Source of the DNA: a virus
Strand: one strand, 5' to 3'
DNA length: 64,000 bases
IMG/VR virus record: IMGVR_UViG_3300029319_000017
Coordinates: 23,893 to 87,892 of that record
Shown here: positions 1 through 64,000 of the stretch, one piece after another
Numbering within the stretch: position 1 is the stretch's first letter
How the letters are laid out: every line of letters starts with the position of its first letter
Translations under genes and position numbers: made by a program
The notes under the pieces: model-generated
Seen by the model: only the letters and a program-made list of their open reading frames with translations
What the model was told of the DNA's origin: nothing
Databases searched by the model: none

Positions 1-3000
1 TCTAATTTAGATACGATTCTAACAGCTCTTTCTGTAAACTTCTCTGTAGGTAATATGTGTAAGTAACTCATGTTGTTTAAAGACATACCCGATTGTAGTA
101 TTGCATGGTCTATTAACATGTTTTGATCAGTTTCTGGTAACTCTAAGAATGCGTCTCTTAAACTATTAGCTTCATAGTTATTAAGAATTCTAGAGTATAG
201 TTTTATATTGTCTGTTCCTCTTAGTGGTCCTGTACGTACTTTTTCTACAGATGGTAACAACGACTGTAAGAAAGGATTATTAGGATATAATTTTTGTAGT
301 TCTGTTACTCTTTTTGCTGCTGATCTTTCTCCTAAGAATAATTGTTCTGCTTTGTTACCCAGTTTTACACCATCAAAATTTTCTGCTAGCAATGCTGCAA
401 CTATCAGTTCATTTTCTGCTTCATTTAGTACAGTCAATCTAGCAGCTTCGCTTAGAGGTAATCTAGGATCGGAAAATATATCAAAGATTGCATCTAATTG
501 TCCTACAGCTCTTGGTCCCGCACGCTCTGTTAAGAACATACTATTAAATTGTTTAGATGCTGCTTCGTGTGTAAGATAGAATTCATTTAAATGTGTACGT
601 TGTATTAGGTTATCTATATTTCCAAATACATTTCTATGTTTTATGTCATCAAATTTATTTAGTAGAAGTTTTGCATGATTTCTACTTTTTGGTATTGCTG
701 TATCAAAAGATGTTGCTAGTGTTAATCCTGTTAGCTCTCCACCTACTGCATCATACAATACAAAATCTTCTAATACTTGTAGCTGATCTTCTCCTAACCC
801 TTGTTCTATTATTTCTGTTCTAGTTTTAGTAGACATTTCTTTTAAATTTTCAGCACTAAATAACTTAGGTGTTCTTCTTGATCCTTTTTTAGTAGGGGCA
901 TAATATCCTAATACAGCGTTAAATATTGTAGCTTTAGATTGTGGATTATTTTTAACCATGTTTATCTTACTACTGTTTGCATTTAAACGACTAATGTATT
1001 CTTTTATAATAGGCTGGTTAATAAAAAAGACTGCCTCTCTAACAGGAACGCCTGATCTTAATAAGAACATTAATGCATTCCCAACTTCAGGAACAAGGTT
1101 TAAGTCAGCTACAATAGGGTCCTCTGATGCATCTGCAAAAACATTTAAAAGTTCAGATGCAATTTCAGTTATTCTGTGCTCTCCTTTTATATCATATATT
1201 CTGTCTAATCTTATTGCACTTCCTGTTAACCCACTAAAACCTTCTATGTTTATTCCTATATTAGAAAATTCTTTTACACCTTCAATTGTAACGTTTGGTC
1301 TTAGGTATAGCCCTGCTTGCTGCGATTTTACTATGTGTGTTGCATTTGTAGCTGCTATACCTAAACCATTTTTTCCTGATTGGAAATCTTTTGTGATATT
1401 AAAAATATGTGGATAAGAGATTAGTTCTGCATCGCTAACCTGTCTTTCTGCTATTCCTAGTTCAGATCTTATATCTAGTATAACTCTTGTACCAATAGGA
1501 TTAAGTAATTGTGTATAAGATCTAGGAGTAGATAATATTTTTGTTTTTAAATCTATCATCCTGTTTTGCACTGCACCCATATGGTTTAGTTCTACAGGAT
1601 TTTTACCTTTGTTTTCTATAAAGAATTCATCTAAAGAAGGTATTTTATTTGCTTTCTTTTCTAATTTTTTAAATTCTGCTACAACATCTTCTACACGATC
1701 TGCACGATCTTTATCTGGATTGTTTGCAAGTTTTTTAAACCTACTAAATAATACTTCTATTTCTGCATCAGAGTAGTCGTATAGTTGATCGCCTGCTACA
1801 TTAGGATTGTCTCTAAATATAGCTAACAATAAATTTTCTACTGCAGCCTCTGTACTTCCCATTTCTTGTGCTCTAGCATTAACTAGATCTTTACTAAACT
1901 TGTCCCAAAATCTATTAAACGGTCCATACAATGCATCATAGTATTGTTTTATACCTTCTTTGGTATTTGTATCCGCATTTATAAATTCTCTTTTAGTTAT
2001 TTTACCATCTTTTACTGTGTAAGAAGGCATGTATAATGTTAATTTATCAATATCAAAGTCAGACCCTGCTTTAACTACTAACTCAGAAGGGACCATAACT
2101 TGTGCACCAGACTGTGGTGGTAAGAATCCTTTTATAGTCATAAAGTCAATAGAGTGTAAACCGTCCGTTGGGATACGAAATCCTATTAGTTGTAATAAAT
2201 TAGAGTCTCCTACTTTTTGTCCCCTTTGATTGTATACACCATCTGGTCTAACCTGTAATCCTTCTCCTAAAAACTCTTTAAAATAATGTGGTAGGTATAC
2301 TTCCATACCAAGTGTTTCTGAGTTTGGATTATTAGGATCTTTCTTACGATAAAACTTTAATCCGTTTCTTCCTGAAGATTCTACTTTGCCTTGTCTTACA
2401 ATTCTAACAGTGTTTTCTGATCCTAAAGAAGATACTTGTACTGCATTTTCACCTTTTACTTTTTGTGTAATAGAGTTGTTTCCTACCAGTGAAAACAATA
2501 GGTTTTCTAATCTACCTTTGTTTACTATAATATCAAACACTTTCTTGTCCCCGTCAGGCTGATTTAGTAGAGACTCTATACCTGCTGCTACGTTTTCTGG
2601 ATAGTTTCGTTTAGCTATTTCATCACGAATCATATCTGCAAACTTTTGGATATTACCTCCTGTTAATTTGTAACTAACTTCGCCTTTACTATCAACTACT
2701 TTTTCTAAATTAAATCTTTTAAGTAAATTTTCTCTACTTCTTCGTGTAATCTCATTAACTGCATCTAAATAGTCTGATGCATCTTTGTGTACAGAAGAAG
2801 CTTTTTTCTTCTGTTCTGGTGTCATCTTTTCCCAAGAAGCAATGTCTCCTGTATAGTCTGCAGGCATACCCCCTTCGTATAAATTTGCAAGTATGTGAGT
2901 TCTAGACTGCGTACCTAATGTAACTTTACCTTTAAACTCTTTATTAATATCTACTTGTATCCCAAAATAAGATAAGTCTATTACCGTGTGTAAGTCTGAG

Positions 3001-6000
3001 TCTATAGGATTTATAGTACCGTCTTCATTATAAAACTGTGGTGCGTTACCTGTAACAAGATCTACTCTACTACCTATCTTAGCAGCTGTAGGATGCATAA
3101 CCATGTCTGTACCAGACTCATACATATCTTTTAATAATCCTTTTAGCGCAGTGTCTTGACCATTTATTCTAGTCATCTGTGGAAATATAGGAGTTAAAGA
3201 TAGCTTTAACCCTACCATTTGTTTTAACTCAGATATTGCAGGTCCAAAACCTTGTGGCTTTAATGTTGGAAATGCTGTTAGTTCTTCTTTTGTAAGCTCT
3301 TTTCCTAACATTGACTTTCTAAACAAATTTTCTTGTTGTTCTGTCCAGTCTCCAATTCTCATCATAAGCTCTCTATAAAAATGTATATTAGCAAATGCAT
3401 TTGCATCAGCTTCTTCTATGTTTCTATACAAATTAGATATATCTTCTCCTAAATACTCTGCATATTCTCTCCAATAAACACTTTCTGATACAGGATCTGC
3501 ATAGATCATTATATTAGCTTGCCCGTTATAACTCTTATTATGCTCTCCATAGTTTTCTTTTACTTCTTCACTAACTTCAGGCTCATTATTGTTTAACCAA
3601 GAATTCATACGATCATCTACTCTAGGAAACTTTTTTGTACCAGATGCTAGTTTAGTTCTTTTGTATAAATCTTTGTATTGTGCTACATCACCAAAGAAAA
3701 GTTTTAATTGTTCTACATTACCTATAAAGTTTTGTAATGCAAATGCACTAGCTATTGCATCTACCTGATTAGCAGTTAGTTGCTTACCCACTTTGTCTCC
3801 TGTAATATTACTAACAGTTTGTGTATCAAGCCCATTATTTAAGAACGTATTGCCTTTACCTTTAGTAAGTATTCTTGTTTGCAGCATTAATTTTTTATTT
3901 TTACTTGCCTCTTCGTTTAAGTAATTAATTATTGCTGATTGTATTACAGATTTATTTTTACCCATAAACTCATTAATAGGCATGTGGCCTTGTAATACAT
4001 TAGTTAAGTCTATCATTTCACTTGGCTGCAGTCTAGACTCTACTATTTGTTTAAATACACGTAATCCTCCTCCTTTTCTATTATAGTCTTTTATATCTTT
4101 TCCTAATCCTTTTGTATTAAAGTTTACTGCCGTGGTAAGTTCATCTACAAAATACCCTAATAACTGTTCTCTTACATCTACAGGATCAGTAAACTGTTCT
4201 ATAGGAAATCTAACACCATATTCTGTTTTAGCATCAGCTGTTCTTAGTATTGGTATTACACCATTAAGTACAGAGTTTATGTACATAGCAGCTCTATCTT
4301 CATATGTCAAATGTGATGTGTGTAAACCTTGATCTCCAGCTCTATCTATTCTTAATCCTTCTATAACATGCATTTCTATTTTTGCATTAGGATCTGCACT
4401 TATAGCTTTTAATACTAAAGAGTTTGCTACATATGGATTGTTTTTAAAGTGTTCTGGTAATATGCCTGAGTTTAGTTTGTTAGATATTAAACTCATATAT
4501 GTATTTAATGTAATACCATACACAGGTTTACCTTCAGCATTAAAGTGTTTAAGCTCTACAGCCTTGTCGTTAAACAGCATTTCTACTTTTAATAAATTAC
4601 CAAGTCTTGTTTGTGCATCTATTGTTTCTCTAGAAAATAGATCTGCGCCTAAAGTATTATCTGGTTTATTTAATTCTGACAATACCCAGCTTGCAGAGTC
4701 TCTTAATATTTGTTTTATAGTTTTACCATCTATAGTTTTATCAAGATTATTTAGTATTGCAGCTCTGTCTGCAAACTCAAATCCAAAGTTTTCAAATAAT
4801 TCTAATACTGTATTAGGATCATCTAATACAAGAGATCTTAAAACTCCAGTTTGATTTATTTGTTTTAAACTTTTATTACGTATTTTACCTATTTTAGGTT
4901 TGTAATCTAAATTAATTTTTAACTCACCGTCTTGTACACTAACAAGTAATCTACCATCAACATCTTTTACATTAGAGTTCTTTAAATTATTTCTCCAAGG
5001 AGTTATAATAATATTTTTTAATTGATTTGCATTAGGGTCTACAGAATAAAAGTTTCCTTCAGTATCTAATACAAAAGAATCAAATGTATTTTTAGTTTTA
5101 TTCATTTGCTGTGCAAACATATTACTAAGTTTCATTTGATCAAATGAGCTGTTGTCATCTAGTTCTCCTAATCTTTTTACTAATGGTTTAATCCAAACAT
5201 GCTTATCAGATAATTGTTTTAATTTTTCAATTTGTTTATTAGGATCTGTAATACCTGATAACCTATCTTGTATAAAGTTCATAGCATAGTTAGAGTCTAC
5301 AATACCAGTTGTCCCAGTAATATTTATTGTAGTTTCATTAGCTAATGTTCCTAATAACAATTTTATATAAGGATGTGAGTTGCCTGTTGCAGAAAACTGC
5401 ATAGACTCTAATATATTAAATGGGTCACTTTGTCCATTCTTTAAGTTTTCTTCTTTTTCTACCTTTAACGATGTGTCTATACCTATGGACAATAAAAATT
5501 GTCTGTGTACTTCTTGAAAAGATTTTATGTTACCGTCTCTTGTAGTTTTAACTCTACCTCCATTTAAGAATAATCTTGCTTTAGCAGCTCTTTGTGCAAG
5601 CAAGTTGTATTTATCTTTTAAAGCTGTATCATTTGTATTAGAAGCCAGATCTGTATAAATTTTTATTTTGCTTCCTAGCTCATCATACATTCTACTAAAT
5701 GCAGTTTTGTATATTTTAACTAGTTTATTGTTGTACTCATCGTATCTATTAGGATTAGACAACATTTCTAATTCACTTAGTGTTAGTTTTAGATTAGGAT
5801 CATCAAACATAGTTTTACCAAAGTGCTTAGTAAATGTGCTCATCATGTCCATAGAAAATCTAGCGCTTGTAACATTACCATCATTTTCTAATAATGCCAT
5901 GTTAACTTCTTCTACATTTCTTGTTTCAGTAGGAGCTTTTATATCAGCAAACTCTCCAGCTTTTATCTTATTAAATATTGTTGCAACAGTCTGCATGTTA

Positions 6001-9000
6001 GGATCTACTTGTAGTTGTGCATCTAATCCAAACATTGCTCTAAAAAAGTTTCTAAGTCTGTCAAACAATCTAGCAAAGAATCCTTTTGGCTTACTGTACA
6101 CGTCTTTTTTATAAGTTTCGTTACTTAGTATCCACTTTCTAAACTCTTCTGCTAAATACTCTTCTGCTTGCTTATCTGTTGCATTAGAAAACTTAACCAT
6201 CTTTCCCTTGTAGTCTTTAAAAGATCCTTTGTTATTTCTAACTTCATCGTACATTTGTTTTCTTGTTTTGTCATTTAACAAGAAATAAGAAACCTGGTGA
6301 AAGCCTTCATGATATGTAGTACCACCTACAGCTAATTCAGATACTACAGTTCTACCAAATCCTTTAACTTGACCTATAACATTAGGTGTTTTACTTTTTA
6401 TAAACCCTGCAACAAACTCTACTTTATTCCAAGGTAACATTTTATTTATTGTATCTATTTCTTCTTGTGTAACGCCTTTAGACTCTTCTACGGCAAGATC
6501 AAGAATTTGTTCTCCAGAGTATACTTGCTCTACAACTAGGTTTATTTCTTCGTCATCAAACAACTCATCTTTTTTCTCTTCATTTGCTTTATCTATTTCA
6601 TCTTGTATACTATTATCTTCTGCAGGACTGCCTAAAACATCTGAAACCTCTTTATCTTCTTGGACAGGTATATCACTAAAATCTTGTACAGGAGGTCCTG
6701 TTATAGCTTCTTCTGCTTTTTTAATGTTCTTTTCATTTTGCTCTATTCTTTTTTCTACTTCGTTTTCTACTTCAGTTTGATTTTCTTTTACTTCTTGTTC
6801 TGTAGTTCCTTGTACAATAGCAGCATTATTTTCTTCAGTTCTACCTTTAAATTTATTAAATGCAAAGTCTCTAAAAGAGTTTGCTCTAGAAGTATTTTTA
6901 TATTCTTCTAAATACTCTAACAACTGGTCTATGTACTCTTGATCAGATATATTTTTTGGGTCTCCATTATAAAGCATAAAACCTTCAGCATTATCAAGGT
7001 TAGCAGCATACTTAGAATCTACAGCCTGTTTAAATCCTTCCATTATTTCTACTTCTATAGGTCTACCTGCTTTAGCATCGTTGAGCATTTTTTCATATCT
7101 TTTTATCTCTTGCTTTTGTATATCTGTATAGACTACATTTTCAGGTGCTTGTGGGTCAGCTTCTCCTTGATATACTCTACCAGATCTTGAATCTCTACCA
7201 GGTATATCAAACTTTAAATATCTAAATTTATACTGTGGTGTAATATAACTTAGGTTATTCATTAAAGGTAAGTTTGTTTGTAATGGAGGTGCAAACGCAG
7301 CATCCTCTCTAGCTTCTAGCAAGTATTGCTCGTAATTATCCCATTTAAATCTTACACTGTCATCTAATTCAAATGTATTAACTCCTGTTTCTTTATAGAA
7401 CGGCATGTAGAAAGGAGTCGTAGATGAAGGCTTACCGTTTTTATTTCTTAGACTTTTTATATTAACGTTTACTAATTTGTTTAATAAAAAGTCATTTAGT
7501 TTAGATGTGTTATTATCTAGTATATCTTGATAACTTATAAACTGATCACCCATTTGATATCCTTTACCTGTATCAAAAAAGTCTACTCTTGTTACCCCGT
7601 CTTCTGCTAGCTGGCCTTCAGTTCCAGATCCATAGTAAAGCATGTCTTTTAACTTTTGAAATACAAATACTTTTTTACCATCTACATCTAATAGAGCAGC
7701 TTCTTGTCTAAGTTTTTTGTCGTCTTTTTTAGCATTAGCAGGATCTTCTTTAAGAGCTTCATATCTAGTTTGTACTATACGCAATAAGTTTATAACGTTT
7801 TGTGCTTCTTTTGGATTTAATGTTCTAAGATGTAAAGGCGCTAAATTACCTGCAGAAGTTACAGTAAATGCCATACCTGCAAATGGTACTCTATATGTTA
7901 TACCTGAAGGTGTTGTTATCTCAGAGTATACTTTACCTCTGTCTTCTAAGTTTTTAGTAGTAAGTTGTATAACAACATCCTTTGTACCCTTTTTACCTCT
8001 AGAACCTATTACTCTGCCCTTAATTGGGGACAATACTTTTTGACCATTAACTGTATTTATTACATTAGGAAGACCTGCACTCATACCTTTAATGTCTAAG
8101 AGTATAGGAGTTTTAGATTTTAATATTACATCTCTATCTGACTTATATTCATTTAATGCATTTTCTACATTTATACCAGCGCTGTTAGTAAATCTATTAA
8201 CGTTATTTTTATCTTTTAAGGTAGCACCCATCATAGATGTATACACTATATAAGATTTTTCTCCTTGCTTAGGAGTATTACCCTTTGCATTTACTCTAAC
8301 AGGTTTACCTGTATTGTCTACTAAAACTAATTTAATGTCTGTAGTATTAGGATCTACATGGCTATAATCCATGAACTTACCTTGGTCGTTATTAAAAAAT
8401 ACACCTTTTAAATCTTTTTCTAGATCTTGGGGTATGTTGTTACTATGCACAGCCATTAGTTTGTTTTTCTTCATATTAACAAACTTAGATGTAGCTTGGA
8501 ACCATATTAACTGATCTCTATATGCTCTAAATTGATTTTGTTCACCAAGAGTAAGATCTTCTCGCATTGTAGGCTCTTGGTTTTCATCTAAAATTATATT
8601 ACCCTTACCATCTACTATAGATAATTTTTTTAATGTATCCATAGCTGTTTTTTGATCCCCAGCTGTTTTATAAAATCCAGGTCCTGCAATGTCAGGTTTA
8701 AATAAAAATGGATTATTTTTTGCCATGTCATCTGCTTGCATGTCGTAGTTTCTACCTGAAGGCGGAGGATTGTTAGGTTTGTTAGGAGATGTACTACTTG
8801 TGCTTGTAGGAGCTATTACTCTAGCTTCAATCTGAGCTAGTTTAGCAAGTATTTCATCTACAGCATTCATATACTCTATTGCATTAAGCATCATATCTAA
8901 GTTTATAAATTGCTGATCTATATCACCGTCCTCCCTTTGTATTTTATACTCGCTTATAATACCGTTTAACTCATCTATCTCTTCGTTAGTGGCTTTTAAA

Positions 9001-12000
9001 TGTTTTTCTAATAATCTAGATTCTGTAAATGTTTTTTCAACTTTATCTAGTTTTTCAAAAAACTGTTCTATATCTTGGAATATATCTGGATTATTTTTTC
9101 TAAATTGTTTAAACTGTCTATAAGTAGGTAAACCTTCTACACCTTCCATTTCCATGTCAAGCATATCTTGGTCCATACCTCTAAGCCTAGTTCCTTGTAG
9201 GTTATAGTTTTTAGCAGCAGTGCCTGTTATATAAGTAAGTTGCTGTCTTAGTTTATCTCCTTTAAACTCATAATTATCAGGTATTTGACCTGTTTCTTTC
9301 ATTAGTGCTTCTCGTTGCTCTACCTGTTGTACATAGGCCTCTATTTCTCTAATAACTTCTTGGTATAAATCATCAAAGTTTTGTGCATTAGATTGATCTA
9401 AACCGCTGTTTTTAAGCTCTCTAATACGATCAAATATCATTTTTTCTAAAACATCTTTATGACCTTTTAGCTCATCTAATTTTAGATTTATAAGTTCAAT
9501 ATTTTTGTTTGTAGTTCCTGCCCATTCATTTATAGAAGTCTTAAGATCATTTGCTATTTCTGCAACAGCATCTCTATCTTCTCTAGTAGTAATAATTGGA
9601 GCATTTCTAATTTTTTGAGCTTCTTCTCTTAGTAATTCTTGCTCAAGTTGTAAAGCTTCTAAATTACTATTTCTAATATCACTGTCTTCTTCTCTATTAA
9701 GAACATCTATTTGTTCTTGTAATCTAAATAATTCATTGTCTATTTCTCCAAGCCTTTCAAATCTATCTATTTGGTCTATAGGTATTCCCTGCTCTATTGC
9801 TCCAAGTATAAGCGCTTCGTTTTCAGCTGCATATCTTTCAGTAAATTGACCTTGTTTATTTACATTAAACGATTTATTTAAATCTACACTAAACTCTCTT
9901 GTTTTAGGATTGTAGTGTAATGATACAAGTTCTTCTAGATAATCTATTTGATCTAGTATCATTTTTTGTTCTTTCCTTAGTTCTTCTATAAGGGCTTCTC
10001 CAGTATTTATCTGATCTTCAAGTTTTGCAAGAGCTTCTGTTACCTTTTTAACATTTATAAACTTGCCTTTGTTTCTACCAGTTTTAACTTGATTCTCTAA
10101 ACCCGACTCTTCTATTTCTATCATTAAATCTAGAATTTCTTTTTCTAGTTCTCCAATGTCTTTAGCAAGTTTTTCTACCCTAGTTCCCTTTTCTCTTTTT
10201 AATTCATCAATAGCATCTAATAATTTTTTAGCTCTAGCCTGTTTATCAGTGACTATATTTTCATCTCTACCTCCTAAGTTTTTAAGTATAGAAGAATCTA
10301 CTACATTAGTTGTACCTTCTTCTAATAAATTACCGCTAGAGTCAAACCTATACCATTTATCACCTACTCTAAATTTAGCTTTAGTTCCAAATTCTTCAAA
10401 CAGTTTTTGTGCTTCAGGATCATCTATATTATTTTTTGCAGTTTCACTTTCTACATCATCAACATATTTTTCTATTTCTTGTACAATCCTTAAACTTGTT
10501 TTATCTGGATTAGATCTTGCCATGTTATAGTCAGCAATAAATTGCTGTCTTCTAGCTCTTACATGCTTTAAATCTTTAAATAATTGTACAATTTGTTCTA
10601 TTTTATCTGCAGCTTTAGGATCTGTATTTATTAAATCTTTAAGTTGTGCTTCTAAAAATGCACGTAATGCTTGATCTTCTTTCATATCTAAAAATAGAGT
10701 AGCATCTCTATTTGTGCCTGCACTTAACCCTAAAAATTGTTTTGTAGATTCTAATTGATTTTCTAAAAACGATCTGTACTCTTGTACATCTTTAACTACA
10801 TTTTTTAACTGCTCAGGCACAACTAATTCAGAATCTTTTTTATCTAATAATTTTTGTACTTCTTCTAAATATTTTTTTGCACGTTCTTTACTAAATGCTC
10901 CTACAGTAAAACTTTGTTCATTTCCTTCTGAGTCAACATAAGTAATTGTTCTTGCTGCGCCTCTATTTTTAGAATCACCTTCAGTAACTTTACCTCCAGT
11001 TAACTTAGCTAAAAGCTCTGTCATAGACTTTTCTCTTTCAGATAATAGATCAATAGATGCTAATCTATGGGCCATTCTTTCTCTTAGACCCATTATTTTA
11101 TCATTTGTCCACTTTTGATTGTCAGTTAGTTTTAAAACTGCATCTACATCTTTAAAAGCTTGTTGTATTTTATTTGCCCTTCTTATAGCAGAGTCTGCCA
11201 TTTTATTTTTTCTAGCTTGTATTTCTTCAGGACTGTTAAAATCACTTTCTTGGTATCCAAAATACTCTATAAATTCTGCATCTGACATTTCTCTAATAGC
11301 ATCTGCTTCAGATTTTATATCAGCAAATTGACCTGTCATTACTTTAGCTTTTACATAAGCAAAGAATTTGTCATTTTGTAAATTTTTATATTCAGCGATA
11401 TTACCATCTGCTAAATGTTTATCCATTAAAGCTTGCAACTCTTGTTGCTCTGTATAAAAATCTGCATATGATTTTATACTAGTTAAAATATCTCTTCCAT
11501 GTTTATTATAATAATCTGCAGCTACATCTTGAAAAGCCTCATTCATTCTTACCTCATTTAACCTTGCACCTGCTGCAGTCCAAGAACCATTATTAAATGT
11601 TCCCCCTGGTAATCCTAACATACCTAACATAAATCCTAACATAACTTCTGTTTGTCCATTAGGATCTTTAAATGTTTTTATGTAACCTCTATTAAAAGAG
11701 TCTATTAAACTAGCAGTACCTTCTTTACCCATTATGCCGTGTTTAGCTAATGTATATTCGTAAGCAGCTTCAGATAAAACAGACTGTCCACCTTCTTCTA
11801 TATAACCTTCGTATAAAGCTGGTGCTCCCACGGCTTTAATTCTGCTTGCTGCCTTATTAATACGTATTGCATTTTTTTCACTAATCCCTAATAGTTTACT
11901 AGCTCTGTTAGCTGTATAGGCAGCTTTTGCAGTTCCATCTGCAGCCATTACTGTAGGTCTAGATGCAAGTCCAAGTTTACCCATTGCATTTTGATATCCT

Positions 12001-13133
12001 TGTTTTAAAGCTGCTCCTGGACCATATAAAGAGCCTAACATTATCATATTACTTACACCTACTAAAGCAACATTACCTGCAAATACAACATTTGCTTGGG
12101 CTCTAGCTTTATTTTCTATATCTAATTTTTCTTCTAGTGTTAACTCTCTAGCCTTACCTTCCTTTTTTTCTATCTGTCTTAAGTAATTAGTAGTTAACGT
12201 TTCTTTCATGTGCTCATAAGCCTGTCTAGATTCAACACCAGCCTCAAATCCTGCACCTGTAATTAACTGTCTTCCCATTGTAGTAGCTTCCCAGAATTTG
12301 TCAGACTTTATACCATTTTTAATTGCTTTTGTTATTTTAGTTGCATCTGCTGCCCTGTCTAAATATCTAGCTCCTCTACCAGCTGTTTTTAAAAGACGAG
12401 CAGCTCTACTAGCTAAAGCTGCAGTATACGCAGCTTGGACTGGACCTGTAGCACCAAATGTATATGCAGTTGCAGCACTTAATGCCATTTCTGTTAATGC
12501 AGCTCCTGCAACAAAACTTAAACCGTTTGTAAATTGATCTGACCAAAAGTTTGCTGTTCCTAATCTTTGCCATACACTCATTTCTCTTTCATAATTAGTG
12601 TAGTAATTAGGAAGCTTTCCATCCATATACTCATTAGCATCGTCTAAAGCATGCATAATAGAGTTATCCCATATTTTAGATACTGACCCATTTAGAATAG
12701 CAGATCCTGCACCGTATACTGTACCAATTGCACCACCAAGCACATTCGTACCAACTTTACCTACAGCTTTTGTAAGACCGTTTGCCCATTTATCAATAGT
12801 TCTTTGTCTTTGACCCCTAACTTCATTCATATCGTAGGTGTCTTCTAATCTTAATGGTGCATAAGAATCTTCTTTTTTCTCAAAAACTCCTGTATTTCCT
12901 ATAAATTGTACATTAGGTGTTTTTTGAAAAGGAGCAAGTAGTATACCCTGATTTGTAGGAGTGTATTTTTCTTGATTTTCAAGTTCTGGAATTTCTTCAA
13001 TAGAAGTTTGCTCAGGTTTTTCTGTTTGATCTTTTGTCTGATTCTCAGTTTGATTTTCAATGTTTTGATCTTCTTCAATAATAGGAAGATTATCTATCTT
13101 TTCTTTTTCTAAATTTTTTAAGTCTTCTAACAT
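1..13133 (-). CDS. Giant virion cargo polyprotein containing virion RNA polymerase (two-barrel, DFDID type) and a zincin-like metalloprotease; 3' end runs off the window (>4,377 aa)
   Basis: ATG at 13133 (MLEDLKNLEKEK...). The ORF track reports no terminated minus-strand ORF here, consistent with a frame open to position 1. In-frame motifs read from the sequence: KAGSDFDIDKL (DFDID 2060-2046), LIGFRIPTDG (~2190-2160), KLGTQ-like VTLGTQSR (~2920), TYHEGFHQV (6311-6297) followed by AEEYLAEEFR. DFDID is the catalytic motif of crAss-like/phi14:2 virion RNAPs. Confidence 0.93.
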   Translation of the reverse strand, partial: MLEDLKNLEKEKIDNLPIIEEDQNIENQTENQTKDQTEKPEQTSIEEIPELENQEKYTPTNQGILLAPFQKTPNVQFIGNTGVFEKKEDSYAPLRLEDTYDMNEVRGQRQRTIDKWANGLTKAVGKVGTNVLGGAIGTVYGAGSAILNGSVSKIWDNSIMHALDDANEYMDGKLPNYYTNYEREMSVWQRLGTANFWSDQFTNGLSFVAGAALTEMALSAATAYTFGATGPVQAAYTAALASRAARLLKTAGRGARYLDRAADATKITKAIKNGIKSDKFWEATTMGRQLITGAGFEAGVESRQAYEHMKETLTTNYLRQIEKKEGKARELTLEEKLDIENKARAQANVVFAGNVALVGVSNMIMLGSLYGPGAALKQGYQNAMGKLGLASRPTVMAADGTAKAAYTANRASKLLGISEKNAIRINKAASRIKAVGAPALYEGYIEEGGQSVLSEAAYEYTLAKHGIMGKEGTASLIDSFNRGYIKTFKDPNGQTEVMLGFMLGMLGLPGGTFNNGSWTAAGARLNEVRMNEAFQDVAADYYNKHGRDILTSIKSYADFYTEQQELQALMDKHLADGNIAEYKNLQNDKFFAYVKAKVMTGQFADIKSEADAIREMSDAEFIEYFGYQESDFNSPEEIQARKNKMADSAIRRANKIQQAFKDVDAVLKLTDNQKWTNDKIMGLRERMAHRLASIDLLSEREKSMTELLAKLTGGKVTEGDSKNRGAARTITYVDSEGNEQSFTVGAFSKERAKKYLEEVQKLLDKKDSELVVPEQLKNVVKDVQEYRSFLENQLESTKQFLGLSAGTNRDATLFLDMKEDQALRAFLEAQLKDLINTDPKAADKIEQIVQLFKDLKHVRARRQQFIADYNMARSNPDKTSLRIVQEIEKYVDDVESETAKNNIDDPEAQKLFEEFGTKAKFRVGDKWYRFDSSGNLLEEGTTNVVDSSILKNLGGRDENIVTDKQARAKKLLDAIDELKREKGTRVEKLAKDIGELEKEILDLMIEIEESGLENQVKTGRNKGKFINVKKVTEALAKLEDQINTGEALIEELRKEQKMILDQIDYLEELVSLHYNPKTREFSVDLNKSFNVNKQGQFTERYAAENEALILGAIEQGIPIDQIDRFERLGEIDNELFRLQEQIDVLNREEDSDIRNSNLEALQLEQELLREEAQKIRNAPIITTREDRDAVAEIANDLKTSINEWAGTTNKNIELINLKLDELKGHKDVLEKMIFDRIRELKNSGLDQSNAQNFDDLYQEVIREIEAYVQQVEQREALMKETGQIPDNYEFKGDKLRQQLTYITGTAAKNYNLQGTRLRGMDQDMLDMEMEGVEGLPTYRQFKQFRKNNPDIFQDIEQFFEKLDKVEKTFTESRLLEKHLKATNEEIDELNGIISEYKIQREDGDIDQQFINLDMMLNAIEYMNAVDEILAKLAQIEARVIAPTSTSSTSPNKPNNPPPSGRNYDMQADDMAKNNPFLFKPDIAGPGFYKTAGDQKTAMDTLKKLSIVDGKGNIILDENQEPTMREDLTLGEQNQFRAYRDQLIWFQATSKFVNMKKNKLMAVHSNNIPQDLEKDLKGVFFNNDQGKFMDYSHVDPNTTDIKLVLVDNTGKPVRVNAKGNTPKQGEKSYIVYTSMMGATLKDKNNVNRFTNSAGINVENALNEYKSDRDVILKSKTPILLDIKGMSAGLPNVINTVNGQKVLSPIKGRVIGSRGKKGTKDVVIQLTTKNLEDRGKVYSEITTPSGITYRVPFAGMAFTVTSAGNLAPLHLRTLNPKEAQNVINLLRIVQTRYEALKEDPANAKKDDKKLRQEAALLDVDGKKVFVFQKLKDMLYYGSGTEGQLAEDGVTRVDFFDTGKGYQMGDQFISYQDILDNNTSKLNDFLLNKLVNVNIKSLRNKNGKPSSTTPFYMPFYKETGVNTFELDDSVRFKWDNYEQYLLEAREDAAFAPPLQTNLPLMNNLSYITPQYKFRYLKFDIPGRDSRSGRVYQGEADPQAPENVVYTDIQKQEIKRYEKMLNDAKAGRPIEVEIMEGFKQAVDSKYAANLDNAEGFMLYNGDPKNISDQEYIDQLLEYLEEYKNTSRANSFRDFAFNKFKGRTEENNAAIVQGTTEQEVKENQTEVENEVEKRIEQNEKNIKKAEEAITGPPVQDFSDIPVQEDKEVSDVLGSPAEDNSIQDEIDKANEEKKDELFDDEEINLVVEQVYSGEQILDLAVEESKGVTQEEIDTINKMLPWNKVEFVAGFIKSKTPNVIGQVKGFGRTVVSELAVGGTTYHEGFHQVSYFLLNDKTRKQMYDEVRNNKGSFKDYKGKMVKFSNATDKQAEEYLAEEFRKWILSNETYKKDVYSKPKGFFARLFDRLRNFFRAMFGLDAQLQVDPNMQTVATIFNKIKAGEFADIKAPTETRNVEEVNMALLENDGNVTSARFSMDMMSTFTKHFGKTMFDDPNLKLTLSELEMLSNPNRYDEYNNKLVKIYKTAFSRMYDELGSKIKIYTDLASNTNDTALKDKYNLLAQRAAKARLFLNGGRVKTTRDGNIKSFQEVHRQFLLSIGIDTSLKVEKEENLKNGQSDPFNILESMQFSATGNSHPYIKLLLGTLANETTINITGTTGIVDSNYAMNFIQDRLSGITDPNKQIEKLKQLSDKHVWIKPLVKRLGELDDNSSFDQMKLSNMFAQQMNKTKNTFDSFVLDTEGNFYSVDPNANQLKNIIITPWRNNLKNSNVKDVDGRLLVSVQDGELKINLDYKPKIGKIRNKSLKQINQTGVLRSLVLDDPNTVLELFENFGFEFADRAAILNNLDKTIDGKTIKQILRDSASWVLSELNKPDNTLGADLFSRETIDAQTRLGNLLKVEMLFNDKAVELKHFNAEGKPVYGITLNTYMSLISNKLNSGILPEHFKNNPYVANSLVLKAISADPNAKIEMHVIEGLRIDRAGDQGLHTSHLTYEDRAAMYINSVLNGVIPILRTADAKTEYGVRFPIEQFTDPVDVREQLLGYFVDELTTAVNFNTKGLGKDIKDYNRKGGGLRVFKQIVESRLQPSEMIDLTNVLQGHMPINEFMGKNKSVIQSAIINYLNEEASKNKKLMLQTRILTKGKGNTFLNNGLDTQTVSNITGDKVGKQLTANQVDAIASAFALQNFIGNVEQLKLFFGDVAQYKDLYKRTKLASGTKKFPRVDDRMNSWLNNNEPEVSEEVKENYGEHNKSYNGQANIMIYADPVSESVYWREYAEYLGEDISNLYRNIEEADANAFANIHFYRELMMRIGDWTEQQENLFRKSMLGKELTKEELTAFPTLKPQGFGPAISELKQMVGLKLSLTPIFPQMTRINGQDTALKGLLKDMYESGTDMVMHPTAAKIGSRVDLVTGNAPQFYNEDGTINPIDSDLHTVIDLSYFGIQVDINKEFKGKVTLGTQSRTHILANLYEGGMPADYTGDIASWEKMTPEQKKKASSVHKDASDYLDAVNEITRRSRENLLKRFNLEKVVDSKGEVSYKLTGGNIQKFADMIRDEIAKRNYPENVAAGIESLLNQPDGDKKVFDIIVNKGRLENLLFSLVGNNSITQKVKGENAVQVSSLGSENTVRIVRQGKVESSGRNGLKFYRKKDPNNPNSETLGMEVYLPHYFKEFLGEGLQVRPDGVYNQRGQKVGDSNLLQLIGFRIPTDGLHSIDFMTIKGFLPPQSGAQVMVPSELVVKAGSDFDIDKLTLYMPSYTVKDGKITKREFINADTNTKEGIKQYYDALYGPFNRFWDKFSKDLVNARAQEMGSTEAAVENLLLAIFRDNPNVAGDQLYDYSDAEIEVLFSRFKKLANNPDKDRADRVEDVVAEFKKLEKKANKIPSLDEFFIENKGKNPVELNHMGAVQNRMIDLKTKILSTPRSYTQLLNPIGTRVILDIRSELGIAERQVSDAELISYPHIFNITKDFQSGKNGLGIAATNATHIVKSQQAGLYLRPNVTIEGVKEFSNIGINIEGFSGLTGSAIRLDRIYDIKGEHRITEIASELLNVFADASEDPIVADLNLVPEVGNALMFLLRSGVPVREAVFFINQPIIKEYISRLNANSSKINMVKNNPQSKATIFNAVLGYYAPTKKGSRRTPKLFSAENLKEMSTKTRTEIIEQGLGEDQLQVLEDFVLYDAVGGELTGLTLATSFDTAIPKSRNHAKLLLNKFDDIKHRNVFGNIDNLIQRTHLNEFYLTHEAASKQFNSMFLTERAGPRAVGQLDAIFDIFSDPRLPLSEAARLTVLNEAENELIVAALLAENFDGVKLGNKAEQLFLGERSAAKRVTELQKLYPNNPFLQSLLPSVEKVRTGPLRGTDNIKLYSRILNNYEANSLRDAFLELPETDQNMLIDHAILQSGMSLNNMSYLHILPTEKFTERAVRIVSKL

Positions 13134-13147
13134 ATGTTTTTAGTTTA

Positions 13148-15238
13148 TTATCCTCCTGTTGGAACAGAATCAAAGCCAAGTAATCTTGAGCCTTGATATG
13201 CAGAATCATATAATTCATCTAATTTATTAGGTTCTTGTTGAACTTTTTTACCAATTGCCTTGTTGTCTTTATCATAAAATACGTAAGTAACTACAGGATA
13301 AAATCCTTTTTGGTTTGTGTTGTTTCCGTTTGCATCTTTTAAAAAATCATACTCATATTCAATAGAAGCAACCGTTACTCCTCCATATTCATTTTGATAA
13401 GATTCTACATATTGTACAGGCTGGCCATTAGGACTGTTATATCCATTTGTAACATGTGTATATAAAGCATTTGCAACTTCAAATGCTTGTTTTACTTCAT
13501 TTTGTGCTCCAATTTCTACTTGTACAGAACCATTTTCTGTATTAATTTGTACTACTCCTGATCCTGCTTGATGCCCTTGAGCCATCATACCAGCATAATA
13601 ATAATCTCCATCTTTAATAGCCTTATATATATCTTGTTCACTTATACCTTTATGAACTTCAGCTAATCTTTCTACAGCATCTTTTAAACTATTAGTATAA
13701 CTACCGTCTTGTTTTCTAACATGCACACTTCTGTTTGTAAGTAAAGAAGGTTTTACTTTAGGATCATTCATATTTTTTAAATGCTCGTTATCTCCTGTAT
13801 ATATTTTAGAAACTTGAGCTTGTGTATTTTCCATTTCTTTAGTTATATGCTCTAAAAATGCTTTATCACTATCAAAAGACTGTCTTACATCTGCATTTTC
13901 TATTAATAATTTTGCTATATATTCATCTCTACCTGCAAATAATTGTGCTTCAGACATTAATTGAATATTACCTCCTGACTCTTGTACAAGATTATCATAT
14001 CTCTCTAACATATCTTCACCAGCTTGTTCTATACATTTTGGATCTCCATTACATTGATTTATAGCAAGTTCAAATTTACTATCTTTAAAATTATAATTAC
14101 CATCTTCATCAAAAATTCTTTTACCTGGTACTAACCAATCTACAAAACTTCCTAGACCAACACCAGCTAGTGTACCTAAAGGACCAAAAAACGAACCAAT
14201 ATTACCTCCTATTAAAGCACCTTCTAATATGCCATCATCTTCATAGTCTTTAAAGCTTCCATCGTCATTTTTTGCAAATAAACTACCAGGAGTTAAAAGT
14301 TTATTATTTTGTTGAACATTAGTAGTTGTAGTACCAACTAAACCTGGATTTTGTTGTTGTACATAATATGGATTTTTTTGATAGCTAAATGAACTTTTTC
14401 CAGCCTGTTTAGATGCAATAGCAAGCATTTGACTTTTAATTACTTCTTGAGCTTTTTCTGGAGTATATGTTTCACCTGTTTCAGGATCTATTTCTAACTG
14501 TGTTAACTTTCTCATTTGTTGTATACCCTCATCAGTTGATAAGTAAGTACCCATTAATCCATCAACAACACGTTGTACCTTACTATTACTAAGGTATGCA
14601 CCTGTTCTTATTAGTGCTCCTATTTGTTTAATGCCTGTATCACTCATAGATATGTTAGCTACAAGATCAGCCATTTTTTCATCATAGCCAAGCATTTGTT
14701 CAAACTTAGGTTCGTATACACTTGTAACCATTTCTCCTGTTTCAGGATCTTGATAATGAGATCTATGCATGCTAGCAATTTCTTTAAGTATAGGCTGTCC
14801 ATTTTCATCTCTAACTAAATTACCTTCATTATCTCTTACAAATTCTTTGTCAAATAAAATTTGTGCTCCTTGAGCTCTTAACTGTGCTTTAGCTTTCTTT
14901 TCTAAATCATAGTTAGCATAAGATTGTCTAGCAGCTATTAAACCTTCATTAGTCATAAAGTCTGTTGTAGCCTTAGATACTGTATTACCTGCAATTTCAA
15001 ATGCTCCACTAGCAGCAATATCAGAAAATTGACCGTTAATATTATTAATCATATCATCTTTTAAACCCTCATCACCTTCTAATACTTGCATAGAACCTAC
15101 TGTTCTATTAAGCATATCATAATTAAGTTTATTATCATCATATCTTTTCTTTAATATAGTTGCTACCTGCACTTTACCAGGATCAACATACATTGATTGA
15201 TATGGTTTTAATTCGTATCTACTGTATCTATTTGCCAT
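13148..15238 (-). CDS. Putative virion cargo/ejection protein (696 aa)
   Basis: Long ORF immediately upstream of the vRNAP gene; N-terminus MANRYSRYELKPYQSMYVDP; internal Gly-rich hydrophobic segment GALIGGNIGSFFGPLGTLAGVGLG; position matches crAss-like cargo genes. Confidence 0.7.
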   Translation of the reverse strand: MANRYSRYELKPYQSMYVDPGKVQVATILKKRYDDNKLNYDMLNRTVGSMQVLEGDEGLKDDMINNINGQFSDIAASGAFEIAGNTVSKATTDFMTNEGLIAARQSYANYDLEKKAKAQLRAQGAQILFDKEFVRDNEGNLVRDENGQPILKEIASMHRSHYQDPETGEMVTSVYEPKFEQMLGYDEKMADLVANISMSDTGIKQIGALIRTGAYLSNSKVQRVVDGLMGTYLSTDEGIQQMRKLTQLEIDPETGETYTPEKAQEVIKSQMLAIASKQAGKSSFSYQKNPYYVQQQNPGLVGTTTTNVQQNNKLLTPGSLFAKNDDGSFKDYEDDGILEGALIGGNIGSFFGPLGTLAGVGLGSFVDWLVPGKRIFDEDGNYNFKDSKFELAINQCNGDPKCIEQAGEDMLERYDNLVQESGGNIQLMSEAQLFAGRDEYIAKLLIENADVRQSFDSDKAFLEHITKEMENTQAQVSKIYTGDNEHLKNMNDPKVKPSLLTNRSVHVRKQDGSYTNSLKDAVERLAEVHKGISEQDIYKAIKDGDYYYAGMMAQGHQAGSGVVQINTENGSVQVEIGAQNEVKQAFEVANALYTHVTNGYNSPNGQPVQYVESYQNEYGGVTVASIEYEYDFLKDANGNNTNQKGFYPVVTYVFYDKDNKAIGKKVQQEPNKLDELYDSAYQGSRLLGFDSVPTGG

Positions 15239-15239
15239 A

Positions 15240-18200
15240 TTAACACTTTTTTAACATTTTTCTACCCCCTCTTCCATATAAAGATCTATAACCTCCTTCT
15301 CTTTGATTGGTATTGTTGCTTAGTTTTTTAAGATAACCTGCAAATGCATTTGAATACTCGGGAGTACCTTTTTTATCTTCCATACCTGGATTCAGTCTTT
15401 GAAAGTCTAGCTCATGTGTATAAAAATTATCTAATACATTTGTTTGACCTGCAATAGCTCTTGATAAATCATCTTGTGCTTTATATTGTAGGTAATCAGC
15501 TCCCATACCTGCTATACTTTGTACTGCATTTTGTACAGCCATTAACTTACGATCTTTAGTAGCAGCATCCGCAGCTCTATTAAACTCATCTACAGTTATA
15601 CGATTTGCAATATTTTGTCTTGTGTTTTGACTGTTTATTGCAGCTTCTTGTTGTTGTATCTGAGCATTAGCTCTTGCTTCTGCACTACCTATTTGTACAT
15701 CCTGCGCTTGTTTTTTACCCCATGATGCCATCTTAGCAGCAATACCTCCAGGGCCTGCTCCACTCTGCTCTATAAATCTACTCATTCCTCTATAGTTGCC
15801 TTCATTTTGTTCTCTTTCTGCATTAAATCTTACTCTATCTAAATGTGTTTCAGGAATTCTACCTGGCTCTGCCATATAGTCTGGTTTTTCTTTAAAAGCC
15901 ATATATGCAGGAAGTAATTGTAATCCTGCTCCAAGTAATGGTATTCCTGCTTGTCCTAACCCTCTTAAAAATCCACTTCTCTTTTTAGTATTTTCTTCTT
16001 CCGCTGTAGGAGATTCTTCTTCTATTTCAGGTTCACCAGTCCATTGATATTCATCATCAGGATCTTCATCTATTACAATGTCTAAATAAGGATTAAATTG
16101 ATATATATTAGGATCATATGACCCTGGCTCTACTTCATAAATATCTACTTCTTGCAATTCACTAAATTCTTTTAAAGCATTTAATGTATCTATACCAAAT
16201 TTACCATCTACACCTTGTTTATTTTTTCCTAAATCACCTTCTAATATATCTGTTTCTCTTCCACTAAAAAATGTTGGATTAGAATTTTTCAATTCTTCTG
16301 AAGGATTCATTAAATTACTTTGCAGTAATTTTACATGCTCTGGATTTCTAGGATCAAATGTATCTAATCCTGTAATAGCAGCTGCTTCATCTAAATACTC
16401 TGCTATATCTTCATCCGTTACTTTATTATATAATCCTGTAAATTCAGTTTTCTTTTTACTATCATTTTTTTTCTTATCATCATTTTTCTTATCATCATTG
16501 TTATTAGTTACAGGGTCATCATTTTTATTGTCAATCTTGTCAACAATTTCAAACGCCCCAAGTTCAGAATTATATCTAATTTCTTTACCTTCAGGAATCT
16601 CTATACTTGATAATGGTTGATATCCTTCTTGATCTAAAACACCACCACCATTTGCATACTTTTTTCTTTCGCCTCCAAGATCATACTTATCTCTACCAGC
16701 TGCTTTTTCTTGTATAGCTGCTAATCGTTCTATATCTTGTTGACTACCACCTTTTTTTAATATATCTTTATGTCTTTGCGCAAAAGATTTTCCTCCTAGT
16801 TTTAAATAACTAGAGAAAAAATAATCGCTTCCTTGTACTTTATCCATAGTTTCTCCACCCTCAACTTCTGTCATAGGGTCTAATTTAATTCCACCTTGTT
16901 CATGTTTTTTACCAACAAATTCTGTTGCTCCTCCTGGTAATGGTTTTGCTACACCTCCATCTAATTGTTTAGTTCCTCCATGTCTATATCCTAACATCAT
17001 AGTATTAGTAGGATCCATTATTGGCCCTGATTGAGATGGTCCAGATGCTGGTGGAACAACTAAAGGCATATTTTTGTTTGCAGCCATATGTTTATCTGTT
17101 TTAAGAGTACTTTTTGCTGCAGTTTTACCTCCACTTGTTGCAACTTTAAGACTACTCCCAGTATTTACTAATGGTTTTATAGGAGTTTTAGCTAATTTAC
17201 TTACACCTTTTATTCCTGCTTTAGCAAAAGATCCTCCCCAAGGAATAAATCCTAAACCAGCCATTCCTGCAGATTTTAGCGCATTCATATAATCACCTTC
17301 TTGAAGGTACTTACGAGCATCATTTGCATCTAATACTCCAGCAGCAAATCCAGCTAGAGGATTAAACATTCCTGCTACATCAAGAGCTAATCTTGCTTTG
17401 TTAGGGTCTACAGGCCCTCCTACTTCTACCTTTTTTCCATCAGGTGTTCTACTAAAATCATACCCCCCTCCAACAAATTTTCTAGGACTATTTTCTTGAC
17501 TTGCGTAGTTTAGGAGCCCGCCCTCCATATAAAAATTTCTGTATCCACCATCTTTATTCATCCTATCATTGTATATCATTTTTTTTAATTTGTTTGCGCG
17601 AGTTGCATTGTAGTACCTGTTAAGAACAAATGGCTGAGCAAATTTTTCAGCCTCTTCTAAAGCTTCCTTTGTACCTTTTGGTTGACCTTGTTTTGCTAGA
17701 TTTTCCATCCTTTTTCTATCTCCTTCTCTGTATCCACCATCTTGATTTTGACTTCGCTTTAAAGCTGCATCTGTAGGAGCACCTTTACTGCCTGGCTTTC
17801 TCATTTTTTCACCTGATCCTGCTTTTATTCTTTTTCTTTTAGCGTGTATATTAGCCCAAAGACCTGGACGACCTCCTGTTCTTAAAGTTCCCATGTCAGA
17901 TCCTGTATATTCTTTACCAGTTAAATTACCTGCAAATATAGCTTGATTAGCTTGTGCTTTTCTTGCTTCTTCTTCTGCCTCCATTTCTCTTGCTTCATCT
18001 CTAGCCTTTTTTCCTTTAAGACCGCTACTAATACCTCCTACTACTGCACCAACTCCTGCTCCAATTGCAGTACCAACTCCTGGTATAATACTACCTATTG
18101 TAGCTCCTGTTGCCGCACCTTTACCCATACCGCTTAATACAGTACCTGATGTTTCTCCTACATTCATCGTTGTAGCGTCATCATCATCAGAAACAGCAGT

Positions 18201-18713
18201 TATACCCTGTCCTACTAAATTAGCAGCTTGACCATATAAGTTAGCTTGACCTGCTGTCATACCTTCACCTGCTGCATAATTTTTTGCTGATTGCTCACCA
18301 AATATTTTAGCGTGCATGCCTCCAGGCGCATCAGCTGTACCATATTGACTTTTTAACAATTCCTCTTGATTCATACCAAACATATTTTTATCTTCTTTAA
18401 ATCTTTCTGTAGCAAGACTTTGCAATTGAGATGCACCTTGGGTTAAAGATTGATTTAGCATTTGATTAGTTTGATTTCTTTGTGTTTGCTGTTGTTGAAA
18501 TTGTTGTTGCCAAGGATTAGCCTGTATTTGAGCTAATTGATTTTCACCAGCATTTATTTGAGCTTGATTAACTTGTTCATACGAAGCTTGAGGTCCTGGA
18601 TTTATCATAGAAGTAGGTACAGTATTATTACCATACATACCTCCCATATTATAATAAGTTATTCTTCCTCCACGTTTGTAGAGTTTTCTTTTTTTAATTT
18701 TGTCTTTTTTCAT
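15240..18713 (-). CDS. Putative virion cargo/ejection protein, modular with many xxxGG motifs (~1,157 aa)
   Basis: Likely start ATG 18713 (MKKDKIKK), with less overlap of the upstream gene than the track start 18734. Glycine-zipper GAATGATIGSIIPGVGTAIGAGVGAVVGG; HEQGG...EVEGGET motif; Q/A-rich coiled-coil C-terminus. Confidence 0.72.
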   Translation of the reverse strand: MKKDKIKKRKLYKRGGRITYYNMGGMYGNNTVPTSMINPGPQASYEQVNQAQINAGENQLAQIQANPWQQQFQQQQTQRNQTNQMLNQSLTQGASQLQSLATERFKEDKNMFGMNQEELLKSQYGTADAPGGMHAKIFGEQSAKNYAAGEGMTAGQANLYGQAANLVGQGITAVSDDDDATTMNVGETSGTVLSGMGKGAATGATIGSIIPGVGTAIGAGVGAVVGGISSGLKGKKARDEAREMEAEEEARKAQANQAIFAGNLTGKEYTGSDMGTLRTGGRPGLWANIHAKRKRIKAGSGEKMRKPGSKGAPTDAALKRSQNQDGGYREGDRKRMENLAKQGQPKGTKEALEEAEKFAQPFVLNRYYNATRANKLKKMIYNDRMNKDGGYRNFYMEGGLLNYASQENSPRKFVGGGYDFSRTPDGKKVEVGGPVDPNKARLALDVAGMFNPLAGFAAGVLDANDARKYLQEGDYMNALKSAGMAGLGFIPWGGSFAKAGIKGVSKLAKTPIKPLVNTGSSLKVATSGGKTAAKSTLKTDKHMAANKNMPLVVPPASGPSQSGPIMDPTNTMMLGYRHGGTKQLDGGVAKPLPGGATEFVGKKHEQGGIKLDPMTEVEGGETMDKVQGSDYFFSSYLKLGGKSFAQRHKDILKKGGSQQDIERLAAIQEKAAGRDKYDLGGERKKYANGGGVLDQEGYQPLSSIEIPEGKEIRYNSELGAFEIVDKIDNKNDDPVTNNNDDKKNDDKKKNDSKKKTEFTGLYNKVTDEDIAEYLDEAAAITGLDTFDPRNPEHVKLLQSNLMNPSEELKNSNPTFFSGRETDILEGDLGKNKQGVDGKFGIDTLNALKEFSELQEVDIYEVEPGSYDPNIYQFNPYLDIVIDEDPDDEYQWTGEPEIEEESPTAEEENTKKRSGFLRGLGQAGIPLLGAGLQLLPAYMAFKEKPDYMAEPGRIPETHLDRVRFNAEREQNEGNYRGMSRFIEQSGAGPGGIAAKMASWGKKQAQDVQIGSAEARANAQIQQQEAAINSQNTRQNIANRITVDEFNRAADAATKDRKLMAVQNAVQSIAGMGADYLQYKAQDDLSRAIAGQTNVLDNFYTHELDFQRLNPGMEDKKGTPEYSNAFAGYLKKLSNNTNQREGGYRSLYGRGGRKMLKKC

Positions 18714-21700
18714 GTCTGTGGAATTTACGAGCACCCACTTCCGTGGAGTACAAATTTACTAAAAAACTATTAATATTACTAGTGATTAGTCTTATTGCTA
18801 GCCATTTATCTATCATTTTTCTAGGTCTAAATCTACCATCTGTTACTTTACTGGCTAGTGAACTGCCATTAAATGTTTCATGCATATCAGAAACTATAAA
18901 TAAAGGTAACTGATTTGGAGGTATAGAAGTAAGAGATTGTTGCCCATTTATCATAACTGCATTAATTTCAGTTTCTACTTCAACTCCATCTGTATTTACA
19001 GCAACTTCACCTACTTGTGAACTATTTGGTATAGGCAAGAAAGATAGCATATATAAGTTATCTAGATCTGGAATAGTTAAATTATTTACTGCACTATGAT
19101 TTGTAAAATCTCTAAATTTATTTATGCACCATTCACATCCATTCTTTCTTGCATTTAACATTTCTGTTATATTTTGTAATCCAGAACTTTGATGAGAATT
19201 GTATACAACAAATCTGTCAAATCCTGGACCGTGTGTTTTTGTTAATAATAAATTATCTTGTTGGTCCATATCTGGAATACGGTTATCACTACCTCCCATT
19301 ACACCGCATAACGGACATCCACCATAATCAATTTCAGAATCTATAGCTTGGCTAATTCTGTCAGATATCCAACAGAAGTTATAAAATAATTTATTAGTAA
19401 ATTTATTTTGATTATGTATTATTTCTAATTCTGATGTGTATCTTCTACCATAATACCATCCTTTTTGTCCTACATAATTATGTTTATAAATTCTATCTCC
19501 TATATTTAATCTAGAAGTAAAATGTGAAAAATTATTAAACGAGTATAAAGCATTAGATGTGTATGTATATTGATATGGTACATAGTCATGAAATGATATC
19601 CACGCTGATAATTTTGGAGAATATGAAGCAGTCCATCCATCTCTTTGGAAATAAGTCTCTTTGTTTCCTGGAGATAGTTTTGTTCCCATATAAGGATCAT
19701 CACTTACAGGTAAAATTTGCCAAGGCACTTCTTCAATTTCATCTGTAGTAAGAAGATTACCGTTATCATCAGTAGTTACATCAGGAAGTTTTATAAGAAA
19801 TTGATCTTCTGCATTTTCTACACCGTATAGATTGGAATTAGAAGGAGAATATGTTATCATACCTACAGGATCTGCAACATTTTGATCTATAAAGTTTTGC
19901 CAAGCTTGTAAAAATAGACTGTTTGGAACAAGTTCTCTTTTAGTTAATAGTATTCTTTGATATACTTCATCGTATGCACTTGTAAATCCAAAAGTTATTG
20001 GATTATCTGGGTAATTAACTTTACCAAATACTTTTAATTTATATGGTAAATTAGTTTGAAACCATTTTTCTAAACCCATAGATGATATGTCATATAACTG
20101 ATCTGAAAATAAATGTACAGATGCATTTCTTTGATCTACATAAAAATAACCAAAGTCTCCTACAAGTGTAGCAAATTGAGATTGTGTTCCACCATACCCT
20201 GCTTCTGTCTGTCTTATTTCTTCTGGCGGCTGTGCAAATAAATCACCGCTGCCTATAAATGCTTGTGATGCATCTCCTAACTCCATAGTCTGCTTACCCT
20301 TAGTTCTTAATATACTATCTTCCATATGGAAATATAGTAAGTTATTAAATGTAGCAATCTTCCATAACTCTCCTCTATTCTTTGGTAGATCTTTAAATTG
20401 TAAAGCTAAGAAAAGTCTGTAGTTATCAATTAAACTGCTATCATCTGATGTAGCGCTTCTAATAACTCTTGTTGGGAAAGAAGACGGTTGAGATATTTGT
20501 CTAGGTAAAGGTACTGTAGATCCAATACTATTAACAACAGAGTAGTCTTCATTATATTTCATGTTATCTACATCAGTACCATCTACAGTATTTTTTAATA
20601 TTAATAGATCACGTGCAGGAGTTCCTGGAAAATAAGAGTCTTTTTTACTATTTACATGTCTAAAGTTAATATTATCTGTAGATTCAACAATAGTATTATA
20701 TATTACTCTACAATCTTTTCTTCTTGTAGAATCAAATCTGCCTGGATCTGCAGGAAATTCATCTATATGAAAATTACTTCTAAGTGTTTTTCTATATCCA
20801 TGTCTACATATAAATGTATCCCCTCCAAATATATGTCCTGTTCTAAAATTATCTAGTGCTGGTTGTGCAGCTACTTTTATGTAGTCGTCAATACTCATAG
20901 CATTATAATTAGGCCATCCATCTGGGTAAACTCCGTCTATTATTGGTGGATTTGTTTGTCTGTTTAATACTACTGGATTAGGACCTTGAACTGCAAATGT
21001 AGGATGCAACCCATTATCTATTGCGGCTTGAAAACTCATTGTAGATAAATTATCTGTTTCAACAGTAATTCTTGGATTACCTACTCTATCAACTTTAAAA
21101 AAGTCATAGTCTTTTCCTGTTACTTCATACCCTGTCCATACAAGATCTTGTTGATCAAACGGACTGTACATGTCTAGCCTAAATGCATGCATATTAGCTT
21201 GGTACATAAATGGTTGAAATCCAGATTTACCTATCTGCGCTTCAAACATAGCGTCTGCTGGAGGATCTGTTTTTATCCATGGTAATGTACCAGGTAAATC
21301 AAATGCAGGTAATGTACCATATTTTTCATTTAATAATAATGATATATGACTTTCTCCATAATTATTCCAAGTCCTACGTCCAAATCCTAATTGTTTACCG
21401 TTAAATATACTATCTCCGTTAAGGTATGTTTTACTTCTTTCTTTAATAGGCCTATTTAAATCTACATGAGTTCCTTGTGATGATAACCATTGATATAAAT
21501 TTTCTGTGCCTGTACCACCATTAAATATTCCTAAAGCAGGATCTTGTGCCTCTGAAGGACTGTAAAAATTAAAAGCTGTATGAAGTCCTGTTATTACCTG
21601 GTTACTACTTGAATAACAAGTTTCAGATCCAGACTCTTGTCTTATAGAAGGTCCGCTAAATGCAATCATTTCTACAATATAATCTAGTTTTAAATGTGTA

Positions 21701-24700
21701 GCTGCTGTAATACTTCTTCTAGCTCCTCCACTATCACCCTGCCCATGACCACGCATTAAATAAAAATCATGAAAACTAATACCTTGATATCCAAATTCCA
21801 TACCTGCATCTGTAGGGTTTGGTAATGGATATCCTTCTTTTTCTACTTGATGTGGATAGTTTAACCAATAAAAGTTTTTATTATTTTCAAAAACAGAATC
21901 TAATGAATAAGAACTATCAGATATTGTTTCAGTAACATCACCACCACCACTATTTTCACATGAAGGGCGCATAGCCTCATCTACTGTTGCATAAGGATTT
22001 ACAATGTTTTGCCCTAGAATTCTTCTTTCATGATGATCTCTATCTGCATAATAAATTCTAAATCCTTGTGTTCTTTCATGTATATGTAAAGGTACTTTTA
22101 AATCTTCAAATTGTATACCTAATGCTCTTACATAATGTCCTATAGATCCTCCATCTACTGCAGAAGTATCTTGAGATTTCCAGTGTACCCACCCACGGCA
22201 ATCAGCAGCACGAAATGGAAAAAGTCCACTAGCGTTAATTGCAGTAGAACCCTCTGCTCCTTTTTTATTTGCTTTAGCTATAATAACTCCTTTTGCTTTA
22301 TCTACAAATACAACTGTTAGCTTACTTGAACTAATTGCATTTTGAAAATCAGCAGTACCCCAACCACCATCTTGTTCAATATTATCATCATCTACACTAT
22401 CTCCCATAGCACCACTATGAGTATCCCATGTCCAAACACCTTTTCCTTTCTTTTCTATACACCCTGTAGATAAATGCACTGTACCTCCTTTATCTCTACA
22501 ATCTCCTGGATTTGCAATTCCATCGTTACTACTTGGTCTAGAACTTTTAAAAAGATATTCATCTGTACCATATGTATTTAACGTATTACCCTCAAGACCT
22601 GCAGACCCATCCATTAAAAATCCATTGCTAGCATATGGGCTATCACCTGAATCTGTACTATTTTGACTAGCATAAGATCCAATTTTTCCACCATCACGAG
22701 CCCCATGATTTTGCCAAGCCATAGATATTTTATCTCCCATTTGTGGAAACTCATAACTATTATCATTTAATTCGTAGAACATAAATAATTGATTTTTATT
22801 ATCTACATTACCCATAACATTATGTATTTTAGCATCCTCACCATCAGGGTTAGTAGAATCACTATAAAGACCAGTTTGTAATCCAAGTATTGTAGCAACC
22901 TCTACAAGATTATCATTGTTCATGTCATTATTACTAGGGTCATCATTACCTTGATATATTCCTAATAATTTTCCAAATATAGTTTCATTATTATCTAAAG
23001 CAGTTGTTCCAAATCCTATTGCTGGCCTTGCTACTCTGTCTGAGCACCATCTAAAGTCAATAGCATATACTTCTTTAACTTCTAAGACAACATCTATTGT
23101 AGACGTATTATCTACAATAGTTTGATATGTAGGATTTTCATTAGATGGAAAATGATGATGTCTTACACGTCTACCTGCAATACTACCTTCTCGTCTATCA
23201 GGATTACTTGCATCTAGTATTTCCCAGTTAGATGCATTTAATTCATCACTAGGATAAAACTCATTTGTGTTTTGCCAATAGTTCATATTTCTAGAACCTA
23301 GTAACATGCTTGTTTCGAAAAAATGAAATATTCTACCTTTTTGATTAGTTATTTGGTTTAATGCATTTTCAGGATTACTAGGATAAATATCATCAGATTC
23401 AAAAGTAAAATTTATATCAAATATGTCAGTATTATACTGATAAGTAGGAACTCTATTATATTGAAAATCACCGCCTACTGATTCATCTAATCTTAGTGGT
23501 GCTCTTCCTGGTATATGATATGCATAAGACTCTGTACCATCTTCAAGTATAAATGCAATGTAAAATGCATATACTTCATCTCTAGTAAAACCTTTATATT
23601 TGTATATATTTTTATTATGCCTATATCCTTGAGATCTACTTTCTATATCTCCAGCCTGTAAATTATTAGGAAAAGTATCTATGTACCCATGTTCTAAAAC
23701 ATCAAGAGTTGCCTCATGCGGATCAAAATATGGAAATGGATGTAAAGCAGGTCTAGATTTAATAAAATTCGCATAGGGTTGATATCCTACATCCTTAGTC
23801 CCTTTTACGTTTCCTAAGTATAAACTACCATCTAATTGATTTATTGTCTTAGCGGTCTCGTATGAGGCTGTATCAACAATTACATCTTCTACACTGTCAA
23901 ATCCAGCAAAACCTTCTAAACCTGTAAATGTAACTGTTTGTAGCTCTACAGTTCCTGCTGTATTTTTTATAGGAAGATCATTTAATTTAAATGTAGTACG
24001 TTTACCATCTGCTCTTCTTATAACAACAGGTCTTAAATATTCATAGTCTGTATTTAAATTACTAACTGCCCATGAAATAGATTTACCTGATGGTACACCT
24101 GCAGGGGCTCCGTCATACCTTTCTATAGGTAATACACCCTCTACATCTTCTACAATAGATACAGGATTAGCAAGCGTTACATAATTAGTTGAAACAAGAT
24201 CTCTATCTACATATGCAAGAGCTAAAAAATATACACCTGTTTGCAAATTACCTCCTGGATTTATACTGTCAAATTCTACATGGGGTACAGGACCAGACGA
24301 TGGGAATAAATCTAACATTCTAATATGATGTGGATTACTAGTTGTTTCAGGATCTAAACCATACAATCTTTCAAAAGGAGCTGATGCACCTTCTGGATTA
24401 TCTATCCATTCTTTTTGCCTAGTAACATTCATTGCTCTAGGCGGATTTAAATTATCTACCCAATATATAAAAAGTTCACCTTCAGGATTTATTTTATAAG
24501 TTCCTTCTATAAAATTATCTCTACTAAAATTTAAATTAAAGTTTGTCCCTGTTATTGCTACTGAAACATTAACTGTGCTTATATTAGGTCTAAATAATGT
24601 AGTATAAGAATCATTTTCTAACAACCCTATTTCAGAATTGTAATCAGTTGCAAATGTATTAAAAGCTACACTTTGATCAGCATTAAGTATACCTTGTTCA

Positions 24701-24957
24701 TTTCTACGAAAAGCTAAAAATAAAATAATTCTATCATCAGTAATTTCTATTGTACCAATAACAACTGCACCTACAGGTAATACACTTTCTGCATCTTCTC
24801 CAGGTTTAACTGGTACAGTTAATGCTTTAAATGCATGCTCATTAGACAATGCTCCATCTACAGGATGTATTTGTATATTACGGGCATATCTCCACGTTCC
24901 TTCTGGCTGGTCAATATGTGCTGTATCTTTAGAAAGTCCTTTTATATACTTACCCAT
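18694..24957 (-). CDS. Tail muzzle / stabilization protein (crAss-like, P22 gp10-like), 2,087 aa
   Basis: N-terminal KGLSKD...PEGTWRYARN; YWVDNLNPPR; FTRDEVYAFYI; RVRHHHFPS; IFGGDTFI; WISFHDYVP. These motifs and the position between ring and cargo genes are typical of crAss-like muzzle proteins. Confidence 0.85.
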   Translation of the reverse strand: MGKYIKGLSKDTAHIDQPEGTWRYARNIQIHPVDGALSNEHAFKALTVPVKPGEDAESVLPVGAVVIGTIEITDDRIILFLAFRRNEQGILNADQSVAFNTFATDYNSEIGLLENDSYTTLFRPNISTVNVSVAITGTNFNLNFSRDNFIEGTYKINPEGELFIYWVDNLNPPRAMNVTRQKEWIDNPEGASAPFERLYGLDPETTSNPHHIRMLDLFPSSGPVPHVEFDSINPGGNLQTGVYFLALAYVDRDLVSTNYVTLANPVSIVEDVEGVLPIERYDGAPAGVPSGKSISWAVSNLNTDYEYLRPVVIRRADGKRTTFKLNDLPIKNTAGTVELQTVTFTGLEGFAGFDSVEDVIVDTASYETAKTINQLDGSLYLGNVKGTKDVGYQPYANFIKSRPALHPFPYFDPHEATLDVLEHGYIDTFPNNLQAGDIESRSQGYRHNKNIYKYKGFTRDEVYAFYIAFILEDGTESYAYHIPGRAPLRLDESVGGDFQYNRVPTYQYNTDIFDINFTFESDDIYPSNPENALNQITNQKGRIFHFFETSMLLGSRNMNYWQNTNEFYPSDELNASNWEILDASNPDRREGSIAGRRVRHHHFPSNENPTYQTIVDNTSTIDVVLEVKEVYAIDFRWCSDRVARPAIGFGTTALDNNETIFGKLLGIYQGNDDPSNNDMNNDNLVEVATILGLQTGLYSDSTNPDGEDAKIHNVMGNVDNKNQLFMFYELNDNSYEFPQMGDKISMAWQNHGARDGGKIGSYASQNSTDSGDSPYASNGFLMDGSAGLEGNTLNTYGTDEYLFKSSRPSSNDGIANPGDCRDKGGTVHLSTGCIEKKGKGVWTWDTHSGAMGDSVDDDNIEQDGGWGTADFQNAISSSKLTVVFVDKAKGVIIAKANKKGAEGSTAINASGLFPFRAADCRGWVHWKSQDTSAVDGGSIGHYVRALGIQFEDLKVPLHIHERTQGFRIYYADRDHHERRILGQNIVNPYATVDEAMRPSCENSGGGDVTETISDSSYSLDSVFENNKNFYWLNYPHQVEKEGYPLPNPTDAGMEFGYQGISFHDFYLMRGHGQGDSGGARRSITAATHLKLDYIVEMIAFSGPSIRQESGSETCYSSSNQVITGLHTAFNFYSPSEAQDPALGIFNGGTGTENLYQWLSSQGTHVDLNRPIKERSKTYLNGDSIFNGKQLGFGRRTWNNYGESHISLLLNEKYGTLPAFDLPGTLPWIKTDPPADAMFEAQIGKSGFQPFMYQANMHAFRLDMYSPFDQQDLVWTGYEVTGKDYDFFKVDRVGNPRITVETDNLSTMSFQAAIDNGLHPTFAVQGPNPVVLNRQTNPPIIDGVYPDGWPNYNAMSIDDYIKVAAQPALDNFRTGHIFGGDTFICRHGYRKTLRSNFHIDEFPADPGRFDSTRRKDCRVIYNTIVESTDNINFRHVNSKKDSYFPGTPARDLLILKNTVDGTDVDNMKYNEDYSVVNSIGSTVPLPRQISQPSSFPTRVIRSATSDDSSLIDNYRLFLALQFKDLPKNRGELWKIATFNNLLYFHMEDSILRTKGKQTMELGDASQAFIGSGDLFAQPPEEIRQTEAGYGGTQSQFATLVGDFGYFYVDQRNASVHLFSDQLYDISSMGLEKWFQTNLPYKLKVFGKVNYPDNPITFGFTSAYDEVYQRILLTKRELVPNSLFLQAWQNFIDQNVADPVGMITYSPSNSNLYGVENAEDQFLIKLPDVTTDDNGNLLTTDEIEEVPWQILPVSDDPYMGTKLSPGNKETYFQRDGWTASYSPKLSAWISFHDYVPYQYTYTSNALYSFNNFSHFTSRLNIGDRIYKHNYVGQKGWYYGRRYTSELEIIHNQNKFTNKLFYNFCWISDRISQAIDSEIDYGGCPLCGVMGGSDNRIPDMDQQDNLLLTKTHGPGFDRFVVYNSHQSSGLQNITEMLNARKNGCEWCINKFRDFTNHSAVNNLTIPDLDNLYMLSFLPIPNSSQVGEVAVNTDGVEVETEINAVMINGQQSLTSIPPNQLPLFIVSDMHETFNGSSLASKVTDGRFRPRKMIDKWLAIRLITSNINSFLVNLYSTEVGARKFHRHEKRQN

Positions 24958-25916
24958 TACATTGATCTATTTAAATTTTCTTTAGTATTCATTTCTTCAA
25001 AAAATAAACTATGCGCATTAACATCAGGAACCATTCTTACCCATTGATCCATAAAGCTTTGCATTTTATCAATATCTGGGAAGTTAGCATTTGCTCTAGC
25101 CTGTGAACAATACTTCATCCATTTTTGATCTGCATAGTTATAGTCTATTTTATTATTAGGTTTGTCATATCCTCCTAATAATAATTGTTTAAATATGTAC
25201 CAAAACATAGCTTCTTTATAACTAATGTCATCTGGTACAAGAGGAAAGCAATCCTCATCTACAGGAAAAGCTGTATATGATAAACATACCTGTCCTGATG
25301 CAAAAGATGTTTTTATATAATTGTAATCTATTATATAAGAATCTTTTGCATTTGATACTTCATTAACACAGTCTACACAATGTATAGACTCTGGAAAAGT
25401 ACTAGCCCCATAACATAATGGTACTAAACTAGCACTTGTTCCATCGATCTTGTTGTTAAAAAACATCCCCTCTAAAACAATAATCCTACTGTTAATTTCA
25501 TTTAACTCTAGCACATTGCTTTTATATTGTGTATCATATGTCGTTAGATCTGCATTAGTTACATTAGATGCGTTGTCTAATAGATCTGATTCTAGTGTTT
25601 GGTTATATTCTTGTACAACTGATTTTAGCTCATTTACTTTTGTAGTAAGCGTTTCTAACTCAGCAGCAATAGATGGCTTTACTAAGTTATTTACTGCAAC
25701 TTGATTAATATAATATAGATCGCTAGGTAGCAATGCTTTATTATCTTTAATGTGTAATACAGTCTTTTTTGTAACTAGTTGAGCAGCAGAGCCTATATGC
25801 TCTAATGCTTCACCTATCCACTCTATTGCGTCATCTACCCAATTATCATCATTAGGTTTTAAATCACGCATTACTTTTCTAATAATACCTTTACTTGATG
25901 TGTGTCTGTAAATCAT
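24957..25916 (-). CDS. Tail ring / tail tubular protein
   Basis: DAIEWIGEALEHIG, IKTSF..G.VCLSY.AFPVDEDCFPLVPD, W.KYCSQA; adjacent to the muzzle gene as in crAss-like tail modules. Confidence 0.75.
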   Translation of the reverse strand: MIYRHTSSKGIIRKVMRDLKPNDDNWVDDAIEWIGEALEHIGSAAQLVTKKTVLHIKDNKALLPSDLYYINQVAVNNLVKPSIAAELETLTTKVNELKSVVQEYNQTLESDLLDNASNVTNADLTTYDTQYKSNVLELNEINSRIIVLEGMFFNNKIDGTSASLVPLCYGASTFPESIHCVDCVNEVSNAKDSYIIDYNYIKTSFASGQVCLSYTAFPVDEDCFPLVPDDISYKEAMFWYIFKQLLLGGYDKPNNKIDYNYADQKWMKYCSQARANANFPDIDKMQSFMDQWVRMVPDVNAHSLFFEEMNTKENLNRSM

Positions 25917-25920
25917 AGTC

Positions 25921-26361
25921 TTAACATTTCCACTTTCTCAGTGATTTATTTATTCTTGAATTAGGATCGTTTGCTGTTTTCTTGCTTGTAAGTTTTCTTT
26001 TCATACCTCTCATTCTAGCACAAAAAGATCTTTTTCTTGGTCCTCCCTCTGGTTGTGGTGGTTTTATATCTTGTCCTTGAGCTTTTAAAGATGCACGTCC
26101 TTTTGCATTTAATCCCCCACTAGGACTTTTACCTTCTTTTCTTTGCCATGCAGGACTCTTCATTCCTCCAGATCTCATACAGTCTGCACATCCTCCATAT
26201 CTTTTTTTCTTTGCAGTTTTTGCAGATCTTTTTAATGCTTCGTCTGTAACAGACCCTTTACCTGGTTTAGATGTACCTCTTTTTTTAGCTCTGTTCATAT
26301 AATAATACAAACCTTTTCTAGCTTTACGACCGTCTTTTGTTATGTGATATTTGCTTGCCAT
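25921..26361 (-). CDS. Small highly basic protein with DUF6321-like C-terminal domain; probable internal virion protein
   Basis: K/R-rich; AWQRKEGK.PSGGLNAKGRAS...RKRSFCARM...DPNSRINKSLRKWKC. The two halves are separated by RYGG and MRSGG. Confidence 0.65.
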   Translation of the reverse strand: MASKYHITKDGRKARKGLYYYMNRAKKRGTSKPGKGSVTDEALKRSAKTAKKKRYGGCADCMRSGGMKSPAWQRKEGKSPSGGLNAKGRASLKAQGQDIKPPQPEGGPRKRSFCARMRGMKRKLTSKKTANDPNSRINKSLRKWKC

Positions 26362-26831
26362 TATTTTTTAAATTTTAAATATGCTAAGTCATCTGTTTTT
26401 AATAGATTAATTAGCTTTTCTTTATTTCCTTTCAAACCTCTAGTAGGAGTAAATCTATAAGCAGACTTATTTGGTATGCGGCATTTACCTTTGTTCCAAT
26501 AATATCTGCAGTAAAATTTATCAGTATAGTATATATACCATTTTACTCCTTTTTCTGTGTGTTTACTATATAATGTTTTACCATTTTCTAGTAACTCTTT
26601 TTTATATTTATTGCTTTCTCCCCAGTCTATTCTAGGAGATCTAGGATCTCTTTCTGTCCTTCTTATAGATAACGTAGATAAATTGTTACCCATGTTAAAT
26701 GTTCCTCCTTCTAATATATCTTCTACAGTTTTTATATTAAAATCTGAACATATAGCTTTAAATATAGTTTTATCTATATTTTCATTTGTATTGCAGTAAT
26801 CATTATATATATCTTCTAATGTATAACTCAT
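26361..26831 (-). CDS. IHF/HU-like DNA-binding protein of the crAss-like tail module
   Basis: Helical N-terminus then ILEGGTFNMGNNLSTLSIRR...IDWGES...YRFTPTR, the pattern of crAss-like IHF homologs; synteny. Confidence 0.65.
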   Translation of the reverse strand: MSYTLEDIYNDYCNTNENIDKTIFKAICSDFNIKTVEDILEGGTFNMGNNLSTLSIRRTERDPRSPRIDWGESNKYKKELLENGKTLYSKHTEKGVKWYIYYTDKFYCRYYWNKGKCRIPNKSAYRFTPTRGLKGNKEKLINLLKTDDLAYLKFKK

Positions 26832-27526
26832 TACTCTTTTTTACCAGGAGATGGTAAACCTCCTTTTATATCTTGTTCTTGATCAGCTAATGTATCACTC
26901 ATTGTTCCTAACAACAATTGCAATTCTCCACTTGCCATACCTGCTGTAATAGCTTGTAACATATCTGCAGGTATTGGAAAAGGTTTGCTGTCATCCCAAC
27001 ATGTACCGTTTTCACATTGGTAATGTTTAAGATCTTCAGGGTTTTCAAACACCCCCCTTACATTTACAAACTTTAATCCATTTGCATTGTATACATATAA
27101 ATGATCTTCTATCATATATGCTTTATATTTAGAAGATGTATACTTATCATAAGGTAACCATTTTACCATATGATTATCTACTACAGGTATTGTTTCTATC
27201 CCTGTTATATCTCCTACATATGTTAATGCTTCTTTAAAATTAAATCGCACAGTTCTAGGTACTTTCTTTTTAGTTCTAGATACAGAACATGTAGTAGGTA
27301 AATCACAGCATTTAGATGGATTTACTTCTTCTAGTTCTAAACATCCTAGATCTTGTTCTAAATGTCGTGTAACTACACCATTTCTAGCAAAGTCTCTACG
27401 AATCATCATAGCTCTATAATGCTTAATATTAAATTTAATTTGATCCAAGGAGATATGCTCACTTTGATTAGGCCTACCTCCCCTGACCAAATTTAAGATA
27501 TTATATGCGATTTCGTTTAATGTCAT
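26831..27526 (-). CDS. Tail ring/adaptor protein
   Basis: MTLNEIAYNIL...SLDQIKF.I..YRA, QDLGCLEL, V.VRGVFENP, FPIPADM; synteny with the tail module. Confidence 0.7.
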   Translation of the reverse strand: MTLNEIAYNILNLVRGGRPNQSEHISLDQIKFNIKHYRAMMIRRDFARNGVVTRHLEQDLGCLELEEVNPSKCCDLPTTCSVSRTKKKVPRTVRFNFKEALTYVGDITGIETIPVVDNHMVKWLPYDKYTSSKYKAYMIEDHLYVYNANGLKFVNVRGVFENPEDLKHYQCENGTCWDDSKPFPIPADMLQAITAGMASGELQLLLGTMSDTLADQEQDIKGGLPSPGKKE

Positions 27527-27527
27527 T

Positions 27528-28655
27528 TTATATTACGTTTGTTTGTAAGTAACCTTCATAGCCTCGTTCCTTACTCCAGATATGTGCTTGTGCTGTTCTT
27601 TTAGCTTCATAACCCATACCTTTGTGCCAACTGTCGTTAGAGCATATAGAAGGTAAAAATCTTACTTTTATTCCTCTATATTCATTTACCATTTCTTTAT
27701 GTAAATGACCACAGTGTGCCTCTCTAAAATTACACCTAGCAAACATAAGAGGTTGCTCAGTTGCCATTATAAGTGGCATTTCAGCAGGTTTCTCTTTGTC
27801 TCCGTGGGTAAACATTATCATATTATTTCCATACTCAAAATACTTTCTTTGCTCTAGACTATTATCTACTGTTACATTTTTATCATTTTTGTACCAGCCT
27901 GATATTACATCTCCTGCATAAAACATTCTTTCAAAGTCATGGTTACCAGATACTACAATTACATGTACGGGCGCTATTTCTTTTAAATGATCTATAGCTC
28001 TTACCATTAGTTGCCAGTAACCTCTAAAAGTATCTTTCCAGTCAGCTGCATCATCTTGTGGAGTACCTTTTGTAGTTGTTCTCCTCATGCCTTCAGAGTT
28101 CATACCGTCATTACCTATTGGTAATAAGAATTGTTCTATATCAAGGCCTGATGCTTTTTCAACTAGATCTTCTATACAAGACATAAAATTAGTTTCTAGA
28201 TCTTGTAAAGTTTCTTCAGTTCGTTTACCATAATGTATATCTGGTAAAGATATCTCGTATACGCAAGGGTCTGTAAGTTTCTTAGTTTTAATCTTAGATA
28301 CTTTAGGACTGTATTGAGCTGCAAAATCTTCTATTTCTTTTTTAAGCTCATGTTTACTAGCCTCATCTCCTTTTGTTACTACAGAAAATCTTTGATCACC
28401 AGACATTGTCTGCCAAAATTTAACAGACTTTACATCTTCAGGTGCAATTTCATTTTTGTCAAGGAACGTTTGAAATTCAGTGATAACACTTTCATTCTCA
28501 TTTGTATTGTTTTCTCTTGCCTCTATTCTTGCTTCTTTTAAAGCATGTCTGCAAGTTTCAACACTACAGTTTAGTTTTTCTGATAAACGTTCGGCACCTT
28601 CTTTAAGGTAACCAGGCTTCTCAGAAAGGAAAGCCTTAATTTGGTCTTTGGTCAT
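27528..28655 (-). CDS. Calcineurin-like metallophosphoesterase with small N-terminal helical domain
   Basis: All five motifs present: PDIHYG, GND, SGNHD, THGD, GHLH. Confidence 0.85.
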   Translation of the reverse strand: MTKDQIKAFLSEKPGYLKEGAERLSEKLNCSVETCRHALKEARIEARENNTNENESVITEFQTFLDKNEIAPEDVKSVKFWQTMSGDQRFSVVTKGDEASKHELKKEIEDFAAQYSPKVSKIKTKKLTDPCVYEISLPDIHYGKRTEETLQDLETNFMSCIEDLVEKASGLDIEQFLLPIGNDGMNSEGMRRTTTKGTPQDDAADWKDTFRGYWQLMVRAIDHLKEIAPVHVIVVSGNHDFERMFYAGDVISGWYKNDKNVTVDNSLEQRKYFEYGNNMIMFTHGDKEKPAEMPLIMATEQPLMFARCNFREAHCGHLHKEMVNEYRGIKVRFLPSICSNDSWHKGMGYEAKRTAQAHIWSKERGYEGYLQTNVI

Positions 28656-28676
28656 TTTATATAAATTGGTTAATAT

Positions 28677-28934
28677 TTATCTTGGTTTTTTTGCTTTTTT
28701 AGCTCTATCTGCAATAGCAGCAAAGTTTTTTGCACTACCTTCTAACTTACCTCCTTTCATCATCATTTTCTTTTTGCCCATTCCTCCATACATCATTTTC
28801 TTTTTTCCTTTAGTAGCACCTGCAATTCTATCAGCTTGAGTAGGATTTGGATTATTATCAATTCCTGCTTTAACACTAAGCATACCAAAATTTGATTTTC
28901 CTCCTTTTTTCATCATTTTCTTTTTACCGTACAT
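28677..28934 (-). CDS. Small Lys/Met/Gly-rich basic protein
   Basis: KKKMMKKGG, KKKMMYGG, KKKMMMKGG repeats flanking GIDNNPNPTQADRIAGA. Confidence 0.7.
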   Translation of the reverse strand: MYGKKKMMKKGGKSNFGMLSVKAGIDNNPNPTQADRIAGATKGKKKMMYGGMGKKKMMMKGGKLEGSAKNFAAIADRAKKAKKPR

Positions 28935-28938
28935 ATAA

Positions 28939-29313
28939 TTATTTTTTAATTTTTTCTACTGATCTTCCTCCAAAATAAGCACCTATTACAGTGATCAGTG
29001 TTAACTGTAATAAGTCTGTCCATTTTTCTTCTACCGTAAAAGATAGAAAACCTGCGTCTACAAAGATAAGCAACATTGTGCAGACAATCAAGAATAAAAG
29101 CACTACAGGTCTAACATTCTTAGATAACCAAGAATCTGACGCCATATCTGCTTTCCATCTATCTGTTACATTCTTTTGCAAATCTGCTTCAGAATCTAAC
29201 AACATTTTTTTCATAGCATTTTTAAGTGCTATCTTTTCTTCTTTAGATGTAACCACTTCGTCTATTATATTACCAGCGTCACCTACTAAAGATTTTAATA
29301 ATCCTTTTAACAT
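28939..29313 (-). CDS. Holin-like membrane protein (3TM / gene-transfer-release holin type)
   Basis: RWKADM.SDSWLSKNVRP + hydrophobic helices + AYFGGRS.EK; directly downstream of the lysin candidate. Confidence 0.75.
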   Translation of the reverse strand: MLKGLLKSLVGDAGNIIDEVVTSKEEKIALKNAMKKMLLDSEADLQKNVTDRWKADMASDSWLSKNVRPVVLLFLIVCTMLLIFVDAGFLSFTVEEKWTDLLQLTLITVIGAYFGGRSVEKIKK

Positions 29314-29315
29314 AT

Positions 29316-29924
29316 CTATATATTTAAGTCCTTACTTTCTAATAACGTATAGGTAAAACTATTACCCCAAGTATCTCTAGCTACTCTACATATATCCATA
29401 AACTCGTGCCAATCATCATTAGCTGCAATTACTTGACAGCCTGCTGACCATTTATCTACTTGTTTAGATTTTTTTCCTCCCCATTTAGTAGCTCTATGTA
29501 TATTAATACCAAACAAACCTGTTTGTGTATTATCATCACTTAGATCATACTTGTCGTCTTTATTAGCATCTCTATATACTGTTACAGGTCTACATTGACC
29601 TAATGCTTCATATCTACCTTGATGTAATCTTATTTTATGAGAACCTCTGTACTGCCCTTCTTTTAAAACAGCAACACCTTCTTTTCTCATAATGTTTTCA
29701 ACCCAGTATCGTCCTGGATCTGTTGTACAATCGTAAACATAAAACTCCCATTGGCCATCACATTTAAATGATAATGTAATTTTATCATCAAATTTATTTG
29801 TAATTTCTGTACCTGTATTAGAGTTTCTAATTCCTACAATGTTAAGGTTGTAGTCTCCTTTTTCAAACCAGTTATAGCTCTTCGCCTTAACTGCTTTTTC
29901 TATTATCTCTCTAGTTAAATCCAT
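29316..29924 (-). CDS. Putative endolysin, YkuD/L,D-transpeptidase-like fold
   Basis: LNIVGIR...FDD...TTDPG...GINIHRA...WSAGCQV (His...Ser-x-Gly-Cys catalytic pattern); next to the holin. Confidence 0.75.
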   Translation of the reverse strand: MDLTREIIEKAVKAKSYNWFEKGDYNLNIVGIRNSNTGTEITNKFDDKITLSFKCDGQWEFYVYDCTTDPGRYWVENIMRKEGVAVLKEGQYRGSHKIRLHQGRYEALGQCRPVTVYRDANKDDKYDLSDDNTQTGLFGINIHRATKWGGKKSKQVDKWSAGCQVIAANDDWHEFMDICRVARDTWGNSFTYTLLESKDLNI

Positions 29925-29926
29925 AA

Positions 29927-30319
29927 TTATACTTCAGTAAAATATGCATATTCTGCTACAATTGTACCAGATACTGCTTCTAACTGCACTGCTACAGAAC
30001 CACTGTTTTGTCCTATAGGAACAAATAAAAATTCTCCTGGTCCTAATTCTGCAAAAGATTTATTATTTTCTATTTCTACTGCTAAGTTATGAGCTGTAGC
30101 TGCATCACTTGCATCTAGCCCAGTATGCTTTAAATATAAATATCTAATACTACTATGAGATGCTAATATTATATTGTCTCCTCCAGTGCCACTTGCAGAA
30201 ACTTTACTAACTCCTACAATAGGATCTGTTACAGAAAGGGCTTTTGTTACTGTTAAATTTATCTCATTACTTGTAGCATTTTTACTACTAAGAGTTAAAG
30301 TTGCGTTTAATGTTGCCAT
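29927..30319 (-). CDS. Hypothetical beta-rich structural protein
   Basis: A/S/T-rich, YLYLKHT, LGPGEFLFVP; in the late operon. Confidence 0.55.
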   Translation of the reverse strand: MATLNATLTLSSKNATSNEINLTVTKALSVTDPIVGVSKVSASGTGGDNIILASHSSIRYLYLKHTGLDASDAATAHNLAVEIENNKSFAELGPGEFLFVPIGQNSGSVAVQLEAVSGTIVAEYAYFTEV

Positions 30320-30332
30320 ATCTTTTTATTTT

Positions 30333-30713
30333 TTAATTAAATTGTTTTAATATTATTTCGTCCACCTTTGCCTGGACGTCTTTTTTATCTGCCTCTAATT
30401 GAAACATAATGTTTGCATTAAAAGTTTCTTCTACATTACCATTATTAAATATAATAACTGTAGGTATAGAAGTAATTTCAAACTCCTGTTGTAGGTCCAT
30501 ATGTGTTCCTATATCAACTCTATAAACTTCACATTCTTTTAAATTTGGTAACCATTTTACAGAATTTGCATCATTCCAACTTGCCCAAAACTCTACAACA
30601 ATTATTCCTCTGCTTACTTCTTTATCAAAATTGTCTGGTCCTAAATAAGATTGTCCTTGTGCAAATCCAAAAGAGGTTAATAAAAAAACTATATAGGTTA
30701 TAAATTTTTTCAT
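30333..30713 (-). CDS. Exported thioredoxin-fold protein lacking the CxxC motif
   Basis: Signal peptide MKKFITYIVFLLTSFGFA-Q; NFDKEV..GIIVVEFWASWN...VDI....LQQEFEITSIPTVIIFNNG follows the thioredoxin pattern, with WN in place of WCxxC. Confidence 0.8.
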   Translation of the reverse strand: MKKFITYIVFLLTSFGFAQGQSYLGPDNFDKEVSRGIIVVEFWASWNDANSVKWLPNLKECEVYRVDIGTHMDLQQEFEITSIPTVIIFNNGNVEETFNANIMFQLEADKKDVQAKVDEIILKQFN

Positions 30714-31060
30714 TTTTTAAGGGTTTTAATTTCTTCTTTTAATTCTTCTAAATCTTTGATCACACGATCAATTTTTTGACGCGCCATCTCATCTTTCATA
30801 TTAAACTCCATACGAGTTGGTGGCCATGTTTGTGTAGCTGCAGGATCTCCCATATCTATCATGTATGTTCCTGTTCCTGGTTTGGGTAATTCTAAGGCTT
30901 GTTCAACCTTACCTTCAAGTTCTACAAATTTAGAATTTATAGTACTCATTAACCCAAAATATGCAGAGATTATAGTAGCTACACCGACTACAATCCCTAT
31001 TAATGTTTTTATACTTATTTGAAATTTACTGTCTTCTGATATTTCTTTGTTCATTTTCAT
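30710..31060 (-). CDS. Single-pass membrane protein with coiled-coil C-terminal region
   Basis: TM segment LIGIVVGVATIISAYFGL; coiled-coil tail; 4-nt overlap with the thioredoxin-like gene. Confidence 0.65.
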   Translation of the reverse strand: MKMNKEISEDSKFQISIKTLIGIVVGVATIISAYFGLMSTINSKFVELEGKVEQALELPKPGTGTYMIDMGDPAATQTWPPTRMEFNMKDEMARQKIDRVIKDLEELKEEIKTLKK

Positions 31061-31481
31061 TATAATTTTTAACGCAAAATATTGCTGTTACATCTGCTGT
31101 ATGACCAGCATCTCCTAAATTTAATTTTAAATTATTAACAGTATCTAAGTCAAAAGGTATACCATCATTAAAATCTAAAGTTGTTCCTTGTTTAATTGTT
31201 AAACCTTTTAATAGATAATATTCATTTGTTTCATCGTCTAACCACAAATTAACTGTTATATCAGTACTATCTGTGTTGCATATAAACAATCTTTTTAGTT
31301 GTATAAAAGGACGTTGATATAAAAAATGATCAGAATCACTGCCTCTTTGAAATCTTTCTCCGTCATCGCTTGCTTTACCATAAAACAAAATTTTTTCAGC
31401 TGTACCAGAACTAGTTATACTAATAAATTCACTATATAAATAATCATTAGGACCATTTTCTGTTACTGTAATATAATTCAT
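31026..31481 (-). CDS. Hypothetical structural (beta-sandwich-like) protein
   Basis: LFICNTDSTDITVNLWL...YYLLKGLTIKQGTTL; in operon. Confidence 0.55.
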   Translation of the reverse strand: MNYITVTENGPNDYLYSEFISITSSGTAEKILFYGKASDDGERFQRGSDSDHFLYQRPFIQLKRLFICNTDSTDITVNLWLDDETNEYYLLKGLTIKQGTTLDFNDGIPFDLDTVNNLKLNLGDAGHTADVTAIFCVKNYNENEQRNIRRQ

Positions 31482-31482
31482 A

Positions 31483-31857
31483 TTATGACAATGTTAATCT
31501 TATTGATTTAGTTTGGCTTCCAACTTTTCCTCCAAAATTTCTAGTCGCTATCATGTCAATAGTATATCTTGTTACTCCTTTAACTGTTGTTGCTGTTAAA
31601 TCACCAAATGATAAAGTAGTGTTAGATCCAATAACTGTTTTATTATCTTTATTAGATTCTATCTCTGTTCTAAGATAATCTAACTCATCCTGCATTAATC
31701 CTATTTGATGAATTAAAGATGTAATAAATGGGTTTGCTCCTTCAGGATCATTAATATTTATATCTAAAAATCCTTGATCATGAACAGTCTTTAATTTAGC
31801 TTTATCAGAACCTGTCTTATTATGTATCCTCTCGTATGCTTTATTTGTCAATCCCAT
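31483..31857 (-). CDS. Hypothetical protein
   Basis: ORF tightly packed in the late operon; short coiled-coil. Confidence 0.6.
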   Translation of the reverse strand: MGLTNKAYERIHNKTGSDKAKLKTVHDQGFLDININDPEGANPFITSLIHQIGLMQDELDYLRTEIESNKDNKTVIGSNTTLSFGDLTATTVKGVTRYTIDMIATRNFGGKVGSQTKSIRLTLS

Positions 31858-31867
31858 ATTATTTATT

Positions 31868-32746
31868 TTAAGATGTTATTTCAATTTCTGCATTAGCCCA
31901 ACCATATAATGTAGAAGAACTACCACTTGTTCTTCTAACACATAAAGTTAAACCTTGACCTGCTGTTAACGTATTACCACCAGTTACCGTAAAAATTTTC
32001 ATATAGTTTGTATTAGCTGTATAACTACCATCACAATCTGTTGCTGTCATAGTTGCTAAAGTTACGTTAGCAGTTGAATCATGTACTATAGGAACTTTTA
32101 CTACTTCCCACTCTAAATCTGCAGTTACAGTTTGATACCAAGCTACACTAATTTTATGTACAGTGCAATTTTGCGTTGCTATAAACGAGCACATTCTTAT
32201 AGCAGTAGAATCTGCTATAGACAAACCATCTAAAGAAGAAGTACTTATACTTTGACCATACATTGCAACATGATACCATCTGTTTACACTTGAGACTAAT
32301 GCCAAATAAAAATCATCTCCTTTTAATTTAACAAGAGATCTTGCTGTATTAGTTAAAGCAAATGTGCCAGTAGAATCAGGTAATGTTAATGTGCTACCAG
32401 TAATAGATGATGGAGCTACTATTCTTATTGAATCTGTCCCATTATCTGTATCTTCATAAAAATATAATTGTGCTGCACTAGAACTTGTACCACCTATATC
32501 TAATCTTCCATTTGATATATTTACTTTTGGAGTACCAAATAAATCTAAAGCACCAGCAGATGCTATACCCAGATCTGATACAACATTTACCATACTAGAT
32601 ACATTGTTAATAGTATTAGAAGTAATAGTTACAGTTTCAACATCTATTTGATTTGCACCTCCATATGTTAAAATACCATTAGCTGTAGACCCGTTAACTG
32701 TTAACGATTCTTCTTCTGGCCCTATAACTCTTCCTGGTTTACTCAT
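31868..32746 (-). CDS. Putative tail/head fibre protein
   Basis: S/T/G-rich; FYEDTDNG...APSSIT...TLTLPDSTGT fibre-type motif; beta-rich C-terminal domain. Confidence 0.6.
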   Translation of the reverse strand: MSKPGRVIGPEEESLTVNGSTANGILTYGGANQIDVETVTITSNTINNVSSMVNVVSDLGIASAGALDLFGTPKVNISNGRLDIGGTSSSAAQLYFYEDTDNGTDSIRIVAPSSITGSTLTLPDSTGTFALTNTARSLVKLKGDDFYLALVSSVNRWYHVAMYGQSISTSSLDGLSIADSTAIRMCSFIATQNCTVHKISVAWYQTVTADLEWEVVKVPIVHDSTANVTLATMTATDCDGSYTANTNYMKIFTVTGGNTLTAGQGLTLCVRRTSGSSSTLYGWANAEIEITS

Positions 32747-32958
32747 TATTTTTTTGCAAATTTTTCTACTCCACTAATACCAAAACATCCTAATACAACC
32801 CATACAAATGAGTCGTATACAAATTTATTAATAACTAAATCAGCTCCTACTGCTCCAGTTACTAAATCTATAATCATAACTACAACCATTATAAGAAATG
32901 CTACAAATCCAATTATAGATTTTTCATTCCAATCATTATTATCTTTAAATATCTTCAT
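32746..32958 (-). CDS. Small two-TM membrane protein (holin-like)
   Basis: Two hydrophobic helices; C-terminal LGCFGISGVEKFAKK. Confidence 0.6.
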   Translation of the reverse strand: MKIFKDNNDWNEKSIIGFVAFLIMVVVMIIDLVTGAVGADLVINKFVYDSFVWVVLGCFGISGVEKFAKK

Positions 32959-33299
32959 ATGTTTATTGTAATTGTTAATCCACCTTCCATATTTTTAAAA
33001 CTCCATTTAGCTTTTATACACATGCCTTCAACACAAAAACCCATGCTAGGCGGATGAGTGCATCTACAGCTTCCAAAGTTTTTTCTATCTTCTTCACCGT
33101 TTACTAAATATTCAGCTTTATCTAAAATATTTTTTAGTTCTTTAGCTAAAGTCCCATTACTTTTACTACTACCCTTATGCCTTCTAATAAGTGTTCCAAG
33201 TTTCTTTGATACTGCAACTAAATTATCTGCAGTAACTTCAAAAGTTTGCAAAGTCTTAGAAGGCAAAGGGTTTGTAGTTATAGTAATAGGTCTAGGCAT
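32955..33299 (-). CDS. Hypothetical protein with C-terminal Cys cluster
   Basis: SCRCTH...FCVEGMC; in operon. Confidence 0.55.
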   Translation of the reverse strand: MPRPITITTNPLPSKTLQTFEVTADNLVAVSKKLGTLIRRHKGSSKSNGTLAKELKNILDKAEYLVNGEEDRKNFGSCRCTHPPSMGFCVEGMCIKAKWSFKNMEGGLTITINI

Positions 33300-33300
33300 A

Positions 33301-33648
33301 TTATAAGTCTAAAAAGTCTTGATAAGAATATGATGCATTATTAGACCCACCATTTTTATACATTTTCTTTTTACCTCCCATTTTAAATCCAGGTCCCATT
33401 TTTTTCTTATTTATTGGGCTATTTTTAACCCTTGTTGTTTTCTTTCTTCCTTCAGCGGGCACATTCGCAACAGTTCCACTATCTTTCGATTGCATTTTTT
33501 TCTTTAAGTCATCTGCTGTAACTGTTGAATAAGTTTTTCTTTTTTCAGTTAAATCAAGTGCTTTTTTTCTAAACTTAAATGTTTCTTTTCCTTTAGCCCT
33601 AGCTTTTTTAAATTTTTTTTCAAACCTAGATAATTTTCGTTTTGTCAT
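33301..33648 (-). CDS. Small basic protein ending in tag GGSNNASYSYQDFLDL
   Basis: FEKKFKKARAKGKETFKF basic domain; FKMGG and YKNGG motifs; C-terminal 16 aa identical to the neighbouring gene. Confidence 0.75.
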   Translation of the reverse strand: MTKRKLSRFEKKFKKARAKGKETFKFRKKALDLTEKRKTYSTVTADDLKKKMQSKDSGTVANVPAEGRKKTTRVKNSPINKKKMGPGFKMGGKKKMYKNGGSNNASYSYQDFLDL

Positions 33649-33677
33649 GATTATTTTATTTTAAATTATATTTATAT

Positions 33678-33974
33678 TTACAAATCTAAAAAATCTTGGT
33701 AACTATAAGAAGCATTATTAGATCCACCTTCTCTATATTTGCTATAGCTTATATTTCTTTCTTTTCTGTCTTTTTTTGTTGTCTTTATATTACCACCTTT
33801 AGGCAATACTGTTTTCTTTCCAGTTTTTCGTTTACCCATACCTGCTAATTTTCCACTAGCATCTCTTCTTACTGTTTTCTTTATTGTTCCGTCTTTGTTA
33901 TATTTTACTTTTATTTGACCACCGTCACTAGTTTTTGCCTTTTTAACTCTTTTTCGAGTACTAATATCTTTCAT
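33678..33974 (-). CDS. Small basic protein ending in tag GGSNNASYSYQDFLDL
   Basis: K/R-rich; YREGG then the same C-terminal tag. Confidence 0.75.
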   Translation of the reverse strand: MKDISTRKRVKKAKTSDGGQIKVKYNKDGTIKKTVRRDASGKLAGMGKRKTGKKTVLPKGGNIKTTKKDRKERNISYSKYREGGSNNASYSYQDFLDL

Positions 33975-33984
33975 AATTTTAATT

Positions 33985-34695
33985 TTAATTTAATTTATAT
34001 TTAATTTTACCATCTTCTATATACAAACCTTCACGCTCTTTTATAGCCTGTCCGTTTAAATTATATAGTATATTGTTGGTTTTAGATTTATTTATTAATT
34101 CATTTATAGACGAGTTACAAGGTTGTCCTGTATCACAATCTATGTATTCTGTAACATATTCTATAAACTCTACATATTCTATTTCTACAATTGTATCGTA
34201 AACAAATACGTCAACATATTCAATAACATCTACAAAAAGAGTATCTAAAACGTCTTCGTAAATGGTTACTGTATCTGTTATATAAATGTATTCTGGAACA
34301 AACACTTCTACTTCTACAGTGTCTATTACAATGTTGTATACATATTCTGTATTAACTATAGTATCAAATATTGTTTCATATATAGTCTCATATTCTATTT
34401 CATATATTGTATCACACTCTTCCCCAATAGGAGGTAAACAATCTAATGGTGATGTTGGTTCTGCGTTATCTTCATCAGAAGCATCTACACAATCTTCCCA
34501 CCCATCATTAAGATAAAATAAATCAGGACCATTAGGTACGCATCCATTAGGAGAATACTGTGTCCAATTTGCTGGATCATCACCGCAATAAAATCCATTT
34601 TGTTGTGCGCATTCTAAACATAGTTGTTGAAAGTCAAATTGCGAGTAAGCAAACGAGCTTACAAACGCAAATAATATTATAAATAATTTTTTCAT
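33985..34695 (-). CDS. Exported protein: LDL-receptor class A-like Cys motif, acidic DT[IV] repeats, T9SS-CTD-like C-terminus
   Basis: Signal MKKLFIILFAFVSSFAYS-Q; FYC...GCVP...NDGWEDCVDASDE; repeats DTIYE/DTIV/DTVEV/DTVTI/DTLF; tail SSINEL...ILYNLNGQ.I...GLYIEDGKIKYKLN. Confidence 0.7.
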   Translation of the reverse strand: MKKLFIILFAFVSSFAYSQFDFQQLCLECAQQNGFYCGDDPANWTQYSPNGCVPNGPDLFYLNDGWEDCVDASDEDNAEPTSPLDCLPPIGEECDTIYEIEYETIYETIFDTIVNTEYVYNIVIDTVEVEVFVPEYIYITDTVTIYEDVLDTLFVDVIEYVDVFVYDTIVEIEYVEFIEYVTEYIDCDTGQPCNSSINELINKSKTNNILYNLNGQAIKEREGLYIEDGKIKYKLN

Positions 34696-34697
34696 AA

Positions 34698-35750
34698 TTA
34701 AAAGAATAAATAGTTAAATCCAAATTTTACTTCATATACTGGTTTTTCCCAGTATTTTATATGTGTTCCCTCTATAAATAATCCTAGGTTTTTTGTTATT
34801 CTTTGTCCAAATACCATTCCTGCATCCCATTCTAACCAATCTAGATCTGATTTACCGTAATCAAATGAATAATCATCTAAGCCGTAATGATACGGTAAGC
34901 AATTAACCCAAGCATGTAACCAAAACTTAGGTGTATATTTATAATATGCAATTCCTACTACTGCACTTAATTCTTTTTGTATTCCTAATTTTTCTAATTC
35001 TCTTTCATTAAATCTTGCAACTGCATCCCCAAAGTGGTGGTTAAAGAACTCATCATTACTAGTTGCTACAAGAATAGAATCACCTCCTGATACATCATAC
35101 CAGTTATTATTAACATAGAAGCCTTGGATCCATTGTTCAGGGGCATATCCAAAATCTTCAGCTAATTGTTGGAAGGTTGATTCGCCTGGTACCCAAAAAT
35201 CCCTGATTGGTACAAAGCCATAAGCAGGATGAGCTCTAACCACTGCTCCTACTGTAAAGTCCCAGTTTCCTGAGTTTATTCTATATCTTGTGTCAAAAGA
35301 TGTATATTGCAAGTTTACTCTTTGATTATCTTTGTATTGGACTTTAGTGACGCATTTTTCACCCAAGTATCTAATCCAAAAATTTTGATCAGTAAACTTT
35401 TCACCACGATTACGTATAAAAGAATAATTAAACAAATACTCCCAACCATTAGAATTACCAATAGTAACGTTGTCTGCCACAGCTCTTTCAGTACCATAAT
35501 ACCATGTTTTAACTTTGTATTCATAATCAAATCTGGCTATCTTACGAATACCTATTGTTAAATTGTAATCGTAAGGATTAATTTCTGTTATATCTACATA
35601 TCCTTTATCTATTGCTCTGTAATCTTCTCTTTCAGAAAAAGAAGTATTTGTACTTACAGATGTATAAAATGTAGAGTATTTAAAAAAGTTTTTTATTTGT
35701 GCATTTCCTACTGCACACATTAATATAAGTAAAATTATTATATTTTTCAT
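34698..35750 (-). CDS. Putative outer-membrane beta-barrel protein
   Basis: Signal MKNIIILLILMCAVGNA-Q; aromatic-rich alternating strands (YNLTIGIRK, WEYLFNYSF, WDFTVGAV, LGLFIEG); C-terminal YEVKFGFNYLFF resembles a BAM beta-signal. Confidence 0.75.
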   Translation of the reverse strand: MKNIIILLILMCAVGNAQIKNFFKYSTFYTSVSTNTSFSEREDYRAIDKGYVDITEINPYDYNLTIGIRKIARFDYEYKVKTWYYGTERAVADNVTIGNSNGWEYLFNYSFIRNRGEKFTDQNFWIRYLGEKCVTKVQYKDNQRVNLQYTSFDTRYRINSGNWDFTVGAVVRAHPAYGFVPIRDFWVPGESTFQQLAEDFGYAPEQWIQGFYVNNNWYDVSGGDSILVATSNDEFFNHHFGDAVARFNERELEKLGIQKELSAVVGIAYYKYTPKFWLHAWVNCLPYHYGLDDYSFDYGKSDLDWLEWDAGMVFGQRITKNLGLFIEGTHIKYWEKPVYEVKFGFNYLFF

Positions 35751-36601
35751 TATAAATTATATTTTTGTTTTAATTGTCTTTCTACTTCTAGCATTTCTTT
35801 ATCAGGTAAAACCTCATTAAAAACTAGTATTTCATACATACGTAGCCCATTTGCATGACCTTGAATCTGTAGTAAATGATTAGAGTTAACATCAAAAGCA
35901 TAAGTATGATCTTTAGATAATCCATTACCTATACTAGGCCCACCATTTTTACGCATAACACTAGCTCCACCTGTTTGAAGTCTAACTGTCCAAAGTTGAA
36001 GTGCATTTGATACTATTGTTGAGTTACTGTCTAATAAAACAGTTCCACTTTTATCACTTTGATCTCCTATAAACATTTTAACTTTTTGATCAGTAGGTAT
36101 TTGAAATGTTAATGGATCTTGCCCGCCATCACTAGCTCCTGCTTTCATAGTAAATATATCGCATGTTCCTGAAGAATTTATTAAATTAAATACTACAAAT
36201 AAAGTTAAAGCATCTCCCTCTAATCTACTTTGTGATAATAAATTACTTCCTACATTGCCTACTGTTTCAGTAGCACTCAGCTTATCAGTTGCATCTGCAA
36301 ATAAAGCATAAGGTATACCTGCGCTTGATCTATATATAGGTCTATCATTTGCAGTAGCTTGTTTTAAAGCTGTACCTAAAGCAGCATTATTAGCTCTACC
36401 AAATCGTTTATCAAAAGCTTTATTTGAAACTGCATATATACTGTCATTATGATTTGCATTAGTAGACATATCATCACTATACACAGCTCTTCTATCTGTA
36501 AAGTCAATCCATAATACAGGTCCATTTTTTATTCTAGACATTTTTTTCTTCCTAAATTTAGGACCTGTACTTGAATTATTATTTGATAAACTTAATCCCA
36601 T
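35750..36601 (-). CDS. Concanavalin/LamG-like virion protein
   Basis: PVLWIDF.D, QATANDRPIY, TLFVVF, MYEILVFNEVL....VE..LKQKY. Confidence 0.6.
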   Translation of the reverse strand: MGLSLSNNNSSTGPKFRKKKMSRIKNGPVLWIDFTDRRAVYSDDMSTNANHNDSIYAVSNKAFDKRFGRANNAALGTALKQATANDRPIYRSSAGIPYALFADATDKLSATETVGNVGSNLLSQSRLEGDALTLFVVFNLINSSGTCDIFTMKAGASDGGQDPLTFQIPTDQKVKMFIGDQSDKSGTVLLDSNSTIVSNALQLWTVRLQTGGASVMRKNGGPSIGNGLSKDHTYAFDVNSNHLLQIQGHANGLRMYEILVFNEVLPDKEMLEVERQLKQKYNL

Positions 36602-36936
36602 TATGTAGTAGTTACAGTATTATCAGCTGTTTTAAAATATGCAATACATGCACCACTAGTAAGTTTTAATGTTGAAAAATCTCCAAAGATAGTTAAACCT
36701 TCAGGAAATGTTTCACCTATTATTGTGTCTCCACTCCAATTACTTGTAGCAGTGTTTGTAGCAAATACTGTATTTTCTATAAATGTGATTGCACTCCAAT
36801 TACCTGCTGCAGCATGCTCATCAGTATCACTTATAAAATACGCACCAAACTCTCCATTACCTACATTTGCTGTTTTTGCAGTTGATTGGCTTATATTTAC
36901 TAGTGTTTGGTCTATTACGCCTAATTGTCTTCCCAT
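36601..36936 (-). CDS. Hypothetical structural protein
   Basis: TFPEGLTIFGDF..LKLTSG.CIAY; in operon. Confidence 0.55.
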   Translation of the reverse strand: MGRQLGVIDQTLVNISQSTAKTANVGNGEFGAYFISDTDEHAAAGNWSAITFIENTVFATNTATSNWSGDTIIGETFPEGLTIFGDFSTLKLTSGACIAYFKTADNTVTTT

Positions 36937-37349
36937 TATATAATTATTTTTTCTAAGTTATTAATTTGTCTTGCTGTTACTTCGTTTGGAATTAAATCCT
37001 TTGGTAAAGAGTTTAGTTTAATAGGTTTAGCGCTTTCTTTTAATAATTTTTGCACATCTTCAATTTGATTTTTTCTTTCTGCTATTAAACTTGCATTTCT
37101 AGTTTCCATTTCTTTTACAGCTTCTGTATCATTTGCATCTTGTGCTGCTCTTATTTCTGCAGCAAACTTTACAAACTCTTCAGAAGGTTGTCCTAACTTT
37201 TCTACATTCTTTAAATGATCTTGTAGTTTGTTAATATTTTTAGATACTATAAAAGCAAAGTCTTTACCTTTTATATCTTGAGTTGCAAATAAACCATTCA
37301 TTAGATCTACTAACTCACCATTTGTTGTTTTTAATTCTATTGTTGCCAT
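36936..37349 (-). CDS. Helical protein, possible fibre assembly chaperone
   Basis: Coiled-coil composition; directly downstream of a fibre gene. Confidence 0.45.
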   Translation of the reverse strand: MATIELKTTNGELVDLMNGLFATQDIKGKDFAFIVSKNINKLQDHLKNVEKLGQPSEEFVKFAAEIRAAQDANDTEAVKEMETRNASLIAERKNQIEDVQKLLKESAKPIKLNSLPKDLIPNEVTARQINNLEKIII

Positions 37350-37379
37350 ATATATATTGATTTAAATTAATTTTAGTTA

Positions 37380-38798
37380 TTAAGAAATTGCACCACCAAC
37401 AGTAGATAGTAATACCCACTTTCTAGTAGCATCTGCATACATAAATGTAGCAGTATCTCCTGCGTCCGCGCACGTAACGCTTGTACCTCCTGTATATGTT
37501 CCTGGGGTTATTACTAAATCTCCCCCATCAACAATAAATACAAAAGTTTTTATTTGTCCTGGTGTTCCATCTGCTAATGTAACAGTAAACGATCCTGACG
37601 TTGTATCACAAAGAGTTACTGCAGTGTTTACACTTGCAGCACCTGCGCTTGTTACAGTATCAAAACTATTTAATGTTAAAAATCCTGCACTACCACTACC
37701 AATACTTACATTTTGATTTGTGTCAATTGATATTGCATTAGTTGCTGTTCCTCCAGAATTATTTGTTTTTAAATAAATATTTCCAGCTGCTCCTGATGCT
37801 GCATCTCCTGCAGTTAAAGTTATATCACCTCCAGTTCCTGATCCTGATCCGTCTCCAGCTCCAATACTAATATCTCCTCCATTTCCATTTCCACCTCCAC
37901 AGTCTGCACCATCAATTACAAAGTCCATCCCATTTACACCACTACTAGAATTAGCTATATCAATTGTACCGCCTTTACCATAGTTATTTGTATTACCCAT
38001 ACTAATACCTACTGTAGAATTACCTACTAAGTTTACTTGTCCTAAAGTACTAGGTAAAGTTGGAGTACTATCACCAATAAATACTCTACCATTTGCATCT
38101 ACGTGAACACCTTCTGATGATCCATCCCCACTTAAAAAACTATTTCCTGCAGCATCATCTAAATTAATATTATGAGTATTACAATCTAAAACTGCACTTA
38201 AACTATTTGTAGAAGCTACTTCTAAGTTTATATTACCTGGTGTAGTAGCTGCATCTACAGTTATTGTTCCACCTGTACTTGTAATTGCACCTACACTAGG
38301 ATATCCGTTAGTAGTATTACCAACTAATATATTACCATTTGCAGTTAAAGCTGCTTCTGAAATTGTGTTAGCTGCACTACCATATAATACAGATCCTGTT
38401 GTTATACCTGATATACCAGTACCTCCTCTTAATACAGATAAAGTTCCTGTTACTGTACCATCTAAAGATACAGAAGATAAAAATCCAGATGTTGTATTAT
38501 CACAATTATTAAGATCTATTCCTGACTCAACCAATGTCAAAACTAAATTATTGCTTGAAGTTGTAACAGTTAATTTTGTATCATCAGCAGATTTAAGACC
38601 TTTTAAATTTATTTGATTACTGTTTGTAACACTTACATATAATCCTTCACTTCCTGTTCCTAAAGTTGATAAAGAAGGAAATAAAGATTGAGCTTGTAAT
38701 TTTTTAGCTTTTTTTGTGCTGCTATTTGCTACTAATAAAAAATCTGTTGATGCTACAGATGCTTTTGATAAAGTGGTTAATGATGTTATTTCTGCCAT
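37380..38798 (-). CDS. Tail fibre protein
   Basis: G/S/T-rich; VTGTLSVLRGGTG motif; repeated GGDI.I.AGD units. Confidence 0.75.
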   Translation of the reverse strand: MAEITSLTTLSKASVASTDFLLVANSSTKKAKKLQAQSLFPSLSTLGTGSEGLYVSVTNSNQINLKGLKSADDTKLTVTTSSNNLVLTLVESGIDLNNCDNTTSGFLSSVSLDGTVTGTLSVLRGGTGISGITTGSVLYGSAANTISEAALTANGNILVGNTTNGYPSVGAITSTGGTITVDAATTPGNINLEVASTNSLSAVLDCNTHNINLDDAAGNSFLSGDGSSEGVHVDANGRVFIGDSTPTLPSTLGQVNLVGNSTVGISMGNTNNYGKGGTIDIANSSSGVNGMDFVIDGADCGGGNGNGGDISIGAGDGSGSGTGGDITLTAGDAASGAAGNIYLKTNNSGGTATNAISIDTNQNVSIGSGSAGFLTLNSFDTVTSAGAASVNTAVTLCDTTSGSFTVTLADGTPGQIKTFVFIVDGGDLVITPGTYTGGTSVTCADAGDTATFMYADATRKWVLLSTVGGAIS

Positions 38799-38813
38799 GT
38801 TTTTTTTATTTTA

Positions 38814-41800
38814 TTAAATGCTATCGTCTGTTGTTATATCATCTCCGTCTACTTCTATATTAATTCCCCCAACTTGAATGCCATTATCTACTATATTATA
38901 AGTATATGGCTCTATTGGTTCTACATTACTTCCGATAACTGTATTATTATTACCTACTATGTATGAGCAAGGATTACATGATTTACAGTATTCACTTGCA
39001 AATTTATAAAATTTATCTAAATAATTTGTTGTTTCTGTTATAATTTTTGGATCTACACATATATCCCAATTTCTAGCCCCATTTCCATAAGGGTTTCCAC
39101 ATTGTGTTCCACAATCATTATTTGCTATATGAAATGTACCTGGAGAAACATCTCCTAACCAAGGTAATGTTACATTGTATTTAACATATGTATTAGGACC
39201 ATAAGATCCATTTCCTTGTCCTGTTGTAGGATCAACTGTAAATTCTATACTACCTCCTTCTTTCCAAATATCTTCACATGTTTTCTTTTCAGGATAATCT
39301 GGTGTTCCTGAGTCTGCACAATTGTGTATACAATCTAATCCGTTTTTGTCTGTTAAATATTTTATAAAAGACATAATTGCTAAATTTCTATCTTCACAAT
39401 TATCTTTTGATCCACCTAATAATCTTGTATACCAATTACCTACACCATTATACATACAATCTGTTATGTATTTTTGTTTTTGCACTCTATTTCTAGGCAA
39501 ACATTCTGGTTGATCTAATTCAAATTCACATACACCTTGATCTGTAGCACTGCCTGTACTTAATATAAACCAGTTATTTTCATCAGGCATAACAGTGCTA
39601 TCTTGTATTAAATTATAAACAATATTTTTACTTCCAGATCCGTAACCTGTATAATTATTAGCATAAATATTAAAACATCCAACATTAGCATGATGCTGTG
39701 ATACTCCTGATACATTTACTAATGGAGGAGTAGTATTAACATTTTCACCTGTATCTTGACTTGGACTGTTATAATCTATACTTCCTACTTGTCTTACTTC
39801 ATAGTTATAACATATTTTACCCCCTTCTTGTGGAATAGCTAATTCTAAAATATAATTACCATATCCAATATTTTCATTTACAGTGTCTAAAGGTTGAGAT
39901 AAACTAACCCATAAACCTGGAGGACTTAATGTATTTGGATTTAATCCTCCATTACTATCCCATGTACCAAAAGATGTATTATTATAGTTTTGAGCATCTA
40001 ACCCTGTAACCTTTGTTTCTGCTATTGGAGTTAAATCCATTGTTTCTGATATAGGAAAAGTATATTGATCTGGACTATATCCTTGAACTGTACCTCCTCC
40101 AGAAGGTTTTTTATATATTTTTAAAACTACGCCAGGAGGTAAATAAGTTGCATAACCTCCAGTTGACATAGTTGTTATACTCCAAGTTATTATAGGTTCA
40201 CCTGTAGCAAATAAATTAAATGTACCTGCTTGAATTTCATTTTCTATATCAGTAGATATTCCATTAAATTCTATCCCTATACCTAATCCACTTATAGTAA
40301 ATGTAGGACAAAACACACAATTATCATTATCAGGTATTGTTGTAAGTGGATTATAGTTTAATGCTTTAGGCATAGTACATCCTAATATTCCATACACACA
40401 TTGTCCATTATCTACATTAGCATCAGGATTATAATTAGCTGCTGTCATATCTGTGCAACCATATACTGCTGCTATACAAGATCCATCATCCCACTCTGCA
40501 TCACAATTATAATTAGAAGCAGTTTGATCTGTACACCCGCCCATAGCTGCAGTTTCTTGCATTATTAACATTCTTGCTGTACCAGAAACTTGTTGATTAC
40601 AGTTAGTTTCTCTTATATGTGTTTCTCCTCTTTGTGTACATTTAGTTTGAGTATTTTCTACCATTACTTCTACATAGTCTCCCTCAGAAGCTAAATGTGG
40701 ACCAAATCCTTGTTTTCTTTCTCCTCCTATTATCCAATTAATTACATCATAAGGACCTCTAGTTATACTTAAACTTTTTACACAAGCTTGGTTAGTATCA
40801 TTAATAATTATATCAATAGGTTCTTCAATGCAATCATATTGACATAAACTTTGTTTGCCATATGTTGCTTTAGCATCAAAATTACTAGCATTACGATCTG
40901 TACATCCTGCATATCCTACATAAAATCTATGTATGCTTTTACAATCAGTTACATTAGGAACATTTTCTACATAAGCTTCTAATGCCCACCATCCAACAGC
41001 TGCTTCTCTAATTAATGTAAATGTTTTGTCTACTGTAACTGTAGCTGTTGGAGTTATTGCAAGAATTTCTGCATTTGTTTTGCTATTTGCATTTTCTGTG
41101 TTTCCTAAAGAATATACTCTAATTTTATACGCTTCATCAGAATCAGATGAGATATGATCAAATAAAGGTGGAAATATTTTACCTCTAAAATTAATAAGAC
41201 CATTACCACTTATTGTTTGAGCATGCTCTACACTTGATCCATCGTTAGATACAAAGTCTACACCAACAGGTCTATTAGAACCACTATCATCATCGCCATA
41301 TGTTAATCCATTATATGCATTTCCATATTGATCATTTGCTCGACAGAAAAAACATACACTATCACCAGTTGTTGATTCTGTAGAATCATAATTAGCTGCA
41401 CCAGAATCTGTACAAGCTGTTTTAGCTGATTCGTTATTTTTTGTTTTAAGTCTTATAAAAGTATTTTGAGTACAACTATTAGAATCTGATACTGTTATTT
41501 GATAAGGCTGCCAATATTGATCTAAACGTTTTAATCCAGTAAACGTATGAGTTGTGCTTGATACAGATCCAGATGAAACTTGTGTAACTATTCCATCATC
41601 GTCATGTTTTAATAATAAATAAGTATAATTTGCCGCACCTCCAGTTACTGTTACTTTAATTGCGCCAGTATTGTTAGACGCTCCATAATTATCAGGACTT
41701 ACATCTTCTACTACCATACTAAATCCATCACAATCAGAATTACAACAATGGCCATCTACAAATCTTTTATTTTTGTAATCTCCTATAGATGTTCCTTCAC

Positions 41801-42707
41801 AATCATTTCCTGACGCTAAGAAAAAAGATGGGTTACGTGCATCTAAACATACTTGATGCTCAGGCGCATCATCTGCTATAAAATATAAATTAGATGCGTA
41901 TACAAAACTATATGTAAATGGTGCTGTATTTACACTATCTAACAATTGTTGGTTTGTACCTATGTTTTCATTAGTAGTAAGTAAATTTATAAAATGTATT
42001 TCTTGTTCTTCTCTACCAGAATATAAATGTCCTACACCACGATTAGATATTCCATTATCTACATCGTTATTTGTTGATGTAACACCTTGTTCTACAAATA
42101 TCTCATTTAAATATGATGAGTTTGTATAATGTGCAAAAGGTAAATTTAATTTATATACACCTGAATAGTTATAAACATCATATGGATCTTTTTTAGGAAA
42201 TACAGCTCCTAAAATACTATTACTAGATCTTTTATTTGCAGAAAAATCTAACGACAACATATTTTCATATGGTGACGTTGTAATCATTGATGTTATGTTT
42301 TCTATTTGATCATTTAATTTAGAAGATATACCTGGTACTTTTAAAACAATTGTTTTTCTAAAACCAGATTGAAATGATAAAGTTAAAGTTTTATCAGATG
42401 CTGTTTTCTTTGTCCAATTTTTATATGTAATAGTTATGTGTCTCCACTTATACTCAAAATCTATTTTACGATTATAATCATGATCTATAATATTAACTAC
42501 TGGTTCAAACTCATAACTATCATGTGATTTAATATCAATTTTTAATTGATTATTAGATTGTAAGTATGCAACACCTTGTACAAGTTTAGGAGACGTAGGT
42601 GAAAATACATTTAGAGGAGTTGATCCGTTACCAAATACAGTTTTACCGTCATAGTTAGAAAACCTGTCGTCAAAAGTTGAGTAATAATTAGTTGATTCGT
42701 TTGCCAT
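38814..42707 (-). CDS. Large Cys-rich structural protein (tail hub/fibre-associated) with GCTDxxAxNY repeats
   Basis: Repeats ACTDSGAANYD, GCTDRNASNFD, GCTDQTASNYN, GCTDMTAANYN, GCTMPKALNYN; SprB-like GAIKVTVTGG...YTY. Confidence 0.65.
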   Translation of the reverse strand: MANESTNYYSTFDDRFSNYDGKTVFGNGSTPLNVFSPTSPKLVQGVAYLQSNNQLKIDIKSHDSYEFEPVVNIIDHDYNRKIDFEYKWRHITITYKNWTKKTASDKTLTLSFQSGFRKTIVLKVPGISSKLNDQIENITSMITTSPYENMLSLDFSANKRSSNSILGAVFPKKDPYDVYNYSGVYKLNLPFAHYTNSSYLNEIFVEQGVTSTNNDVDNGISNRGVGHLYSGREEQEIHFINLLTTNENIGTNQQLLDSVNTAPFTYSFVYASNLYFIADDAPEHQVCLDARNPSFFLASGNDCEGTSIGDYKNKRFVDGHCCNSDCDGFSMVVEDVSPDNYGASNNTGAIKVTVTGGAANYTYLLLKHDDDGIVTQVSSGSVSSTTHTFTGLKRLDQYWQPYQITVSDSNSCTQNTFIRLKTKNNESAKTACTDSGAANYDSTESTTGDSVCFFCRANDQYGNAYNGLTYGDDDSGSNRPVGVDFVSNDGSSVEHAQTISGNGLINFRGKIFPPLFDHISSDSDEAYKIRVYSLGNTENANSKTNAEILAITPTATVTVDKTFTLIREAAVGWWALEAYVENVPNVTDCKSIHRFYVGYAGCTDRNASNFDAKATYGKQSLCQYDCIEEPIDIIINDTNQACVKSLSITRGPYDVINWIIGGERKQGFGPHLASEGDYVEVMVENTQTKCTQRGETHIRETNCNQQVSGTARMLIMQETAAMGGCTDQTASNYNCDAEWDDGSCIAAVYGCTDMTAANYNPDANVDNGQCVYGILGCTMPKALNYNPLTTIPDNDNCVFCPTFTISGLGIGIEFNGISTDIENEIQAGTFNLFATGEPIITWSITTMSTGGYATYLPPGVVLKIYKKPSGGGTVQGYSPDQYTFPISETMDLTPIAETKVTGLDAQNYNNTSFGTWDSNGGLNPNTLSPPGLWVSLSQPLDTVNENIGYGNYILELAIPQEGGKICYNYEVRQVGSIDYNSPSQDTGENVNTTPPLVNVSGVSQHHANVGCFNIYANNYTGYGSGSKNIVYNLIQDSTVMPDENNWFILSTGSATDQGVCEFELDQPECLPRNRVQKQKYITDCMYNGVGNWYTRLLGGSKDNCEDRNLAIMSFIKYLTDKNGLDCIHNCADSGTPDYPEKKTCEDIWKEGGSIEFTVDPTTGQGNGSYGPNTYVKYNVTLPWLGDVSPGTFHIANNDCGTQCGNPYGNGARNWDICVDPKIITETTNYLDKFYKFASEYCKSCNPCSYIVGNNNTVIGSNVEPIEPYTYNIVDNGIQVGGINIEVDGDDITTDDSI

Positions 42708-42709
42708 AG

Positions 42710-43234
42710 TTAACAGTTACATCCGCAAAAAGATATGCATTGATTTTTTGCTGAATTGTAAGCGTCTATAGCTTTTTGTATAACACCAGAAGCTATACTT
42801 GCATCTGATGGAATATTAGCTAACATTGTATTTACAGACTGTATTAACAAAAATAATCTTTGAGCTTCCGCTAAAGTTTTATCACATTGTGGTTCTCCAC
42901 AGTTACAATTTGTTAATTCTAAAGTTTTATCTGCTAAACAACAATCTAAAAAACAAGAACTTAATGTTCCTGCATTTGTAATGTTACCTTCAAAATCCGT
43001 AATAGATGCTGTTATAACACCTGGATCATCTCCAATTACTTCTGGAATACTGTATACAAAATTTTGTGGAATAGGAGTTGTTCCGTCTGCAGAAAATATA
43101 ATACTTATTTCATATGTAGCTATTTCTACACCGTTGTTAGATATAACTAAAGTTGCAGGTCCTGGTTGACTACCACTATATTGTCCTTGTAAAAATCTAC
43201 AATCGTCTGTTGTAGACATGCTTAAATTCACCAT
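42710..43234 (-). CDS. Putative tail hub/structural protein, Cys-rich helical C-terminus
   Basis: CFLDCCL...CNCGEPQC...CISFCGCNC. Confidence 0.5.
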   Translation of the reverse strand: MVNLSMSTTDDCRFLQGQYSGSQPGPATLVISNNGVEIATYEISIIFSADGTTPIPQNFVYSIPEVIGDDPGVITASITDFEGNITNAGTLSSCFLDCCLADKTLELTNCNCGEPQCDKTLAEAQRLFLLIQSVNTMLANIPSDASIASGVIQKAIDAYNSAKNQCISFCGCNC

Positions 43235-43256
43235 ATTATTAAATGTGTGTTAGATA

Positions 43257-43286
43257 GATATAGGGGACCTAATGGCCCCCTTATCT
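43257..43286 (-). terminator. GC-rich hairpin after the capsid-auxiliary genes (possible terminator or stabilising stem)
   Basis: Minus strand agataagggggcc-atta-ggtcccctatatct; lacks a clean U-tract. Confidence 0.45.
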
Positions 43287-43301
43287 AATTGTATTAAGAG
43301 A

Positions 43302-43784
43302 TTATGATAAATCTCCTGTTAGTACGTATTCTACGTATAACGTCAATTTTCCTGTCTCAACAGCTTCGTCATCATTAGTAGTTAATAATAACTCAGAATT
43401 TGCAGTAATATGTGTATATGTTGCTGATCTCAAGTTTTTAACTTCAACCGCAGTATCATGTGCTGCATCAGCACCTAAAACTGGACTTTCTATTAAAGTT
43501 GCGTGAGCTCCTGCATCCCATACATTAGTAGCATCGCTAATTGCAATTGCTGCAACAAATGCACCAGTAGCACCTGTTATACCTAAAGATAATTGAGCTG
43601 AATCATCACCACCATCAGCAAATGTAGTTTCTACATAATAATATGCGTTGGTAATTAATGCACCTTCTGGAATGAAAACACTACCTGTTGTACATGAAGC
43701 AGAAGCATTGTTAGCTAGGTTTGTAACCGAAGCGTCCCATTGACCTACTGCAACATATTTGTTTAATAAAGGATTATTTGCCAT
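43302..43784 (-). CDS. Putative head decoration/head fibre protein
   Basis: IPEGALITNAYYYV...GKLTLYVEY jelly-roll-like pattern; follows the auxiliary capsid gene. Confidence 0.55.
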   Translation of the reverse strand: MANNPLLNKYVAVGQWDASVTNLANNASASCTTGSVFIPEGALITNAYYYVETTFADGGDDSAQLSLGITGATGAFVAAIAISDATNVWDAGAHATLIESPVLGADAAHDTAVEVKNLRSATYTHITANSELLLTTNDDEAVETGKLTLYVEYVLTGDLS

Positions 43785-43810
43785 TTTATTATATTTTTAA
43801 AAAGTTAATA

Positions 43811-44755
43811 TTATAAATTTACACTACCAAATCCAGCAGCATTCATATAAGGATTTAAAGCTCCTTCAAATGCTGATGTAATAGCTGCAGTTGCTTCGTC
43901 AATAGCAACGTAAATTTCCATTAAATTGTCCACACCTTTAATTTGTGGTGACGTGCTTCCATCTTTAGTAGCTACAATAGTATACAGATCATAATCACCT
44001 GCTGATGCTGCTGTAGTAGTTGGAGCTTTTGGAAAGTGCATTCTATTATAGTATCCGTAACCAGATCCCATTAATGACTCTTCCATTTTTTGTACATCGT
44101 ACCCATCTCCAGATCCTTTTACTAATGCTGTATTTACAGATTCTGTAAATGTACTTCCAGTAACTTCAGTAGAATCAATTGCTGTAACAAATTCAACTGC
44201 ACCTTCTTTCCATGTTGCACCACTGTTAGTAGTGTCTCCATTTTTAGATCCAGAAAAATCTACACTACCACCATTGTTAGTTACTGTAGTGCTTAACCAT
44301 TCTGGCCAGTTATTATCATTTTTTGCTGCAGTTGCAGCTGCTGTTATTGCAGTACATATGTCTGTATTAGAATCACCATTAGTTACACTAGTAGATAATA
44401 TAAAAAATTCTTGAGGCTGTTCTTCTCTTCGAATAAATTTTATATCTACAGTACCTGTTGATGTTGCTGCGTTAGCTACTGTTACTCTAATTTCTTTTGC
44501 AGTTTGAGCTTCATAGGATTTACCATCCCAAACCATAATATTTCTACCTGCAATCCAAGGGCTAACAATATTTTCAGCTGCTGTACCTTGTACAAATCTA
44601 ATTTCAGGAGCATCTGCAATTGTGTCTCCTGGAGCTAGTGATGTAATTTCACCATTAGCATCTTTTTTTTGTATGTCTATAGCACCTTCTGCTAATAAGC
44701 CATTTGTATAACTTACTGCTACTGGTGTTTCTGGACTAACTAATAATTGTCTCAT
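43811..44755 (-). CDS. Putative auxiliary capsid protein
   Basis: A/T/G-rich 314 aa; GSGDG..V..MEE...G; synteny downstream of MCP and ring genes. Confidence 0.55.
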   Translation of the reverse strand: MRQLLVSPETPVAVSYTNGLLAEGAIDIQKKDANGEITSLAPGDTIADAPEIRFVQGTAAENIVSPWIAGRNIMVWDGKSYEAQTAKEIRVTVANAATSTGTVDIKFIRREEQPQEFFILSTSVTNGDSNTDICTAITAAATAAKNDNNWPEWLSTTVTNNGGSVDFSGSKNGDTTNSGATWKEGAVEFVTAIDSTEVTGSTFTESVNTALVKGSGDGYDVQKMEESLMGSGYGYYNRMHFPKAPTTTAASAGDYDLYTIVATKDGSTSPQIKGVDNLMEIYVAIDEATAAITSAFEGALNPYMNAAGFGSVNL

Positions 44756-44787
44756 GTCTAATTATTTAAAAATTAATATTCAATTTA

Positions 44788-46029
44788 TTATTCCATTTTC
44801 TGCACTTCACTACTGTGAGTTGCATACCTTGGATCGGAAATAGCCTCCAAGATACTTGCCACTGCTAGTTTTACAATTTCCTCATGAGTGTGTTCTGGAA
44901 GATCACAACTACTATTAGTTGGTAAATTGACCACAGCAGGGCGTCTTATATATGTTAACCTAATCTTATCTACAATAAATAAATCATCGGTGTAAACATC
45001 TATGTTATTTCCTCTCATCACAGTTAGAGGGGAACTGTATTTTGTTTTGTTAAAAGGATCGTTTATCATTGAATGTATATCATCATGTTGAACCATTCTA
45101 CATGAATGCGATTCTCTTACATAAGAAGCCCAAGTATCACTTGTTGGAATTCTTTTTTGATTTAGTACATCATCCTTAAATAATAAAGGTGTTTGTACTG
45201 TTATAATATTATCAGCCTGTCTACCAGCTAAAAAAGTAACATTACCTAAAGATCCATCCCAATTTATCCAATCAAATGCTTCTTGATCTATTACAGCTAT
45301 AAAACTACCAGGATAAGATATTTGTGATCCGCCTATTGGCCAGTTTTCCCAAAATATATCTCCTAATGCCCAGTTATCTAAAATGTCTTGTATCAATCCT
45401 GATGATACATCTTCTCCATTTCCTGGCCCAGTATTTGGAAAAACATCTGGATCATTATCTATAGTAAACTGCAAAGATCCATCCATATTACCCCATGACC
45501 ATGCATTTTCTATTATGCTAGTAGCAGGAGCTCCTATTTCACTAAACATTTGTATTTGACTTAACCAAGATGTACTATTACCAGCTTGGTTTTGACCTAC
45601 AAAGTCATTTAAGTTAAATATAAAATAAAAAATAGAATCCTGATCTGTTAGATTAAATCCTATTGGTTCACATGTAGGCAATCTTTTAATTTCTGTATTA
45701 ATATTGATTAAATACATGTAGTCAGTGGGTAAAAATACTGTATCAGTAAATAAAGACCCACCTGGTTGAGCTGAACTTTTTAATTGTTCTTTAAATGATG
45801 CTTCAAGAACGACTTCTCTTACTAACGTTCTTAGATCATCTCTTCTTTTTTGTGACTCCTCAAAACCTTTTCTGTAAAAGTTATTTTGTTGGAATCTTGT
45901 TGTAACAAATTGTTGTATAGCTTTGTTCAACTCTCGATCTAATTCTGAAGTAAGTAATGAATCAGCAACTTGGGCATGGATTTTGTCCACGCCCTGTTGT
46001 ACTGATAAGTGCATTTCTTGTATATCCAT
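44788..46029 (-). CDS. Tail ring / head-tail adaptor protein
   Basis: GFEESQKRRDDLRTLV, LPTDYMY, LTYIRRP, CDLPEHTHEEIVKLAV: crAss-like ring protein pattern. Confidence 0.75.
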   Translation of the reverse strand: MDIQEMHLSVQQGVDKIHAQVADSLLTSELDRELNKAIQQFVTTRFQQNNFYRKGFEESQKRRDDLRTLVREVVLEASFKEQLKSSAQPGGSLFTDTVFLPTDYMYLININTEIKRLPTCEPIGFNLTDQDSIFYFIFNLNDFVGQNQAGNSTSWLSQIQMFSEIGAPATSIIENAWSWGNMDGSLQFTIDNDPDVFPNTGPGNGEDVSSGLIQDILDNWALGDIFWENWPIGGSQISYPGSFIAVIDQEAFDWINWDGSLGNVTFLAGRQADNIITVQTPLLFKDDVLNQKRIPTSDTWASYVRESHSCRMVQHDDIHSMINDPFNKTKYSSPLTVMRGNNIDVYTDDLFIVDKIRLTYIRRPAVVNLPTNSSCDLPEHTHEEIVKLAVASILEAISDPRYATHSSEVQKME

Positions 46030-46839
46030 CTATACTGCCAATTCTTTAAGTTTTGCTCTTAATATTGTTAATTTGCCAGAATTCTTTTTGTCTTTTAAAT
46101 GTAATATAGTAGAATCTAATGTATCTCCTAATATTTCATCTATAAATACAATCTGATTTCCAATTTTTCTTAATACTCCAGCTGAAACCATTTCTTCTAT
46201 TTCTGCTTTCATACTAAGGTTCTTATCCTTTGCAATTTTCATAAACTTCTTTGGTTGTTTTTCTTTTATGTCATATAACATATTTTCAACCTGTTCTCTT
46301 GTCATTGTATCAGGATTAACGTTTCCAATTAATCTTAATACCCAGATCATTGCTTTTGGATCAGAAGAAAGTTTTATAAATTCTTTGTCTGCGTCTTTTT
46401 TTACTTGGACTTGAACATTTTTCTTTACATCCTCTTTACTTAAATCTTGAATGTAAAATCTTTTCTTGTAATCTTTATCCATTTCTTCCTTACTTAAGGC
46501 TACATGTGGATGTTTTAATGCAAAATGATATTTTATAAAATCCATTATTTGTATTGGATTACCTTTATCATCTGTACCGATTTCAAGTTCAACTCCTGTA
46601 AAACCCACAGGGATTGTTAAGTCTGCCCAAAACTTTTTTGCATGTTTTGGCCATTCGTGATTACCTGGGTCTACATCTAGTATACCTGCTAGGTAAATTT
46701 TTTCATCTTCGTAACTAAATCCTTTAAGTGGTTGTCTATTTACAAAAACACTGCTCAGTTTCATTACTGCCTCAGCTCGCAGCTCTTCAGGGAGAAAACT
46801 ATCCGCGTCTTGTCTCCTGATAAAAATTTTTTTACTCAT
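46030..46839 (-). CDS. Conserved crAss-like capsid-module protein (portal-vertex auxiliary candidate)
   Basis: Directly downstream of MCP; KKFW.D..I, MDFIKY.FALKHPHVA.S.EE, RFYI.D. Confidence 0.6.
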   Translation of the reverse strand: MSKKIFIRRQDADSFLPEELRAEAVMKLSSVFVNRQPLKGFSYEDEKIYLAGILDVDPGNHEWPKHAKKFWADLTIPVGFTGVELEIGTDDKGNPIQIMDFIKYHFALKHPHVALSKEEMDKDYKKRFYIQDLSKEDVKKNVQVQVKKDADKEFIKLSSDPKAMIWVLRLIGNVNPDTMTREQVENMLYDIKEKQPKKFMKIAKDKNLSMKAEIEEMVSAGVLRKIGNQIVFIDEILGDTLDSTILHLKDKKNSGKLTILRAKLKELAV

Positions 46840-46911
46840 ATTTCCAGTTCTTTTTTAATTATTATTAATAGAGAGAAAGAATAATCCCTCCATGTGAAAG
46901 CTTTTAGCGGC

Positions 46912-47001
46912 TGTAGGGAATTAACCCTACAACCTAACTAAAAACCAATTTATATAGACTTCACGATGCAACGTGAAATAACACAAGTATCCTCGTGTTA
47001 T
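46912..47001 (-). promoter_or_regulatory. Three tandem hairpins in the 3' UTR of the major capsid gene
   Basis: Minus strand: ataacacgag-gata-cttgtgttat; ttcacg-ttgcat-cgtgaa; tgtaggg-ttaatt-ccctaca. Confidence 0.55.
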
Positions 47002-47002
47002 A

Positions 47003-48457
47003 TTATGACGCTGTACACGTAATATCTAGAGAAGTATCAAATCTCTTAAGAATGATACCAGCTGTTTTTAACATGTGAACAGAAGCGCCGTCAACATCAG
47101 ATGCTCTTGCACTTGTTCCGTCAAAACCTCTAGGTACTACAGACCCAGCTACACACCATCTCATCATTTCTCTTCCTTTTTTAGAAAGCATTTGAAGGTT
47201 TGCTTGTCCGTCATAGTTAGACTGATCAACAAATACCATTCTGTATGATTCTAGTGAGTATCCAGTTACAGGGTGTCTTCCTGCAGCTTGAGCAACAGGA
47301 CCATGATCAAATAAAGGTAGTTTAACTACATTTACTGTATGTCCGTCTACGTGCTCGTACTGTGTAAAGTACCCAGTAAGACCTAATGATCTACCTGAAC
47401 CTGTAATGAATCTATTCTCACCACCTACTTTGAATGAGTTTGCACTTGATCCAAAGTGATTTTTAAGAGCTTCATCAAATTCACGCATACCACCAGTTCC
47501 TGTGTAAAGCGTAACTTGTTTTTGATTAGCATCAGTCATACCATAGAATAAATCACCAATAATGTTTTTGATCTTAGTCTCTGTTAAAGTAGAATAAGTA
47601 TCTTTATTAACGATTTGCTCAAGTAATCCTGGTCCTACAATTACTGGTTGACCATTTTCATCTTTCATGAAAGTGTGTCCGTCAGCATTATAAGTTTTTT
47701 GTCCGTACCAGTAGAACATCTCACATTCTTCTTTAAAGTTAAGCATGTGTTGATATTCTTCATAGTCCATCCATAATTTTGTAGTAGCTCCACCTTTAGT
47801 AGGTAATCCAAACTCAACTACATAGTCTCGCGCGTGACCAGACATGTGGTATGATTTTCTTACTGTACCAATCTTGTTTCTTACTAAAGAAGGTGATTGC
47901 CAGTTTGAAGCATTTCCTCTAGAGAAATCAACTCCTACTGGTGCATACAACTGAGCCCAAAGATCACCTACAGTAAAACCTGAAGATAAAGTTGCGCTAG
48001 TTGCTGGATTAACTAACTGTAAAGTATATTTCCAGTTGTTAGTTCCTGCTACTGGTTCTGGTTCTTTCATAATACGTGCTAGTTCTCCTGCAGAGTTTAC
48101 TAGTACATATGGAAAGATAAAAAATTTGTCAGGAAATTGTATTTCAAAAGTACTACCTCCTTGACCTAAATTACCACCACTATTAGTCGCCGCTACTGGT
48201 CGTGTCTTTCTTTTGTGAGTTGCTACACGATATTCATATTCCAATCTATCCATTGACTTAACATTTCCAACCCCCTCAGTTAAGAATGATAGAGGAAATC
48301 TTTTATCGTCTTTACCAGCCAAATGTGTGATAATTGGAGATAATTCAGTAGGCTTTGACATAAGGGCGTTTGCTAGACTGTTCATATCAGTCATTTGCGA
48401 ATCATTATAAAACGTTTTTACAACGCTAATGTTCTTACCTTGTTGTGACATTGCCAT
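47003..48457 (-). CDS. Major capsid protein (crAss-like, HK97 fold)
   Basis: 484 aa between scaffold and gene-75-like ORF; FPLSFLTEG, GPGLLEQI, LYTGTGGMREF, HLPLFD-like VKLPLFD, HPVTGYSLESYRMVF.D. Confidence 0.9.
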   Translation of the reverse strand: MAMSQQGKNISVVKTFYNDSQMTDMNSLANALMSKPTELSPIITHLAGKDDKRFPLSFLTEGVGNVKSMDRLEYEYRVATHKRKTRPVAATNSGGNLGQGGSTFEIQFPDKFFIFPYVLVNSAGELARIMKEPEPVAGTNNWKYTLQLVNPATSATLSSGFTVGDLWAQLYAPVGVDFSRGNASNWQSPSLVRNKIGTVRKSYHMSGHARDYVVEFGLPTKGGATTKLWMDYEEYQHMLNFKEECEMFYWYGQKTYNADGHTFMKDENGQPVIVGPGLLEQIVNKDTYSTLTETKIKNIIGDLFYGMTDANQKQVTLYTGTGGMREFDEALKNHFGSSANSFKVGGENRFITGSGRSLGLTGYFTQYEHVDGHTVNVVKLPLFDHGPVAQAAGRHPVTGYSLESYRMVFVDQSNYDGQANLQMLSKKGREMMRWCVAGSVVPRGFDGTSARASDVDGASVHMLKTAGIILKRFDTSLDITCTAS

Positions 48458-48485
48458 AATTTTCTAAATTTTAAAAGTTAATAGG

Positions 48486-49634
48486 TTAAAACAAATTTAA
48501 ATCTAGATCATCAATATCTACATCTTTTGCTCTAGTTGCTCTTCGAGTACTTTTTGCATTTTTAACACTAGCTTTTTGACTTTTTATTTTATCTTTTAAA
48601 GTACGAGTACTTTTTGTTCTAGCTTTTATATCTATCATTTTATCAAGATTAAAACCTTTGAACATTAAATAGTCAATCGCAAGCTTAGTATTCATGTCAG
48701 ATTCTGAATGATCTAAATCTCTCTGCGTGTAACCTTCCTTGGTTACAGGTTTAGAAAGATACTCAAAAAATTTATTTTTCTCTTTCTCAGGAACCGCAAG
48801 CCCCTTAAAATCTTGTGATGTGTCTATTGTTTCATATACATCATCCCAAAATTGTTTTTGCTCTTTTTGCTGTTTTATTTGTTCTTGCTTTTGTTGTTCT
48901 AAAGCATTTTTTCTATAAGTAGCTTGAGCATTAACTAGTGCTTTTTGTGCACTAGCCGCTTTACTGTAAAGTTTACCATTATCTTCATAATCTTCTAGTA
49001 ACTCTCCAATAAATTCTGCATCGTGACCTTTAGTTTTAAAATATTCTCCTAAAAAATATTTTTGTAACTGTACATCATCTTTTGACATATTAACTCTAGA
49101 GTAATCTTGTCTAGGATCATGCATTCCCATAAAGTCTTGACTGTTACCACCAGCCATTACATACTCCATGTGATCTTTAACTAAAGGAAACTTTTCAAAT
49201 AGCTTATCTAAATTTTCATCTGCCATTTGAACACCTATGTCTTTAGTTAGTTCTACTAATCCTTCAGTAGTGTCATCATATTTTTCATCTACTTCGTATC
49301 CTAACTTTGACAGAACAGCTCCTACGATTGTATCATCTTCTACTTGTTCCGCCTCGACTCCATCATCTTCCGTTGAAACCTCCTTCTTTGTACTCTTTTT
49401 AGAAACTTTTTCTTCAACATCCTCGTCTTCTTCTTCTTCCTCCGCTTCTTCTTGTTTAGCAGCAACATCATCATCAAGACTAGCTTCCGCAAGAACTTCT
49501 TCACTCTTACTCTCACCTTCTTCTGCTTTTGGTTCAACTTCTTCTACAGTTTCCACTGCATCCTCAATACCTTCTCCTAACATATCGTCAAAAGAGATAT
49601 CTTCTATGTTTATTTTTTTATCGTCTATACTCAT
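48486..49634 (-). CDS. Putative capsid scaffolding protein
   Basis: Very acidic low-complexity N-terminus, helical C-terminal half; directly upstream of MCP. Confidence 0.7.
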   Translation of the reverse strand: MSIDDKKINIEDISFDDMLGEGIEDAVETVEEVEPKAEEGESKSEEVLAEASLDDDVAAKQEEAEEEEEDEDVEEKVSKKSTKKEVSTEDDGVEAEQVEDDTIVGAVLSKLGYEVDEKYDDTTEGLVELTKDIGVQMADENLDKLFEKFPLVKDHMEYVMAGGNSQDFMGMHDPRQDYSRVNMSKDDVQLQKYFLGEYFKTKGHDAEFIGELLEDYEDNGKLYSKAASAQKALVNAQATYRKNALEQQKQEQIKQQKEQKQFWDDVYETIDTSQDFKGLAVPEKEKNKFFEYLSKPVTKEGYTQRDLDHSESDMNTKLAIDYLMFKGFNLDKMIDIKARTKSTRTLKDKIKSQKASVKNAKSTRRATRAKDVDIDDLDLNLF

Positions 49635-49658
49635 TGTTCTATATATTTTTTGGTACTA

Positions 49659-49666
49659 CAAAAATA
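49659..49666 (-). promoter_or_regulatory. Bacteroidota-type -7 promoter box (TATTTTTG) upstream of scaffold/MCP
   Basis: Matches TAnnTTTG in the intergenic gap, 24 bp upstream of the start codon. Confidence 0.6.
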
Positions 49667-49729
49667 CCTATTATTAATTAGTTTTTATTATTAAAAATAT
49701 ATTTAGAGTGTCTTTTTAATATATAACAC

Positions 49730-50479
49730 TTATTTTTTATTAAAGTCTTTTAACTTTTCTAAATCCCATTTATACCCACCTTTTTTTCTAAGATAGTCTT
49801 TAATGTAGTTATCAGCGTAATTATTATCTAATCTATATCCACCTTTTTGTTTTGTACCACCTAAAGTTTTAGCATATTTAGCAGCGGCATCTCTATCAGT
49901 CCCAAAATGTATTACTTCTCCTCTACGTTCAGCTTCTGCAGCTACTGATCTCCAATCTTTATTAGCTTGTTCAGATCTATCATCCCAACTTCCATCCTCA
50001 TTTTGAAATAATGTGGGAAAAGCAAACCAATTTATTCCATCTGCAGTTTCATGTCTCATTATATGAGTTGAGTAAGAACCATCCTCATTATCTCTTTTTC
50101 CTGTTCTTTCTGGAAGTTTAAATCCACCTTCTTGATACTGACTAGGATTTTCTAATACTGTTTCTACTCTTTCTCCTGTAGGCATACTTCCTGCAGTTTC
50201 TGATTGATAGCTTTGCACTAATTCTTGTGATGGTGCAGCGTTTGCTTGTTCAATTGCTTCTTGGTTTCTCATTTCCATAGGAGGCATGTCTGTTCCTAAT
50301 GATACTTTTGCAGGTGAGTTTGCAGGTACATCCATTGGATTTATATCCATAGGTTCTAACTCAGGATCTGTACCTGGTTCAGGATCATTTTGTTGAAATA
50401 ATTCTGTAAAAGATCCTTTGTAGCCTGTTGCATAGGCTTCTTTCATTAGTTGTATTTTTTGATCATTAGTTAGAGCCAT
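49730..50479 (-). CDS. Hypothetical modular protein with xxxGG-delimited segments
   Basis: P/E-rich N-terminus, YQEGG, a central YSTHIM...FPTLFQ..DGSW domain, then KTLGG, KQKGG, RKKGG. Confidence 0.7.
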   Translation of the reverse strand: MALTNDQKIQLMKEAYATGYKGSFTELFQQNDPEPGTDPELEPMDINPMDVPANSPAKVSLGTDMPPMEMRNQEAIEQANAAPSQELVQSYQSETAGSMPTGERVETVLENPSQYQEGGFKLPERTGKRDNEDGSYSTHIMRHETADGINWFAFPTLFQNEDGSWDDRSEQANKDWRSVAAEAERRGEVIHFGTDRDAAAKYAKTLGGTKQKGGYRLDNNYADNYIKDYLRKKGGYKWDLEKLKDFNKK

Positions 50480-52799
50480 CTTGTTTCTTTTTTTGATTTA
50501 ATGCTTTTTCTTTTAGTTCTAAATCTTTATCTTTTCTTATACCATCTTGTCTAACACCACCCATTTTCATTTCTTGTTCTGATTGTATTAATCTTTCTTT
50601 TGCAGCATTAGATCTAGCTTTTTCATCATTAGCTTGTTGTCTAATAGCTATATCTTGATCTTTTCTTGCTGCATCAGCCATAGCTTTTTGCATATTAAAA
50701 TTATCAGAATTTAATTTAGATTGAGCTGCTATTTCTGCTACTTGTATTTTAACTTCTCTGTCTCTTTCTTTATTCATATTTTCATTATCAAGCTCTTGTT
50801 GTTTTAATTGTGCTTCTTGTTGAGCTTGTTGAGCTGCAGCTTGTTGTTGTGCTTGTTGTAATTCTTGTTGTGCTTTTTCTGCATCTCTAATTTTATGTTT
50901 TATTTCTGTAAAGCTGTCTGCATCTACCATTTCAGCAACTGTAGAAGCTGGTACCCCATTTTGTACCATTGATTGTGCAAGAGCTTTTAGTGTATCTAGT
51001 TTATCTTGATCTCTACCAGCATCAGAAACAAATATACCATATTCTGATTCTAAATGATCCATTGCATCTACATCAAAATAATCTATTGTACCATCTGACA
51101 TTACGTACATTCCTTTTTTACCTGCTATCCAAGCTTCTTTAGAATAATCTAATAATGCTTGCATATCTCTTTGTTCTAATCTTGCAAATTTTCTAAATAA
51201 ATCTTCTGTAATATGTGATGATTGTACAATAGCTTGTTGTGATGTAGCTTTACCTTCGTATGCACCAACTTGTCCTTGTCTTTGTCTATTTACTCCAGAT
51301 ACTTTTTCCCATTCTAACATTATAGATTCTAATAAACCTATGTATTGTTCTATAGTTTTTATAGACATGTCAAGTACCGATTGATGTTGTGGAGATAGTT
51401 GTATTCCTTCTTTATTATAATCTACCCACGCAATACCTGTACCTTCTACATAATACATAAACTTATCTAAGTCCCATTTTTTTGGGATCATATTAATATC
51501 AAACTGTGCAACAATATCTTTTGACTTTGCAATTGATAATTCTAATCTATATTTATAAATATTGTAATTTAATTGATAAGGTATACCTAGTGATACTAAA
51601 GATATATTTCTAGAGTTAAGATCTGAATATTTACGACCATTTATTGGTAGTTTACATTTAGATGGGTTGTCCATAGAAGTTCTTTGGTTTTCTAAAGGTT
51701 GCATTTTTACATACAATCTACCATCTATTCTTGTTCCTTCCCATACTTCATTAACCCATTCGTAATCTACCTTTGCACCTGTTGCTTTTAAATCTGCAGA
51801 CAATCTATACGTTTCATCAACTTGCATTTCTTCCATTGTCCCAGTTTCTGGATCAATATAACTTAAAAATCCTATTCTTTTTCTACTTTTCCAATATACA
51901 CTTACAACTTCTATTAGTCTTTCTCTGTATAATTCTCTATCATCTGCTCTATTAGATACTGTTAGATAAGAATCCATACTTGCGTGTTCAGGTTCTTCTA
52001 AGGATAGTATTTCTTCATCAGTTAACTCATCTCTATAATAATCTATAATTGTAGACGCATGTACATATTTTCTAACTAACGCCCAATCCCCATCTTCTAC
52101 AAAATCTAAATCAGGATCTTTGTCGTAGTCTATATCTAATGGATTTAATATTTCATAAAAAGGTTCGTTATTTCTAACTCCTCTCCATGTGTATACTTCT
52201 CCAGATACTAAATAATGAAACCATGCTTTTTGGAATTTATCGTAGATTTCTTGGTCTTGCATTATAAAATTAATAGACTGTTGTCCTTTTAATGCTCTAT
52301 TATCTACATATGTTTTTTCAAACATTTCTGCTATTTCAGCAGGCGGTGGTACTTCATTAGAAGGTGTACCAGTTTCTATTCCTTGCTCATTTAAAACATT
52401 TACAAATTGTTGTTGTAAATTTTTCATGATCAATTCTTGCTTTGCTTTTTCTTTTTGTGTAACAGCATCAGCATTTTGTACGGTAACGGTGTAATTAAGG
52501 GGTCTTTTTGATTTTTCACCCAATAACAGATCGATTATAGGCTTAATAATAGGATAGTTACGCATTTTAGAGGGGAAATTGTCCCTAGTTTTACCGTAGG
52601 GTTTTAACACGTATCTGTAATCTGCATCATCAATTACACCGTTGTAATAATCATATAGGCTCTTTAGCCAGTCACGTCTTTCACTGTAACCAGCTGTAGA
52701 AAGATCTATGTATGCCTCCACGCATGCTTCTCTCCACTTCTTATCTTTTTTTCTTATTGATAATTTTTGTTGGGGGATCTTATTTGAACCTAAATACAT
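50466..52799 (-). CDS. Portal protein
   Basis: 777 aa downstream of terL; NYPIIKPIIDLLLGE..KRP, WVNEVWEGTRI, SGVNRQRQG; coiled-coil C-terminus. Confidence 0.92.
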   Translation of the reverse strand: MYLGSNKIPQQKLSIRKKDKKWREACVEAYIDLSTAGYSERRDWLKSLYDYYNGVIDDADYRYVLKPYGKTRDNFPSKMRNYPIIKPIIDLLLGEKSKRPLNYTVTVQNADAVTQKEKAKQELIMKNLQQQFVNVLNEQGIETGTPSNEVPPPAEIAEMFEKTYVDNRALKGQQSINFIMQDQEIYDKFQKAWFHYLVSGEVYTWRGVRNNEPFYEILNPLDIDYDKDPDLDFVEDGDWALVRKYVHASTIIDYYRDELTDEEILSLEEPEHASMDSYLTVSNRADDRELYRERLIEVVSVYWKSRKRIGFLSYIDPETGTMEEMQVDETYRLSADLKATGAKVDYEWVNEVWEGTRIDGRLYVKMQPLENQRTSMDNPSKCKLPINGRKYSDLNSRNISLVSLGIPYQLNYNIYKYRLELSIAKSKDIVAQFDINMIPKKWDLDKFMYYVEGTGIAWVDYNKEGIQLSPQHQSVLDMSIKTIEQYIGLLESIMLEWEKVSGVNRQRQGQVGAYEGKATSQQAIVQSSHITEDLFRKFARLEQRDMQALLDYSKEAWIAGKKGMYVMSDGTIDYFDVDAMDHLESEYGIFVSDAGRDQDKLDTLKALAQSMVQNGVPASTVAEMVDADSFTEIKHKIRDAEKAQQELQQAQQQAAAQQAQQEAQLKQQELDNENMNKERDREVKIQVAEIAAQSKLNSDNFNMQKAMADAARKDQDIAIRQQANDEKARSNAAKERLIQSEQEMKMGGVRQDGIRKDKDLELKEKALNQKKKQDGSN

Positions 52800-52823
52800 A
52801 TACTATACTATTAACCTAATCAT

Positions 52824-52831
52824 CAAAAATA
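52824..52831 (-). promoter_or_regulatory. Bacteroidota-type -7 promoter box (TATTTTTG) upstream of portal
   Basis: TAnnTTTG in the intergenic gap, 24 bp upstream of the ATG, the same spacing as at the scaffold gene. Confidence 0.6.
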
Positions 52832-52893
52832 GTAAAAATAAATATATTTTAGTATAAGAAGAGTATTTTTTGTGTATTGTTTATAATATAACA

Positions 52894-54858
52894 CTAATAA
52901 TAATTAGAATCAAACCATTCTGCTGATGAATTGTCTTCTAATATTTCTTGTACTTCAGAATTGTACATTTCTCTAGTATGATACATACCAACCATTAATG
53001 CCATAGCACGGTCAAAGTTACCTTTATGATTAAACTTAATTAATTCTTGTAATAATGCTAAATCATATATTTTGTGCATGTTTAATACTTGTGTATCATC
53101 TTCATTTGTAGATCTAACTGTATTTAACCAGTCTCTTATGTATATCTCACCTTGTCTTTTTCTAGCTTCTGTCATATGCATACCATATTGACGTTTTACT
53201 TTTTTAGATCTTAAATCTTTTTTATCTAACATCTCAAACTCTTCTTGCAGTCTATGTAATTTTCTATGCCTACGTGCATATGCAATAACTTCACCACGAT
53301 CATTCTCAAATCCTATTTTAGCATTATAATAATCTGCTAACATAAATAAATTTTTATTAAACTCATCTTGTGAGTGTGGTCGTGCAACATAACTAGCAAC
53401 TATCATGTCATCTGGTTGAGATATATTATTTATACGTTTTATAACATATGCAGATCCTAAAGATGATGAATCTGCAGACTGTGATTGTGCATACGGGTCA
53501 TGACAAATAATATACATATTCATAGGCACTTGTTGCTCTGTAGTTTTGTAAGGAGGTTCGTATATTGTTACACATCCTTCTAAATTATCTTCTTTTCTAT
53601 GTGGAAATCTTGTAATAGGACGAGCATCACCATCTAATTTAAATTTAATTTCACCATTATGCCCATAATACAAATAACCATTGTTACCTATGGCTTGTAA
53701 ATTATTTACTTTTACATTATTGTAGTGTTCTTGTAAAGATGCTATGTCAAATAAGTTAGAAGATATTTGTAAAGTAGCTTCTCTTGGATTCATGGGATGT
53801 TCAGCTATATATTGATCATATGCTTTTGGATCATTTGTTCCTTTTTTCTTATCTCTGTTTATTTCTTCAAATTTAACTGCTTGATGCTTTATACTATTCC
53901 CATCTTCGTCAATAAATCCTTCTAAGTTTTCATATATAGGAATAAAATAACCACATTGTGTACCATTACCTCCAGCATCCCACACATTCTCAAAAGCTAA
54001 ACAATCGTAAGAATCAGGATTGTAAAATAGCTCTTCCATACCTTCAAAATCAGCACCTTCTGTACCGCCCGTACCAAATGCTACCATTGTTCCTAATGTT
54101 TTAGATCCTTGACGCATTGTTGGCATTGTAACTTCCCATGCTTTTAATAAACCTGGAAAACTACCTGCTTCTTCAAAAAATATTAGTTCACCAGCTTTAC
54201 CCCTTACTTTATCAGGCGCATCTTTTAAAGACACACCCATTATTTGACTTTTCATTCCTAGTTCTACATCTGCCCCATTTACATTTTTCTTATATCCAGA
54301 CATTTTAATCATTTCTCTATCTCTTAGTCTAGGTTGTGTCCATGCTGTATTGTTATCTACAAAAGATAATATATCCCATGCTTTTGACAATAATCCATCC
54401 CCAATTAAATATTCTTTTTGGCTAGCAAATACAAAATTTTTACTATTTCTTATATGAAAATAATTTCTAGCAAGCATGGCAGCTGCTTTATAAGAATATC
54501 CTTTACGTCTTGCTTTTAAAACAATCATATGTTTATTCTCTTTTCTTGCTTGATCTATAGCATTAAAATATTTCCAATCCCCGTCATAAAATGCAGGAAA
54601 TGTACGCTCTCGTCTTGCTATAATTGTACCATCTGGAAGTTTCTCATCAACAGATCTGTCAATAGGACAATAATTTAAGTAAAAATAATGATTACCTGTA
54701 ATAGTTAGCTCACCAACTGTGTATCCATACAAACATCTTTTTTGTTCTGTATCCCAATATTCGTAGTAATCTTTAGTGCCTGGAAGTGCGGATGTATAAT
54801 ATCCGTGTTTTATAAAATTTAAAGCTGCAGGTCTGAGTCTGTCTGTATTTTTAAGCAT
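52894..54858 (-). CDS. terL: Terminase large subunit
   Basis: Walker A LKARRKGYSY, Walker B IFFEEAG, GTGG coupling motif, nuclease CHDPY and GNFDRAMA. Confidence 0.95.
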   Translation of the reverse strand: MLKNTDRLRPAALNFIKHGYYTSALPGTKDYYEYWDTEQKRCLYGYTVGELTITGNHYFYLNYCPIDRSVDEKLPDGTIIARRERTFPAFYDGDWKYFNAIDQARKENKHMIVLKARRKGYSYKAAAMLARNYFHIRNSKNFVFASQKEYLIGDGLLSKAWDILSFVDNNTAWTQPRLRDREMIKMSGYKKNVNGADVELGMKSQIMGVSLKDAPDKVRGKAGELIFFEEAGSFPGLLKAWEVTMPTMRQGSKTLGTMVAFGTGGTEGADFEGMEELFYNPDSYDCLAFENVWDAGGNGTQCGYFIPIYENLEGFIDEDGNSIKHQAVKFEEINRDKKKGTNDPKAYDQYIAEHPMNPREATLQISSNLFDIASLQEHYNNVKVNNLQAIGNNGYLYYGHNGEIKFKLDGDARPITRFPHRKEDNLEGCVTIYEPPYKTTEQQVPMNMYIICHDPYAQSQSADSSSLGSAYVIKRINNISQPDDMIVASYVARPHSQDEFNKNLFMLADYYNAKIGFENDRGEVIAYARRHRKLHRLQEEFEMLDKKDLRSKKVKRQYGMHMTEARKRQGEIYIRDWLNTVRSTNEDDTQVLNMHKIYDLALLQELIKFNHKGNFDRAMALMVGMYHTREMYNSEVQEILEDNSSAEWFDSNYY

Positions 54859-55133
54859 TTAGATTTTAATTTATGTAGTTCTGCGCATTTTTCATAATCT
54901 TCTAATTCTTCAAAATGACTAACTAGTAATTCTATTGTTCCTTCATCCCTACCATCACTTGCAATAGGATCAAAAGGTAAAAAGAATTCAGTATATTCTT
55001 CATTTTCTAGTTCTAAATAAATATCATCTAATGTTTTTCTTTTAGTTACAATTAAGAAAGCATTTTCCATTGATTTATTGTAATCTGCTAAATCTTCTAA
55101 AAACTTCATCTCACTATCGTTTTCCTCCATCAT
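54819..55133 (-). CDS. Acidic hypothetical protein with UVR-like C-terminal helix pair
   Basis: HFEELEDYEKCAELHKL; start uncertain (55133 or 55130). Confidence 0.6.
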   Translation of the reverse strand: MMEENDSEMKFLEDLADYNKSMENAFLIVTKRKTLDDIYLELENEEYTEFFLPFDPIASDGRDEGTIELLVSHFEELEDYEKCAELHKLKSKCLKIQTDSDLQL

Positions 55134-55485
55134 ATTCCACTGCATAACCTTCTTCTATTAATCTGTCATTAACACAAACTTTAGTAATTGTATCTCGACC
55201 AGATAAAGTGCTAATATGTAACCTGCCTAATACTCTACCATATTTACCTAACTCTTTAGATTCTAGCTCAAATTCATTTGCGCATCCTTCTAACATTTCT
55301 TTTAGCCTTTTTTTAGAAGCTAAACCCATTTTTTTCTCTGCTAAATTTCTTGTTCTAGATTCTGGAGCGTTAATACCAGCTAATCTAATTCTTTTTTTAA
55401 TCTTAATATCAAACCCTAAGTCTATTTCAGCATCAATGGTATCACCATCAACAACTTTAACAGCTTTTGCATTATATGTGTACAT
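55114..55485 (-). CDS. Thermonuclease (SNase) family protein
   Basis: KVVDGDTID, RIRLAGINAPES, GKYGRVLG, VN..LIEEGYA; probable ATG at 55485. Confidence 0.9.
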   Translation of the reverse strand: MYTYNAKAVKVVDGDTIDAEIDLGFDIKIKKRIRLAGINAPESRTRNLAEKKMGLASKKRLKEMLEGCANEFELESKELGKYGRVLGRLHISTLSGRDTITKVCVNDRLIEEGYAVEYDGGKR

Positions 55486-55495
55486 TTTTATTTTT

Positions 55496-55660
55496 TTATT
55501 TCCATAATTCAAACCCCACATTAAAGATCATAATTCTATGTTCTTTAATATCAAAGTTTAAATAAATTTCTAGGATAGTTAAAAACCCTAACCTTAGTGT
55601 GAATTCAAAGATACTACTTTTTTTACCACTTTTCCAAGAATTTATCCAATCTATTTTCAT
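55496..55660 (-). CDS. Small hypothetical protein (54 aa), not in ORF track
   Basis: MKIDWINSWKSGKKSSIFEFTLRLGFLTILEIYLNFDIKEHRIMIFNVGFELWK; the ATG overlaps the upstream TGA (TGATG) and the ORF fills the gap exactly. Confidence 0.65.
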   Translation of the reverse strand: MKIDWINSWKSGKKSSIFEFTLRLGFLTILEIYLNFDIKEHRIMIFNVGFELWK

Positions 55661-56166
55661 CATTGACTATATTTATTTGTTATTACACCTCCCCTATTTT
55701 GGTTTGCAGCCTGTTCTTCTTTCTTTACTAACTCTTCTAATTTAGATAGGCCAGATACTACATCTCCCATCTTAGATAAGTTAGCAACTAAGTCTTTTGC
55801 TGTAAAAATAGGTTTACCATTATCGTCCATAAGTGTTAAATCTATGTCTCTTAAATATTTTTCTAATTTAGTTACAGATGATCTTGCAGACTTTAATAGT
55901 TTAACAGCAGAGGTTTCTGTTAATTCTTTATATTTATCACAAGCAGCTTTTAATTTACTACTTATGTTTACTTTTTCTTTTTTAAAAATACTTTTTTGTA
56001 CTTCTTCGTTTCTTTTTTCTTCTTCATATACAGAAAATGGGGAGTTATGATCGCACATAAAATATACATACGATAATTCTGCAATTGACAAATTTTTAAA
56101 TTCTAAAATTGTAAGTGCGTACGCAGAGGGTATAACTTTATTATCATTTACTGTTAGTAGATTCAT
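55660..56166 (-). CDS. Putative terminase small subunit
   Basis: Helical 168 aa near terL; ELSYVYFM.D..SPF...ACDKY...C-terminal RGG; pattern of crAss-like TerS candidates. Confidence 0.55.
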   Translation of the reverse strand: MNLLTVNDNKVIPSAYALTILEFKNLSIAELSYVYFMCDHNSPFSVYEEEKRNEEVQKSIFKKEKVNISSKLKAACDKYKELTETSAVKLLKSARSSVTKLEKYLRDIDLTLMDDNGKPIFTAKDLVANLSKMGDVVSGLSKLEELVKKEEQAANQNRGGVITNKYSQ

Positions 56167-56365
56167 TTTTTGTTAGATATTTTAATCTATTTTTATTTAC
56201 ATGGAATTTACCTAAATATGGTAATCGTACTGTTTCAAATTTTCCTTTATTTATTATTTTAGATACAAATTTAAATTGGTGCATAACTATATTTTCTACT
56301 GTTTGCAATGGTAAATTATATTTACTTGCTATCTTTTGTATTATTATCTTCTGCTTTTTTTGCAT
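56144..56365 (-). CDS. HU/IHF-like DNA-binding protein
   Basis: IIQKIASKYNL....VENIV...F......I..G....VRLPYLGKF. Confidence 0.7.
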   Translation of the reverse strand: MQKKQKIIIQKIASKYNLPLQTVENIVMHQFKFVSKIINKGKFETVRLPYLGKFHVNKNRLKYLTKNESTNSK

Positions 56366-56822
56366 CTTCTATTTTTTTATAAACTAGTTTTAAATTGTTA
56401 GGAGTTAAATCTTTTGCTTTTAAATTACCAAATCCTCTTTTTTCGTTAACTAATTTAGCAGCTTTTATTGCTCTTTTTTTATCTTCTATTAATTGTTTTC
56501 TTTCTTTTTTTTCTTGCTCTTCTTCAAAATTTTTTCTTAACTCAATAGTAGCTTTATCCATAAATACAGGTTTCCATCTTTCTGGTTTGTCAGGACATGT
56601 AGTTGTTTTCCATTTTGCTTTATGTTCTAACAAACATCCACATAAACCACATCGCATATGCTTTTTAATTAAGTGTGGACATTCCATACATGTTTCTAAT
56701 CTTTCCATGTATACTTTATTAGATACATTTGGTGCACCTTCTTTTATATATTTTGCTAGTTCACCAGCAAAATTTTTTGCCATCGTAAATATACTTGGCG
56801 GTTTTGGTTCTTTTTTACTCAT
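56322..56822 (-). CDS. Cys-rich (DUF6171-like) metal-binding protein
   Basis: RLETCMECP...RCGLCGC....KA......CP....W. Confidence 0.65.
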   Translation of the reverse strand: MSKKEPKPPSIFTMAKNFAGELAKYIKEGAPNVSNKVYMERLETCMECPHLIKKHMRCGLCGCLLEHKAKWKTTTCPDKPERWKPVFMDKATIELRKNFEEEQEKKERKQLIEDKKRAIKAAKLVNEKRGFGNLKAKDLTPNNLKLVYKKIEDAKKAEDNNTKDSK

Positions 56823-56917
56823 ATTTATCTACTTCTATTTTTACTAACTTTCCTTTTGGATCTTGTACTACTATTATTACAAATGGAAATTTAGAAAATT
56901 CACTAATAACATAATAA

Positions 56918-57235
56918 TTATATAATATTGATTTCAATTTTTTTAATTTGAGGGTTTAACATCTTATTAACTTGATAAGATCCTTTATTAAATGTTAATG
57001 CTCCTTTATCTTTTAATTTTTTTATATAATTATTAAGATCGTTAGGATCATCAAAGTTTAATATTTTTGCTACCTCATCTTTGTTCTTTTTACTACACAA
57101 ATTTTTTCTTTTAGAAGTTATGTTTACTTTTATAAAAGCAGAAATAACTTCTAATTCTTTATTTGTAAGATCAAATATACCATTCCATATTTGTAATCGT
57201 TTATAAATACTATTTGCCTTTATCTTTACTTTCAT
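56918..57235 (-). CDS. Putative winged-HTH transcription regulator
   Basis: LTNKELEVI...EVAKILNF.....LNNYIKKLKDKGAL......YQVN..LNP. Confidence 0.55.
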   Translation of the reverse strand: MKVKIKANSIYKRLQIWNGIFDLTNKELEVISAFIKVNITSKRKNLCSKKNKDEVAKILNFDDPNDLNNYIKKLKDKGALTFNKGSYQVNKMLNPQIKKIEINII

Positions 57236-57398
57236 TTATTGTTAAATAAATTATATATTCATTTTCTTCTATAACTACATCTAAATTCCAAGTACCTGGA
57301 GGGTTTTCTTTTTCCCATCTAGTTAAACTTTCGTTAAAATCTTTTAGTGCATACATAAATTCTACAAAACTAGATAGTCTAAATTCAACTCTTTCCAT
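57210..57398 (-). CDS. Hypothetical protein
   Basis: Overlaps neighbours in the operon. Confidence 0.5.
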   Translation of the reverse strand: MERVEFRLSSFVEFMYALKDFNESLTRWEKENPPGTWNLDVVIEENEYIIYLTINESKDKGK

Positions 57399-57630
57399 CT
57401 TTTTTGTGAATTACTGCTTTACCATCTGTTACTACTATCTTAGACTTTTTTGATTGCCTGTTAAATTCAGCAATATGGTTAGTTATGTCTTTTCTACTAC
57501 AAACAAATGATAGAAATACTTGTAATTCTTTCATAGTATATGCAGTATTGTCTTTTAAATTATCAAATTTAGTTTTTGACTCTACCAATTTGTGATAATC
57601 CTCTAGACTAATAGTAACCGTTCCTACCAT
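57385..57630 (-). CDS. Hypothetical protein
   Basis: TVTISLEDY..L N-terminal motif common in phage small proteins. Confidence 0.6.
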   Translation of the reverse strand: MVGTVTISLEDYHKLVESKTKFDNLKDNTAYTMKELQVFLSFVCSRKDITNHIAEFNRQSKKSKIVVTDGKAVIHKKDGKS

Positions 57631-57633
57631 ATA

Positions 57634-57909
57634 TTAAAATTTACCTAATATATTGTATTCTGCCACTAAAATAAACTCTCCTTCATCCAAATGTAAGACA
57701 CGTGCTTCTACAGTTGGATCTACCATTACAGTATCTCCTACTTTTATAAATTTACACTCAGGTCCTGTAGCTTCAACTGTTAATATATTTGTAACTATAG
57801 AACTTGCTGTCTTATCATCTAAAATAATACCTGAATCTGTTACTTTTTTTGCGGGATTAGGGAGCAATAACCATTGTCCATAAGGTTGAAATTTTATTTT
57901 TTTAGTCAT
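57634..57909 (-). CDS. groES: Co-chaperonin GroES (Cpn10)-like
   Basis: FQPYG..LL......TDSGIIL (mobile loop)...V.ATGP....IKVGDTV...EFILV.EYNILG. Confidence 0.85.
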   Translation of the reverse strand: MTKKIKFQPYGQWLLLPNPAKKVTDSGIILDDKTASSIVTNILTVEATGPECKFIKVGDTVMVDPTVEARVLHLDEGEFILVAEYNILGKF

Positions 57910-57931
57910 TTTATTATAAATTAGTTTATTG

Positions 57932-57939
57932 CAAATATA
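57932..57939 (-). promoter_or_regulatory. Bacteroidota-type -7 promoter box (TATATTTG) upstream of groES
   Basis: TAnnTTTG in the intergenic gap, 22 bp from the start codon. Confidence 0.6.
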
Positions 57940-57968
57940 TAATAAAAATTTTTAGAAAATAAAACTAA

Positions 57969-58523
57969 CTAAGAATTTTTTTTATTTGTAGTTAAGAAAA
58001 AAATATATTTATTTTCTGGTTTATTCTTCTTATAAAAATATTTAAATGAGTTTGGAATAGTTTCTATATATGGAATTGCTTCATCAAAATTATTTATAGG
58101 ATAATTTTTATTACCCCAAATATATGGCTCATAAACTTTTTGTTTTTTAGATTTTGTTTTTATATATATGTATCCTACTTCTTCATAAGATTTATTTTTA
58201 GGAGCTCTTAAATATTCAGATTCTATTTGTCCATTTACATCAAATCTTTGTTCTAATCGATGACCTGCATCATCAACTTTTTCTTTAAATTGTATATAAA
58301 TGTATTGAAATTTAAAGTCTGGATAAGAATATTTTAAAATAACATGCCCATAAGAAGTTGAATATGCATTTATATAAAAAGCTGTTAATTTTTCTTTATC
58401 AAATCTTGCAATACAAGAAGAATCTTCAATTTCGTTTTGTATTGCAAATTGAGTTATTATATTATTTGGAATAGATTTAAATAGATTTTTTATAAAATCT
58501 ATTTTATAAGTAACACGTCTCAT
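57969..58523 (-). CDS. Hypothetical protein, very AT-rich
   Basis: 184-aa ORF rich in K/Y/F/I/N; no recognised motif. Confidence 0.55.
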   Translation of the reverse strand: MRRVTYKIDFIKNLFKSIPNNIITQFAIQNEIEDSSCIARFDKEKLTAFYINAYSTSYGHVILKYSYPDFKFQYIYIQFKEKVDDAGHRLEQRFDVNGQIESEYLRAPKNKSYEEVGYIYIKTKSKKQKVYEPYIWGNKNYPINNFDEAIPYIETIPNSFKYFYKKNKPENKYIFFLTTNKKNS

Positions 58524-58540
58524 ATTTCGTTTTTAGATAT

Positions 58541-58765
58541 ACCTCTCCCCTAGTGATTTTAGTTTAACTTTGAACTTCTACTTACCGTTTTTAGCCTCCG
58601 TAGGTACATTTCTATCAGCCTATAGTATTACTCCTACCTAAGTTTTATATCAAAGCAATTTGTGGAATTATTGGGGACAACCGTGACTAATAAATTAGTT
58701 CGTAAACCCAACTTCTGACCCTATAACTACCTTTTGGCCCTCTAGGGTGATCTTAGATTCCGTTA
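58541..58765. ncRNA. Candidate structured non-coding element in the divergent intergenic region
   Basis: No ORF of 60 aa or more; visibly GC-richer than flanks; complementary pairs ccctag(58548-53)/ctaggg(58742-47), taggta(58601-06)/taccta(58635-40), ttggg/cccaa. Confidence 0.35.
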
Positions 58766-59016
58766 CAATATTACAATATTCCTATAATAAATGCAAGTAT
58801 TATAATAGAAATATATAAGAAATTTGAAATATCTACTCTTTTCATGATCTTGTAATATACAAATCTAGTGTTAAATAAATGTTACATAAAAATTAAATTT
58901 TGGTAAAAAAATTTTTTAGTGACCTTGATTTGTGAGAGCGTGGGGGTATTCAAAGCCGCACCCCATCTAATTGTTGTATTAACAAGTACCCTAGCGGGTA
59001 TAAAAATTTATAAGTC

Positions 59017-59295
59017 ATGCAAAAACTATATGCTATAAAATTTAATGAGAAAAATAATGTAGTAACATTATGCGACCAACCACTAGGCGGTGGTACGCAA
59101 TTAGAGGTCTTAGGCGATAAGGTAAAACTTTTCGACCAAGACCTAAACCCAACAAAGTTTGGTTCTTACAAGATATTAGATAGTAACCTATCTACTGAAG
59201 AACTTAAGAAAAAGTTCAGCAAACCTACAGAGGTTAAAGAGCTAAAATGGGGTAAACAGGTTAACGGCGTTCTCTATCAAGTAGAGAAAGCCTAA
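59017..59295 (+). CDS. First early-region gene, hypothetical
   Basis: Clean ORF with a preceding hairpin and a following terminator. Confidence 0.75.
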   Translation: MQKLYAIKFNEKNNVVTLCDQPLGGGTQLEVLGDKVKLFDQDLNPTKFGSYKILDSNLSTEELKKKFSKPTEVKELKWGKQVNGVLYQVEKA

Positions 59296-59299
59296 CCTT

Positions 59300-59323
59300 A
59301 AGGGGACTAACGTCCCCTTTTTT
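59300..59323 (+). terminator. Intrinsic terminator
   Basis: aaggggac-taac-gtcccctt followed by a T-run, 4 nt after the stop codon. Confidence 0.85.
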
Positions 59324-59393
59324 CTTTTATCGTGTGTGTATGTGTGCTTACTACGCATCACACACGCTATTTTATCGTGTATTATATCGTGCA

Positions 59394-59401
59394 TACATTT
59401 G
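59394..59401 (+). promoter_or_regulatory. Bacteroidota-type -7 box (TACATTTG)
   Basis: TAnnTTTG 38 bp upstream of ATG 59440. Confidence 0.45.
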
Positions 59402-59439
59402 CTTCATCATATAATATAACACTAACTAATTTATTTATT

Positions 59440-59649
59440 ATGAAAAATATACTTTATACTTTTGCTAAACTATTTAAGCATTTCACAATGTTTGTAGTAA
59501 TGATTGCTATGATATTAGCAGGTACTTATTACTTTATCCTGTCATTAATCATGTCATTCAAATATATTATGTTATTCCTTGCTGCATCGTGTATGTTTGC
59601 AGCTGGTGCATTTATGCTTAGTACAATTGTAGACAATCTAAACAAATGA
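59440..59649 (+). CDS. Small two-TM membrane protein (69 aa)
   Basis: MKNILYTF... start preferred over the track start 59332, which runs through a hairpin; two hydrophobic helices. Confidence 0.65.
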   Translation: MKNILYTFAKLFKHFTMFVVMIAMILAGTYYFILSLIMSFKYIMLFLAASCMFAAGAFMLSTIVDNLNK

Positions 59650-59702
59650 TTATCTACATTGTAATACTATTAGCTACTTATGTATTACTATACGAAGCAT
59701 AA
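59646..59702 (+). CDS. 18-aa hydrophobic micropeptide MIIYIVILLATYVLLYEA
   Basis: ATGA overlap with the upstream stop; followed immediately by a strong hairpin. Confidence 0.4.
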   Translation: MIIYIVILLATYVLLYEA

Positions 59703-59906
59703 CTATAAGGGTAGATCTTGTTGTTGTTAAGGTGGTCTACCCTTATATTTAATCTAACAGAGTAAACTGTACAAATCATTGATTAATAATATGGTTATAA
59801 CTACTACACAGCCGCAAGCTATATCAAACGTGCCAAGTAGAATAGTACAAGGTAGTACTAACGGATTGATAGTGGTAGTTATAACTATTACTTAAATTTA
59901 AAAACT

Positions 59907-60260
59907 ATGAGTAAATTTAAAATAACATATCATAAAGGTTTTAACTTAACTTTCAACAATGGTTGGCAAGTAAGTGTACAATTTGGTCCAGGTAATTATT
60001 GCGAACGACAAGAAGATGACTATGATTTACCTAGAAATAGTGAGTATTGGTATTCTAATAATGCAGAAATAGCTGTTTGGCGTCCTTCAAATAAGTCAGA
60101 AACTCGTAACATGGTAAAGTTAGAAGATGATGTTGTTCGTGGTTGGACTACTACAGATGAAGTAGCTAAGGTAATTCATTTAGTTAGCACTGCTCAATCT
60201 GATTTTACTAGTGAACAAATGACTAGAATATTAAACTGTGTATGGAAAGAGGTAGCATGA
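59907..60260 (+). CDS. Hypothetical early protein
   Basis: GFNLTFNNGWQVSVQFGPGNYC...AEIAVW; A-rich leader. Confidence 0.75.
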   Translation: MSKFKITYHKGFNLTFNNGWQVSVQFGPGNYCERQEDDYDLPRNSEYWYSNNAEIAVWRPSNKSETRNMVKLEDDVVRGWTTTDEVAKVIHLVSTAQSDFTSEQMTRILNCVWKEVA

Positions 60261-60300
60261 TGTTACCTCTTATAACCTAACTTACTTAAACTTAGAACCT

Positions 60301-60558
60301 ATGAATATTGTAAAAATAGAACCGTGTAAAGAATGTGGCTCAAATCGTGGCCAATTAATAGAACAAAAGAGTACAGTAGCTGACTGCCTTAATTGTGGTC
60401 ATCTATGTGATGTAGATACTGTTGTGTCAGAGTTTGATGAAGCAGTTAATGACATTATAGAATGTCAAGTTGTACACAAACAAGAACAGAAAGAACTATC
60501 AGAGTGGGAACAACAGCAATTATTTGATTACGGATATATAAAATTTAAAACATCATAA
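60301..60558 (+). CDS. Zinc-ribbon protein
   Basis: CKECGS...CLNCG. Confidence 0.65.
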   Translation: MNIVKIEPCKECGSNRGQLIEQKSTVADCLNCGHLCDVDTVVSEFDEAVNDIIECQVVHKQEQKELSEWEQQQLFDYGYIKFKTS

Positions 60559-60560
60559 TT

Positions 60561-61151
60561 ATGGGAATGGATATATATGGGTTAAACCCAACGATAGTAG
60601 GAGACAAACCAGAGTTTCCTGATAACTTTAGAGATTTATCACAAAAAGCACAAGATTATTATTGGGAGTTAGATAAAGAGTGGGAAGATAATAATCCTGG
60701 CTATTATTTTAGAGCTAATATATGGTCATGGCGTGTAATAAATGCAATATGTCATGCTGCTAATGAGAAATATGATCTTAAATTAGATCTAACTGGATGG
60801 GATTATAATTCTGGTTATGGTCTTAAGTCTGATGATGAGTGTTATGCACTTGCAGATGCTCTTGATATTTTTATAGAAAGTATGCATAATAATGATGTAG
60901 ATAAGATTGGTATTAATATGGGTATGTGGACTGTTAGAGGAACAAATGGATATACTATGAAAGAATTGCATGCAGATGATGTTAATGTATTAGATCTATT
61001 ATATCCTGGTGTTATAGATAAATTACCTATTGAATATAATACTAAAGATGGTGAAAAGATAGAAGTTTATCCTAGTCATCATACAGATAGATCTCATTTA
61101 GAAGAGTTTAGTAATTTCTTAAGACATTGTAACGGATTTAAAATAATATGA
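60561..61151 (+). CDS. Hypothetical early protein
   Basis: MGMDIYG...GYYFRANIWSWR...EFSNFLRHCNGFKI, a pattern of a common phage family. Confidence 0.75.
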   Translation: MGMDIYGLNPTIVGDKPEFPDNFRDLSQKAQDYYWELDKEWEDNNPGYYFRANIWSWRVINAICHAANEKYDLKLDLTGWDYNSGYGLKSDDECYALADALDIFIESMHNNDVDKIGINMGMWTVRGTNGYTMKELHADDVNVLDLLYPGVIDKLPIEYNTKDGEKIEVYPSHHTDRSHLEEFSNFLRHCNGFKII

Positions 61152-61246
61152 TAGAAACAGCAGTCGTAAGTCTACTTGCAGGGATAGCAGTAGGCTTTTA
61201 TTTATGTATAATTGTTAAAAATTGGATAGATGGAAATACTAAGTAG
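61148..61246 (+). CDS. 32-aa single-TM peptide
   Basis: MIETAVVSLLAGIAVGFYLCIIVKNWIDGNTK; ATGA overlap with the upstream stop. Confidence 0.5.
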   Translation: MIETAVVSLLAGIAVGFYLCIIVKNWIDGNTK

Positions 61247-61397
61247 AATAAAATGGTGGTTTGTACTCAAAATGTTGGGTAGAAAGAAAGCCACATCGTA
61301 TGCAATAGAAATGCAGCTTGAATATCTTAAAAAATATGAGCACAAGAAAAATAAATCTTGGCAATATTGGAATGATAGATGCATGAAACCATGGTAA
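61230..61397 (+). CDS. 55-aa basic hypothetical protein
   Basis: MEILSRIKWW...WQYWNDRCMKPW; fills the gap on the coding strand. Confidence 0.5.
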   Translation: MEILSRIKWWFVLKMLGRKKATSYAIEMQLEYLKKYEHKKNKSWQYWNDRCMKPW

Positions 61398-61408
61398 AAT
61401 TTATAATT

Positions 61409-61534
61409 ATGGATGAATATTTATTATTAGACTGTGTTAGTGAGTGTTGTGGAGCACCTGCTAATTCAGATCAAAAAATATGCTCACAGTGTCATGAACA
61501 TTGTGATGTATATTATGAAAATGAAATAGAATAA
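61409..61534 (+). CDS. 41-aa zinc-finger peptide
   Basis: VSECCGAP......ICSQCHEHC. Confidence 0.6.
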   Translation: MDEYLLLDCVSECCGAPANSDQKICSQCHEHCDVYYENEIE

Positions 61535-61556
61535 AAATAACTAAAACCTTAACAAC

Positions 61557-61853
61557 ATGTACAAAGTAAAATTTGAATGTGATTTACTGGGAGATCACAC
61601 AGCTTCCATCCCAGAGTTATGCGAAATAGACACAATCAACTTTTTGAATGCGTTTGATGCAATTTTATTTATAGAGGACTGCACAAGTCCTTTGACCAAG
61701 GTCGAAGAAATCATACCTTGGTTGGCTAATAATCAACAATATTTTACTGAAGTAGAGCAAAAAGCAAAGCCTTTCAGTAGTGTTAATGATGAGATAGCTA
61801 ATGTGTATTTAGTAAAAAATGAAACTGATTTCAAAACATTAATTAATCATTAA
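61557..61853 (+). CDS. Hypothetical protein
   Basis: 98-aa ORF with A-rich leader. Confidence 0.6.
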   Translation: MYKVKFECDLLGDHTASIPELCEIDTINFLNAFDAILFIEDCTSPLTKVEEIIPWLANNQQYFTEVEQKAKPFSSVNDEIANVYLVKNETDFKTLINH

Positions 61854-61866
61854 AAATAAGAATATT

Positions 61867-62490
61867 ATGGAAAATAATCTTAATAGTGGATCAATAGAAT
61901 CCCTACAGCCAGGCCAAACATTATTAGTTGGCGCAAGACAAGTATCTAATGGTAAAATTCAGTTAGAATTTGCAGAAAAAGTATCTGCAAGTGATAGACC
62001 TGTTAGTGCGTTGTCATTATTAAATGCTAGCGACTCAAGATTTAGTAGTGGCGCTAGAAGATCATGGACAACTGCAGAGCCAGCTGACGCATCAAAGACA
62101 TTTGGAGTAGACTTTAGTGAGTCAAATGACAAGTGGTATGATAGTGAAAGAGGTATGCAAATGGATCTTAATATACTAAATCCAGCTGTCGAGTTAAATG
62201 GACAGTCATACAGATTTAAGCTAAGAATTGTAGAAGTTACTTCTAAAGAAGCTAACGAGTGGGAGCTTGATAATGTAGAAAGAGCTGCTAAAAGAGCAGG
62301 TAAAGATGGTGATTATATCACACATAATGGTGATTACATCTTCTCAAGAACAGAAATGGTTCTTACAAAGCCTGATCAAAAAGTGGAGCACACATTACTA
62401 GAGTCTGATACACAAGCAACACAAACGCCTGTGAATCAGGGAGTTACAGCTGAAGAAGTTGTAAAAACTGAAGAGGAATTCATTGTATAA
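61867..62490 (+). CDS. Hypothetical protein, possible ssDNA-binding protein
   Basis: Beta-rich core, flexible acidic C-terminus (EEVVKTEEEFIV), upstream of the DNA polymerase; function inferred only. Confidence 0.45.
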   Translation: MENNLNSGSIESLQPGQTLLVGARQVSNGKIQLEFAEKVSASDRPVSALSLLNASDSRFSSGARRSWTTAEPADASKTFGVDFSESNDKWYDSERGMQMDLNILNPAVELNGQSYRFKLRIVEVTSKEANEWELDNVERAAKRAGKDGDYITHNGDYIFSRTEMVLTKPDQKVEHTLLESDTQATQTPVNQGVTAEEVVKTEEEFIV

Positions 62491-62508
62491 ATAAATTCTT
62501 TATAATAC

Positions 62509-62539
62509 TTGTGTATTATAAATAAAATGTTTATATTTG
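62509..62539 (+). promoter_or_regulatory. Bacteroidota housekeeping-sigma promoter (-33 TTG / -7 TATATTTG)
   Basis: TTG 62509-11, 20-nt spacer, TATATTTG 62532-39. Confidence 0.65.
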
Positions 62540-62610
62540 CTTGTGTGATATTAGATAAGAGAAATCTTGTTAATACAATCTAATTAAAAACCAAGCAAAA
62601 TGTGTGTAAG

Positions 62611-62643
62611 TAAGGGGGAACCAAAAGTTTCCCCTTATTTTTT
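62611..62643 (+). terminator. Intrinsic terminator / attenuator hairpin
   Basis: taagggggaac-caaaa-gtttcccctta followed by tttttt. Confidence 0.75.
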
Positions 62644-62649
62644 CTAATA

Positions 62650-62868
62650 ATGTTTAAACTGCGTGTAATGGGACATATGAAATCTATTGAGCAGATGATC
62701 AGAGATGGATCATTTGACTCTGAGTTTATGCCTTCTTATCAAAAGGCAATTAATAATAACGAAAGAACATTTAAATTTGCAGGGCAAAGATATGGGATAG
62801 ACTATGGCAGAGCTGTAGTTAATTTCGTTATAAAAATAAAAGCACATGATTTATTACATAGGAAATAA
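62650..62868 (+). CDS. Small hypothetical protein
   Basis: SYQKAINNNERTFKFAGQRY...YG..VV; overlaps the polA start. Confidence 0.6.
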   Translation: MFKLRVMGHMKSIEQMIRDGSFDSEFMPSYQKAINNNERTFKFAGQRYGIDYGRAVVNFVIKIKAHDLLHRK

Positions 62869-64000
62869 AAGAATTGTAAACGGTAAATGCTTTGAGTATA
62901 CAAGCATAGAAGAAGCAGTCAAATACTTACAAGAACAGACAATCTTGGGTGTAGATACAGAAACAGAAGGTATGGACTTTACTTGTAAGAAAATGATAAT
63001 GTTTCAGATTGGTGATGGTACAAATCAATATGTTATTGATACAAGATCAGAATCAATAGAACCGTTACGAAGCATACTAGAAAGCAAAAAAATCATTAAA
63101 ATTTTACATAACGCTAAATTTGATTATAAATTTATCAAGAAATGGGCTAATATAGAGCTAGCTGGTATTTATGATACATTTTTAGTAGAAAGAATATTAC
63201 ATTGTGGTAAAAGAGGTCCTAAATATGGACTTAAAGACTTAGTTCTAAATTATTTAGGAAAAGAATTAGATAAAGAACCAAGAAATAAGTTTGTTAATCT
63301 ACAAGGTGCACCGTATACAGATGTACAGATACAATATGGTGCTAAAGATGTAGAATATCTTATACAATTAAGAGAACTGCAATTACCACAAATAGCAGAA
63401 AAGAAATTAGAACAAGTTGTAGATCTTGAGTGTAAAGCTGTATTGGCGTTTGCTGATATAGAATACAATGGGTTAGAAATAGATAGAGAAGCATGGTTAA
63501 ATCTAGATAAAAGAAATGCTGATAAAGCAAAAGAGTATTTTGATGACCTGGATAATGCAGTGATACAAGACCCTAGATTACAGAGGTTTGTACTTGTGTA
63601 TATACAAGGAGACTTGTTTACAGATCAAAAAGAATTGAGAAAAGTTGGTGTGAATTGGGACTCACCCAAACAAGTATTAGAAGTTTTTAAAGAGTTGATA
63701 CCAAACCTTGAAAACGTAAATGGTAAAGAATTATATAAACATAGGAATTATGGCTTAGTTAGCAAGTATGTACGATACAAAGAATATATGAAGCTTTGTA
63801 CATCGTATGGTAAACCATTTTTTAAATACTTAAAAGGTGATGGCATGGTTCACACTAACTTTCATCAAATATTGGATACAGGGCGTGTTAGTTCTAGTCA
63901 TCCTAATATGCAACAAATTCCTGCTGATAACAGCTTTAGAAATTGTTTCATAGCTCCTGAAGGCTGGTCTTTTGTAAGTTCAGATTACACAAGTCAAGAA
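62846..64000 (+). CDS. polA: Family A DNA polymerase with 3'-5' exonuclease (first 385 aa; truncated by window end), not in ORF track
   Basis: ATG 62846; ExoI GVDTETEG, ExoII LHNAKFD, ExoIII YGAKDV; VNWDSPKQ; TGRVSSSHPNMQQIP; motif A SSDYTSQE at the window edge. Confidence 0.95.
   Translation, partial: MIYYIGNKRIVNGKCFEYTSIEEAVKYLQEQTILGVDTETEGMDFTCKKMIMFQIGDGTNQYVIDTRSESIEPLRSILESKKIIKILHNAKFDYKFIKKWANIELAGIYDTFLVERILHCGKRGPKYGLKDLVLNYLGKELDKEPRNKFVNLQGAPYTDVQIQYGAKDVEYLIQLRELQLPQIAEKKLEQVVDLECKAVLAFADIEYNGLEIDREAWLNLDKRNADKAKEYFDDLDNAVIQDPRLQRFVLVYIQGDLFTDQKELRKVGVNWDSPKQVLEVFKELIPNLENVNGKELYKHRNYGLVSKYVRYKEYMKLCTSYGKPFFKYLKGDGMVHTNFHQILDTGRVSSSHPNMQQIPADNSFRNCFIAPEGWSFVSSDYTSQE

Follow-up and report, generated by a model that had tools for sequence, protein, structure and literature searches.

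The consensus of the adenovirus protease (adenain) is (M/I/L)-X-G-G/X and occurs in core and precursor proteins, and the internal proteins of T4 carry a capsid-targeting sequence that is removed by the prohead protease gp21 at the motif L/I-x-E. In encapsulins, unrelated cargo of an HK97-fold shell is marked by short conserved cargo-loading peptides at protein termini, which are attached through flexible Gly-rich linkers. In the solved relative crAss001, residues 425-552 of the cargo protein gp45 were modelled as a single segment on the portal wing, the cryo-EM model beginning at AFGG (residues 425-428), and parts of gp45 lie about 420 Å apart on either side of the portal (excerpted text of Bayfield et al., 2023; PMC10172136). 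In this excerpt, neither proteolysis nor the motif treated below is mentioned, with 0 occurrences of "proteol", "protease" and "cleav". For the polyvalent proteins, processing is a prediction, and the excerpted text of the article describes no delimiter, "linker" and "glycine" having 0 occurrences (Iyer et al., 2017; PMC5512222).

The window analysed here, 64,000 nucleotides of IMGVR_UViG_3300029319_000017, comes from a divergent marine crAss-like phage, and the surveys for proteases and for the motif were extended beyond it to the full genome of 87.9 kb. An aromatic-x-x-Gly-Gly motif truly marks module borders in the cargo protein C1 and a few tiny basic proteins (Table 1). The composite joint reads [basic]-Phi-x-x-G-G, in many cases with Y-[KR] behind it, in which Phi is Y > M > F/L, and it separates cassettes of proteins presumed to be internal to the virion and ejected from it, within a large lineage of marine crassvirus-like phages. 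A first-pass annotation had read the motif as a recurring signal at module borders, which holds, and as a candidate packaging code or a site of proteolytic cutting at GG, of which the cutting is unsupported, the corresponding site being uncut in crAss001. All motif strings listed there were found in the genes named, all on the minus strand; KRYGG is present, but with Tyr at -1 rather than -3.

Table 1. Motif carriers and related features, with positions in the window; a slash directly after GG marks a cassette border.
Feature	Position	Strand	Remarks
vRNAP polyprotein (4786 aa), part in the window	3..13133	-	HEGFH at aa 2275; no motif enrichment
C1-like cargo protein (crAss001 gp45 homolog)	15240..18734	-	1164 aa from GTG 18734; main motif carrier
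C-terminal doublet of C1	15243..15305	-	QREGGYR and YGRGG, then basic tail RKMLKKC; end of C1
Portal-binding domain of C1	16644..16988	-	aa 587-682
Second cassette of C1	17463..17729	-	aa 335-397, end NKDGG/YR; then YMEGG (aa 402-406) and FVGGG (aa 420-424)
Left joint LRTGG (aa 284-288), then GLWANIHAKRKR cassette	17730..17885	-	phrog_16028, aa 289-334, end NQDGG/YR
Basic N-terminal leader with motif doublet	18630..18713	-	YKRGG (aa 19-23), YNMGG (aa 28-32)
146-aa basic protein	25921..26361	-	phrog_16028-like module, then KRYGG and MRSGG, then DUF6321
85-aa basic protein	28677..28934	-	KKKMMxxGG three times: MKKGG, MMYGG, MMKGG
Two adjacent basic proteins, 115 aa and 98 aa	33301..33974	-	common C-terminus Y-x-x-GG-SNNASYSYQDFLDL
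249-aa protein directly after the portal gene	49730..50479	-	STHxM/FPTLFQ cassette between YQEGG and KQKGG/YR
95-aa STHxM/FPTLFQ cassette in the 249-aa protein	49838-50122	-	missing from G001 and P0127
Portal protein: MKMGG of its C-terminal tail	50556..50570	-	portal protein at 50466-52799

The motif is restricted to internal or cargo-type proteins and is non-random and conserved in the window, in a second genome, G001, and in metagenomic homologs. Compared with 2000 composition-keeping shuffles per protein, C1 contains 8 [YFM]xxGG against 1.59 expected (p = 0.0005) and 7 YxxGG against 0.59 expected (p = 0.0005), an excess over the composition-matched background that recurs in its G001 ortholog (10 against 1.78, p 0.0005), the sole protein with a significant excess among the 77 ORFs scanned in that genome. 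The 85-aa ORF (3 copies against 0.29, p 0.003) and the 115-aa ORF (2 against 0.07, p 0.0025) are enriched as well, and four carriers with one copy each, namely the portal tail and the ORFs of 98, 146 and 249 aa, are individually non-significant (p 0.095-0.17). When the six proteins listed earlier are pooled, Y/F/M stands at -3 of 16/42 GG and Y of 10/42, against 7/83 and 1/83 in the remaining 40 window ORFs and a Y+F+M background frequency of ~0.10; this contrast is inflated because the proteins were selected post hoc. The C1 result does not depend on it. The motif is found at 0/15 GG in the plus-strand ORFs elsewhere in the genome (n=27), at 0/5 in the 1666-aa protein and at 1/12 in the 4786-aa vRNAP (FLNGG). 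Among 120 metagenomic C1 homologs, which are not independent events because the sequences are homologous, YxxGG occurs 324 times against 72.8 expected and [YFM]xxGG 589 times against 204.6. Doublets spaced 7-9 aa number 44, against about 0.3 in shuffles. That Gly- and Lys-rich disordered proteins yield such strings anyway is therefore scarcely credible: for C1 chance is rejected by the shuffles in two genomes, motif sites are conserved in position, and Gly-rich tail proteins show no excess (1 against 0.49 in the 472-aa ORF, G 0.148). Composition could account solely for the isolated single copies.

The likely start of C1 is ATG 18713 (residue 8 counted from GTG 18734). Its N-terminal leader, predicted at pLDDT <50, is kept in orthologs, and a GG lies within the first 35 aa in 37/54 non-redundant homologs, compared with about 25 expected. 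A GG within the last 25 aa occurs in 39/54 against about 19 expected, usually as KRGGY followed by a basic tail of 12-18 aa. The GLWANIHAKRKR cassette matches phrog_16028 (E 2e-20) and is modelled at pLDDT 70-86 between two segments <50; it is an independent tiny ORF in P-SCSP1d and HTVC131P and is missing from those C1 orthologs in which the sequence runs LKRGGYRNFYMGGG uninterrupted. The region of the second cassette is disordered in the AlphaFold model. In the model of whole C1, which has 12 major order/disorder borders, 5/12 motif sites lie <=6 aa from such a border against about 1.6 expected, and the motifs are placed at low confidence without secondary structure. The proposed location at module boundaries is thus borne out by AlphaFold borders, and likewise by family-wide brackets and indel positions.

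Brackets enclose the portal-binding domain: YRHGG (aa 583-587) is the left one, and YDLGG (aa 684-688) together with YANGG (aa 693-697) the right. The AF2 model of the domain reaches a pLDDT of about 90 across fragment residues 28-123 but stays <50 elsewhere; confidence climbs at G587 and drops at residue 683, each change coinciding precisely with a bracket. With VIA-align, this model superimposes on 7qog_M residues 425-551 at Z 9.5 (rmsd 4.0, 88 aligned, 31% identity), the runner-up reaching Z 4.3. A local alignment pairs G586-G587 of C1 with G427-G428 of gp45 and KKYANGG with SMFAYGG, scoring 67 against 39.8+-5.7 for shuffled sequences, with 0/300 shuffles reaching 67. In the domain family (618 representatives at E<=0.001), the left bracket is present in 68/119 representatives and the right in 93/126, whereas control windows contain a bracket-like motif in 5.5/131 and 8.0/131, respectively, about 5%. 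According to the excerpted account of the crAss001 virion, the homolog of the YRHGG joint runs into the ordered domain without a break, which rules out cutting after G428 only, at one site in one distant relative.

The smaller carriers are partly conserved. The 146-aa protein (pI 10.9) has a G001 ortholog that is 83% identical with both GG sites retained, and the 85-aa protein (pI 10.7), whose N-terminus is similar to HTVC131P gp33, has one of 63 aa without the two middle copies. The 115-aa and 98-aa proteins resemble each other in the shared C-terminus only, and their YSYQDFLDL end is conserved in G001, where the YREGG joint is retained and RKGG stands in place of YKNGG. The single portal-tail copy (p 0.17) is kept in G001 as MKMGGAR.

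Cassette gains and losses fall at G-G/Y-[KR], even between strains 98% identical, and each cassette carries its own Phi-x-x-G-G at its end. The 95-aa cassette is missing from the G001 ortholog of the 249-aa protein (..QYKDGGYKLDNNY..) and from P0127, in which the shared parts are 98% identical. Among 337 unique insertions of >=15 aa, with a border scored when it lies <=3 aa from GG, 89/337 left and 53/337 right borders are near GG against 35.7 expected each, and 38/337 insertions have GG at both borders against about 3.8 expected from the product of the two per-border rates. A sequence-specific delimiter around modules found elsewhere as separate ORFs also resembles a polyprotein cleavage code.

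This enrichment at indel borders, the 9-nt direct repeat (AA GGT GGA T) at the two junctions that flank the 95-aa cassette and the variable presence of cassettes between near-identical strains would also fit functionless recombination scars or hot spots, in which GGN-GGN-TAY microhomology drives the indels and the motif hitch-hikes. Comparison of G000 with G001 moreover places motif-bearing proteins with the most divergent ones (31-64% identity, the 146-aa protein excepted, compared with 80-95% for most structural proteins). However, the 28 motif GGs use 10 codon pairs, with the same common pairs as non-motif GGs, and therefore share no conserved DNA word; clusters <50% identical still have Phi at -3 and its basic context, and terminal copies and domain brackets are conserved without any indel, so that we regard scars as an improbable explanation. 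About as improbable is that the motif serves to bind or condense nucleic acids in the manner of RGG/YGG, with Tyr and Arg/Lys as stickers and Gly as the spacer, and would so retain basic cargo with packaged DNA or in a cargo condensate. It agrees with the mean net charge of +1.8 over the 9 aa up to the motif GG, the pI of 10.4-10.9 and K+R content of about 29% of the small carriers, the Q/N-rich N-terminal part of C1, which draws polyQ matches, and the C-termini with GG-Y and basic tails, but the 249-aa protein bears the motif and is acidic (pI 4.9), the best-conserved copies flank a protein-binding domain, and C2 and vRNAP occupy the same cargo space without the motif.

Less improbable, although still unlikely in our view, are recognition sites of a maturation protease, for which the zincin of the co-packaged vRNAP, an unrecognised enzyme of the phage or one supplied by the host would be candidates. 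Such a protease would set the cassettes free and clip short peptides from both termini, in the way that polyproteins or adenovirus core proteins mature. The sequence-specific delimiter is conserved around modules that other phages encode as separate ORFs, the motif is predicted to lie in exposed, disordered segments at module borders, N-terminal copies are 5-25 aa from the start in most C1 homologs, and cleavage might ease the separation of the gp45 parts across the crAss001 portal. The zincin-like HExxH said to be fused into vRNAP was found and is conserved (TTYHEGFH...EEYLAEEF), being the sole peptidase-like signature of the genome, and zincin processing of crass polyproteins and polyvalent proteins is speculated upon in the literature as excerpted. 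On the other hand, the Pfam search of 74 ORFs gave no protease family, neither the GG-directed Peptidase_C5, C39 or C48 nor an S77/S78-type protease at E<=0.01, and none was found in 64 ORFs searched against PHROGs, so the absence of a canonical prohead protease, suspected from the window, extends to the whole genome within the sensitivity of both databases. C1 itself has no HExxH. In the vRNAP, the one obvious polyprotein, YxxGG occurs 0 times and the fusion junction bears no motif, C2 carries the motif at 0/4 GG, and N4 vRNAP, with the same zincin type, is reported as packaged unprocessed (excerpted text of PMC5512222). Cutting at doublets 7-9 aa apart, or at copies ~7 aa from the C-terminus, would free tiny peptides only; Phi occupies P5, P1' varies, and the homologous crAss001 joint is intact after GG in the excerpted account. 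Cultured crass-like relatives of the same virion plan show no or marginal enrichment: none in Fpv1 gp31 (0 against 0.93 expected) and a weak excess in phi14:2 g070 (2 against 0.34), which is at the C1 position and has two HExxH. The motif is therefore dispensable for the shared architecture.

The reading that we tentatively prefer is that of uncleaved hinge-plus-anchor joints between the cassettes of extrusion-ready internal proteins. The joints sit in disordered basic stretches adjoining folded or conserved modules (the portal-binding domain, the GLWANIH module, DUF6321, LysM, the STHxM module, the C-terminal YSYQDFLDL, and basic N- and C-terminal tails), and the best-conserved copies bracket the domain placed on the portal wing in crAss001. 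The joints would remain uncut, with G-G as a hinge that may allow each module to fold, dock and then thread separately through portal and tail, and the aromatic and basic residues may anchor the chain to a partner, for instance DNA or the surface of portal or ring. Through the brief coding stretch GGN GGN TAY that they have in common, these joints might be favoured for cassette shuffling.

Compared with known systems, the joints share with adenain sites a hydrophobic residue a few positions upstream of G-G, small very basic proteins and a location near termini, but they occur in a tailed phage without a Peptidase_C5 match, Phi is at P5 instead of P4, and one homologous joint is intact in crAss001. 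As in T4, a short N-terminal leader is common to otherwise unrelated internal proteins; however, the motif differs, no prohead protease gene was found in this genome, and joints are also internal and C-terminal. Short conserved terminal sequences recall encapsulin peptides, although the sequence differs and other cargo proteins (C2, vRNAP) lack it. Polyvalent proteins (excerpted text of Iyer et al., 2017; PMC5512222) are likewise modular, fast-shuffling and delivered by the virion, and the counterpart of their zincin-like metallopeptidase domains is the vRNAP HExxH, which C1 lacks. With crAss001 gp45 (PDB 7QOG chain M), C1 shares the gene position after the muzzle gene, a Gly-zipper/TM region plus helix (C1 profile against 7qog_M, E 1.4e-4), the portal-bound domain (Z 9.5) flanked by aromatic-GG, and a C-terminal helical region (hhalign probability 91.6%, E 8.2e-7). 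Further points in common are, in gp45, a basic N-terminus with FDTGG and a C-terminus with EYTGG..KGG and a basic tail ending in TYG. C1 and its marine relatives differ from gp45 in having far more joints of the stricter form Y-x-x-G-G(-Y-R) and additional cassettes, among them the GLWANIH module.

We followed up a divergent crAss-like phage whose structural and cargo module, as assigned with Pfam and PHROGs, comprises all genes at 3-58523 on the minus strand, and the coordinates of the main features are collected in the table below. The phage is available only as a metagenomic record, the relatives of its C1 cargo protein come from marine metagenomes, and its capsid protein shares only ~30% identity with those of cultured crassviruses. 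The full record of 87,892 nt is rated complete, and its ends are diverged copies of each other with 79% identity over ~2.9 kb (window 61063-64000 versus nt 1-2,946 of the record). Probably two strains were joined here across a circularly permuted genome, in which case the true genome length would be ~84.95 kb. RIIA- and RIIB-like proteins are adjacent in the replication module, at 11753-15768 of the record and outside the window.

Table. Features of the structural and cargo module (window coordinates) and related small ORFs in two cultured marine phages (coordinates of the respective genome)
Feature	Position	Strand	Basis or context
TerL	52894-54858	minus	Pfam/PHROGs
Portal	50466-52799	minus	Pfam/PHROGs
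Crass major capsid protein	47003-48457	minus	Pfam/PHROGs
Ring proteins	44788-46029, 26831-27526, 24957-25916	minus	Pfam/PHROGs
Muzzle (PF25731)	18694-24957	minus	Pfam/PHROGs
C1, 1164 aa	15240-18734	minus	comes after muzzle
696-aa protein, then giant vRNAP (4786 aa in full record)	after C1	minus	
vRNAP zincin-like motif, aa 2275	~6309-6323 (gene part 3-13133)	minus	zincin region ~aa 2150-2400; catalytic DFDID at aa 3692 in the same 4786-aa polypeptide
GroES-like co-chaperonin	57634-57909		upstream of packaging genes; Cpn10 E 2.4e-4, phrog_3188 E 2.6e-8
HTVC131P, three very small basic ORFs (MYGKK.. peptide, GLYANIHAKRKR module, DUF6321)	2242-2731		between scaffold and capsid genes
P-SCSP1d GLYANIHAKRKR module and DUF6321 ORFs	2759-3177		between capsid and tail-tube genes

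The protein of 1164 aa is a homolog of the crAss001 cargo protein C1 (gp45), with which it shares the gene order, directly after the muzzle and ahead of the second cargo protein C2 and the vRNAP polyprotein. A profile built from 72 C1 homologs matched gp45 (7qog_M) in hmmsearch at E 1.4e-4 in the Gly-zipper/helix region (gp45 80-231), the C-terminal helical regions of C1 and gp45 (653-767) were linked by hhalign (91.6%, E 8.2e-7), and the N-terminal Gly-zipper/TM and C-terminal helical regions are collinear in the two proteins. The Gly-zipper matches of Pfam in C1 were weak and under the cut-off. In the AlphaFold (AF2) model of C1 560-720, the pLDDT is ~90 across aa 587-682, and VIA-align superimposed this part on the portal-bound domain of gp45 (425-551) with Z 9.5, an rmsd of 4.0 Å, 88 aligned residues and 31% identity, while the runner-up reached Z 4.3. 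The sequence alignment of this domain with gp45 has a score of 67 as opposed to 39.8 ± 5.7 in shuffles. According to the model, C1 thus carries a portal-wing-binding domain with the fold of gp45 425-552. Because this domain matches gp45, the mid-protein cluster of GG pairs (HEQGG, VEGGE, KLGG and others) is assigned to its conserved core, and the columns of this cluster are invariant among the 72 homologs. Other searches found less: Foldseek against the PDB gave nothing under E 1 for either the whole-C1 or the domain model, so that among the structure searches gp45 was found by VIA-align only, phmmer of C1 against PDB sequences gave no match, tblastn against cultured phages matched the 40-aa GLWANIH cassette alone (57 records) and no full-length cultured relative, and viral contigs, when first scanned with the entire C1, yielded one relative.

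The most confident stretch of the whole-protein model (pLDDT >90) is aa 766-863 (window 16146-16439), which includes GVDGKFGIDTLNALKEF and which we take to resemble peptidoglycan-binding domain 1. Pfam gave no match in this stretch, and C1 homologs have SLT, LysM, tail-lysozyme or CBM14 domains in its place. A C-terminal Cys is conserved in the C1 orthologs (...LKKC; window 15240-15245) as well as in DUF6321 proteins (...RKW[KN]C; 25921-25926), and the crAss001 paper lists disulfides in the tail (Bayfield et al., 2023, PMC10172136).

The first-pass annotation had listed a recurring x-x-x-G-G motif in putative virion proteins, and all of the listed strings are present in the window. Its consensus is Phi-x-x-G-G (Phi = Y > M > F/L), often followed by Y-[KR]. 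The enrichment that had been proposed for calculation was confirmed for C1, which contains 7 YxxGG (0.59 expected) and 8 [YFM]xxGG (1.59 expected; p = 0.0005 for each) when compared with shuffles preserving the composition of each protein. By the same measure, the excess is significant in the 85-aa (3 vs. 0.29) and the 115-aa protein (2 vs. 0.07). The 98-aa, 146-aa and 249-aa proteins and the portal tail each have a lone copy, which is not significant by itself. Y, F or M occupies position -3 of GG in 16/42 cases in the six proteins singled out by the annotation and in 7/83 in the other 40 window ORFs, a contrast that is overstated because these six were selected post hoc. Elsewhere in the genome, the corresponding values are 0/15 GG in 27 plus-strand ORFs, 0/5 in the 1666-aa protein and 1/12 in the vRNAP. 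The C1 signal was replicated in the ortholog of a second, syntenic genome (G001; 85,154 nt) with 10 copies as opposed to 1.78 expected (p = 0.0005), apart from which no protein of G001 has an outstanding motif count. Among 120 metagenomic C1 homologs, 324 YxxGG were counted where 72.8 are expected, and when 13 orthologs were aligned, the columns of the motif proved conserved and the flanking sequence variable. Chance can practically be dismissed as the origin of the motif.

The motif forms joints between modules, at whose boundaries the first-pass annotation had already placed it, and five independent lines agree on this: structure prediction, family-wide brackets, cassette polymorphism, indel statistics and stand-alone modules. 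In the whole-C1 model, half of the protein has a pLDDT below 50, and an order/disorder border is no more than 6 residues away from each of LRTGG (284-288), NQDGG (330-334), YRHGG (583-587), YDLGG (684-688) and QREGG (1144-1148), so that 5 of the 12 C1 motif sites are near predicted borders where ~1.6 would be expected given 12 borders. The domain model gains confidence at G587 and loses it at residue 683, that is, between YRHGG on the left and YDLGG and YANGG (693-697) on the right. A domain profile found 618 representative clusters at E≤0.001, and in the best 150 of these, with the HxxGG[IVLM] anchor present in 131, [YFMW]-x-x-G-G stands immediately upstream of the domain in 68 of 119 and immediately downstream in 93 of 126 proteins of sufficient length, compared with 5.5 and 8.0 of 131 for control windows of the same size elsewhere in the bracketed proteins. 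The usual forms are M-x-Q-Y-Q-x-G-G-x-x-L-P-G-G ahead of the domain and K-Y-Q-x-G-G behind it. A β-hairpin "staple" at the joints was not supported, as AlphaFold models them free of strands and with low confidence.

The context of the joints is basic, with a mean net charge of +1.8 in the 9 residues up to GG. In 54 non-redundant C1 homologs, joint doublets 7-9 residues apart occur 44 times (~0.3 in shuffles), GG lies within the first 35 residues in 37 (~25 expected) and within the last 25 residues in 39 (~19 expected), there usually as K-R-G-G-Y followed by 12-18 basic residues. In C1 itself, the basic tails at both ends are delimited by joints.

Cassette exchange at the joints is visible in the 249-aa protein encoded after the portal gene, which reads ...SQYQEGG[FKLPER ... 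TKQKGG]YRLDNNY, the brackets marking a module of 95 aa. The G001 ortholog reads ...QYKDGGYKLDNNY, and P0127, a protein of 154 aa that is 98% identical in the shared parts, lacks exactly this module. In other proteins, FQMGG, AQNGG or AQMGG stands before the same module and YKKGG, YKNGG or YRRGG after it. At the junctions of the 95-aa cassette in the window, a 9-nt direct repeat is found. Similarly, a stretch reading LKRGGYRNFYMGGG in C1 orthologs is split in the C1 of the window by a pair of cassettes, both of which end in x-x-D-G-G and are followed by Y-R. From these borders it follows that the joint is composite, with Y-x-x-G-G as its left half and x-x-x-G-G-Y-R as its right. For an indel survey, the 400 pairs with the highest similarity among 839 candidate pairs of C1 homologs were aligned, which gave 337 unique insertions of at least 15 aa, whose borders lie within 3 residues of GG in 89 cases on the left and 53 on the right (35.7 expected each) and in 38 cases on both sides (~3.8 expected as the product of the two per-border rates); since some events recur with shifted borders, the counts are dependent and the numbers indicate a trend. 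Between the two syntenic genomes, the motif carriers are 31-64% identical, with the exception of the 146-aa protein (83%), compared with 80-95% for most structural proteins. A codon-level explanation was discarded, as the GG codon pairs of the motif are no different from those elsewhere.

Modules flanked by joints also occur on their own. Prochlorococcus phage P-SCSP1d and Pelagibacter phage HTVC131P both have the GLWANIHAKRKR module (phrog_16028) and DUF6321 as tiny ORFs of their own, the latter phage encoding in another tiny ORF an MYGKK... peptide resembling the 85-aa protein of the window, and these ORFs sit amid scaffold, capsid and tail-tube genes. In the window, the three modules are joint-flanked cassettes or small ORFs. 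DUF6321 was found in 508 marine phage records, and the small carriers are strongly basic (pI 10.4-10.9). Two neighbouring basic, fast-evolving proteins (33301-33974) have as their sole common part a C-terminal peptide, ..GGSNNASYSYQDFLDL, whose YSYQDFLDL end is retained in G001 and which has the look of a peptide for docking or targeting.

As to the function of the joints, we rank an uncleaved hinge combined with an anchor first, albeit tentatively and with a likelihood somewhat short of even. The G-G pair would act as a hinge with which each cassette folds, docks and threads through portal and tail separately, the aromatic and basic residues would hold the chain on the portal/ring surface or on DNA, and cassettes would be exchanged at the joints owing to the short shared coding stretch. 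That the joints are recombination scars without function is improbable, as the GG codon pairs of the motif are varied and Phi is conserved across clusters of less than 50% identity, and we consider an RGG-like sticker for DNA binding or condensation to be about as improbable as scars. The first-pass annotation had instead proposed a maturation system that packages and/or cuts cargo, of which the cutting was not borne out, and protease sites now appear rather unlikely. In their favour, a sequence-specific delimiter surrounds modules that occur elsewhere as their own ORFs, the joints are located in exposed, disordered stretches, the N-termini carry short leaders, and the vRNAP has a conserved zincin motif (TTYHEGFH...EEYLAEEF) in common with G001 and crAss001 gp47. 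In addition, the literature contains speculation on zincin processing for crass polyproteins and polyvalent proteins (for the latter, Iyer, 2017, PMC5512222).

However, protease families are absent from the whole genome by Pfam (74 ORFs) and PHROGs (64 ORFs), which extends the earlier statement that no canonical prohead protease is visible in the window, and the cysteine protease to be sought in the rest of the genome was not found by Pfam family among the 74 ORFs; a novel protease may still be hidden among the ~14 small ORFs of the structural module that lack an annotation. Y-x-x-G-G is missing from the vRNAP, which is the one obvious polyprotein and whose fusion junction is free of the motif, and C2 lacks it as well. 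A hydrophobic residue is favoured at P5, the residue after GG is variable, and cutting at doublets and near-terminal copies would yield only tiny peptides. In cultured relatives of the same virion plan, the enrichment is lacking (Fpv1 gp31, 0 vs. 0.93 expected) or weak (phi14:2 g070, 2 vs. 0.34). The most direct point is that YRHGG aligns with A-F-G-G of gp45 (425-428), and the structural match begins with model residue 28 paired to gp45 residue 425. In the published model, gp45 residues 425-552 form a single segment on the portal wing (Bayfield et al., 2023, PMC10172136), and this continuity indicates, indirectly, that the AFGG joint is uncut after GG in crAss001 virions; cutting upstream of the motif or at other joints is possible. 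This paper nowhere mentions proteolysis, and the crAss001 paper of 2018 reports gel bands from 15 to >300 kDa. The g070 protein of phi14:2 (18634-20415, in the C1 position) contains two HExxH motifs, HEFTH and HEFIH, which by sequence are possible zincin domains within the cargo protein itself.

The field has yet to explain by what means crassviruses load, store and eject megadaltons of cargo protein, and for this question the motif is a concrete, mutable marker with sites at which hinge, docking or cleavage functions can be tested. A single short motif sets off the portal-binding domain and other C1 cassettes across at least 618 sequence clusters, marks the points at which strains swap cassettes, and offers a simple rule for splitting otherwise unannotatable proteins into modules. 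The C1/gp45 carrier family is already known; the joint motif and the cassette behaviour appear to be new, as no account of them was found in the accessible parts of the literature, including that on crassvirus cargo and on the proteolysis of podovirus ejection proteins, and no paper on DUF6321 turned up. A more far-reaching, and distinctly doubtful, reading is that Phi-x-x-G-G(-Y-R) is a processing and targeting code of a tailed phage, in which concatenated cassettes are guided by joint-bearing leaders into the procapsid and released by a protease in the head. If so, the GLWANIH, DUF6321 and MYGKK modules would be small basic DNA-associated peptides made as concatenated cassettes with cargo domains, the releasing protease would be co-packaged, either as the vRNAP zincin or as an unrecognised enzyme, and Crassvirales would have a maturation resembling that of the adenovirus core, with strains swapping cassettes at the joints.

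Adenain-type sites, (M/I/L)XGG, need a hydrophobic P4 and Gly at P2 and P1, whereas the motif in the window has its preferred hydrophobic residue at P5 (-3 relative to the first G) and the position beside it is mostly Q, K, E or R; in the 85-aa protein, 2 of 3 sites happen to fit the adenain-type pattern. No Peptidase_C5, the clan CE cysteine protease of such systems, was found among the 74 ORFs (hmmscan, E≤0.01), and a six-frame search with PF00770 gave no match, its controls being silent as well; a strongly divergent enzyme may have escaped these searches. The C39 system uses a peptidase that is usually fused to an ABC exporter and a leader of 15-30 aa ending in GG, whereas the motif is also internal and C-terminal, and neither Peptidase_C39 nor an ABC transporter occurs among the 74 ORFs. 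A prohead protease of the HK97 S78, T4 S77 or U9/U35 type is absent between portal and major capsid protein, where only the 249-aa protein and a 382-aa ORF are found. The latter is acidic (pI 4.5) and has no family match in Pfam or PHROGs; its nearest named Atlas cluster, "scaffolding protein" (0.84), is a weak lead to an acidic scaffold ahead of the capsid gene, and a hidden protease was rejected, as the Atlas lead to Prp (0.82) is weak as well and at chance level. The polyvalent proteins (Iyer, 2017) combine the HExxH zincin and the modules to be released in one polypeptide, whereas C1 has no HExxH and the motif-free vRNAP has one. The closest counterpart is crAss001 gp45, which has aromatic-GG sites at about residues 21, 210, 263, 333, 428, 563 and 822 and follows the same plan in a looser form, with FDTGG at 17, AFGG at 425-428, FAYGG at 559-563 and EYTGG...KGG ahead of the basic tail.

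Follow-up and report, generated by a model that had tools for sequence, protein, structure and literature searches.

Small polycationic proteins of marine crAss-like phages end in a conserved peptide that looks like an address tag

The tagged genes and their phage

The window analysed here is a 64,000-nucleotide stretch of viral DNA (positions 23,893 to 87,892 of the IMG/VR record IMGVR_UViG_3300029319_000017). It comes from a marine crAss-like phage, whose proteins include a Crassvirales-type major capsid protein (MCP) as well as ring and muzzle proteins, with Pfam matches to Crass_capsid (E = 1.6e-78), CrAss_Ring_1 (2.8e-56), CrAss_Ring_2 (4.6e-41), Ring_3_4 (2.9e-6) and crAss_MUZ (3.1e-43). 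Public data hold 779 relatives of the MCP at E ≤ 1e-10, the best 120 of these 779 being 77–97% identical to it, and DNA of the window was found in marine metagenomes from nine studies, no RNA data set being listed among its sources. Inside the virion gene block, on the late strand, lie the genes for two small polycationic proteins, p115 and p98 (Table 1). Both open reading frames were confirmed on the minus strand, as was the identity of their last 16 residues, GGSNNASYSYQDFLDL, which follow YKN in p115 and YRE in p98.

Table 1. Coordinates of the tagged genes, their neighbours and other features discussed in the text (positions of the window)
Feature	Position	Strand	Length	Remarks
Untagged polycation with DUF6321	25921..26361	-	146 aa	Between the ring-2 and ring-1 tail genes; Pfam E 7e-17
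Untagged polycation	28677..28934	-	85 aa	Net charge +20; just downstream of a holin-like gene
Two-TM protein	32746..32958	-	70 aa	Borders the variable island on one side; strongly conserved among marine phages that differ widely
Four-Cys protein	32955..33299	-	114 aa	Tagged gene immediately upstream in 6/6 loci with this protein
p115	33301..33648	-	115 aa	Polycationic, tagged; 35 K+R, 10 D+E, net charge +25
p115 tag	33304..33351	-		GG 33346-33351; spacer SNNAS 33331-33345; core YSYQDFLDL 33304-33330
p98	33678..33974	-	98 aa	Polycationic, tagged; net charge +20
p98 tag	33681..33728	-		GG 33723-33728; spacer SNNAS 33708-33722; core YSYQDFLDL 33681-33707
Acidic, presumably secreted protein with T9SS-like tail	33985-34695	-	236 aa	Other edge of the island (33985..35750)
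Presumed outer-membrane-barrel-like protein	34698-35750	-	350 aa	Other edge of the island (33985..35750)
Putative scaffold, C-terminal tail DVDIDDLDLNLF	48489..48524	-		Scaffold gene 48486-49634

BLASTP aligned residues 97–115 of p115 with residues 80–98 of p98 (17/19 identical) and no other stretch of the two proteins. The first-pass annotation had called them unrelated outside the tail; they indeed cannot be aligned to each other there, but each has modules in common with other members of one mosaic lysine-rich family. The N-terminal part of p98 includes hairpin-like K-x-K-Y-x-K-D-G-T-x-K-K modules, and its relatives P0002–P0004 are 47–57% identical to it. Atlas models of p115 and p98 have a mean pLDDT of 0.41 and 0.42, respectively, with weak MORN/RHS-like structural neighbours for p98, and the Atlas feature matches of the two proteins (score ≤0.89) are to unnamed viral clusters. 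Neither protein belongs to a PHROGs family at the threshold used; Pfam gave no family for p115 and only a chance-level match to PSII_BNR for p98 (E = 0.029, 14 bits against a cut-off of 27). The region 32900–34100 (blastn) and p98 (tblastn) had no match among GenBank phages, and none of 39 pattern matches to p115 in IMG/VR was confirmed.

Among the 1051 stop-to-stop frames of at least 30 aa in the 87,892-bp genome, only p115 and p98 end in DFLDL. The tail is absent from the large cargo-like proteins (4786, 2087, 1157, 696 and 1666 aa) and thus is no general packaging signal.

A codon comparison of the two tags bore out eight synonymous codon differences out of 16 (nine nucleotides, including TCT versus AGT) with no change of residue. 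When nine random substitutions, or one substitution for each of eight codons, were introduced, the peptide stayed intact in 0 of 200,000 trials under either model. Contigs that span p115 and p98 were recovered from four runs of four studies, with 0, 5, 1 and 21+10 differences; one of these runs may be the source sample of the window assembly. Among the best-supported population variants listed, all four in the tags are synonymous (three in p115, one in p98), as against two of eight in the N-terminal parts. Purifying selection thus acts on the tail and is relaxed in the N-terminal parts.

Tail carriers in related phages and the tails of other lineages

Relatives of the phage and protein databases together yielded 21 distinct carriers of the tail, from at least nine contigs, all of them 48–123 aa long with a net charge of +5 to +25. 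The ending is YSYQDFLDL in 20 and ASYKDFLDL in one, and the N-terminal parts are mosaic and exchangeable. A search of related genomes for the tag on diverse N-terminal parts, proposed in the first-pass annotation, was therefore positive: the tail is a module on which purifying selection acts, kept at the level of the protein and not a fresh duplication, and it has the look of an address tag, put on many different basic proteins by related phages. The word cargo applies in part, in that the tail is modular on diverse N-terminal parts but its carriers are all small polycations, not arbitrary proteins. An unbiased profile search of 1.84 billion representatives returned 11 matches, all to basic proteins of 48–123 aa (10 with the exact core, one with ASYKDFLDL) and none to a cellular or long protein; a word search for longer carriers, which is weak evidence, gave 86 candidates, none of them scored. 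The core is encoded by 11 distinct DNA versions, found by a pattern that fixes the peptide, with two to four codons at seven of its nine positions.

The tag had been described as starting exactly at a Y-x-x-G-G site. This does not hold across the carriers, 14 of which have YRE or YKN before the GG and seven KRK or KKN. The GG lies 9–14 residues from the C-terminus, behind a body of 37–107 residues, and is separated from the core by five residues in 18 carriers, four in one and none in two. From the GG on, the class-A tag is free of K and R in 21/21 carriers. That the tag is detachable, as was also proposed, found no support: no protease family was detected among 34 distinct window proteins with Pfam or among 20 with PHROGs, and cleavage at GG is unsupported. 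A 249-aa gene at the usual position of the protease was considered and rejected as a candidate, as it has neither a family match nor a visible catalytic motif and its relatives vary in length from 154 to 386 aa.

The locus turns over. In a relative with a near-identical neighbourhood, a single 118-aa gene with another body and the same tail replaces the p115 and p98 genes, and one relative, whose MCP is 85% identical, lacks a tagged gene both at the locus and elsewhere in its 67 kb (a record that is 78% complete). Like the internal-protein loci of phage T4, the locus is hyperplastic.

The same design, with other tails, is found in two further lineages. In lineage B (G004), four basic proteins end in GPNxxL, and 13 distinct carriers were found across loci. 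In lineage C (G007), four proteins end in Q-[HY]-[DN], together with one YQKD variant, the tail pattern being ...GG-x-x-(x)-Q-[HY]-D. K or R occurs in some of the tails of classes B and C. The tail classes are mixed in none of 22 tagged loci, so that each genome has one tail class, carried by one to five precursor-type genes. In the literature searched we found no description of such a pattern, in which each lineage puts a single tail class on several small basic bodies that are unrelated to each other.

The lineage C tail is carried by a WPSAYASG-type body and by a 109-aa protein of G007 whose body ends in ...SLRKWNC, resembling by this ending the DUF6321 protein of the window. Both kinds of body occur untagged elsewhere, Pfam confirming DUF6321 for the window as well as for G004. 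Among the lineage B carriers and their neighbours, DUF6321 was the only Pfam family above the cut-off, on one untagged neighbour; five further matches were at chance level (E = 0.04–0.09) and below their cut-offs. DUF6321-type bodies were found in 517 phage records whose capsids and hosts are unrelated, which shows that such bodies are not tied to one kind of capsid; our literature search on DUF6321 found no paper. The 85-aa untagged polycation of the window has a MYGKKKMMKKGG-type module in common with tagged relatives. To judge from the sequences, tails that are specific to a lineage fit a phage partner that co-evolves with them.

The first-pass annotation had also pointed to the scaffold as ending in a similar tail. 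The putative scaffold, an acidic protein encoded between portal (50466-52799) and MCP (47003-48457) and modelled as all-helical (mean pLDDT 49.9), was confirmed to end in DIDDLDLNLF. Its C-terminus ranks first of 81 non-family C-termini of the genome in likeness to the tag, with a score of 17 as against 16, 16 and 15 for the next ones. The two have a D-x-L-D-L pattern in common, at differing distances from the end and hardly above background, and in G004 and G007 no scaffold candidate is among the ten C-termini that score best for the tail of the lineage in question. The likeness is thus marginal and not apparent in lineages B and C; a relationship between scaffold tail and tag is possible.

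Neighbouring genes and alternative roles of the tail

The tagged genes sit in a variable island adjoining lysis and envelope genes. The 236-aa and 350-aa proteins at one of its edges, whose T9SS-like and outer-membrane-barrel-like labels we assume from sequence features and general knowledge, had no Pfam or NCBIfam match; the 114-aa four-Cys protein had no Pfam family and the endolysin-like protein no NCBIfam match. Of 80 loci with the two-TM gene, 22 have a tagged gene in the 3 kb upstream of it (directly upstream in at least 11), and the other 58 have none in this interval. The 114-aa and two-TM proteins were considered as receptors of the tail, which is argued against by their conserved parts, unchanged where the tails of the lineages differ.

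These surroundings would suit a role in lysis or at the envelope, which we regard as unlikely, with the polycations, at or after holin triggering, for example destabilising the outer membrane in the manner of disruptins or binding the nucleic acid that is released, and the tail either docking them to a lysis or envelope component or holding them inactive until lysis. In addition to the loci just counted, a homologue of the two-TM protein adjoins an annotated endolysin and holin in Flavobacterium phage immuto, a myophage; three tagged genes of G007 follow a holin-like gene, and in G004 large polycations lie on either side of one; and in the window the 85-aa untagged polycation comes directly after a GTA_holin_3TM-like gene (Pfam E = 5e-5, just under the cut-off). 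A precedent is gp28 of phage phiKT, described as a small cationic disruptin of 56 aa that is encoded with lysis genes and replaces spanins (10.1101/515445). Like gp28, p98 and p115 are small and cationic. Unlike this amphipathic helical peptide, they are largely disordered, have few large hydrophobic residues (16–19%, 16% in p98) and possess a conserved tail. The maximal helical hydrophobic moment over 18 residues is 0.30 in p98 and reaches 0.51 in p115 in the N-terminal segment only, and neither protein has a signal peptide or TM segment. A role in lysis also gives no reason for an invariant, lineage-specific peptide at the extreme C-terminus, and the candidate partner, the two-TM protein, is 80–99% identical across lineages with differing tails.

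Disordered viral proteins with invariant terminal motifs are typical of motif mimicry. The tail might accordingly imitate a host short linear motif, of the kind bound by the sliding clamp, of the SSB-tail type or recognized by another hub, and subvert a host machine by tethering a DNA-binding polycation to it. The beta-clamp-binding motif QLxLF is short, often C-terminal and common to unrelated proteins (PMC4549789); QDFLD(L) has the Q and L of its positions 1 and 4, and QLDLF occurs internally in one lineage B carrier. This leaves the tail fitting two of the four specified positions of Q1-L2-x-L4-F5, and the tails of lineages B and C are unlike a consensus that the same source calls universal. 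With no cellular protein bearing the tail in the profile search and with the tagged genes on the late strand, a host-factor motif appears quite improbable.

We consider it very improbable that the tail is a released signal. Here the K/R-rich bodies would be protease-labile carriers degraded at lysis, and the K/R-free tail after the GG would be set free as a lineage-specific, arbitrium-like peptide code between phages, sensed by neighbouring infected cells. The peptides are short and extreme C-terminal and vary between lineages but not within one, with the above number of precursor genes per genome, the K/R-free class-A tag and the nearness of lysis genes agreeing with such a code; against it stand the K or R of some class B and C tails. 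The bodies, moreover, keep conserved modules and charge of their own, which implies that the bodies too are functional. Neither a signal peptide nor a candidate exporter or receptor was seen, Pfam gave no transporter family among the scanned window ORFs, and no lysogeny module was seen among the ORFs read of this kind of crAss-like phage. Double-glycine leaders, which are short and N-terminal, end in GG and are followed by the mature peptide and served by a dedicated exporter, are unlike the arrangement here, where the GG comes close to the C-terminus and the body precedes it.

Slightly less credible still is a degron, through which a protease of the host or the phage would remove the toxic polycations or limit when they are present. 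A tail at the very C-terminus that is hydrophobic in part, on bodies probably toxic to nucleic-acid metabolism, would be in keeping with this, but three unrelated tail classes would need to be recognized, the tail is unlike known ssrA-type endings, and degrons are not known to need as many as nine invariant residues. That the tail has no function, its presence on both genes being due to a recent duplication or gene conversion of the 3′ end of one of them, can be practically discounted: the p115 and p98 genes are adjacent, but nine synonymous differences and no replacement in 48 nt, and the same tail on 21 distinct proteins, already contradict it.

A possible docking peptide for polycations

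The explanation that we tentatively favour, as a possible rather than a probable one, is that the tail serves as a docking peptide: polycations that bind nucleic acid would be delivered by it to a phage partner that is specific to the lineage and probably located in the procapsid or virion. In this explanation marine crAss-like phages would have a family of small, disordered and strongly polycationic proteins, p98 and p115 among them, each laid out as a replaceable lysine-rich body, a GG hinge, a five-residue spacer and YSYQDFLDL-COOH. The extreme C-terminal peptide would act as a short linear docking motif by which all carriers are taken to one binding site, and docking would need no cleavage at the GG. 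We infer that the site is on a phage-encoded partner that differs between lineages, because other tails are found on the same kinds of bodies in other lineages. As this partner we would most readily suggest a procapsid or virion component, and the polycations may be loaded as internal, DNA-neutralising or co-ejected proteins. In favour of docking are the selection on the tail, its modularity, the recurrence of the design in other lineages, the position of the genes in the virion gene block, the first rank of the scaffold tail and the precedents below; its absence from the large cargo-like proteins, the marginal score of the scaffold tail, the lysis and envelope surroundings, the loci and the relative that lack a tagged gene and the wide occurrence of DUF6321-type bodies count against it. 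A complex prediction for the MCP (36-row alignment) with the last 35 residues of p98, run without controls, scored 0.01 against a mark of 0.32 and speaks neither for nor against binding. Perhaps the tails even amount to a programmable C-terminal packaging code of crassvirus virions, with a separate code for each lineage, a suggestion as tentative as the docking peptide itself.

If so, the tail would be a C-terminal functional analogue of two known kinds of peptide. In T4, the capsid targeting sequence sits at the N-terminus, attaches to the scaffolding core and is cut off by the prohead protease. The encapsulin cargo peptide is short and C-terminal and, from behind a flexible Gly-rich linker, docks unrelated cargo inside an HK97-fold shell. 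The tail resembles the latter in its place behind GG and a five-residue spacer of small residues in 18/21 carriers; it differs in that encapsulin cargoes are enzymes or ferritin-like proteins and not polycations, the peptide sequences are unrelated, and binding to the crAss-like MCP is hypothetical. The T4 internal proteins IPI–III are described as diverse, dispensable, small and basic, keeping a short conserved address peptide amid fast turnover of their locus (PMC3012670). Common to both is a short conserved peptide on diverse small basic proteins, with 20/21 identical cores in the present case; in contrast to T4, the peptide is extreme C-terminal, no protease family was found among the proteins scanned, and the sequences are unrelated.

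Two further systems offer precedents. The scaffold of phage 80alpha and the SaPI1 protein CpmB, two otherwise different proteins, have in common a C-terminal helix-and-hook of 16–21 residues that binds one site on the capsid protein (PMC5644958). The likeness of scaffold and tag claimed at first would be a case of this kind, except that the RIIK motif is clearly common there and the D-x-L-D-L pattern here is hardly above background. Phage crAss001, which belongs to the same virus order as the phage of the window, stores cargo proteins that together amount to about 5.5 MDa and has an unassigned 14-residue helix bound to its muzzle (PMC10172136). Its known cargo proteins, C1 and C2 among them, have masses of 60–277 kDa and are not described as having a common tag.

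The phage of the window belongs to an uncultured Bacteroidota-type group without genetics, which is abundant, given its 779 MCP relatives and its occurrence in nine marine metagenome studies, and the wider pattern includes DUF6321-type proteins, found in hundreds of marine phages. Should lysis or signalling prove to be the right reading, this biology would be new to the phages of Gram-negative Bacteroidota. A conserved address peptide, if that is what the tail is, would provide a sequence rule for finding phage proteins with a common destination, and if this destination is the virion, the tail could be used to load reporters into crAss-like particles and to identify the proteins that are delivered with the DNA.

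The phage genome and its two tagged genes

The window belongs to a crAss-like phage, with family matches to the characteristic head and tail genes (see the table) and cargo-sized ORFs of 1157, 696 and 4786 aa after the crass structural genes. Its major capsid protein (MCP) is no more than 32% identical to that of any GenBank phage; metagenome proteins include 779 relatives at E ≤ 1e-10, the best 120 of which are 77–97% identical. The stretch itself is present in marine and seawater metagenomes of nine studies.

Features of the window and their positions
Feature	Position	Strand	Remarks
1157-aa protein	15240-18713	-	after muzzle gene
Muzzle	18694-24957	-	family match, E = 3.1e-43
Ring 1	24957-25916	-	family match
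DUF6321 polycation	25921-26361	-	146 aa
Ring 2	26831-27526	-	family match
85-aa polycation	28677-28934
202-aa protein	29316-29924	-	upstream of holin-like gene
Two-TM protein	32746-32958	-	70 aa
114-aa Cys protein	32955-33299	-
p115	33301-33648	-	ORF, 115 aa, tagged
p98	33678-33974	-	ORF, 98 aa, tagged
Acidic protein with T9SS-like tail	33985-34695		same flank as barrel gene
Outer-membrane-barrel-like protein	34698-35750		one flank of tagged genes
Ring 3/4	44788-46029	-	family match
MCP	47003-48457	-	Crass_capsid family match, E = 1.6e-78
Portal	50466-52799	-	family match
Large terminase	52894-54858	-	family match
2.9-kb direct repeat	61063-64000		other copy at genome 3-2946

The 1157-aa protein has a glycine-zipper match at residues 195–228 (E = 4.5e-4, under the cut-off) and resembles, in this feature and in position, C1 (gp45), a TM-bearing cargo protein of crAss001. 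The direct repeat at both ends of the 87,892-bp contig is only 79% identical, which may reflect a terminal duplication that has since diverged or a circle closed by assembly on a related strain. Some 16 kb ahead of the window (genome 6986–7897, plus strand; L121:87–998) lies the gene of a radical-SAM protein with a CxxxCxxC motif that matches NCBIfam TIGR03886, 'spore photoproduct lyase family protein', at E = 1.8e-93 (313 bits, below the equivalog cut-off of 437). The lesion of spore photoproduct lyase is typical of dehydrated, protein-bound DNA, and the phage-borne enzyme could be linked to densely packed, polycation-bound DNA in the capsid.

The polycationic proteins p98 and p115 can be aligned by BLASTP only over their last 19 residues, 17 of which are identical, and they share the last 16, GGSNNASYSYQDFLDL. 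Eight of these 16 codons (9 nt) differ, among them a Ser codon (TCT versus AGT), yet every amino acid stays the same, just as the first-pass annotation had described; the peptide was kept intact in none of 200,000 trials with an equal number of random substitutions. Among the best-supported variants from environmental contigs, all four in the two tags are synonymous; in the two bodies (the N-terminal parts) two of eight are synonymous and six are replacements. The tail ending is found in only 2 of the 1051 frames of at least 30 aa in the genome, those of p98 and p115. Neither protein has a significant family in Pfam or PHROG, and the mean pLDDT of their Atlas models is 0.42 and 0.41, respectively. 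The two genes are bridged, with few or no differences, by contigs of four runs (four studies); one of these runs may be the source sample.

Carriers and tail classes

A DNA pattern comprising the last nine codons and the stop matched three IMG/VR contigs and six metagenome contigs, and a word-based protein search added four more proteins. A profile built from the C-terminal 35 residues, in which the tail was not fixed, was run against 1.84 billion representatives and retrieved 11 proteins, all of 48–123 aa, ten with the exact YSYQDFLDL core and one ending in ASYKDFLDL; no long and no cellular protein was matched. The tail, which had been expected on diverse N-terminal parts in related genomes, is thus found on 21 distinct carriers with mosaic bodies and net charges of +5 to +25. 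Its synonymous divergence and this spread exclude a recent duplication without function.

The spacer between GG and the core, drawn from S, A, T, N, G, D and E, has five residues in 18 carriers, four in one and none in two. Because the triplet preceding GG varies (YRE in 13 carriers, YKN in one, KRK in five and KKN in two), Y-x-x-GG is not the fixed start of the tag that had been proposed, KRK or KKN standing there in 7 of the 21, although the 16-residue unit is real. The bodies combine a few modules: MYGKMNKMNTMKKGG-type starts, hairpin-like K-x-K-Y-x-K-D-G-T-x-K-K units, Ala/Lys helices, Y-x-P-Q-[ST]-Q-[KR] units and KKKMYREGG. Some of these are shared with polycations that lack the tag, for example the window's 85-aa protein. 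In one contig with near-identical neighbour genes, p98 and p115 are both replaced by a single 118-aa gene with another body and the same tail. The 85-aa protein also has, in miniature, a KKMYGG-type motif whose repeats make up most of a 240-aa protein (MYGG at least six times) encoded next to the holin-like gene in genome G004 (L024:15194–15916).

A search based on the neighbouring genes, using the 114-aa Cys protein (6 loci) and the two-TM protein (278 loci, the best 80 of which were used), revealed two further tail classes, again on small basic proteins. The tail of lineage B, ...GPNxxL, usually follows GG-[QSAV]-VQGCGCPYGM-x-[MI] and has 13 distinct carriers across loci; the genome G004 (115 kb) has four carriers. 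One of the tagged proteins of G004 (L024:14063–14437) has an exact QLDLF, in agreement with the clamp-binding consensus, eight residues ahead of its GG-tail; this pentapeptide may be there by chance. In lineage C the tail is GG plus 2–10 residues plus Q-[HYK]-[DN], with five carriers in G007 (63 kb). The body of one of these ends like the window's DUF6321 protein (...SLRKWNC; the likeness is by ending alone) and that of another is of a WPSAYASG type; both kinds of body occur without a tag in lineage B, Pfam assigning the 88-aa one there to DUF6321. DUF6321-type proteins, of which we found no mention in the literature, are spread over 517 GenBank phage records (44–74% identity), most of them from cyanophages and pelagiphages, and because of this spread the basic bodies are generic tools of marine phages, the tails being the lineage-specific part.

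Among the best 80 of the 278 loci, 22 have a tagged gene in the 3 kb upstream of the two-TM gene (class A, the window's tail, in 3, B in 15 and C in 4), with no mixing of classes in any of them; the other 58 have no tagged gene in that interval. What emerges is a peptide at the extreme C-terminus that is modular and under selection and that sits on disordered, polycationic bodies which can be swapped, each lineage having a single class. Since there are three classes, none mixed within tagged loci, the pattern is general: every lineage puts a single short tail, behind GG and at the very C-terminus, on several different small polycations. In open-access text, no description was found of such a set of three tails, each specific to a lineage, on polycations of shared kinds.

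Gene neighbourhood and a possible envelope role

The window's tagged genes are flanked by the barrel-like and T9SS-like-tail genes on one side and the 114-aa Cys and two-TM genes on the other. The barrel, T9SS-like-tail and two-TM genes recur together as a cassette in phages with MCPs that are 85%, 33–34% or 29% identical to the window's or undetectable. The cassette often adds N-terminal-TM coiled-coil, thioredoxin-like and SNase-like proteins, and it may serve to lyse Bacteroidota hosts or to remodel their surface. The cassette covers 30333–35750 and 32746–32958 in the window and is seen at loci L029, L033, L034, L076 and L096 of marine phages. Its barrel-like protein ends in an aromatic residue, the acidic protein is of a secreted type, and the thioredoxin-like protein, which has no CxxC, matches NCBIfam thioredoxin at E = 7e-10, under the cut-off. 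Because the T9SS-like-tail gene of G006 (MCP 85% identical) directly abuts the two-TM gene, with no gene between them, and the tail profile has no match in the 67 kb of this record (78% complete), the tagged genes are an accessory, variable island.

This neighbourhood points to a role in lysis or at the envelope, the main rival explanation of the tagged proteins. In Flavobacterium phage immuto, a two-TM homologue lies directly upstream of genes deposited as endolysin and holin; in G007 a holin-like gene is followed by three tagged genes, in G004 it is flanked by large KKMYGG-repeat polycations, and in the window the 85-aa polycation comes after a holin-like gene whose match to Pfam GTA_holin_3TM (E = 5e-5) falls slightly short of the cut-off. 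The phiKT disruptin also suggests such a role (10.1101/515445). However, the tagged proteins have low hydrophobicity and weak amphipathicity, which argues against a gp28-type peptide, and such a role leaves the tail unexplained; the DUF6321 polycation, whose gene stands between those of the tail proteins ring 2 and ring 1, further argues against a purely lytic reading. On balance, we consider a lysis or envelope role unlikely.

The 202-aa protein carries an H...S-x-G-C motif of the kind found in L,D-transpeptidase-type catalytic domains and has no match in Pfam or NCBIfam; it is a candidate for an unusual endolysin.

A putative docking motif

The simplest account is that the tail would dock its carriers to a partner co-evolving with the phage lineage; such co-evolution points to a protein of the phage and away from a universal hub of the host. 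We tentatively suggest that this partner belongs to the procapsid or virion, since the tagged genes are on the late strand and there are precedents in the T4 internal proteins, whose targeting sequence is the sole conserved feature (PMC3012670), in the large protein cargo of crassviruses with its bound helices still without assignment (PMC10172136), and in the C-terminal capsid-binding tails common to 80alpha SP and SaPI1 CpmB (PMC5644958). The closest functional parallels would be the T4 capsid targeting sequence and encapsulin cargo-loading peptides; because position, sequence, cargo type and the lack of a protease differ, the tagged proteins are members of neither system.

The capsid targeting envisaged in the first-pass annotation is not borne out as a general signal, the tail being at the end of none of the large cargo-like proteins. 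Nor did any sign of a detachment of the tag turn up: no protease family was found among 34 distinct window proteins (Pfam) or 20 (PHROGs). The gene at the usual protease position was rejected as a protease, having no recognisable catalytic motif and a variable length.

The putative scaffold, a 382-aa acidic protein encoded between portal and MCP, has no family match and an all-helical but poor model (mean pLDDT 49.9); it ends in DVDIDDLDLNLF, and its relatives in DVDIDDLNLDLF and VDIEDLDLNIF. When the tail core was scored against the C-terminal 14 residues of all ORFs of at least 60 aa, the scaffold ranked first of 81 non-family ORFs with a score of 17, but the next scores are 16, 16 and 15, and the scaffold candidates of G004 and G007 are outside the ten best scorers for their own lineages' tails. 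The likeness to the tag that had been pointed out is no more than a possible one.

A motif for a host factor seems improbable: the clamp-binding motif, for example, is described as universal (PMC4549789), and the class A tail fits only two of its four specified positions and the other classes fit none. We give very little credence to a released peptide signal or to a degron.

In our reading, the tail is a putative address peptide carried by small proteins that are hypervariable. The recurrent tail pattern is robust and unusual, and the phage group that carries it is abundant.

Follow-up and report, generated by a model that had tools for sequence, protein, structure and literature searches.

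The DNA that we analysed is a stretch of 64,000 nucleotides (the window) from the 87.9-kb record of an uncultured marine crAss-like phage. Two adjacent genes on its (-) strand, here called A and B, were both found at exactly the coordinates given in the initial annotation, with 2 nt between the stop of A and the start of B; the spacing is 2–4 nt in most close relatives. In the window, A and B lie just 3' of tail-fibre-like genes, and the upstream 283-aa gene overlaps the start of A. The features discussed below are as follows:

34698..35750, (-) strand: A, 350 aa, open reading frame call
34983..35225, (-) strand: insert of A, residues 176–256, about 80 residues long, contains helices and a hairpin, pLDDT 78–90
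33985..34695, (-) strand: B, 236 aa, open reading frame call
34438..34620, (-) strand: putative LDLa-class module of B, residues 26–86, Cys-rich, divergent, of Ca2+ type
34138..34416, (-) strand: stalk of B, residues 94–186, acidic and hydrophobic DT[IV] repeats
33988..34116, (-) strand: tail of B, residues 194–236, 43 aa, helix and three short strands
32746..32958, (-) strand: h2, 70 aa, two TM helices and a charged C-terminus
30710..31060, (-) strand: S, 116 aa, N-terminal TM helix, Pro-rich linker and C-terminal coiled coil
30333..30713, (-) strand: T, 126 aa, exported thioredoxin fold (PF00085, E=3.7e-9)
29316..29924, (-) strand: endolysin-like protein, 202 aa (phrog_33083, endolysin, E=1.4e-14; phrog_3000)
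28939..29313, (-) strand: holin, 124 aa, three TM helices (phrog_3427, holin, E=1.2e-30; PF11351, E=5e-5)
28677–28934: highly basic protein, 85 aa, just after the holin

The initial annotation took the A–B pair for an oddity within a structural operon. It is instead part of a conserved envelope module, which in the window's clade adjoins the holin and endolysin genes.

Protein A and its predicted barrel fold

Both proteins begin with an apparent signal peptide. By a sequence heuristic, an N-terminal hydrophobic core was present in 118/120 close homologues of A, with [ASGTC]Q after the core in 102/120, and both features were present in 120/120 homologues of B, whose Q19 is also invariant in a 39-row alignment. 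These homologue patterns bear out the signal peptides followed by Gln that had been proposed from the window, and the proposal of a Bacteroidota-like host was likewise supported.

Mature A has 333 residues, 70 of which are aromatic. Its last residue is Phe in 118 of the 120 close homologues, with the consensus ending FGFNYL[IF]F; in distant homologues the terminal residue is F, Y or I, or else K/R preceded by an aromatic. The AF2 model (pLDDT 78, pTM 0.70) consists of long strands, 12 as read from its DSSP string, and the insert at residues 176–256. When this model was compared with the PDB by Foldseek, all 33 matches at E≤1e-3 were outer-membrane barrels, with TM-scores of 0.23–0.53 that amount to a generic barrel likeness. 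The aromatic strands, internal insert and terminal Phe noted in the initial annotation were thus all confirmed, and the model supports a prediction of A as a Sec-exported outer-membrane β-barrel, which would therefore presumably be a BAM client. Counting strands back from the C-terminus places the insert probably on the extracellular side. It is conserved, with near-invariant residues in this region (H174, Y177, G178, P181, A197, G201, W217, A229, E234, F235, N248), and many polar residues across the protein are near-invariant: E104, R113, R127, K136, R155, R172, H174, E234, N248, S262, H279 and E327.

A had no match in Pfam, NCBIfam or PHROGs. Its profile found no enzyme among PDB sequences, only three weak matches (E 0.23–0.28), all to the helical adhesin FadA. 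In the ESM Atlas, A and B fell only into viral clusters of their own; the A clusters are 100% viral and their nearest named clusters are generic barrels. We rejected the identification of A as PorP/SprF, as PF11751 had no match at E≤10 anywhere in the genome, while the same model found six natural PorP/SprF proteins in the control genomes G001 and G002; hhalign of A against these six aligned only the signal peptide (probability 11%). Disulfide coupling of A to a partner in the style of SprF–GldK was also rejected because A has no conserved cysteine. A complex prediction for mature A with periplasmic S scored 0.00 in two runs made without controls, and weighs neither way on binding.

Protein B and its T9SS-like tail

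B has nine invariant cysteines in the 39-row alignment, six of them within residues 26–86, and the mature protein is strongly acidic (47 acidic vs 7 basic residues). Searches of Pfam, NCBIfam and PHROGs gave nothing useful, and the AF2 model built from the 39-row alignment has a mean pLDDT of 36. In the module, NDGWEDCVDASDE stands at the position of the canonical CDG..DC.DGSDE, and the acidic Ca2+-cage motif is DGWEDCVDASDE. The match of PF00057 to B was sub-threshold (11.5 bits vs a cut-off of 24.1) and covered only residues 64–77, model positions 23–36. However, all 17 of the weak PDB profile matches of B were LDLa modules, and the 26–86 region is 58–73% identical to modules of the proteins P0393–P0396. 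Residues 29–82 align with 349–398 of P0396 at 61% identity (E=2e-18), and P0396 itself passes the Pfam Ldl_recept_a cut-off at residues 371–394, with a protein score of 30.4 bits. Together the cage motif, the six invariant cysteines and the homology to PF00057-passing modules support an LDLa-class assignment from sequence, in a divergent form in which Asn takes the place of the Cys before DG and the Cys spacing is longer than canonical. The LDLa motif of the initial annotation therefore stands as homologous to the accepted P0396 module, although B itself falls below the family cut-off.

The acidic DT[IV] repeat stalk was confirmed: it contains six DT[IVL] motifs, a count reached by 0/10,000 shuffles. 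It is rich in beta-prone residues, its DNA has a weak 12/24-bp periodicity, its length among natural homologues ranges from about 10 to more than 100 residues, and it has no confident fold in the AF2 model. The idea that B weakens the outer membrane by Ca2+ chelation was set aside on reasoning, as it was judged implausible in seawater.

The tail follows the pattern LYNLNGQAIK-ERE-GLYI-EDGKIKYKL, and its AF2 strands (210–212, 223–227 and 230–234) have pLDDT 60–73. The initial annotation had likened it to a type A T9SS C-terminal domain (CTD). The motif is real, but that form has about 70–100 residues and seven strands, against 43 residues and three predicted strands in B. Neither TIGR04183 nor PF18962 matched B at E≤10 or any of the 39 members of its family; in a positive control the CTD models had 38 matches above cut-off in one Flavobacteriales MAG and 14 in another. 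An HMM search also found no standard T9SS CTD anywhere in the phage genome. With hhalign, the tail aligned with 24 natural CTDs over 13 columns only (P=0.0095), and the tails of B and of a further family of tailed proteins, C, aligned weakly (31 columns, P=0.0077, probability 5%). A profile of the short tail found two weak matches in two Flavobacteriales MAGs, both C-terminal in signal-peptide proteins.

What the tail does resemble in sequence is a short T9SS CTD. In the passages drawn on here, Ye et al. 2025 (PMC11969387) describe short CTDs of Prevotella intermedia with 40–51 aa, motifs B, D and E in that order, a B–D gap of 1–6 aa and a single three-stranded sheet. By inspection, rather than by the HMM of that paper, the B tail agrees with these in length (43 aa), motif order and B–D gap: it has about three predicted strands, a motif B of Y..G plus a basic residue, a 3-residue gap, a motif D of GxY-I and a basic motif E. 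It differs in that B shows no evident PT/GI-type cleavage motif, and the species in which the short form was demonstrated, as presented in those passages (PMC11969387), belongs to Bacteroidales rather than Flavobacteriia.

Genes linked to A in relatives and their distribution

Two further proteins accompany A. S has a sequence that points to a type-II inner-membrane protein with the layout of an i-spanin. It was assigned to phrog_20984 (function unassigned), and S proteins range in size from 89 to 122 aa; its PDB profile matches were mostly coiled-coil or other helical proteins, all with E above 0.05, and only one of 36 family members matched an Rz-like PHROG, weakly (E=0.0056). T lacks the CxxC site of its fold and has WASWNDAN instead. 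The small protein h2 recurs in the cassettes, has no family match and looks like a holin-like candidate.

Among A-seeded loci with at least 4 kb of downstream sequence, S and T lay downstream on the same strand in 54/58, and 50/58 combined S with a profile match to an endolysin or holin. In 37 of 68 loci, the start of S lies at most 10 bp from the end of A or B. T follows S in 80/80 S-seeded loci; where at least 1.5 kb upstream was available, A was present in 63/72, and the other 9 have S–T without A within about 5 kb. Where at least 3.5 kb of downstream sequence was available, 24/60 of the more distant S-seeded loci had a match to one of the three lysis profiles on which our lysis-gene counts rest and which other endolysin types would escape. 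In these distant loci A-S-T is followed by nuclease, basic proteins or terminase and portal genes. The A-S-T order is kept on five MAG contigs in which A is only 30–40% identical. In several arrangements the lysis genes lie upstream of the set or flank A on both sides: E202-(x)-A-B-S-T in L013–L022, H-A-S-T in L070 and S-T-A-x-E202 in L076.

Beside A-S-T there is usually a secreted protein with a tail, which may be B, C or a large Por_Secre_tail protein. By a heuristic that undercounts, one was found within 4.5 kb of A in 46/55 A-seeded and 22/33 S-seeded loci, and at least 9/55 loci have A-S-T without any tailed protein. The Pfam Por_Secre_tail model matched seven of ten large A neighbours tested (27.3–55.3 bits vs a cut-off of 27), and 26 of the 80 S-seeded loci carry a CTD ORF at E≤1e-5 with our own HMM. 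These CTD ORFs often end 1–4 bp before the start of A, as in L084, with a stop at 7999 and A starting at 8001. Thus the link to the T9SS made in the initial annotation is plausible from the neighbours of A in relatives and from the short-CTD fit of the B tail, but not from a standard CTD match in B. In all 25 distant A-seeded loci (L056–L066, L068–L081), and in most S-seeded loci, A occurs without B.

At least 595 IMG/VR stretches encode a relative of A, and the family was seen only in viruses. A single-protein scan of cellular genomes gave no relatives; an alignment query gave seven MAG contigs, all phage-like in content, and mis-binning probably explains the bin names Pelagibacter, Woesearchaeota and Arcobacter. 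Among the annotated phages of INPHARED there was no DNA match and no tblastn match of A, B or S, and T gave weak thioredoxin-like matches only. The phage shares its terminase with cultured crAss-like Flavobacterium and Cellulophaga phages, which, given the lack of INPHARED matches for A, B and S, have no detectable module.

Possible roles of the module at the host envelope

The best explanation for these results is that marine crAss-like phages with Flavobacteriia-type hosts have a conserved late envelope module, of which A and B are two exported components. A would be its barrel in the outer membrane, S its coiled-coil protein in the inner membrane and T a redox-dead thioredoxin in the periplasm, and the place of the tailed secreted protein would here be taken by B. 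Most likely the module performs or controls the outer-membrane step of lysis, and among the purposes listed in the initial annotation outer-membrane disruption fits the gene context best. We put a lysis-linked outer-membrane-disruption module anchored by A at somewhat below an even chance. A more specific and more tentative proposal is that A-S-T forms a new, lipoprotein-free class of spanin, with a 12-strand BAM-inserted barrel as outer-membrane anchor, a coiled-coil inner-membrane anchor and a dead-thioredoxin connector, plus its own T9SS-type cargo, B with its minimal CTD, sent to the same envelope site.

What the analysis shows are folds or fold classes, export signals, gene linkage and the lack of a lipoprotein spanin candidate; we infer the localisation of these proteins, all their physical contacts and the lytic role of the module. 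In such a scheme the holin (28939–29313) and the endolysin-like enzyme (29316–29924) would open the inner membrane and cut the wall, and a complex anchored by S in the inner membrane and by A in the outer membrane would then break the outer membrane. T and/or B would be periplasmic connectors, and A would stand in for the lipoprotein o-spanin of proteobacterial phages. B would be a variable accessory part, Sec-exported, disulfide-rich and of a Ca2+-binding type, which may pass on through the T9SS via its short CTD-like tail.

A scan for lipoboxes with our own regular-expression heuristic found no credible o-spanin or u-spanin among 1,624 candidate ORFs of the 87.9-kb genome, and a scan of the same kind found no credible lipobox ORF on the coding strand at 28.6–36.7 kb. 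In a spanin survey (Kongari et al. 2018, PMC6139136), no spanin was found in 91 of 677 phages, and the portion of it used here places a Bacteroides phage and Croceibacter phages among the 91, which leaves room for another outer-membrane agent in phages of this phylum. As far as the two-component spanins are characterised in that portion (lambda Rz/Rz1 and T4 PseT.3/PseT.2; PMC6139136), S likewise is a predicted type-II inner-membrane protein with a periplasmic helix-linker-helix, the genes are tightly coupled or overlapping, and its size is in the range of T4 PseT.3 (117 aa). Encoded next to S is a partner predicted to be targeted to the outer membrane, and in the window's clade the holin and endolysin genes adjoin the two. 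The likeness is one of architecture only: S has no family match in sequence, its outer-membrane partner would be a 330-residue BAM-type barrel rather than a small lipoprotein, and a third constant part, the thioredoxin-fold protein T, is present here. Our literature search found no paper on a barrel protein in a phage lysis cassette, nor on the A-S-T module.

Several observations speak against a lytic role. A lysis profile match occurs in only 24/60 distant S-seeded loci, S–T stands without A in 9/72, no cultured relative in INPHARED carries the module, and the 85-aa basic protein (28677–28934) could be the outer-membrane agent instead. The best-conserved part of A is the probably extracellular insert of about 80 residues, which would be superfluous for a periplasmic bridge. 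Furthermore, the linkage of A to secreted proteins with a tail, many of which have a genuine T9SS CTD, is about as tight as its linkage to the lysis genes, and this points to export or surface display. The host T9SS might export the tailed proteins, with A as a phage-made outer-membrane shuttle or anchor, PorP/SprF- or PorV-like in role, and the changed cell surface might serve superinfection exclusion, receptor masking, adhesion or occupation of the T9SS; we consider this the main rival, unlikely on balance yet well within reach. It is consistent with the genuine Por_Secre_tail in 7/10 large neighbours, the CTD ORFs in 26/80 S-seeded loci, which often abut A (1–4 bp), the tailed proteins near A in 46/55 and 22/33 loci, the conserved insert, the N-terminal module that B has in common with the T9SS cargo P0393–P0396, and the agreement of the B tail with short CTDs in its length, its predicted number of strands and the spacing of its motifs. 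However, A-S-T is kept in at least 9/55 loci that lack a tailed protein, this phage's genome has no standard CTD, and A is unrelated to PorP/SprF by PF11751 and, outside the signal peptide, by hhalign. To our knowledge S and T have no T9SS counterpart. Exclusion functions are rarely encoded by core, tightly coupled genes such as these. Phage proteins sent to the host outer membrane have a precedent in lambda Lom; A stands outside the 8-strand Lom/Ail family. Morons are sporadic, whereas A is a core gene, syntenic across lineages at 30–40% A identity and coupled to S and T.

The literature on the T9SS bears on both sides of this question. Linkage of cargo genes to PorP/SprF-like shuttle genes is an established pattern in the sections cited here (PMC12618676), and these systems (PMC12618676, PMC9143113) likewise set a tailed secreted protein beside an outer-membrane barrel of about 300–350 residues in a Bacteroidota setting. 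They differ from the module in that A is not homologous to their barrels, the linked CTDs in relatives are of type A, which use PorV, and not type B, and the B tail is a 43-aa short form. Within the same sections, type-A cargo is described as using host PorV, so that no dedicated barrel would be needed (PMC12618676). In a further study SprF is described as working through C-tail cysteines (PMC12635249), whereas A has no conserved Cys. One prior report of phage-encoded T9SS cargo, that of 'Cryophage', offers the likeness of a phage protein sent to the host surface, so far as its relevant passages go (Bellas et al. 2020, PMC7468147).

The remaining explanations appear less probable. A alone could act on the outer membrane as an enzyme barrel (of OMPLA, PagL or LpxR-like type) or as a pore, with S and T as regulators, and so weaken or permeabilise it at the end of infection; this we judge improbable. 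OMPLA, NanC, OmpG and other 12–14-strand barrels are among the fold matches of A, many of its polar residues are near-invariant and it is linked to the lysis cassette, but the TM-scores are only 0.23–0.53, nothing is OMPLA-specific, and among solved structures the A profile retrieves no enzyme, only the weak FadA matches. Still less probable is a dedicated secretion channel for B, through which, in the manner of two-partner systems or the FapF amyloid exporter, this protein with its beta-prone, acidic stalk would reach the cell surface. The top fold matches include FapF and autotransporter beta-domains, the B stalk is indeed beta-prone, and A and B are 2–4 nt apart in most close relatives. However, the fold similarity is generic, the B model has a mean pLDDT of only 36, and, as all 25 distant A-seeded loci and most S-seeded ones have A but not B, the function of A cannot depend on B. 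Lastly, the position of A and B just downstream of tail-fibre-like genes, with the 283-aa gene overlapping the start of A, would suit ordinary virion or tail-fibre parts whose 'signal peptides' were misread. This is very improbable, since hundreds of homologues keep the Gln(+1) signal peptides, A combines an outer-membrane barrel fold with a C-terminal beta-signal, the nine invariant cysteines of B suit an oxidising compartment, and in relatives A and B sit with S, T, endolysin and holin.

We know of no established way in which Bacteroidota phages breach the outer membrane, and A-S-T may be a so far undescribed means of opening it. As A is abundant, virus-only and tightly linked to the i-spanin-like S, it is a concrete candidate for the missing outer-membrane step. 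If the spanin reading is true, it would show how marine Bacteroidota phages without recognisable spanins finish lysis. If surface display is true instead, abundant ocean phages would routinely exploit the T9SS of their hosts, which the passages cited here report for one phage only (PMC7468147). Either reading, if true, would give a function to four unannotated families of a major marine virus group.

Genome context and the barrel protein A

The window spans positions 23893-87892 of its 87.9-kb IMG/VR source record, which is complete by CheckV estimate, and PHROG matches in this genome include a terminase, a portal and a major head protein. The terminase is ~40% identical over 97–99% of its length to those of crAss-like phages of Bacteroides, Flavobacterium and Cellulophaga. 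Between 0 and 59 kb, nearly all genes lie tightly packed on the minus strand. One very large ORF (3-13133, minus strand; at least 4377 aa) continues past the window end, as is typical of the crAss-like virion-packaged polymerase region, to which it may belong. The two ORFs singled out in the initial annotation, A and B, were recovered at exactly the same positions by ORF calling.

Proteins A and B and the neighbour families for which profiles were built
A, 34698-35750, minus strand: 350-aa ORF
B, 33985-34695, minus strand: 236-aa ORF
h2, 32746-32958, minus strand: small protein with two transmembrane helices
S, 30710-31060, minus strand: type-II membrane protein with a transmembrane helix, Pro-rich linker and coiled coil
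T, 30333-30713, minus strand: exported thioredoxin fold without CxxC (PF00085, E=3.7e-9)
E202, 29316-29924, minus strand: endolysin-like protein (phrog_33083)
H, 28939-29313, minus strand: holin (phrog_3427, E=1.2e-30)
E15, relatives only: Peptidase_M15_3 endolysin
C, relatives only: secreted family of ~180 aa with a B-like tail at its end

Neither A nor any of its 43 aligned relatives matched a named family in Pfam, NCBIfam or PHROGs. We collected 303 word-sharing relatives and 241 representative clusters at E ≤ 1e-3, down to ~30% identity, and the ESM Atlas clusters of A are 100% viral. The Sec signal peptide and following Gln noted in A are conserved among these homologues, as is a C-terminal ending FGFNYL[IF]F. 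Structure prediction bore out the proposed barrel: the AlphaFold2 model (43-row alignment) reached a pLDDT of 78 and a pTM of 0.70, and all 33 PDB fold matches at E ≤ 1e-3 were outer-membrane barrels (NanC, FapF, autotransporter beta-domains, OMPLA and OmpG), a likeness that is generic because the TM-scores were only 0.23–0.53. In BFVD a single true homologue, itself unnamed, was retrieved (TM 0.64); the remaining significant matches there were phage-encoded porin-like or barrel-like proteins. Counted backward from the C-terminus, taken as necessarily periplasmic, the model would have 12 strands, with residues 71–101 probably forming a long, conserved periplasmic turn of low model confidence, and residues 176–256 a well-conserved insert predicted to lie on the extracellular side. 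We rejected the identification of A as a PorP/SprF protein: PF11751 gave no match, and in hhalign comparisons with six natural PorP/SprF proteins only the signal peptide aligned.

Protein B and the tailed secreted proteins beside A

Natural length variants of B share one order of parts: a signal peptide, a Cys-rich module, an acidic DT[IV] stalk that varies from ~10 to >100 residues, a DCxTGLPC motif and a conserved tail. AlphaFold2 left the stalk unfolded, with an overall pLDDT of 36. The Cys-rich module scored 11.5 bits against PF00057, under the cut-off, and its 17 PDB profile matches were all LDLa modules and all weak. The module recurs at 58–73% identity within large proteins; in one of these, P0396, Pfam Ldl_recept_a falls above cut-off exactly on the B-like module, and Por_Secre_tail is also present in P0396, P0393 and P0394, which argues that the N-terminal domain of B is a divergent LDLa-class module of a type occurring in T9SS cargo. 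The LDLa-like motif described earlier thus stands at the level of class by homology, although B itself does not reach the family cut-off.

The tail fared differently from its first description as resembling type A T9SS C-terminal domains (CTDs), since none of the 39 B members matched TIGR04183 or PF18962, though the CTD model detected 38 such domains in one Flavobacteriales MAG and 14 in another, the two serving as a positive control. Against a profile of 24 natural CTDs from those MAGs, a single hairpin motif aligned (13 columns, P=0.0095), and the B tail profile found only two weak matches in the same MAGs, both C-terminal in signal-peptide proteins. Ye et al. 2025 (PMC11969387) describe 'short' CTDs of 40–51 aa with one three-stranded sheet and motifs B and D 1–6 residues apart; for five of these CTDs the cleavage site was determined by experiment. 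Compared by description, the B tail is alike: it is 43 aa long with three predicted strands, reads LYNLNGQAIK / ERE / GLYI / K-rich, and would fit a published short CTD.

Tailed secreted proteins are also found beside A in relatives. The C profile additionally matches large signal-peptide proteins, of which 7 of 10 tested carry Por_Secre_tail above the Pfam cut-off; the other three, all short-tailed, do not. When we scanned the window, loci L002-L081 and 80 S-seeded loci with our own CTD profile (E ≤ 1e-5), 26 of the S-seeded loci had a CTD-bearing ORF, and the window and L002-L081 had none. In L084 a 994-aa CTD protein ends 1 bp ahead of the A start. Within 4.5 kb of A, 46 of 55 A-seeded loci and 22 of 33 S-seeded loci encode a secreted protein with a tail, by a heuristic that overlooked five short-tail cases already known; we therefore take tailed secreted protein-A-S-T to be the unit that recurs.

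Members of the C family (such as L058:7971-8480) and the large neighbours in L133, L139 and L141 have in common an N-terminal domain, marked by 'DxYPxETxW' and 'SYGDGWNG', that lacks annotation and gave no Pfam match; it is combined either with a short tail or with a full T9SS CTD. Repeated Cys modules 'GCTD..NYN..DDGSC' are found in a 1297-aa protein (38814-42707, minus strand) that lacks a signal peptide. They are also present in relatives' signal-peptide proteins (L137:7949-9640 and L180:8183-10252) and thus seem common to probable fibre proteins and secreted proteins.

Gene neighbourhood of A, S and T

A, S and T recur together in related loci. Among 58 A-seeded loci that extend 4 kb or more beyond A on its downstream side, S and T follow on the same strand in 54, and S plus an endolysin or holin match in 50. 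Conversely, A is present in 63 of 72 S-seeded loci with enough upstream sequence, and T follows S in 80/80. In 37 of 68 loci no more than 10 bp separate the start of S from the end of A or B; the B-to-S gap is ~2.5 kb in the window and in the two relatives closest to it. Usual gene orders are A-B-S-T-E15-H, A-S-T-(C)-E15-H, E202-(x)-A-B-S-T, H-A-S-T and S-T-A-x-E202, and A-S-T is kept in five MAG contigs whose A is 30–40% identical.

Several neighbours deserve mention. T-family proteins have WN..N in place of CxxC, and 49 of the 65 members have a single Cys column. The invariant cysteines of B are odd in number (nine). An intermolecular disulfide is conceivable. A 224-aa S homologue (L068:7086-7760) has an additional ~130-residue cytoplasmic N-terminal domain with a poly-Pro run, suggesting that S may be regulable from the cytoplasmic side. 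In L125, L130 and L136 a staphylococcal-nuclease-like gene lies after T and before h2 or a terminase gene. Relatives' lysis cassettes include 135–139-aa signal-peptide proteins (L059:8764-9183 and L061:8702-9109) with OMP-like endings (...GLLYKL, ...GVSYKF) and a weak DUF5777 barrel hint; they would represent another type of phage barrel in the vicinity of lysis genes. Neighbouring ORFs at 33678-33974 and 33301-33648 (both minus strand) encode very basic proteins, 98 and 115 aa long, whose last 16 residues are identical, GGSNNASYSYQDFLDL; this stretch may be a docking or targeting peptide common to both, perhaps for internal virion proteins.

A lysis role weighed against surface display

We rank first, tentatively, the reading of A-B-S-T as a lysis-linked module for outer-membrane disruption. 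A, S and T are tightly coupled core genes, and several arrangements place lysis genes upstream of A-S-T or on both sides of A. S has the same layout as an i-spanin and the size of T4 PseT.3 (PMC6139136). A lipobox scan of the genome gave no lipoprotein spanin candidate, and the same source reports no spanins in the few Bacteroidota phages it surveyed. Against a pure lysis reading, only 24 of 60 S-seeded loci have any of three lysis profiles, and in this set A-S-T leads into a nuclease gene, genes for basic proteins, or the terminase and portal genes. S-T without A nearby occurs in nine of 72 S-seeded loci. Directly after the holin lies an 85-aa protein (28677-28934, minus strand) of extreme K/G/M richness, which could be a disruptin-like cationic peptide active on the outer membrane, or else a DNA-binding or virion protein; it is an alternative candidate for the outer-membrane lysis step.

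T9SS-assisted surface display ranks second and appears rather unlikely. It would account for a cargo gene adjoining a barrel gene, an arrangement with precedent in cargo genes linked to PorP/SprF shuttles (PMC12618676); phage T9SS cargo has been reported in 'Cryophage' (PMC7468147), and the conserved insert of A is predicted to face outward. The lysis-linked module and T9SS-assisted display are compatible with each other.

In the literature searched, neither this module nor any barrel protein inside a phage lysis cassette is described. Its parts belong to known structural classes, and their assembly is without a characterised counterpart; we keep the spanin reading of A-S-T as the bolder, novel case.
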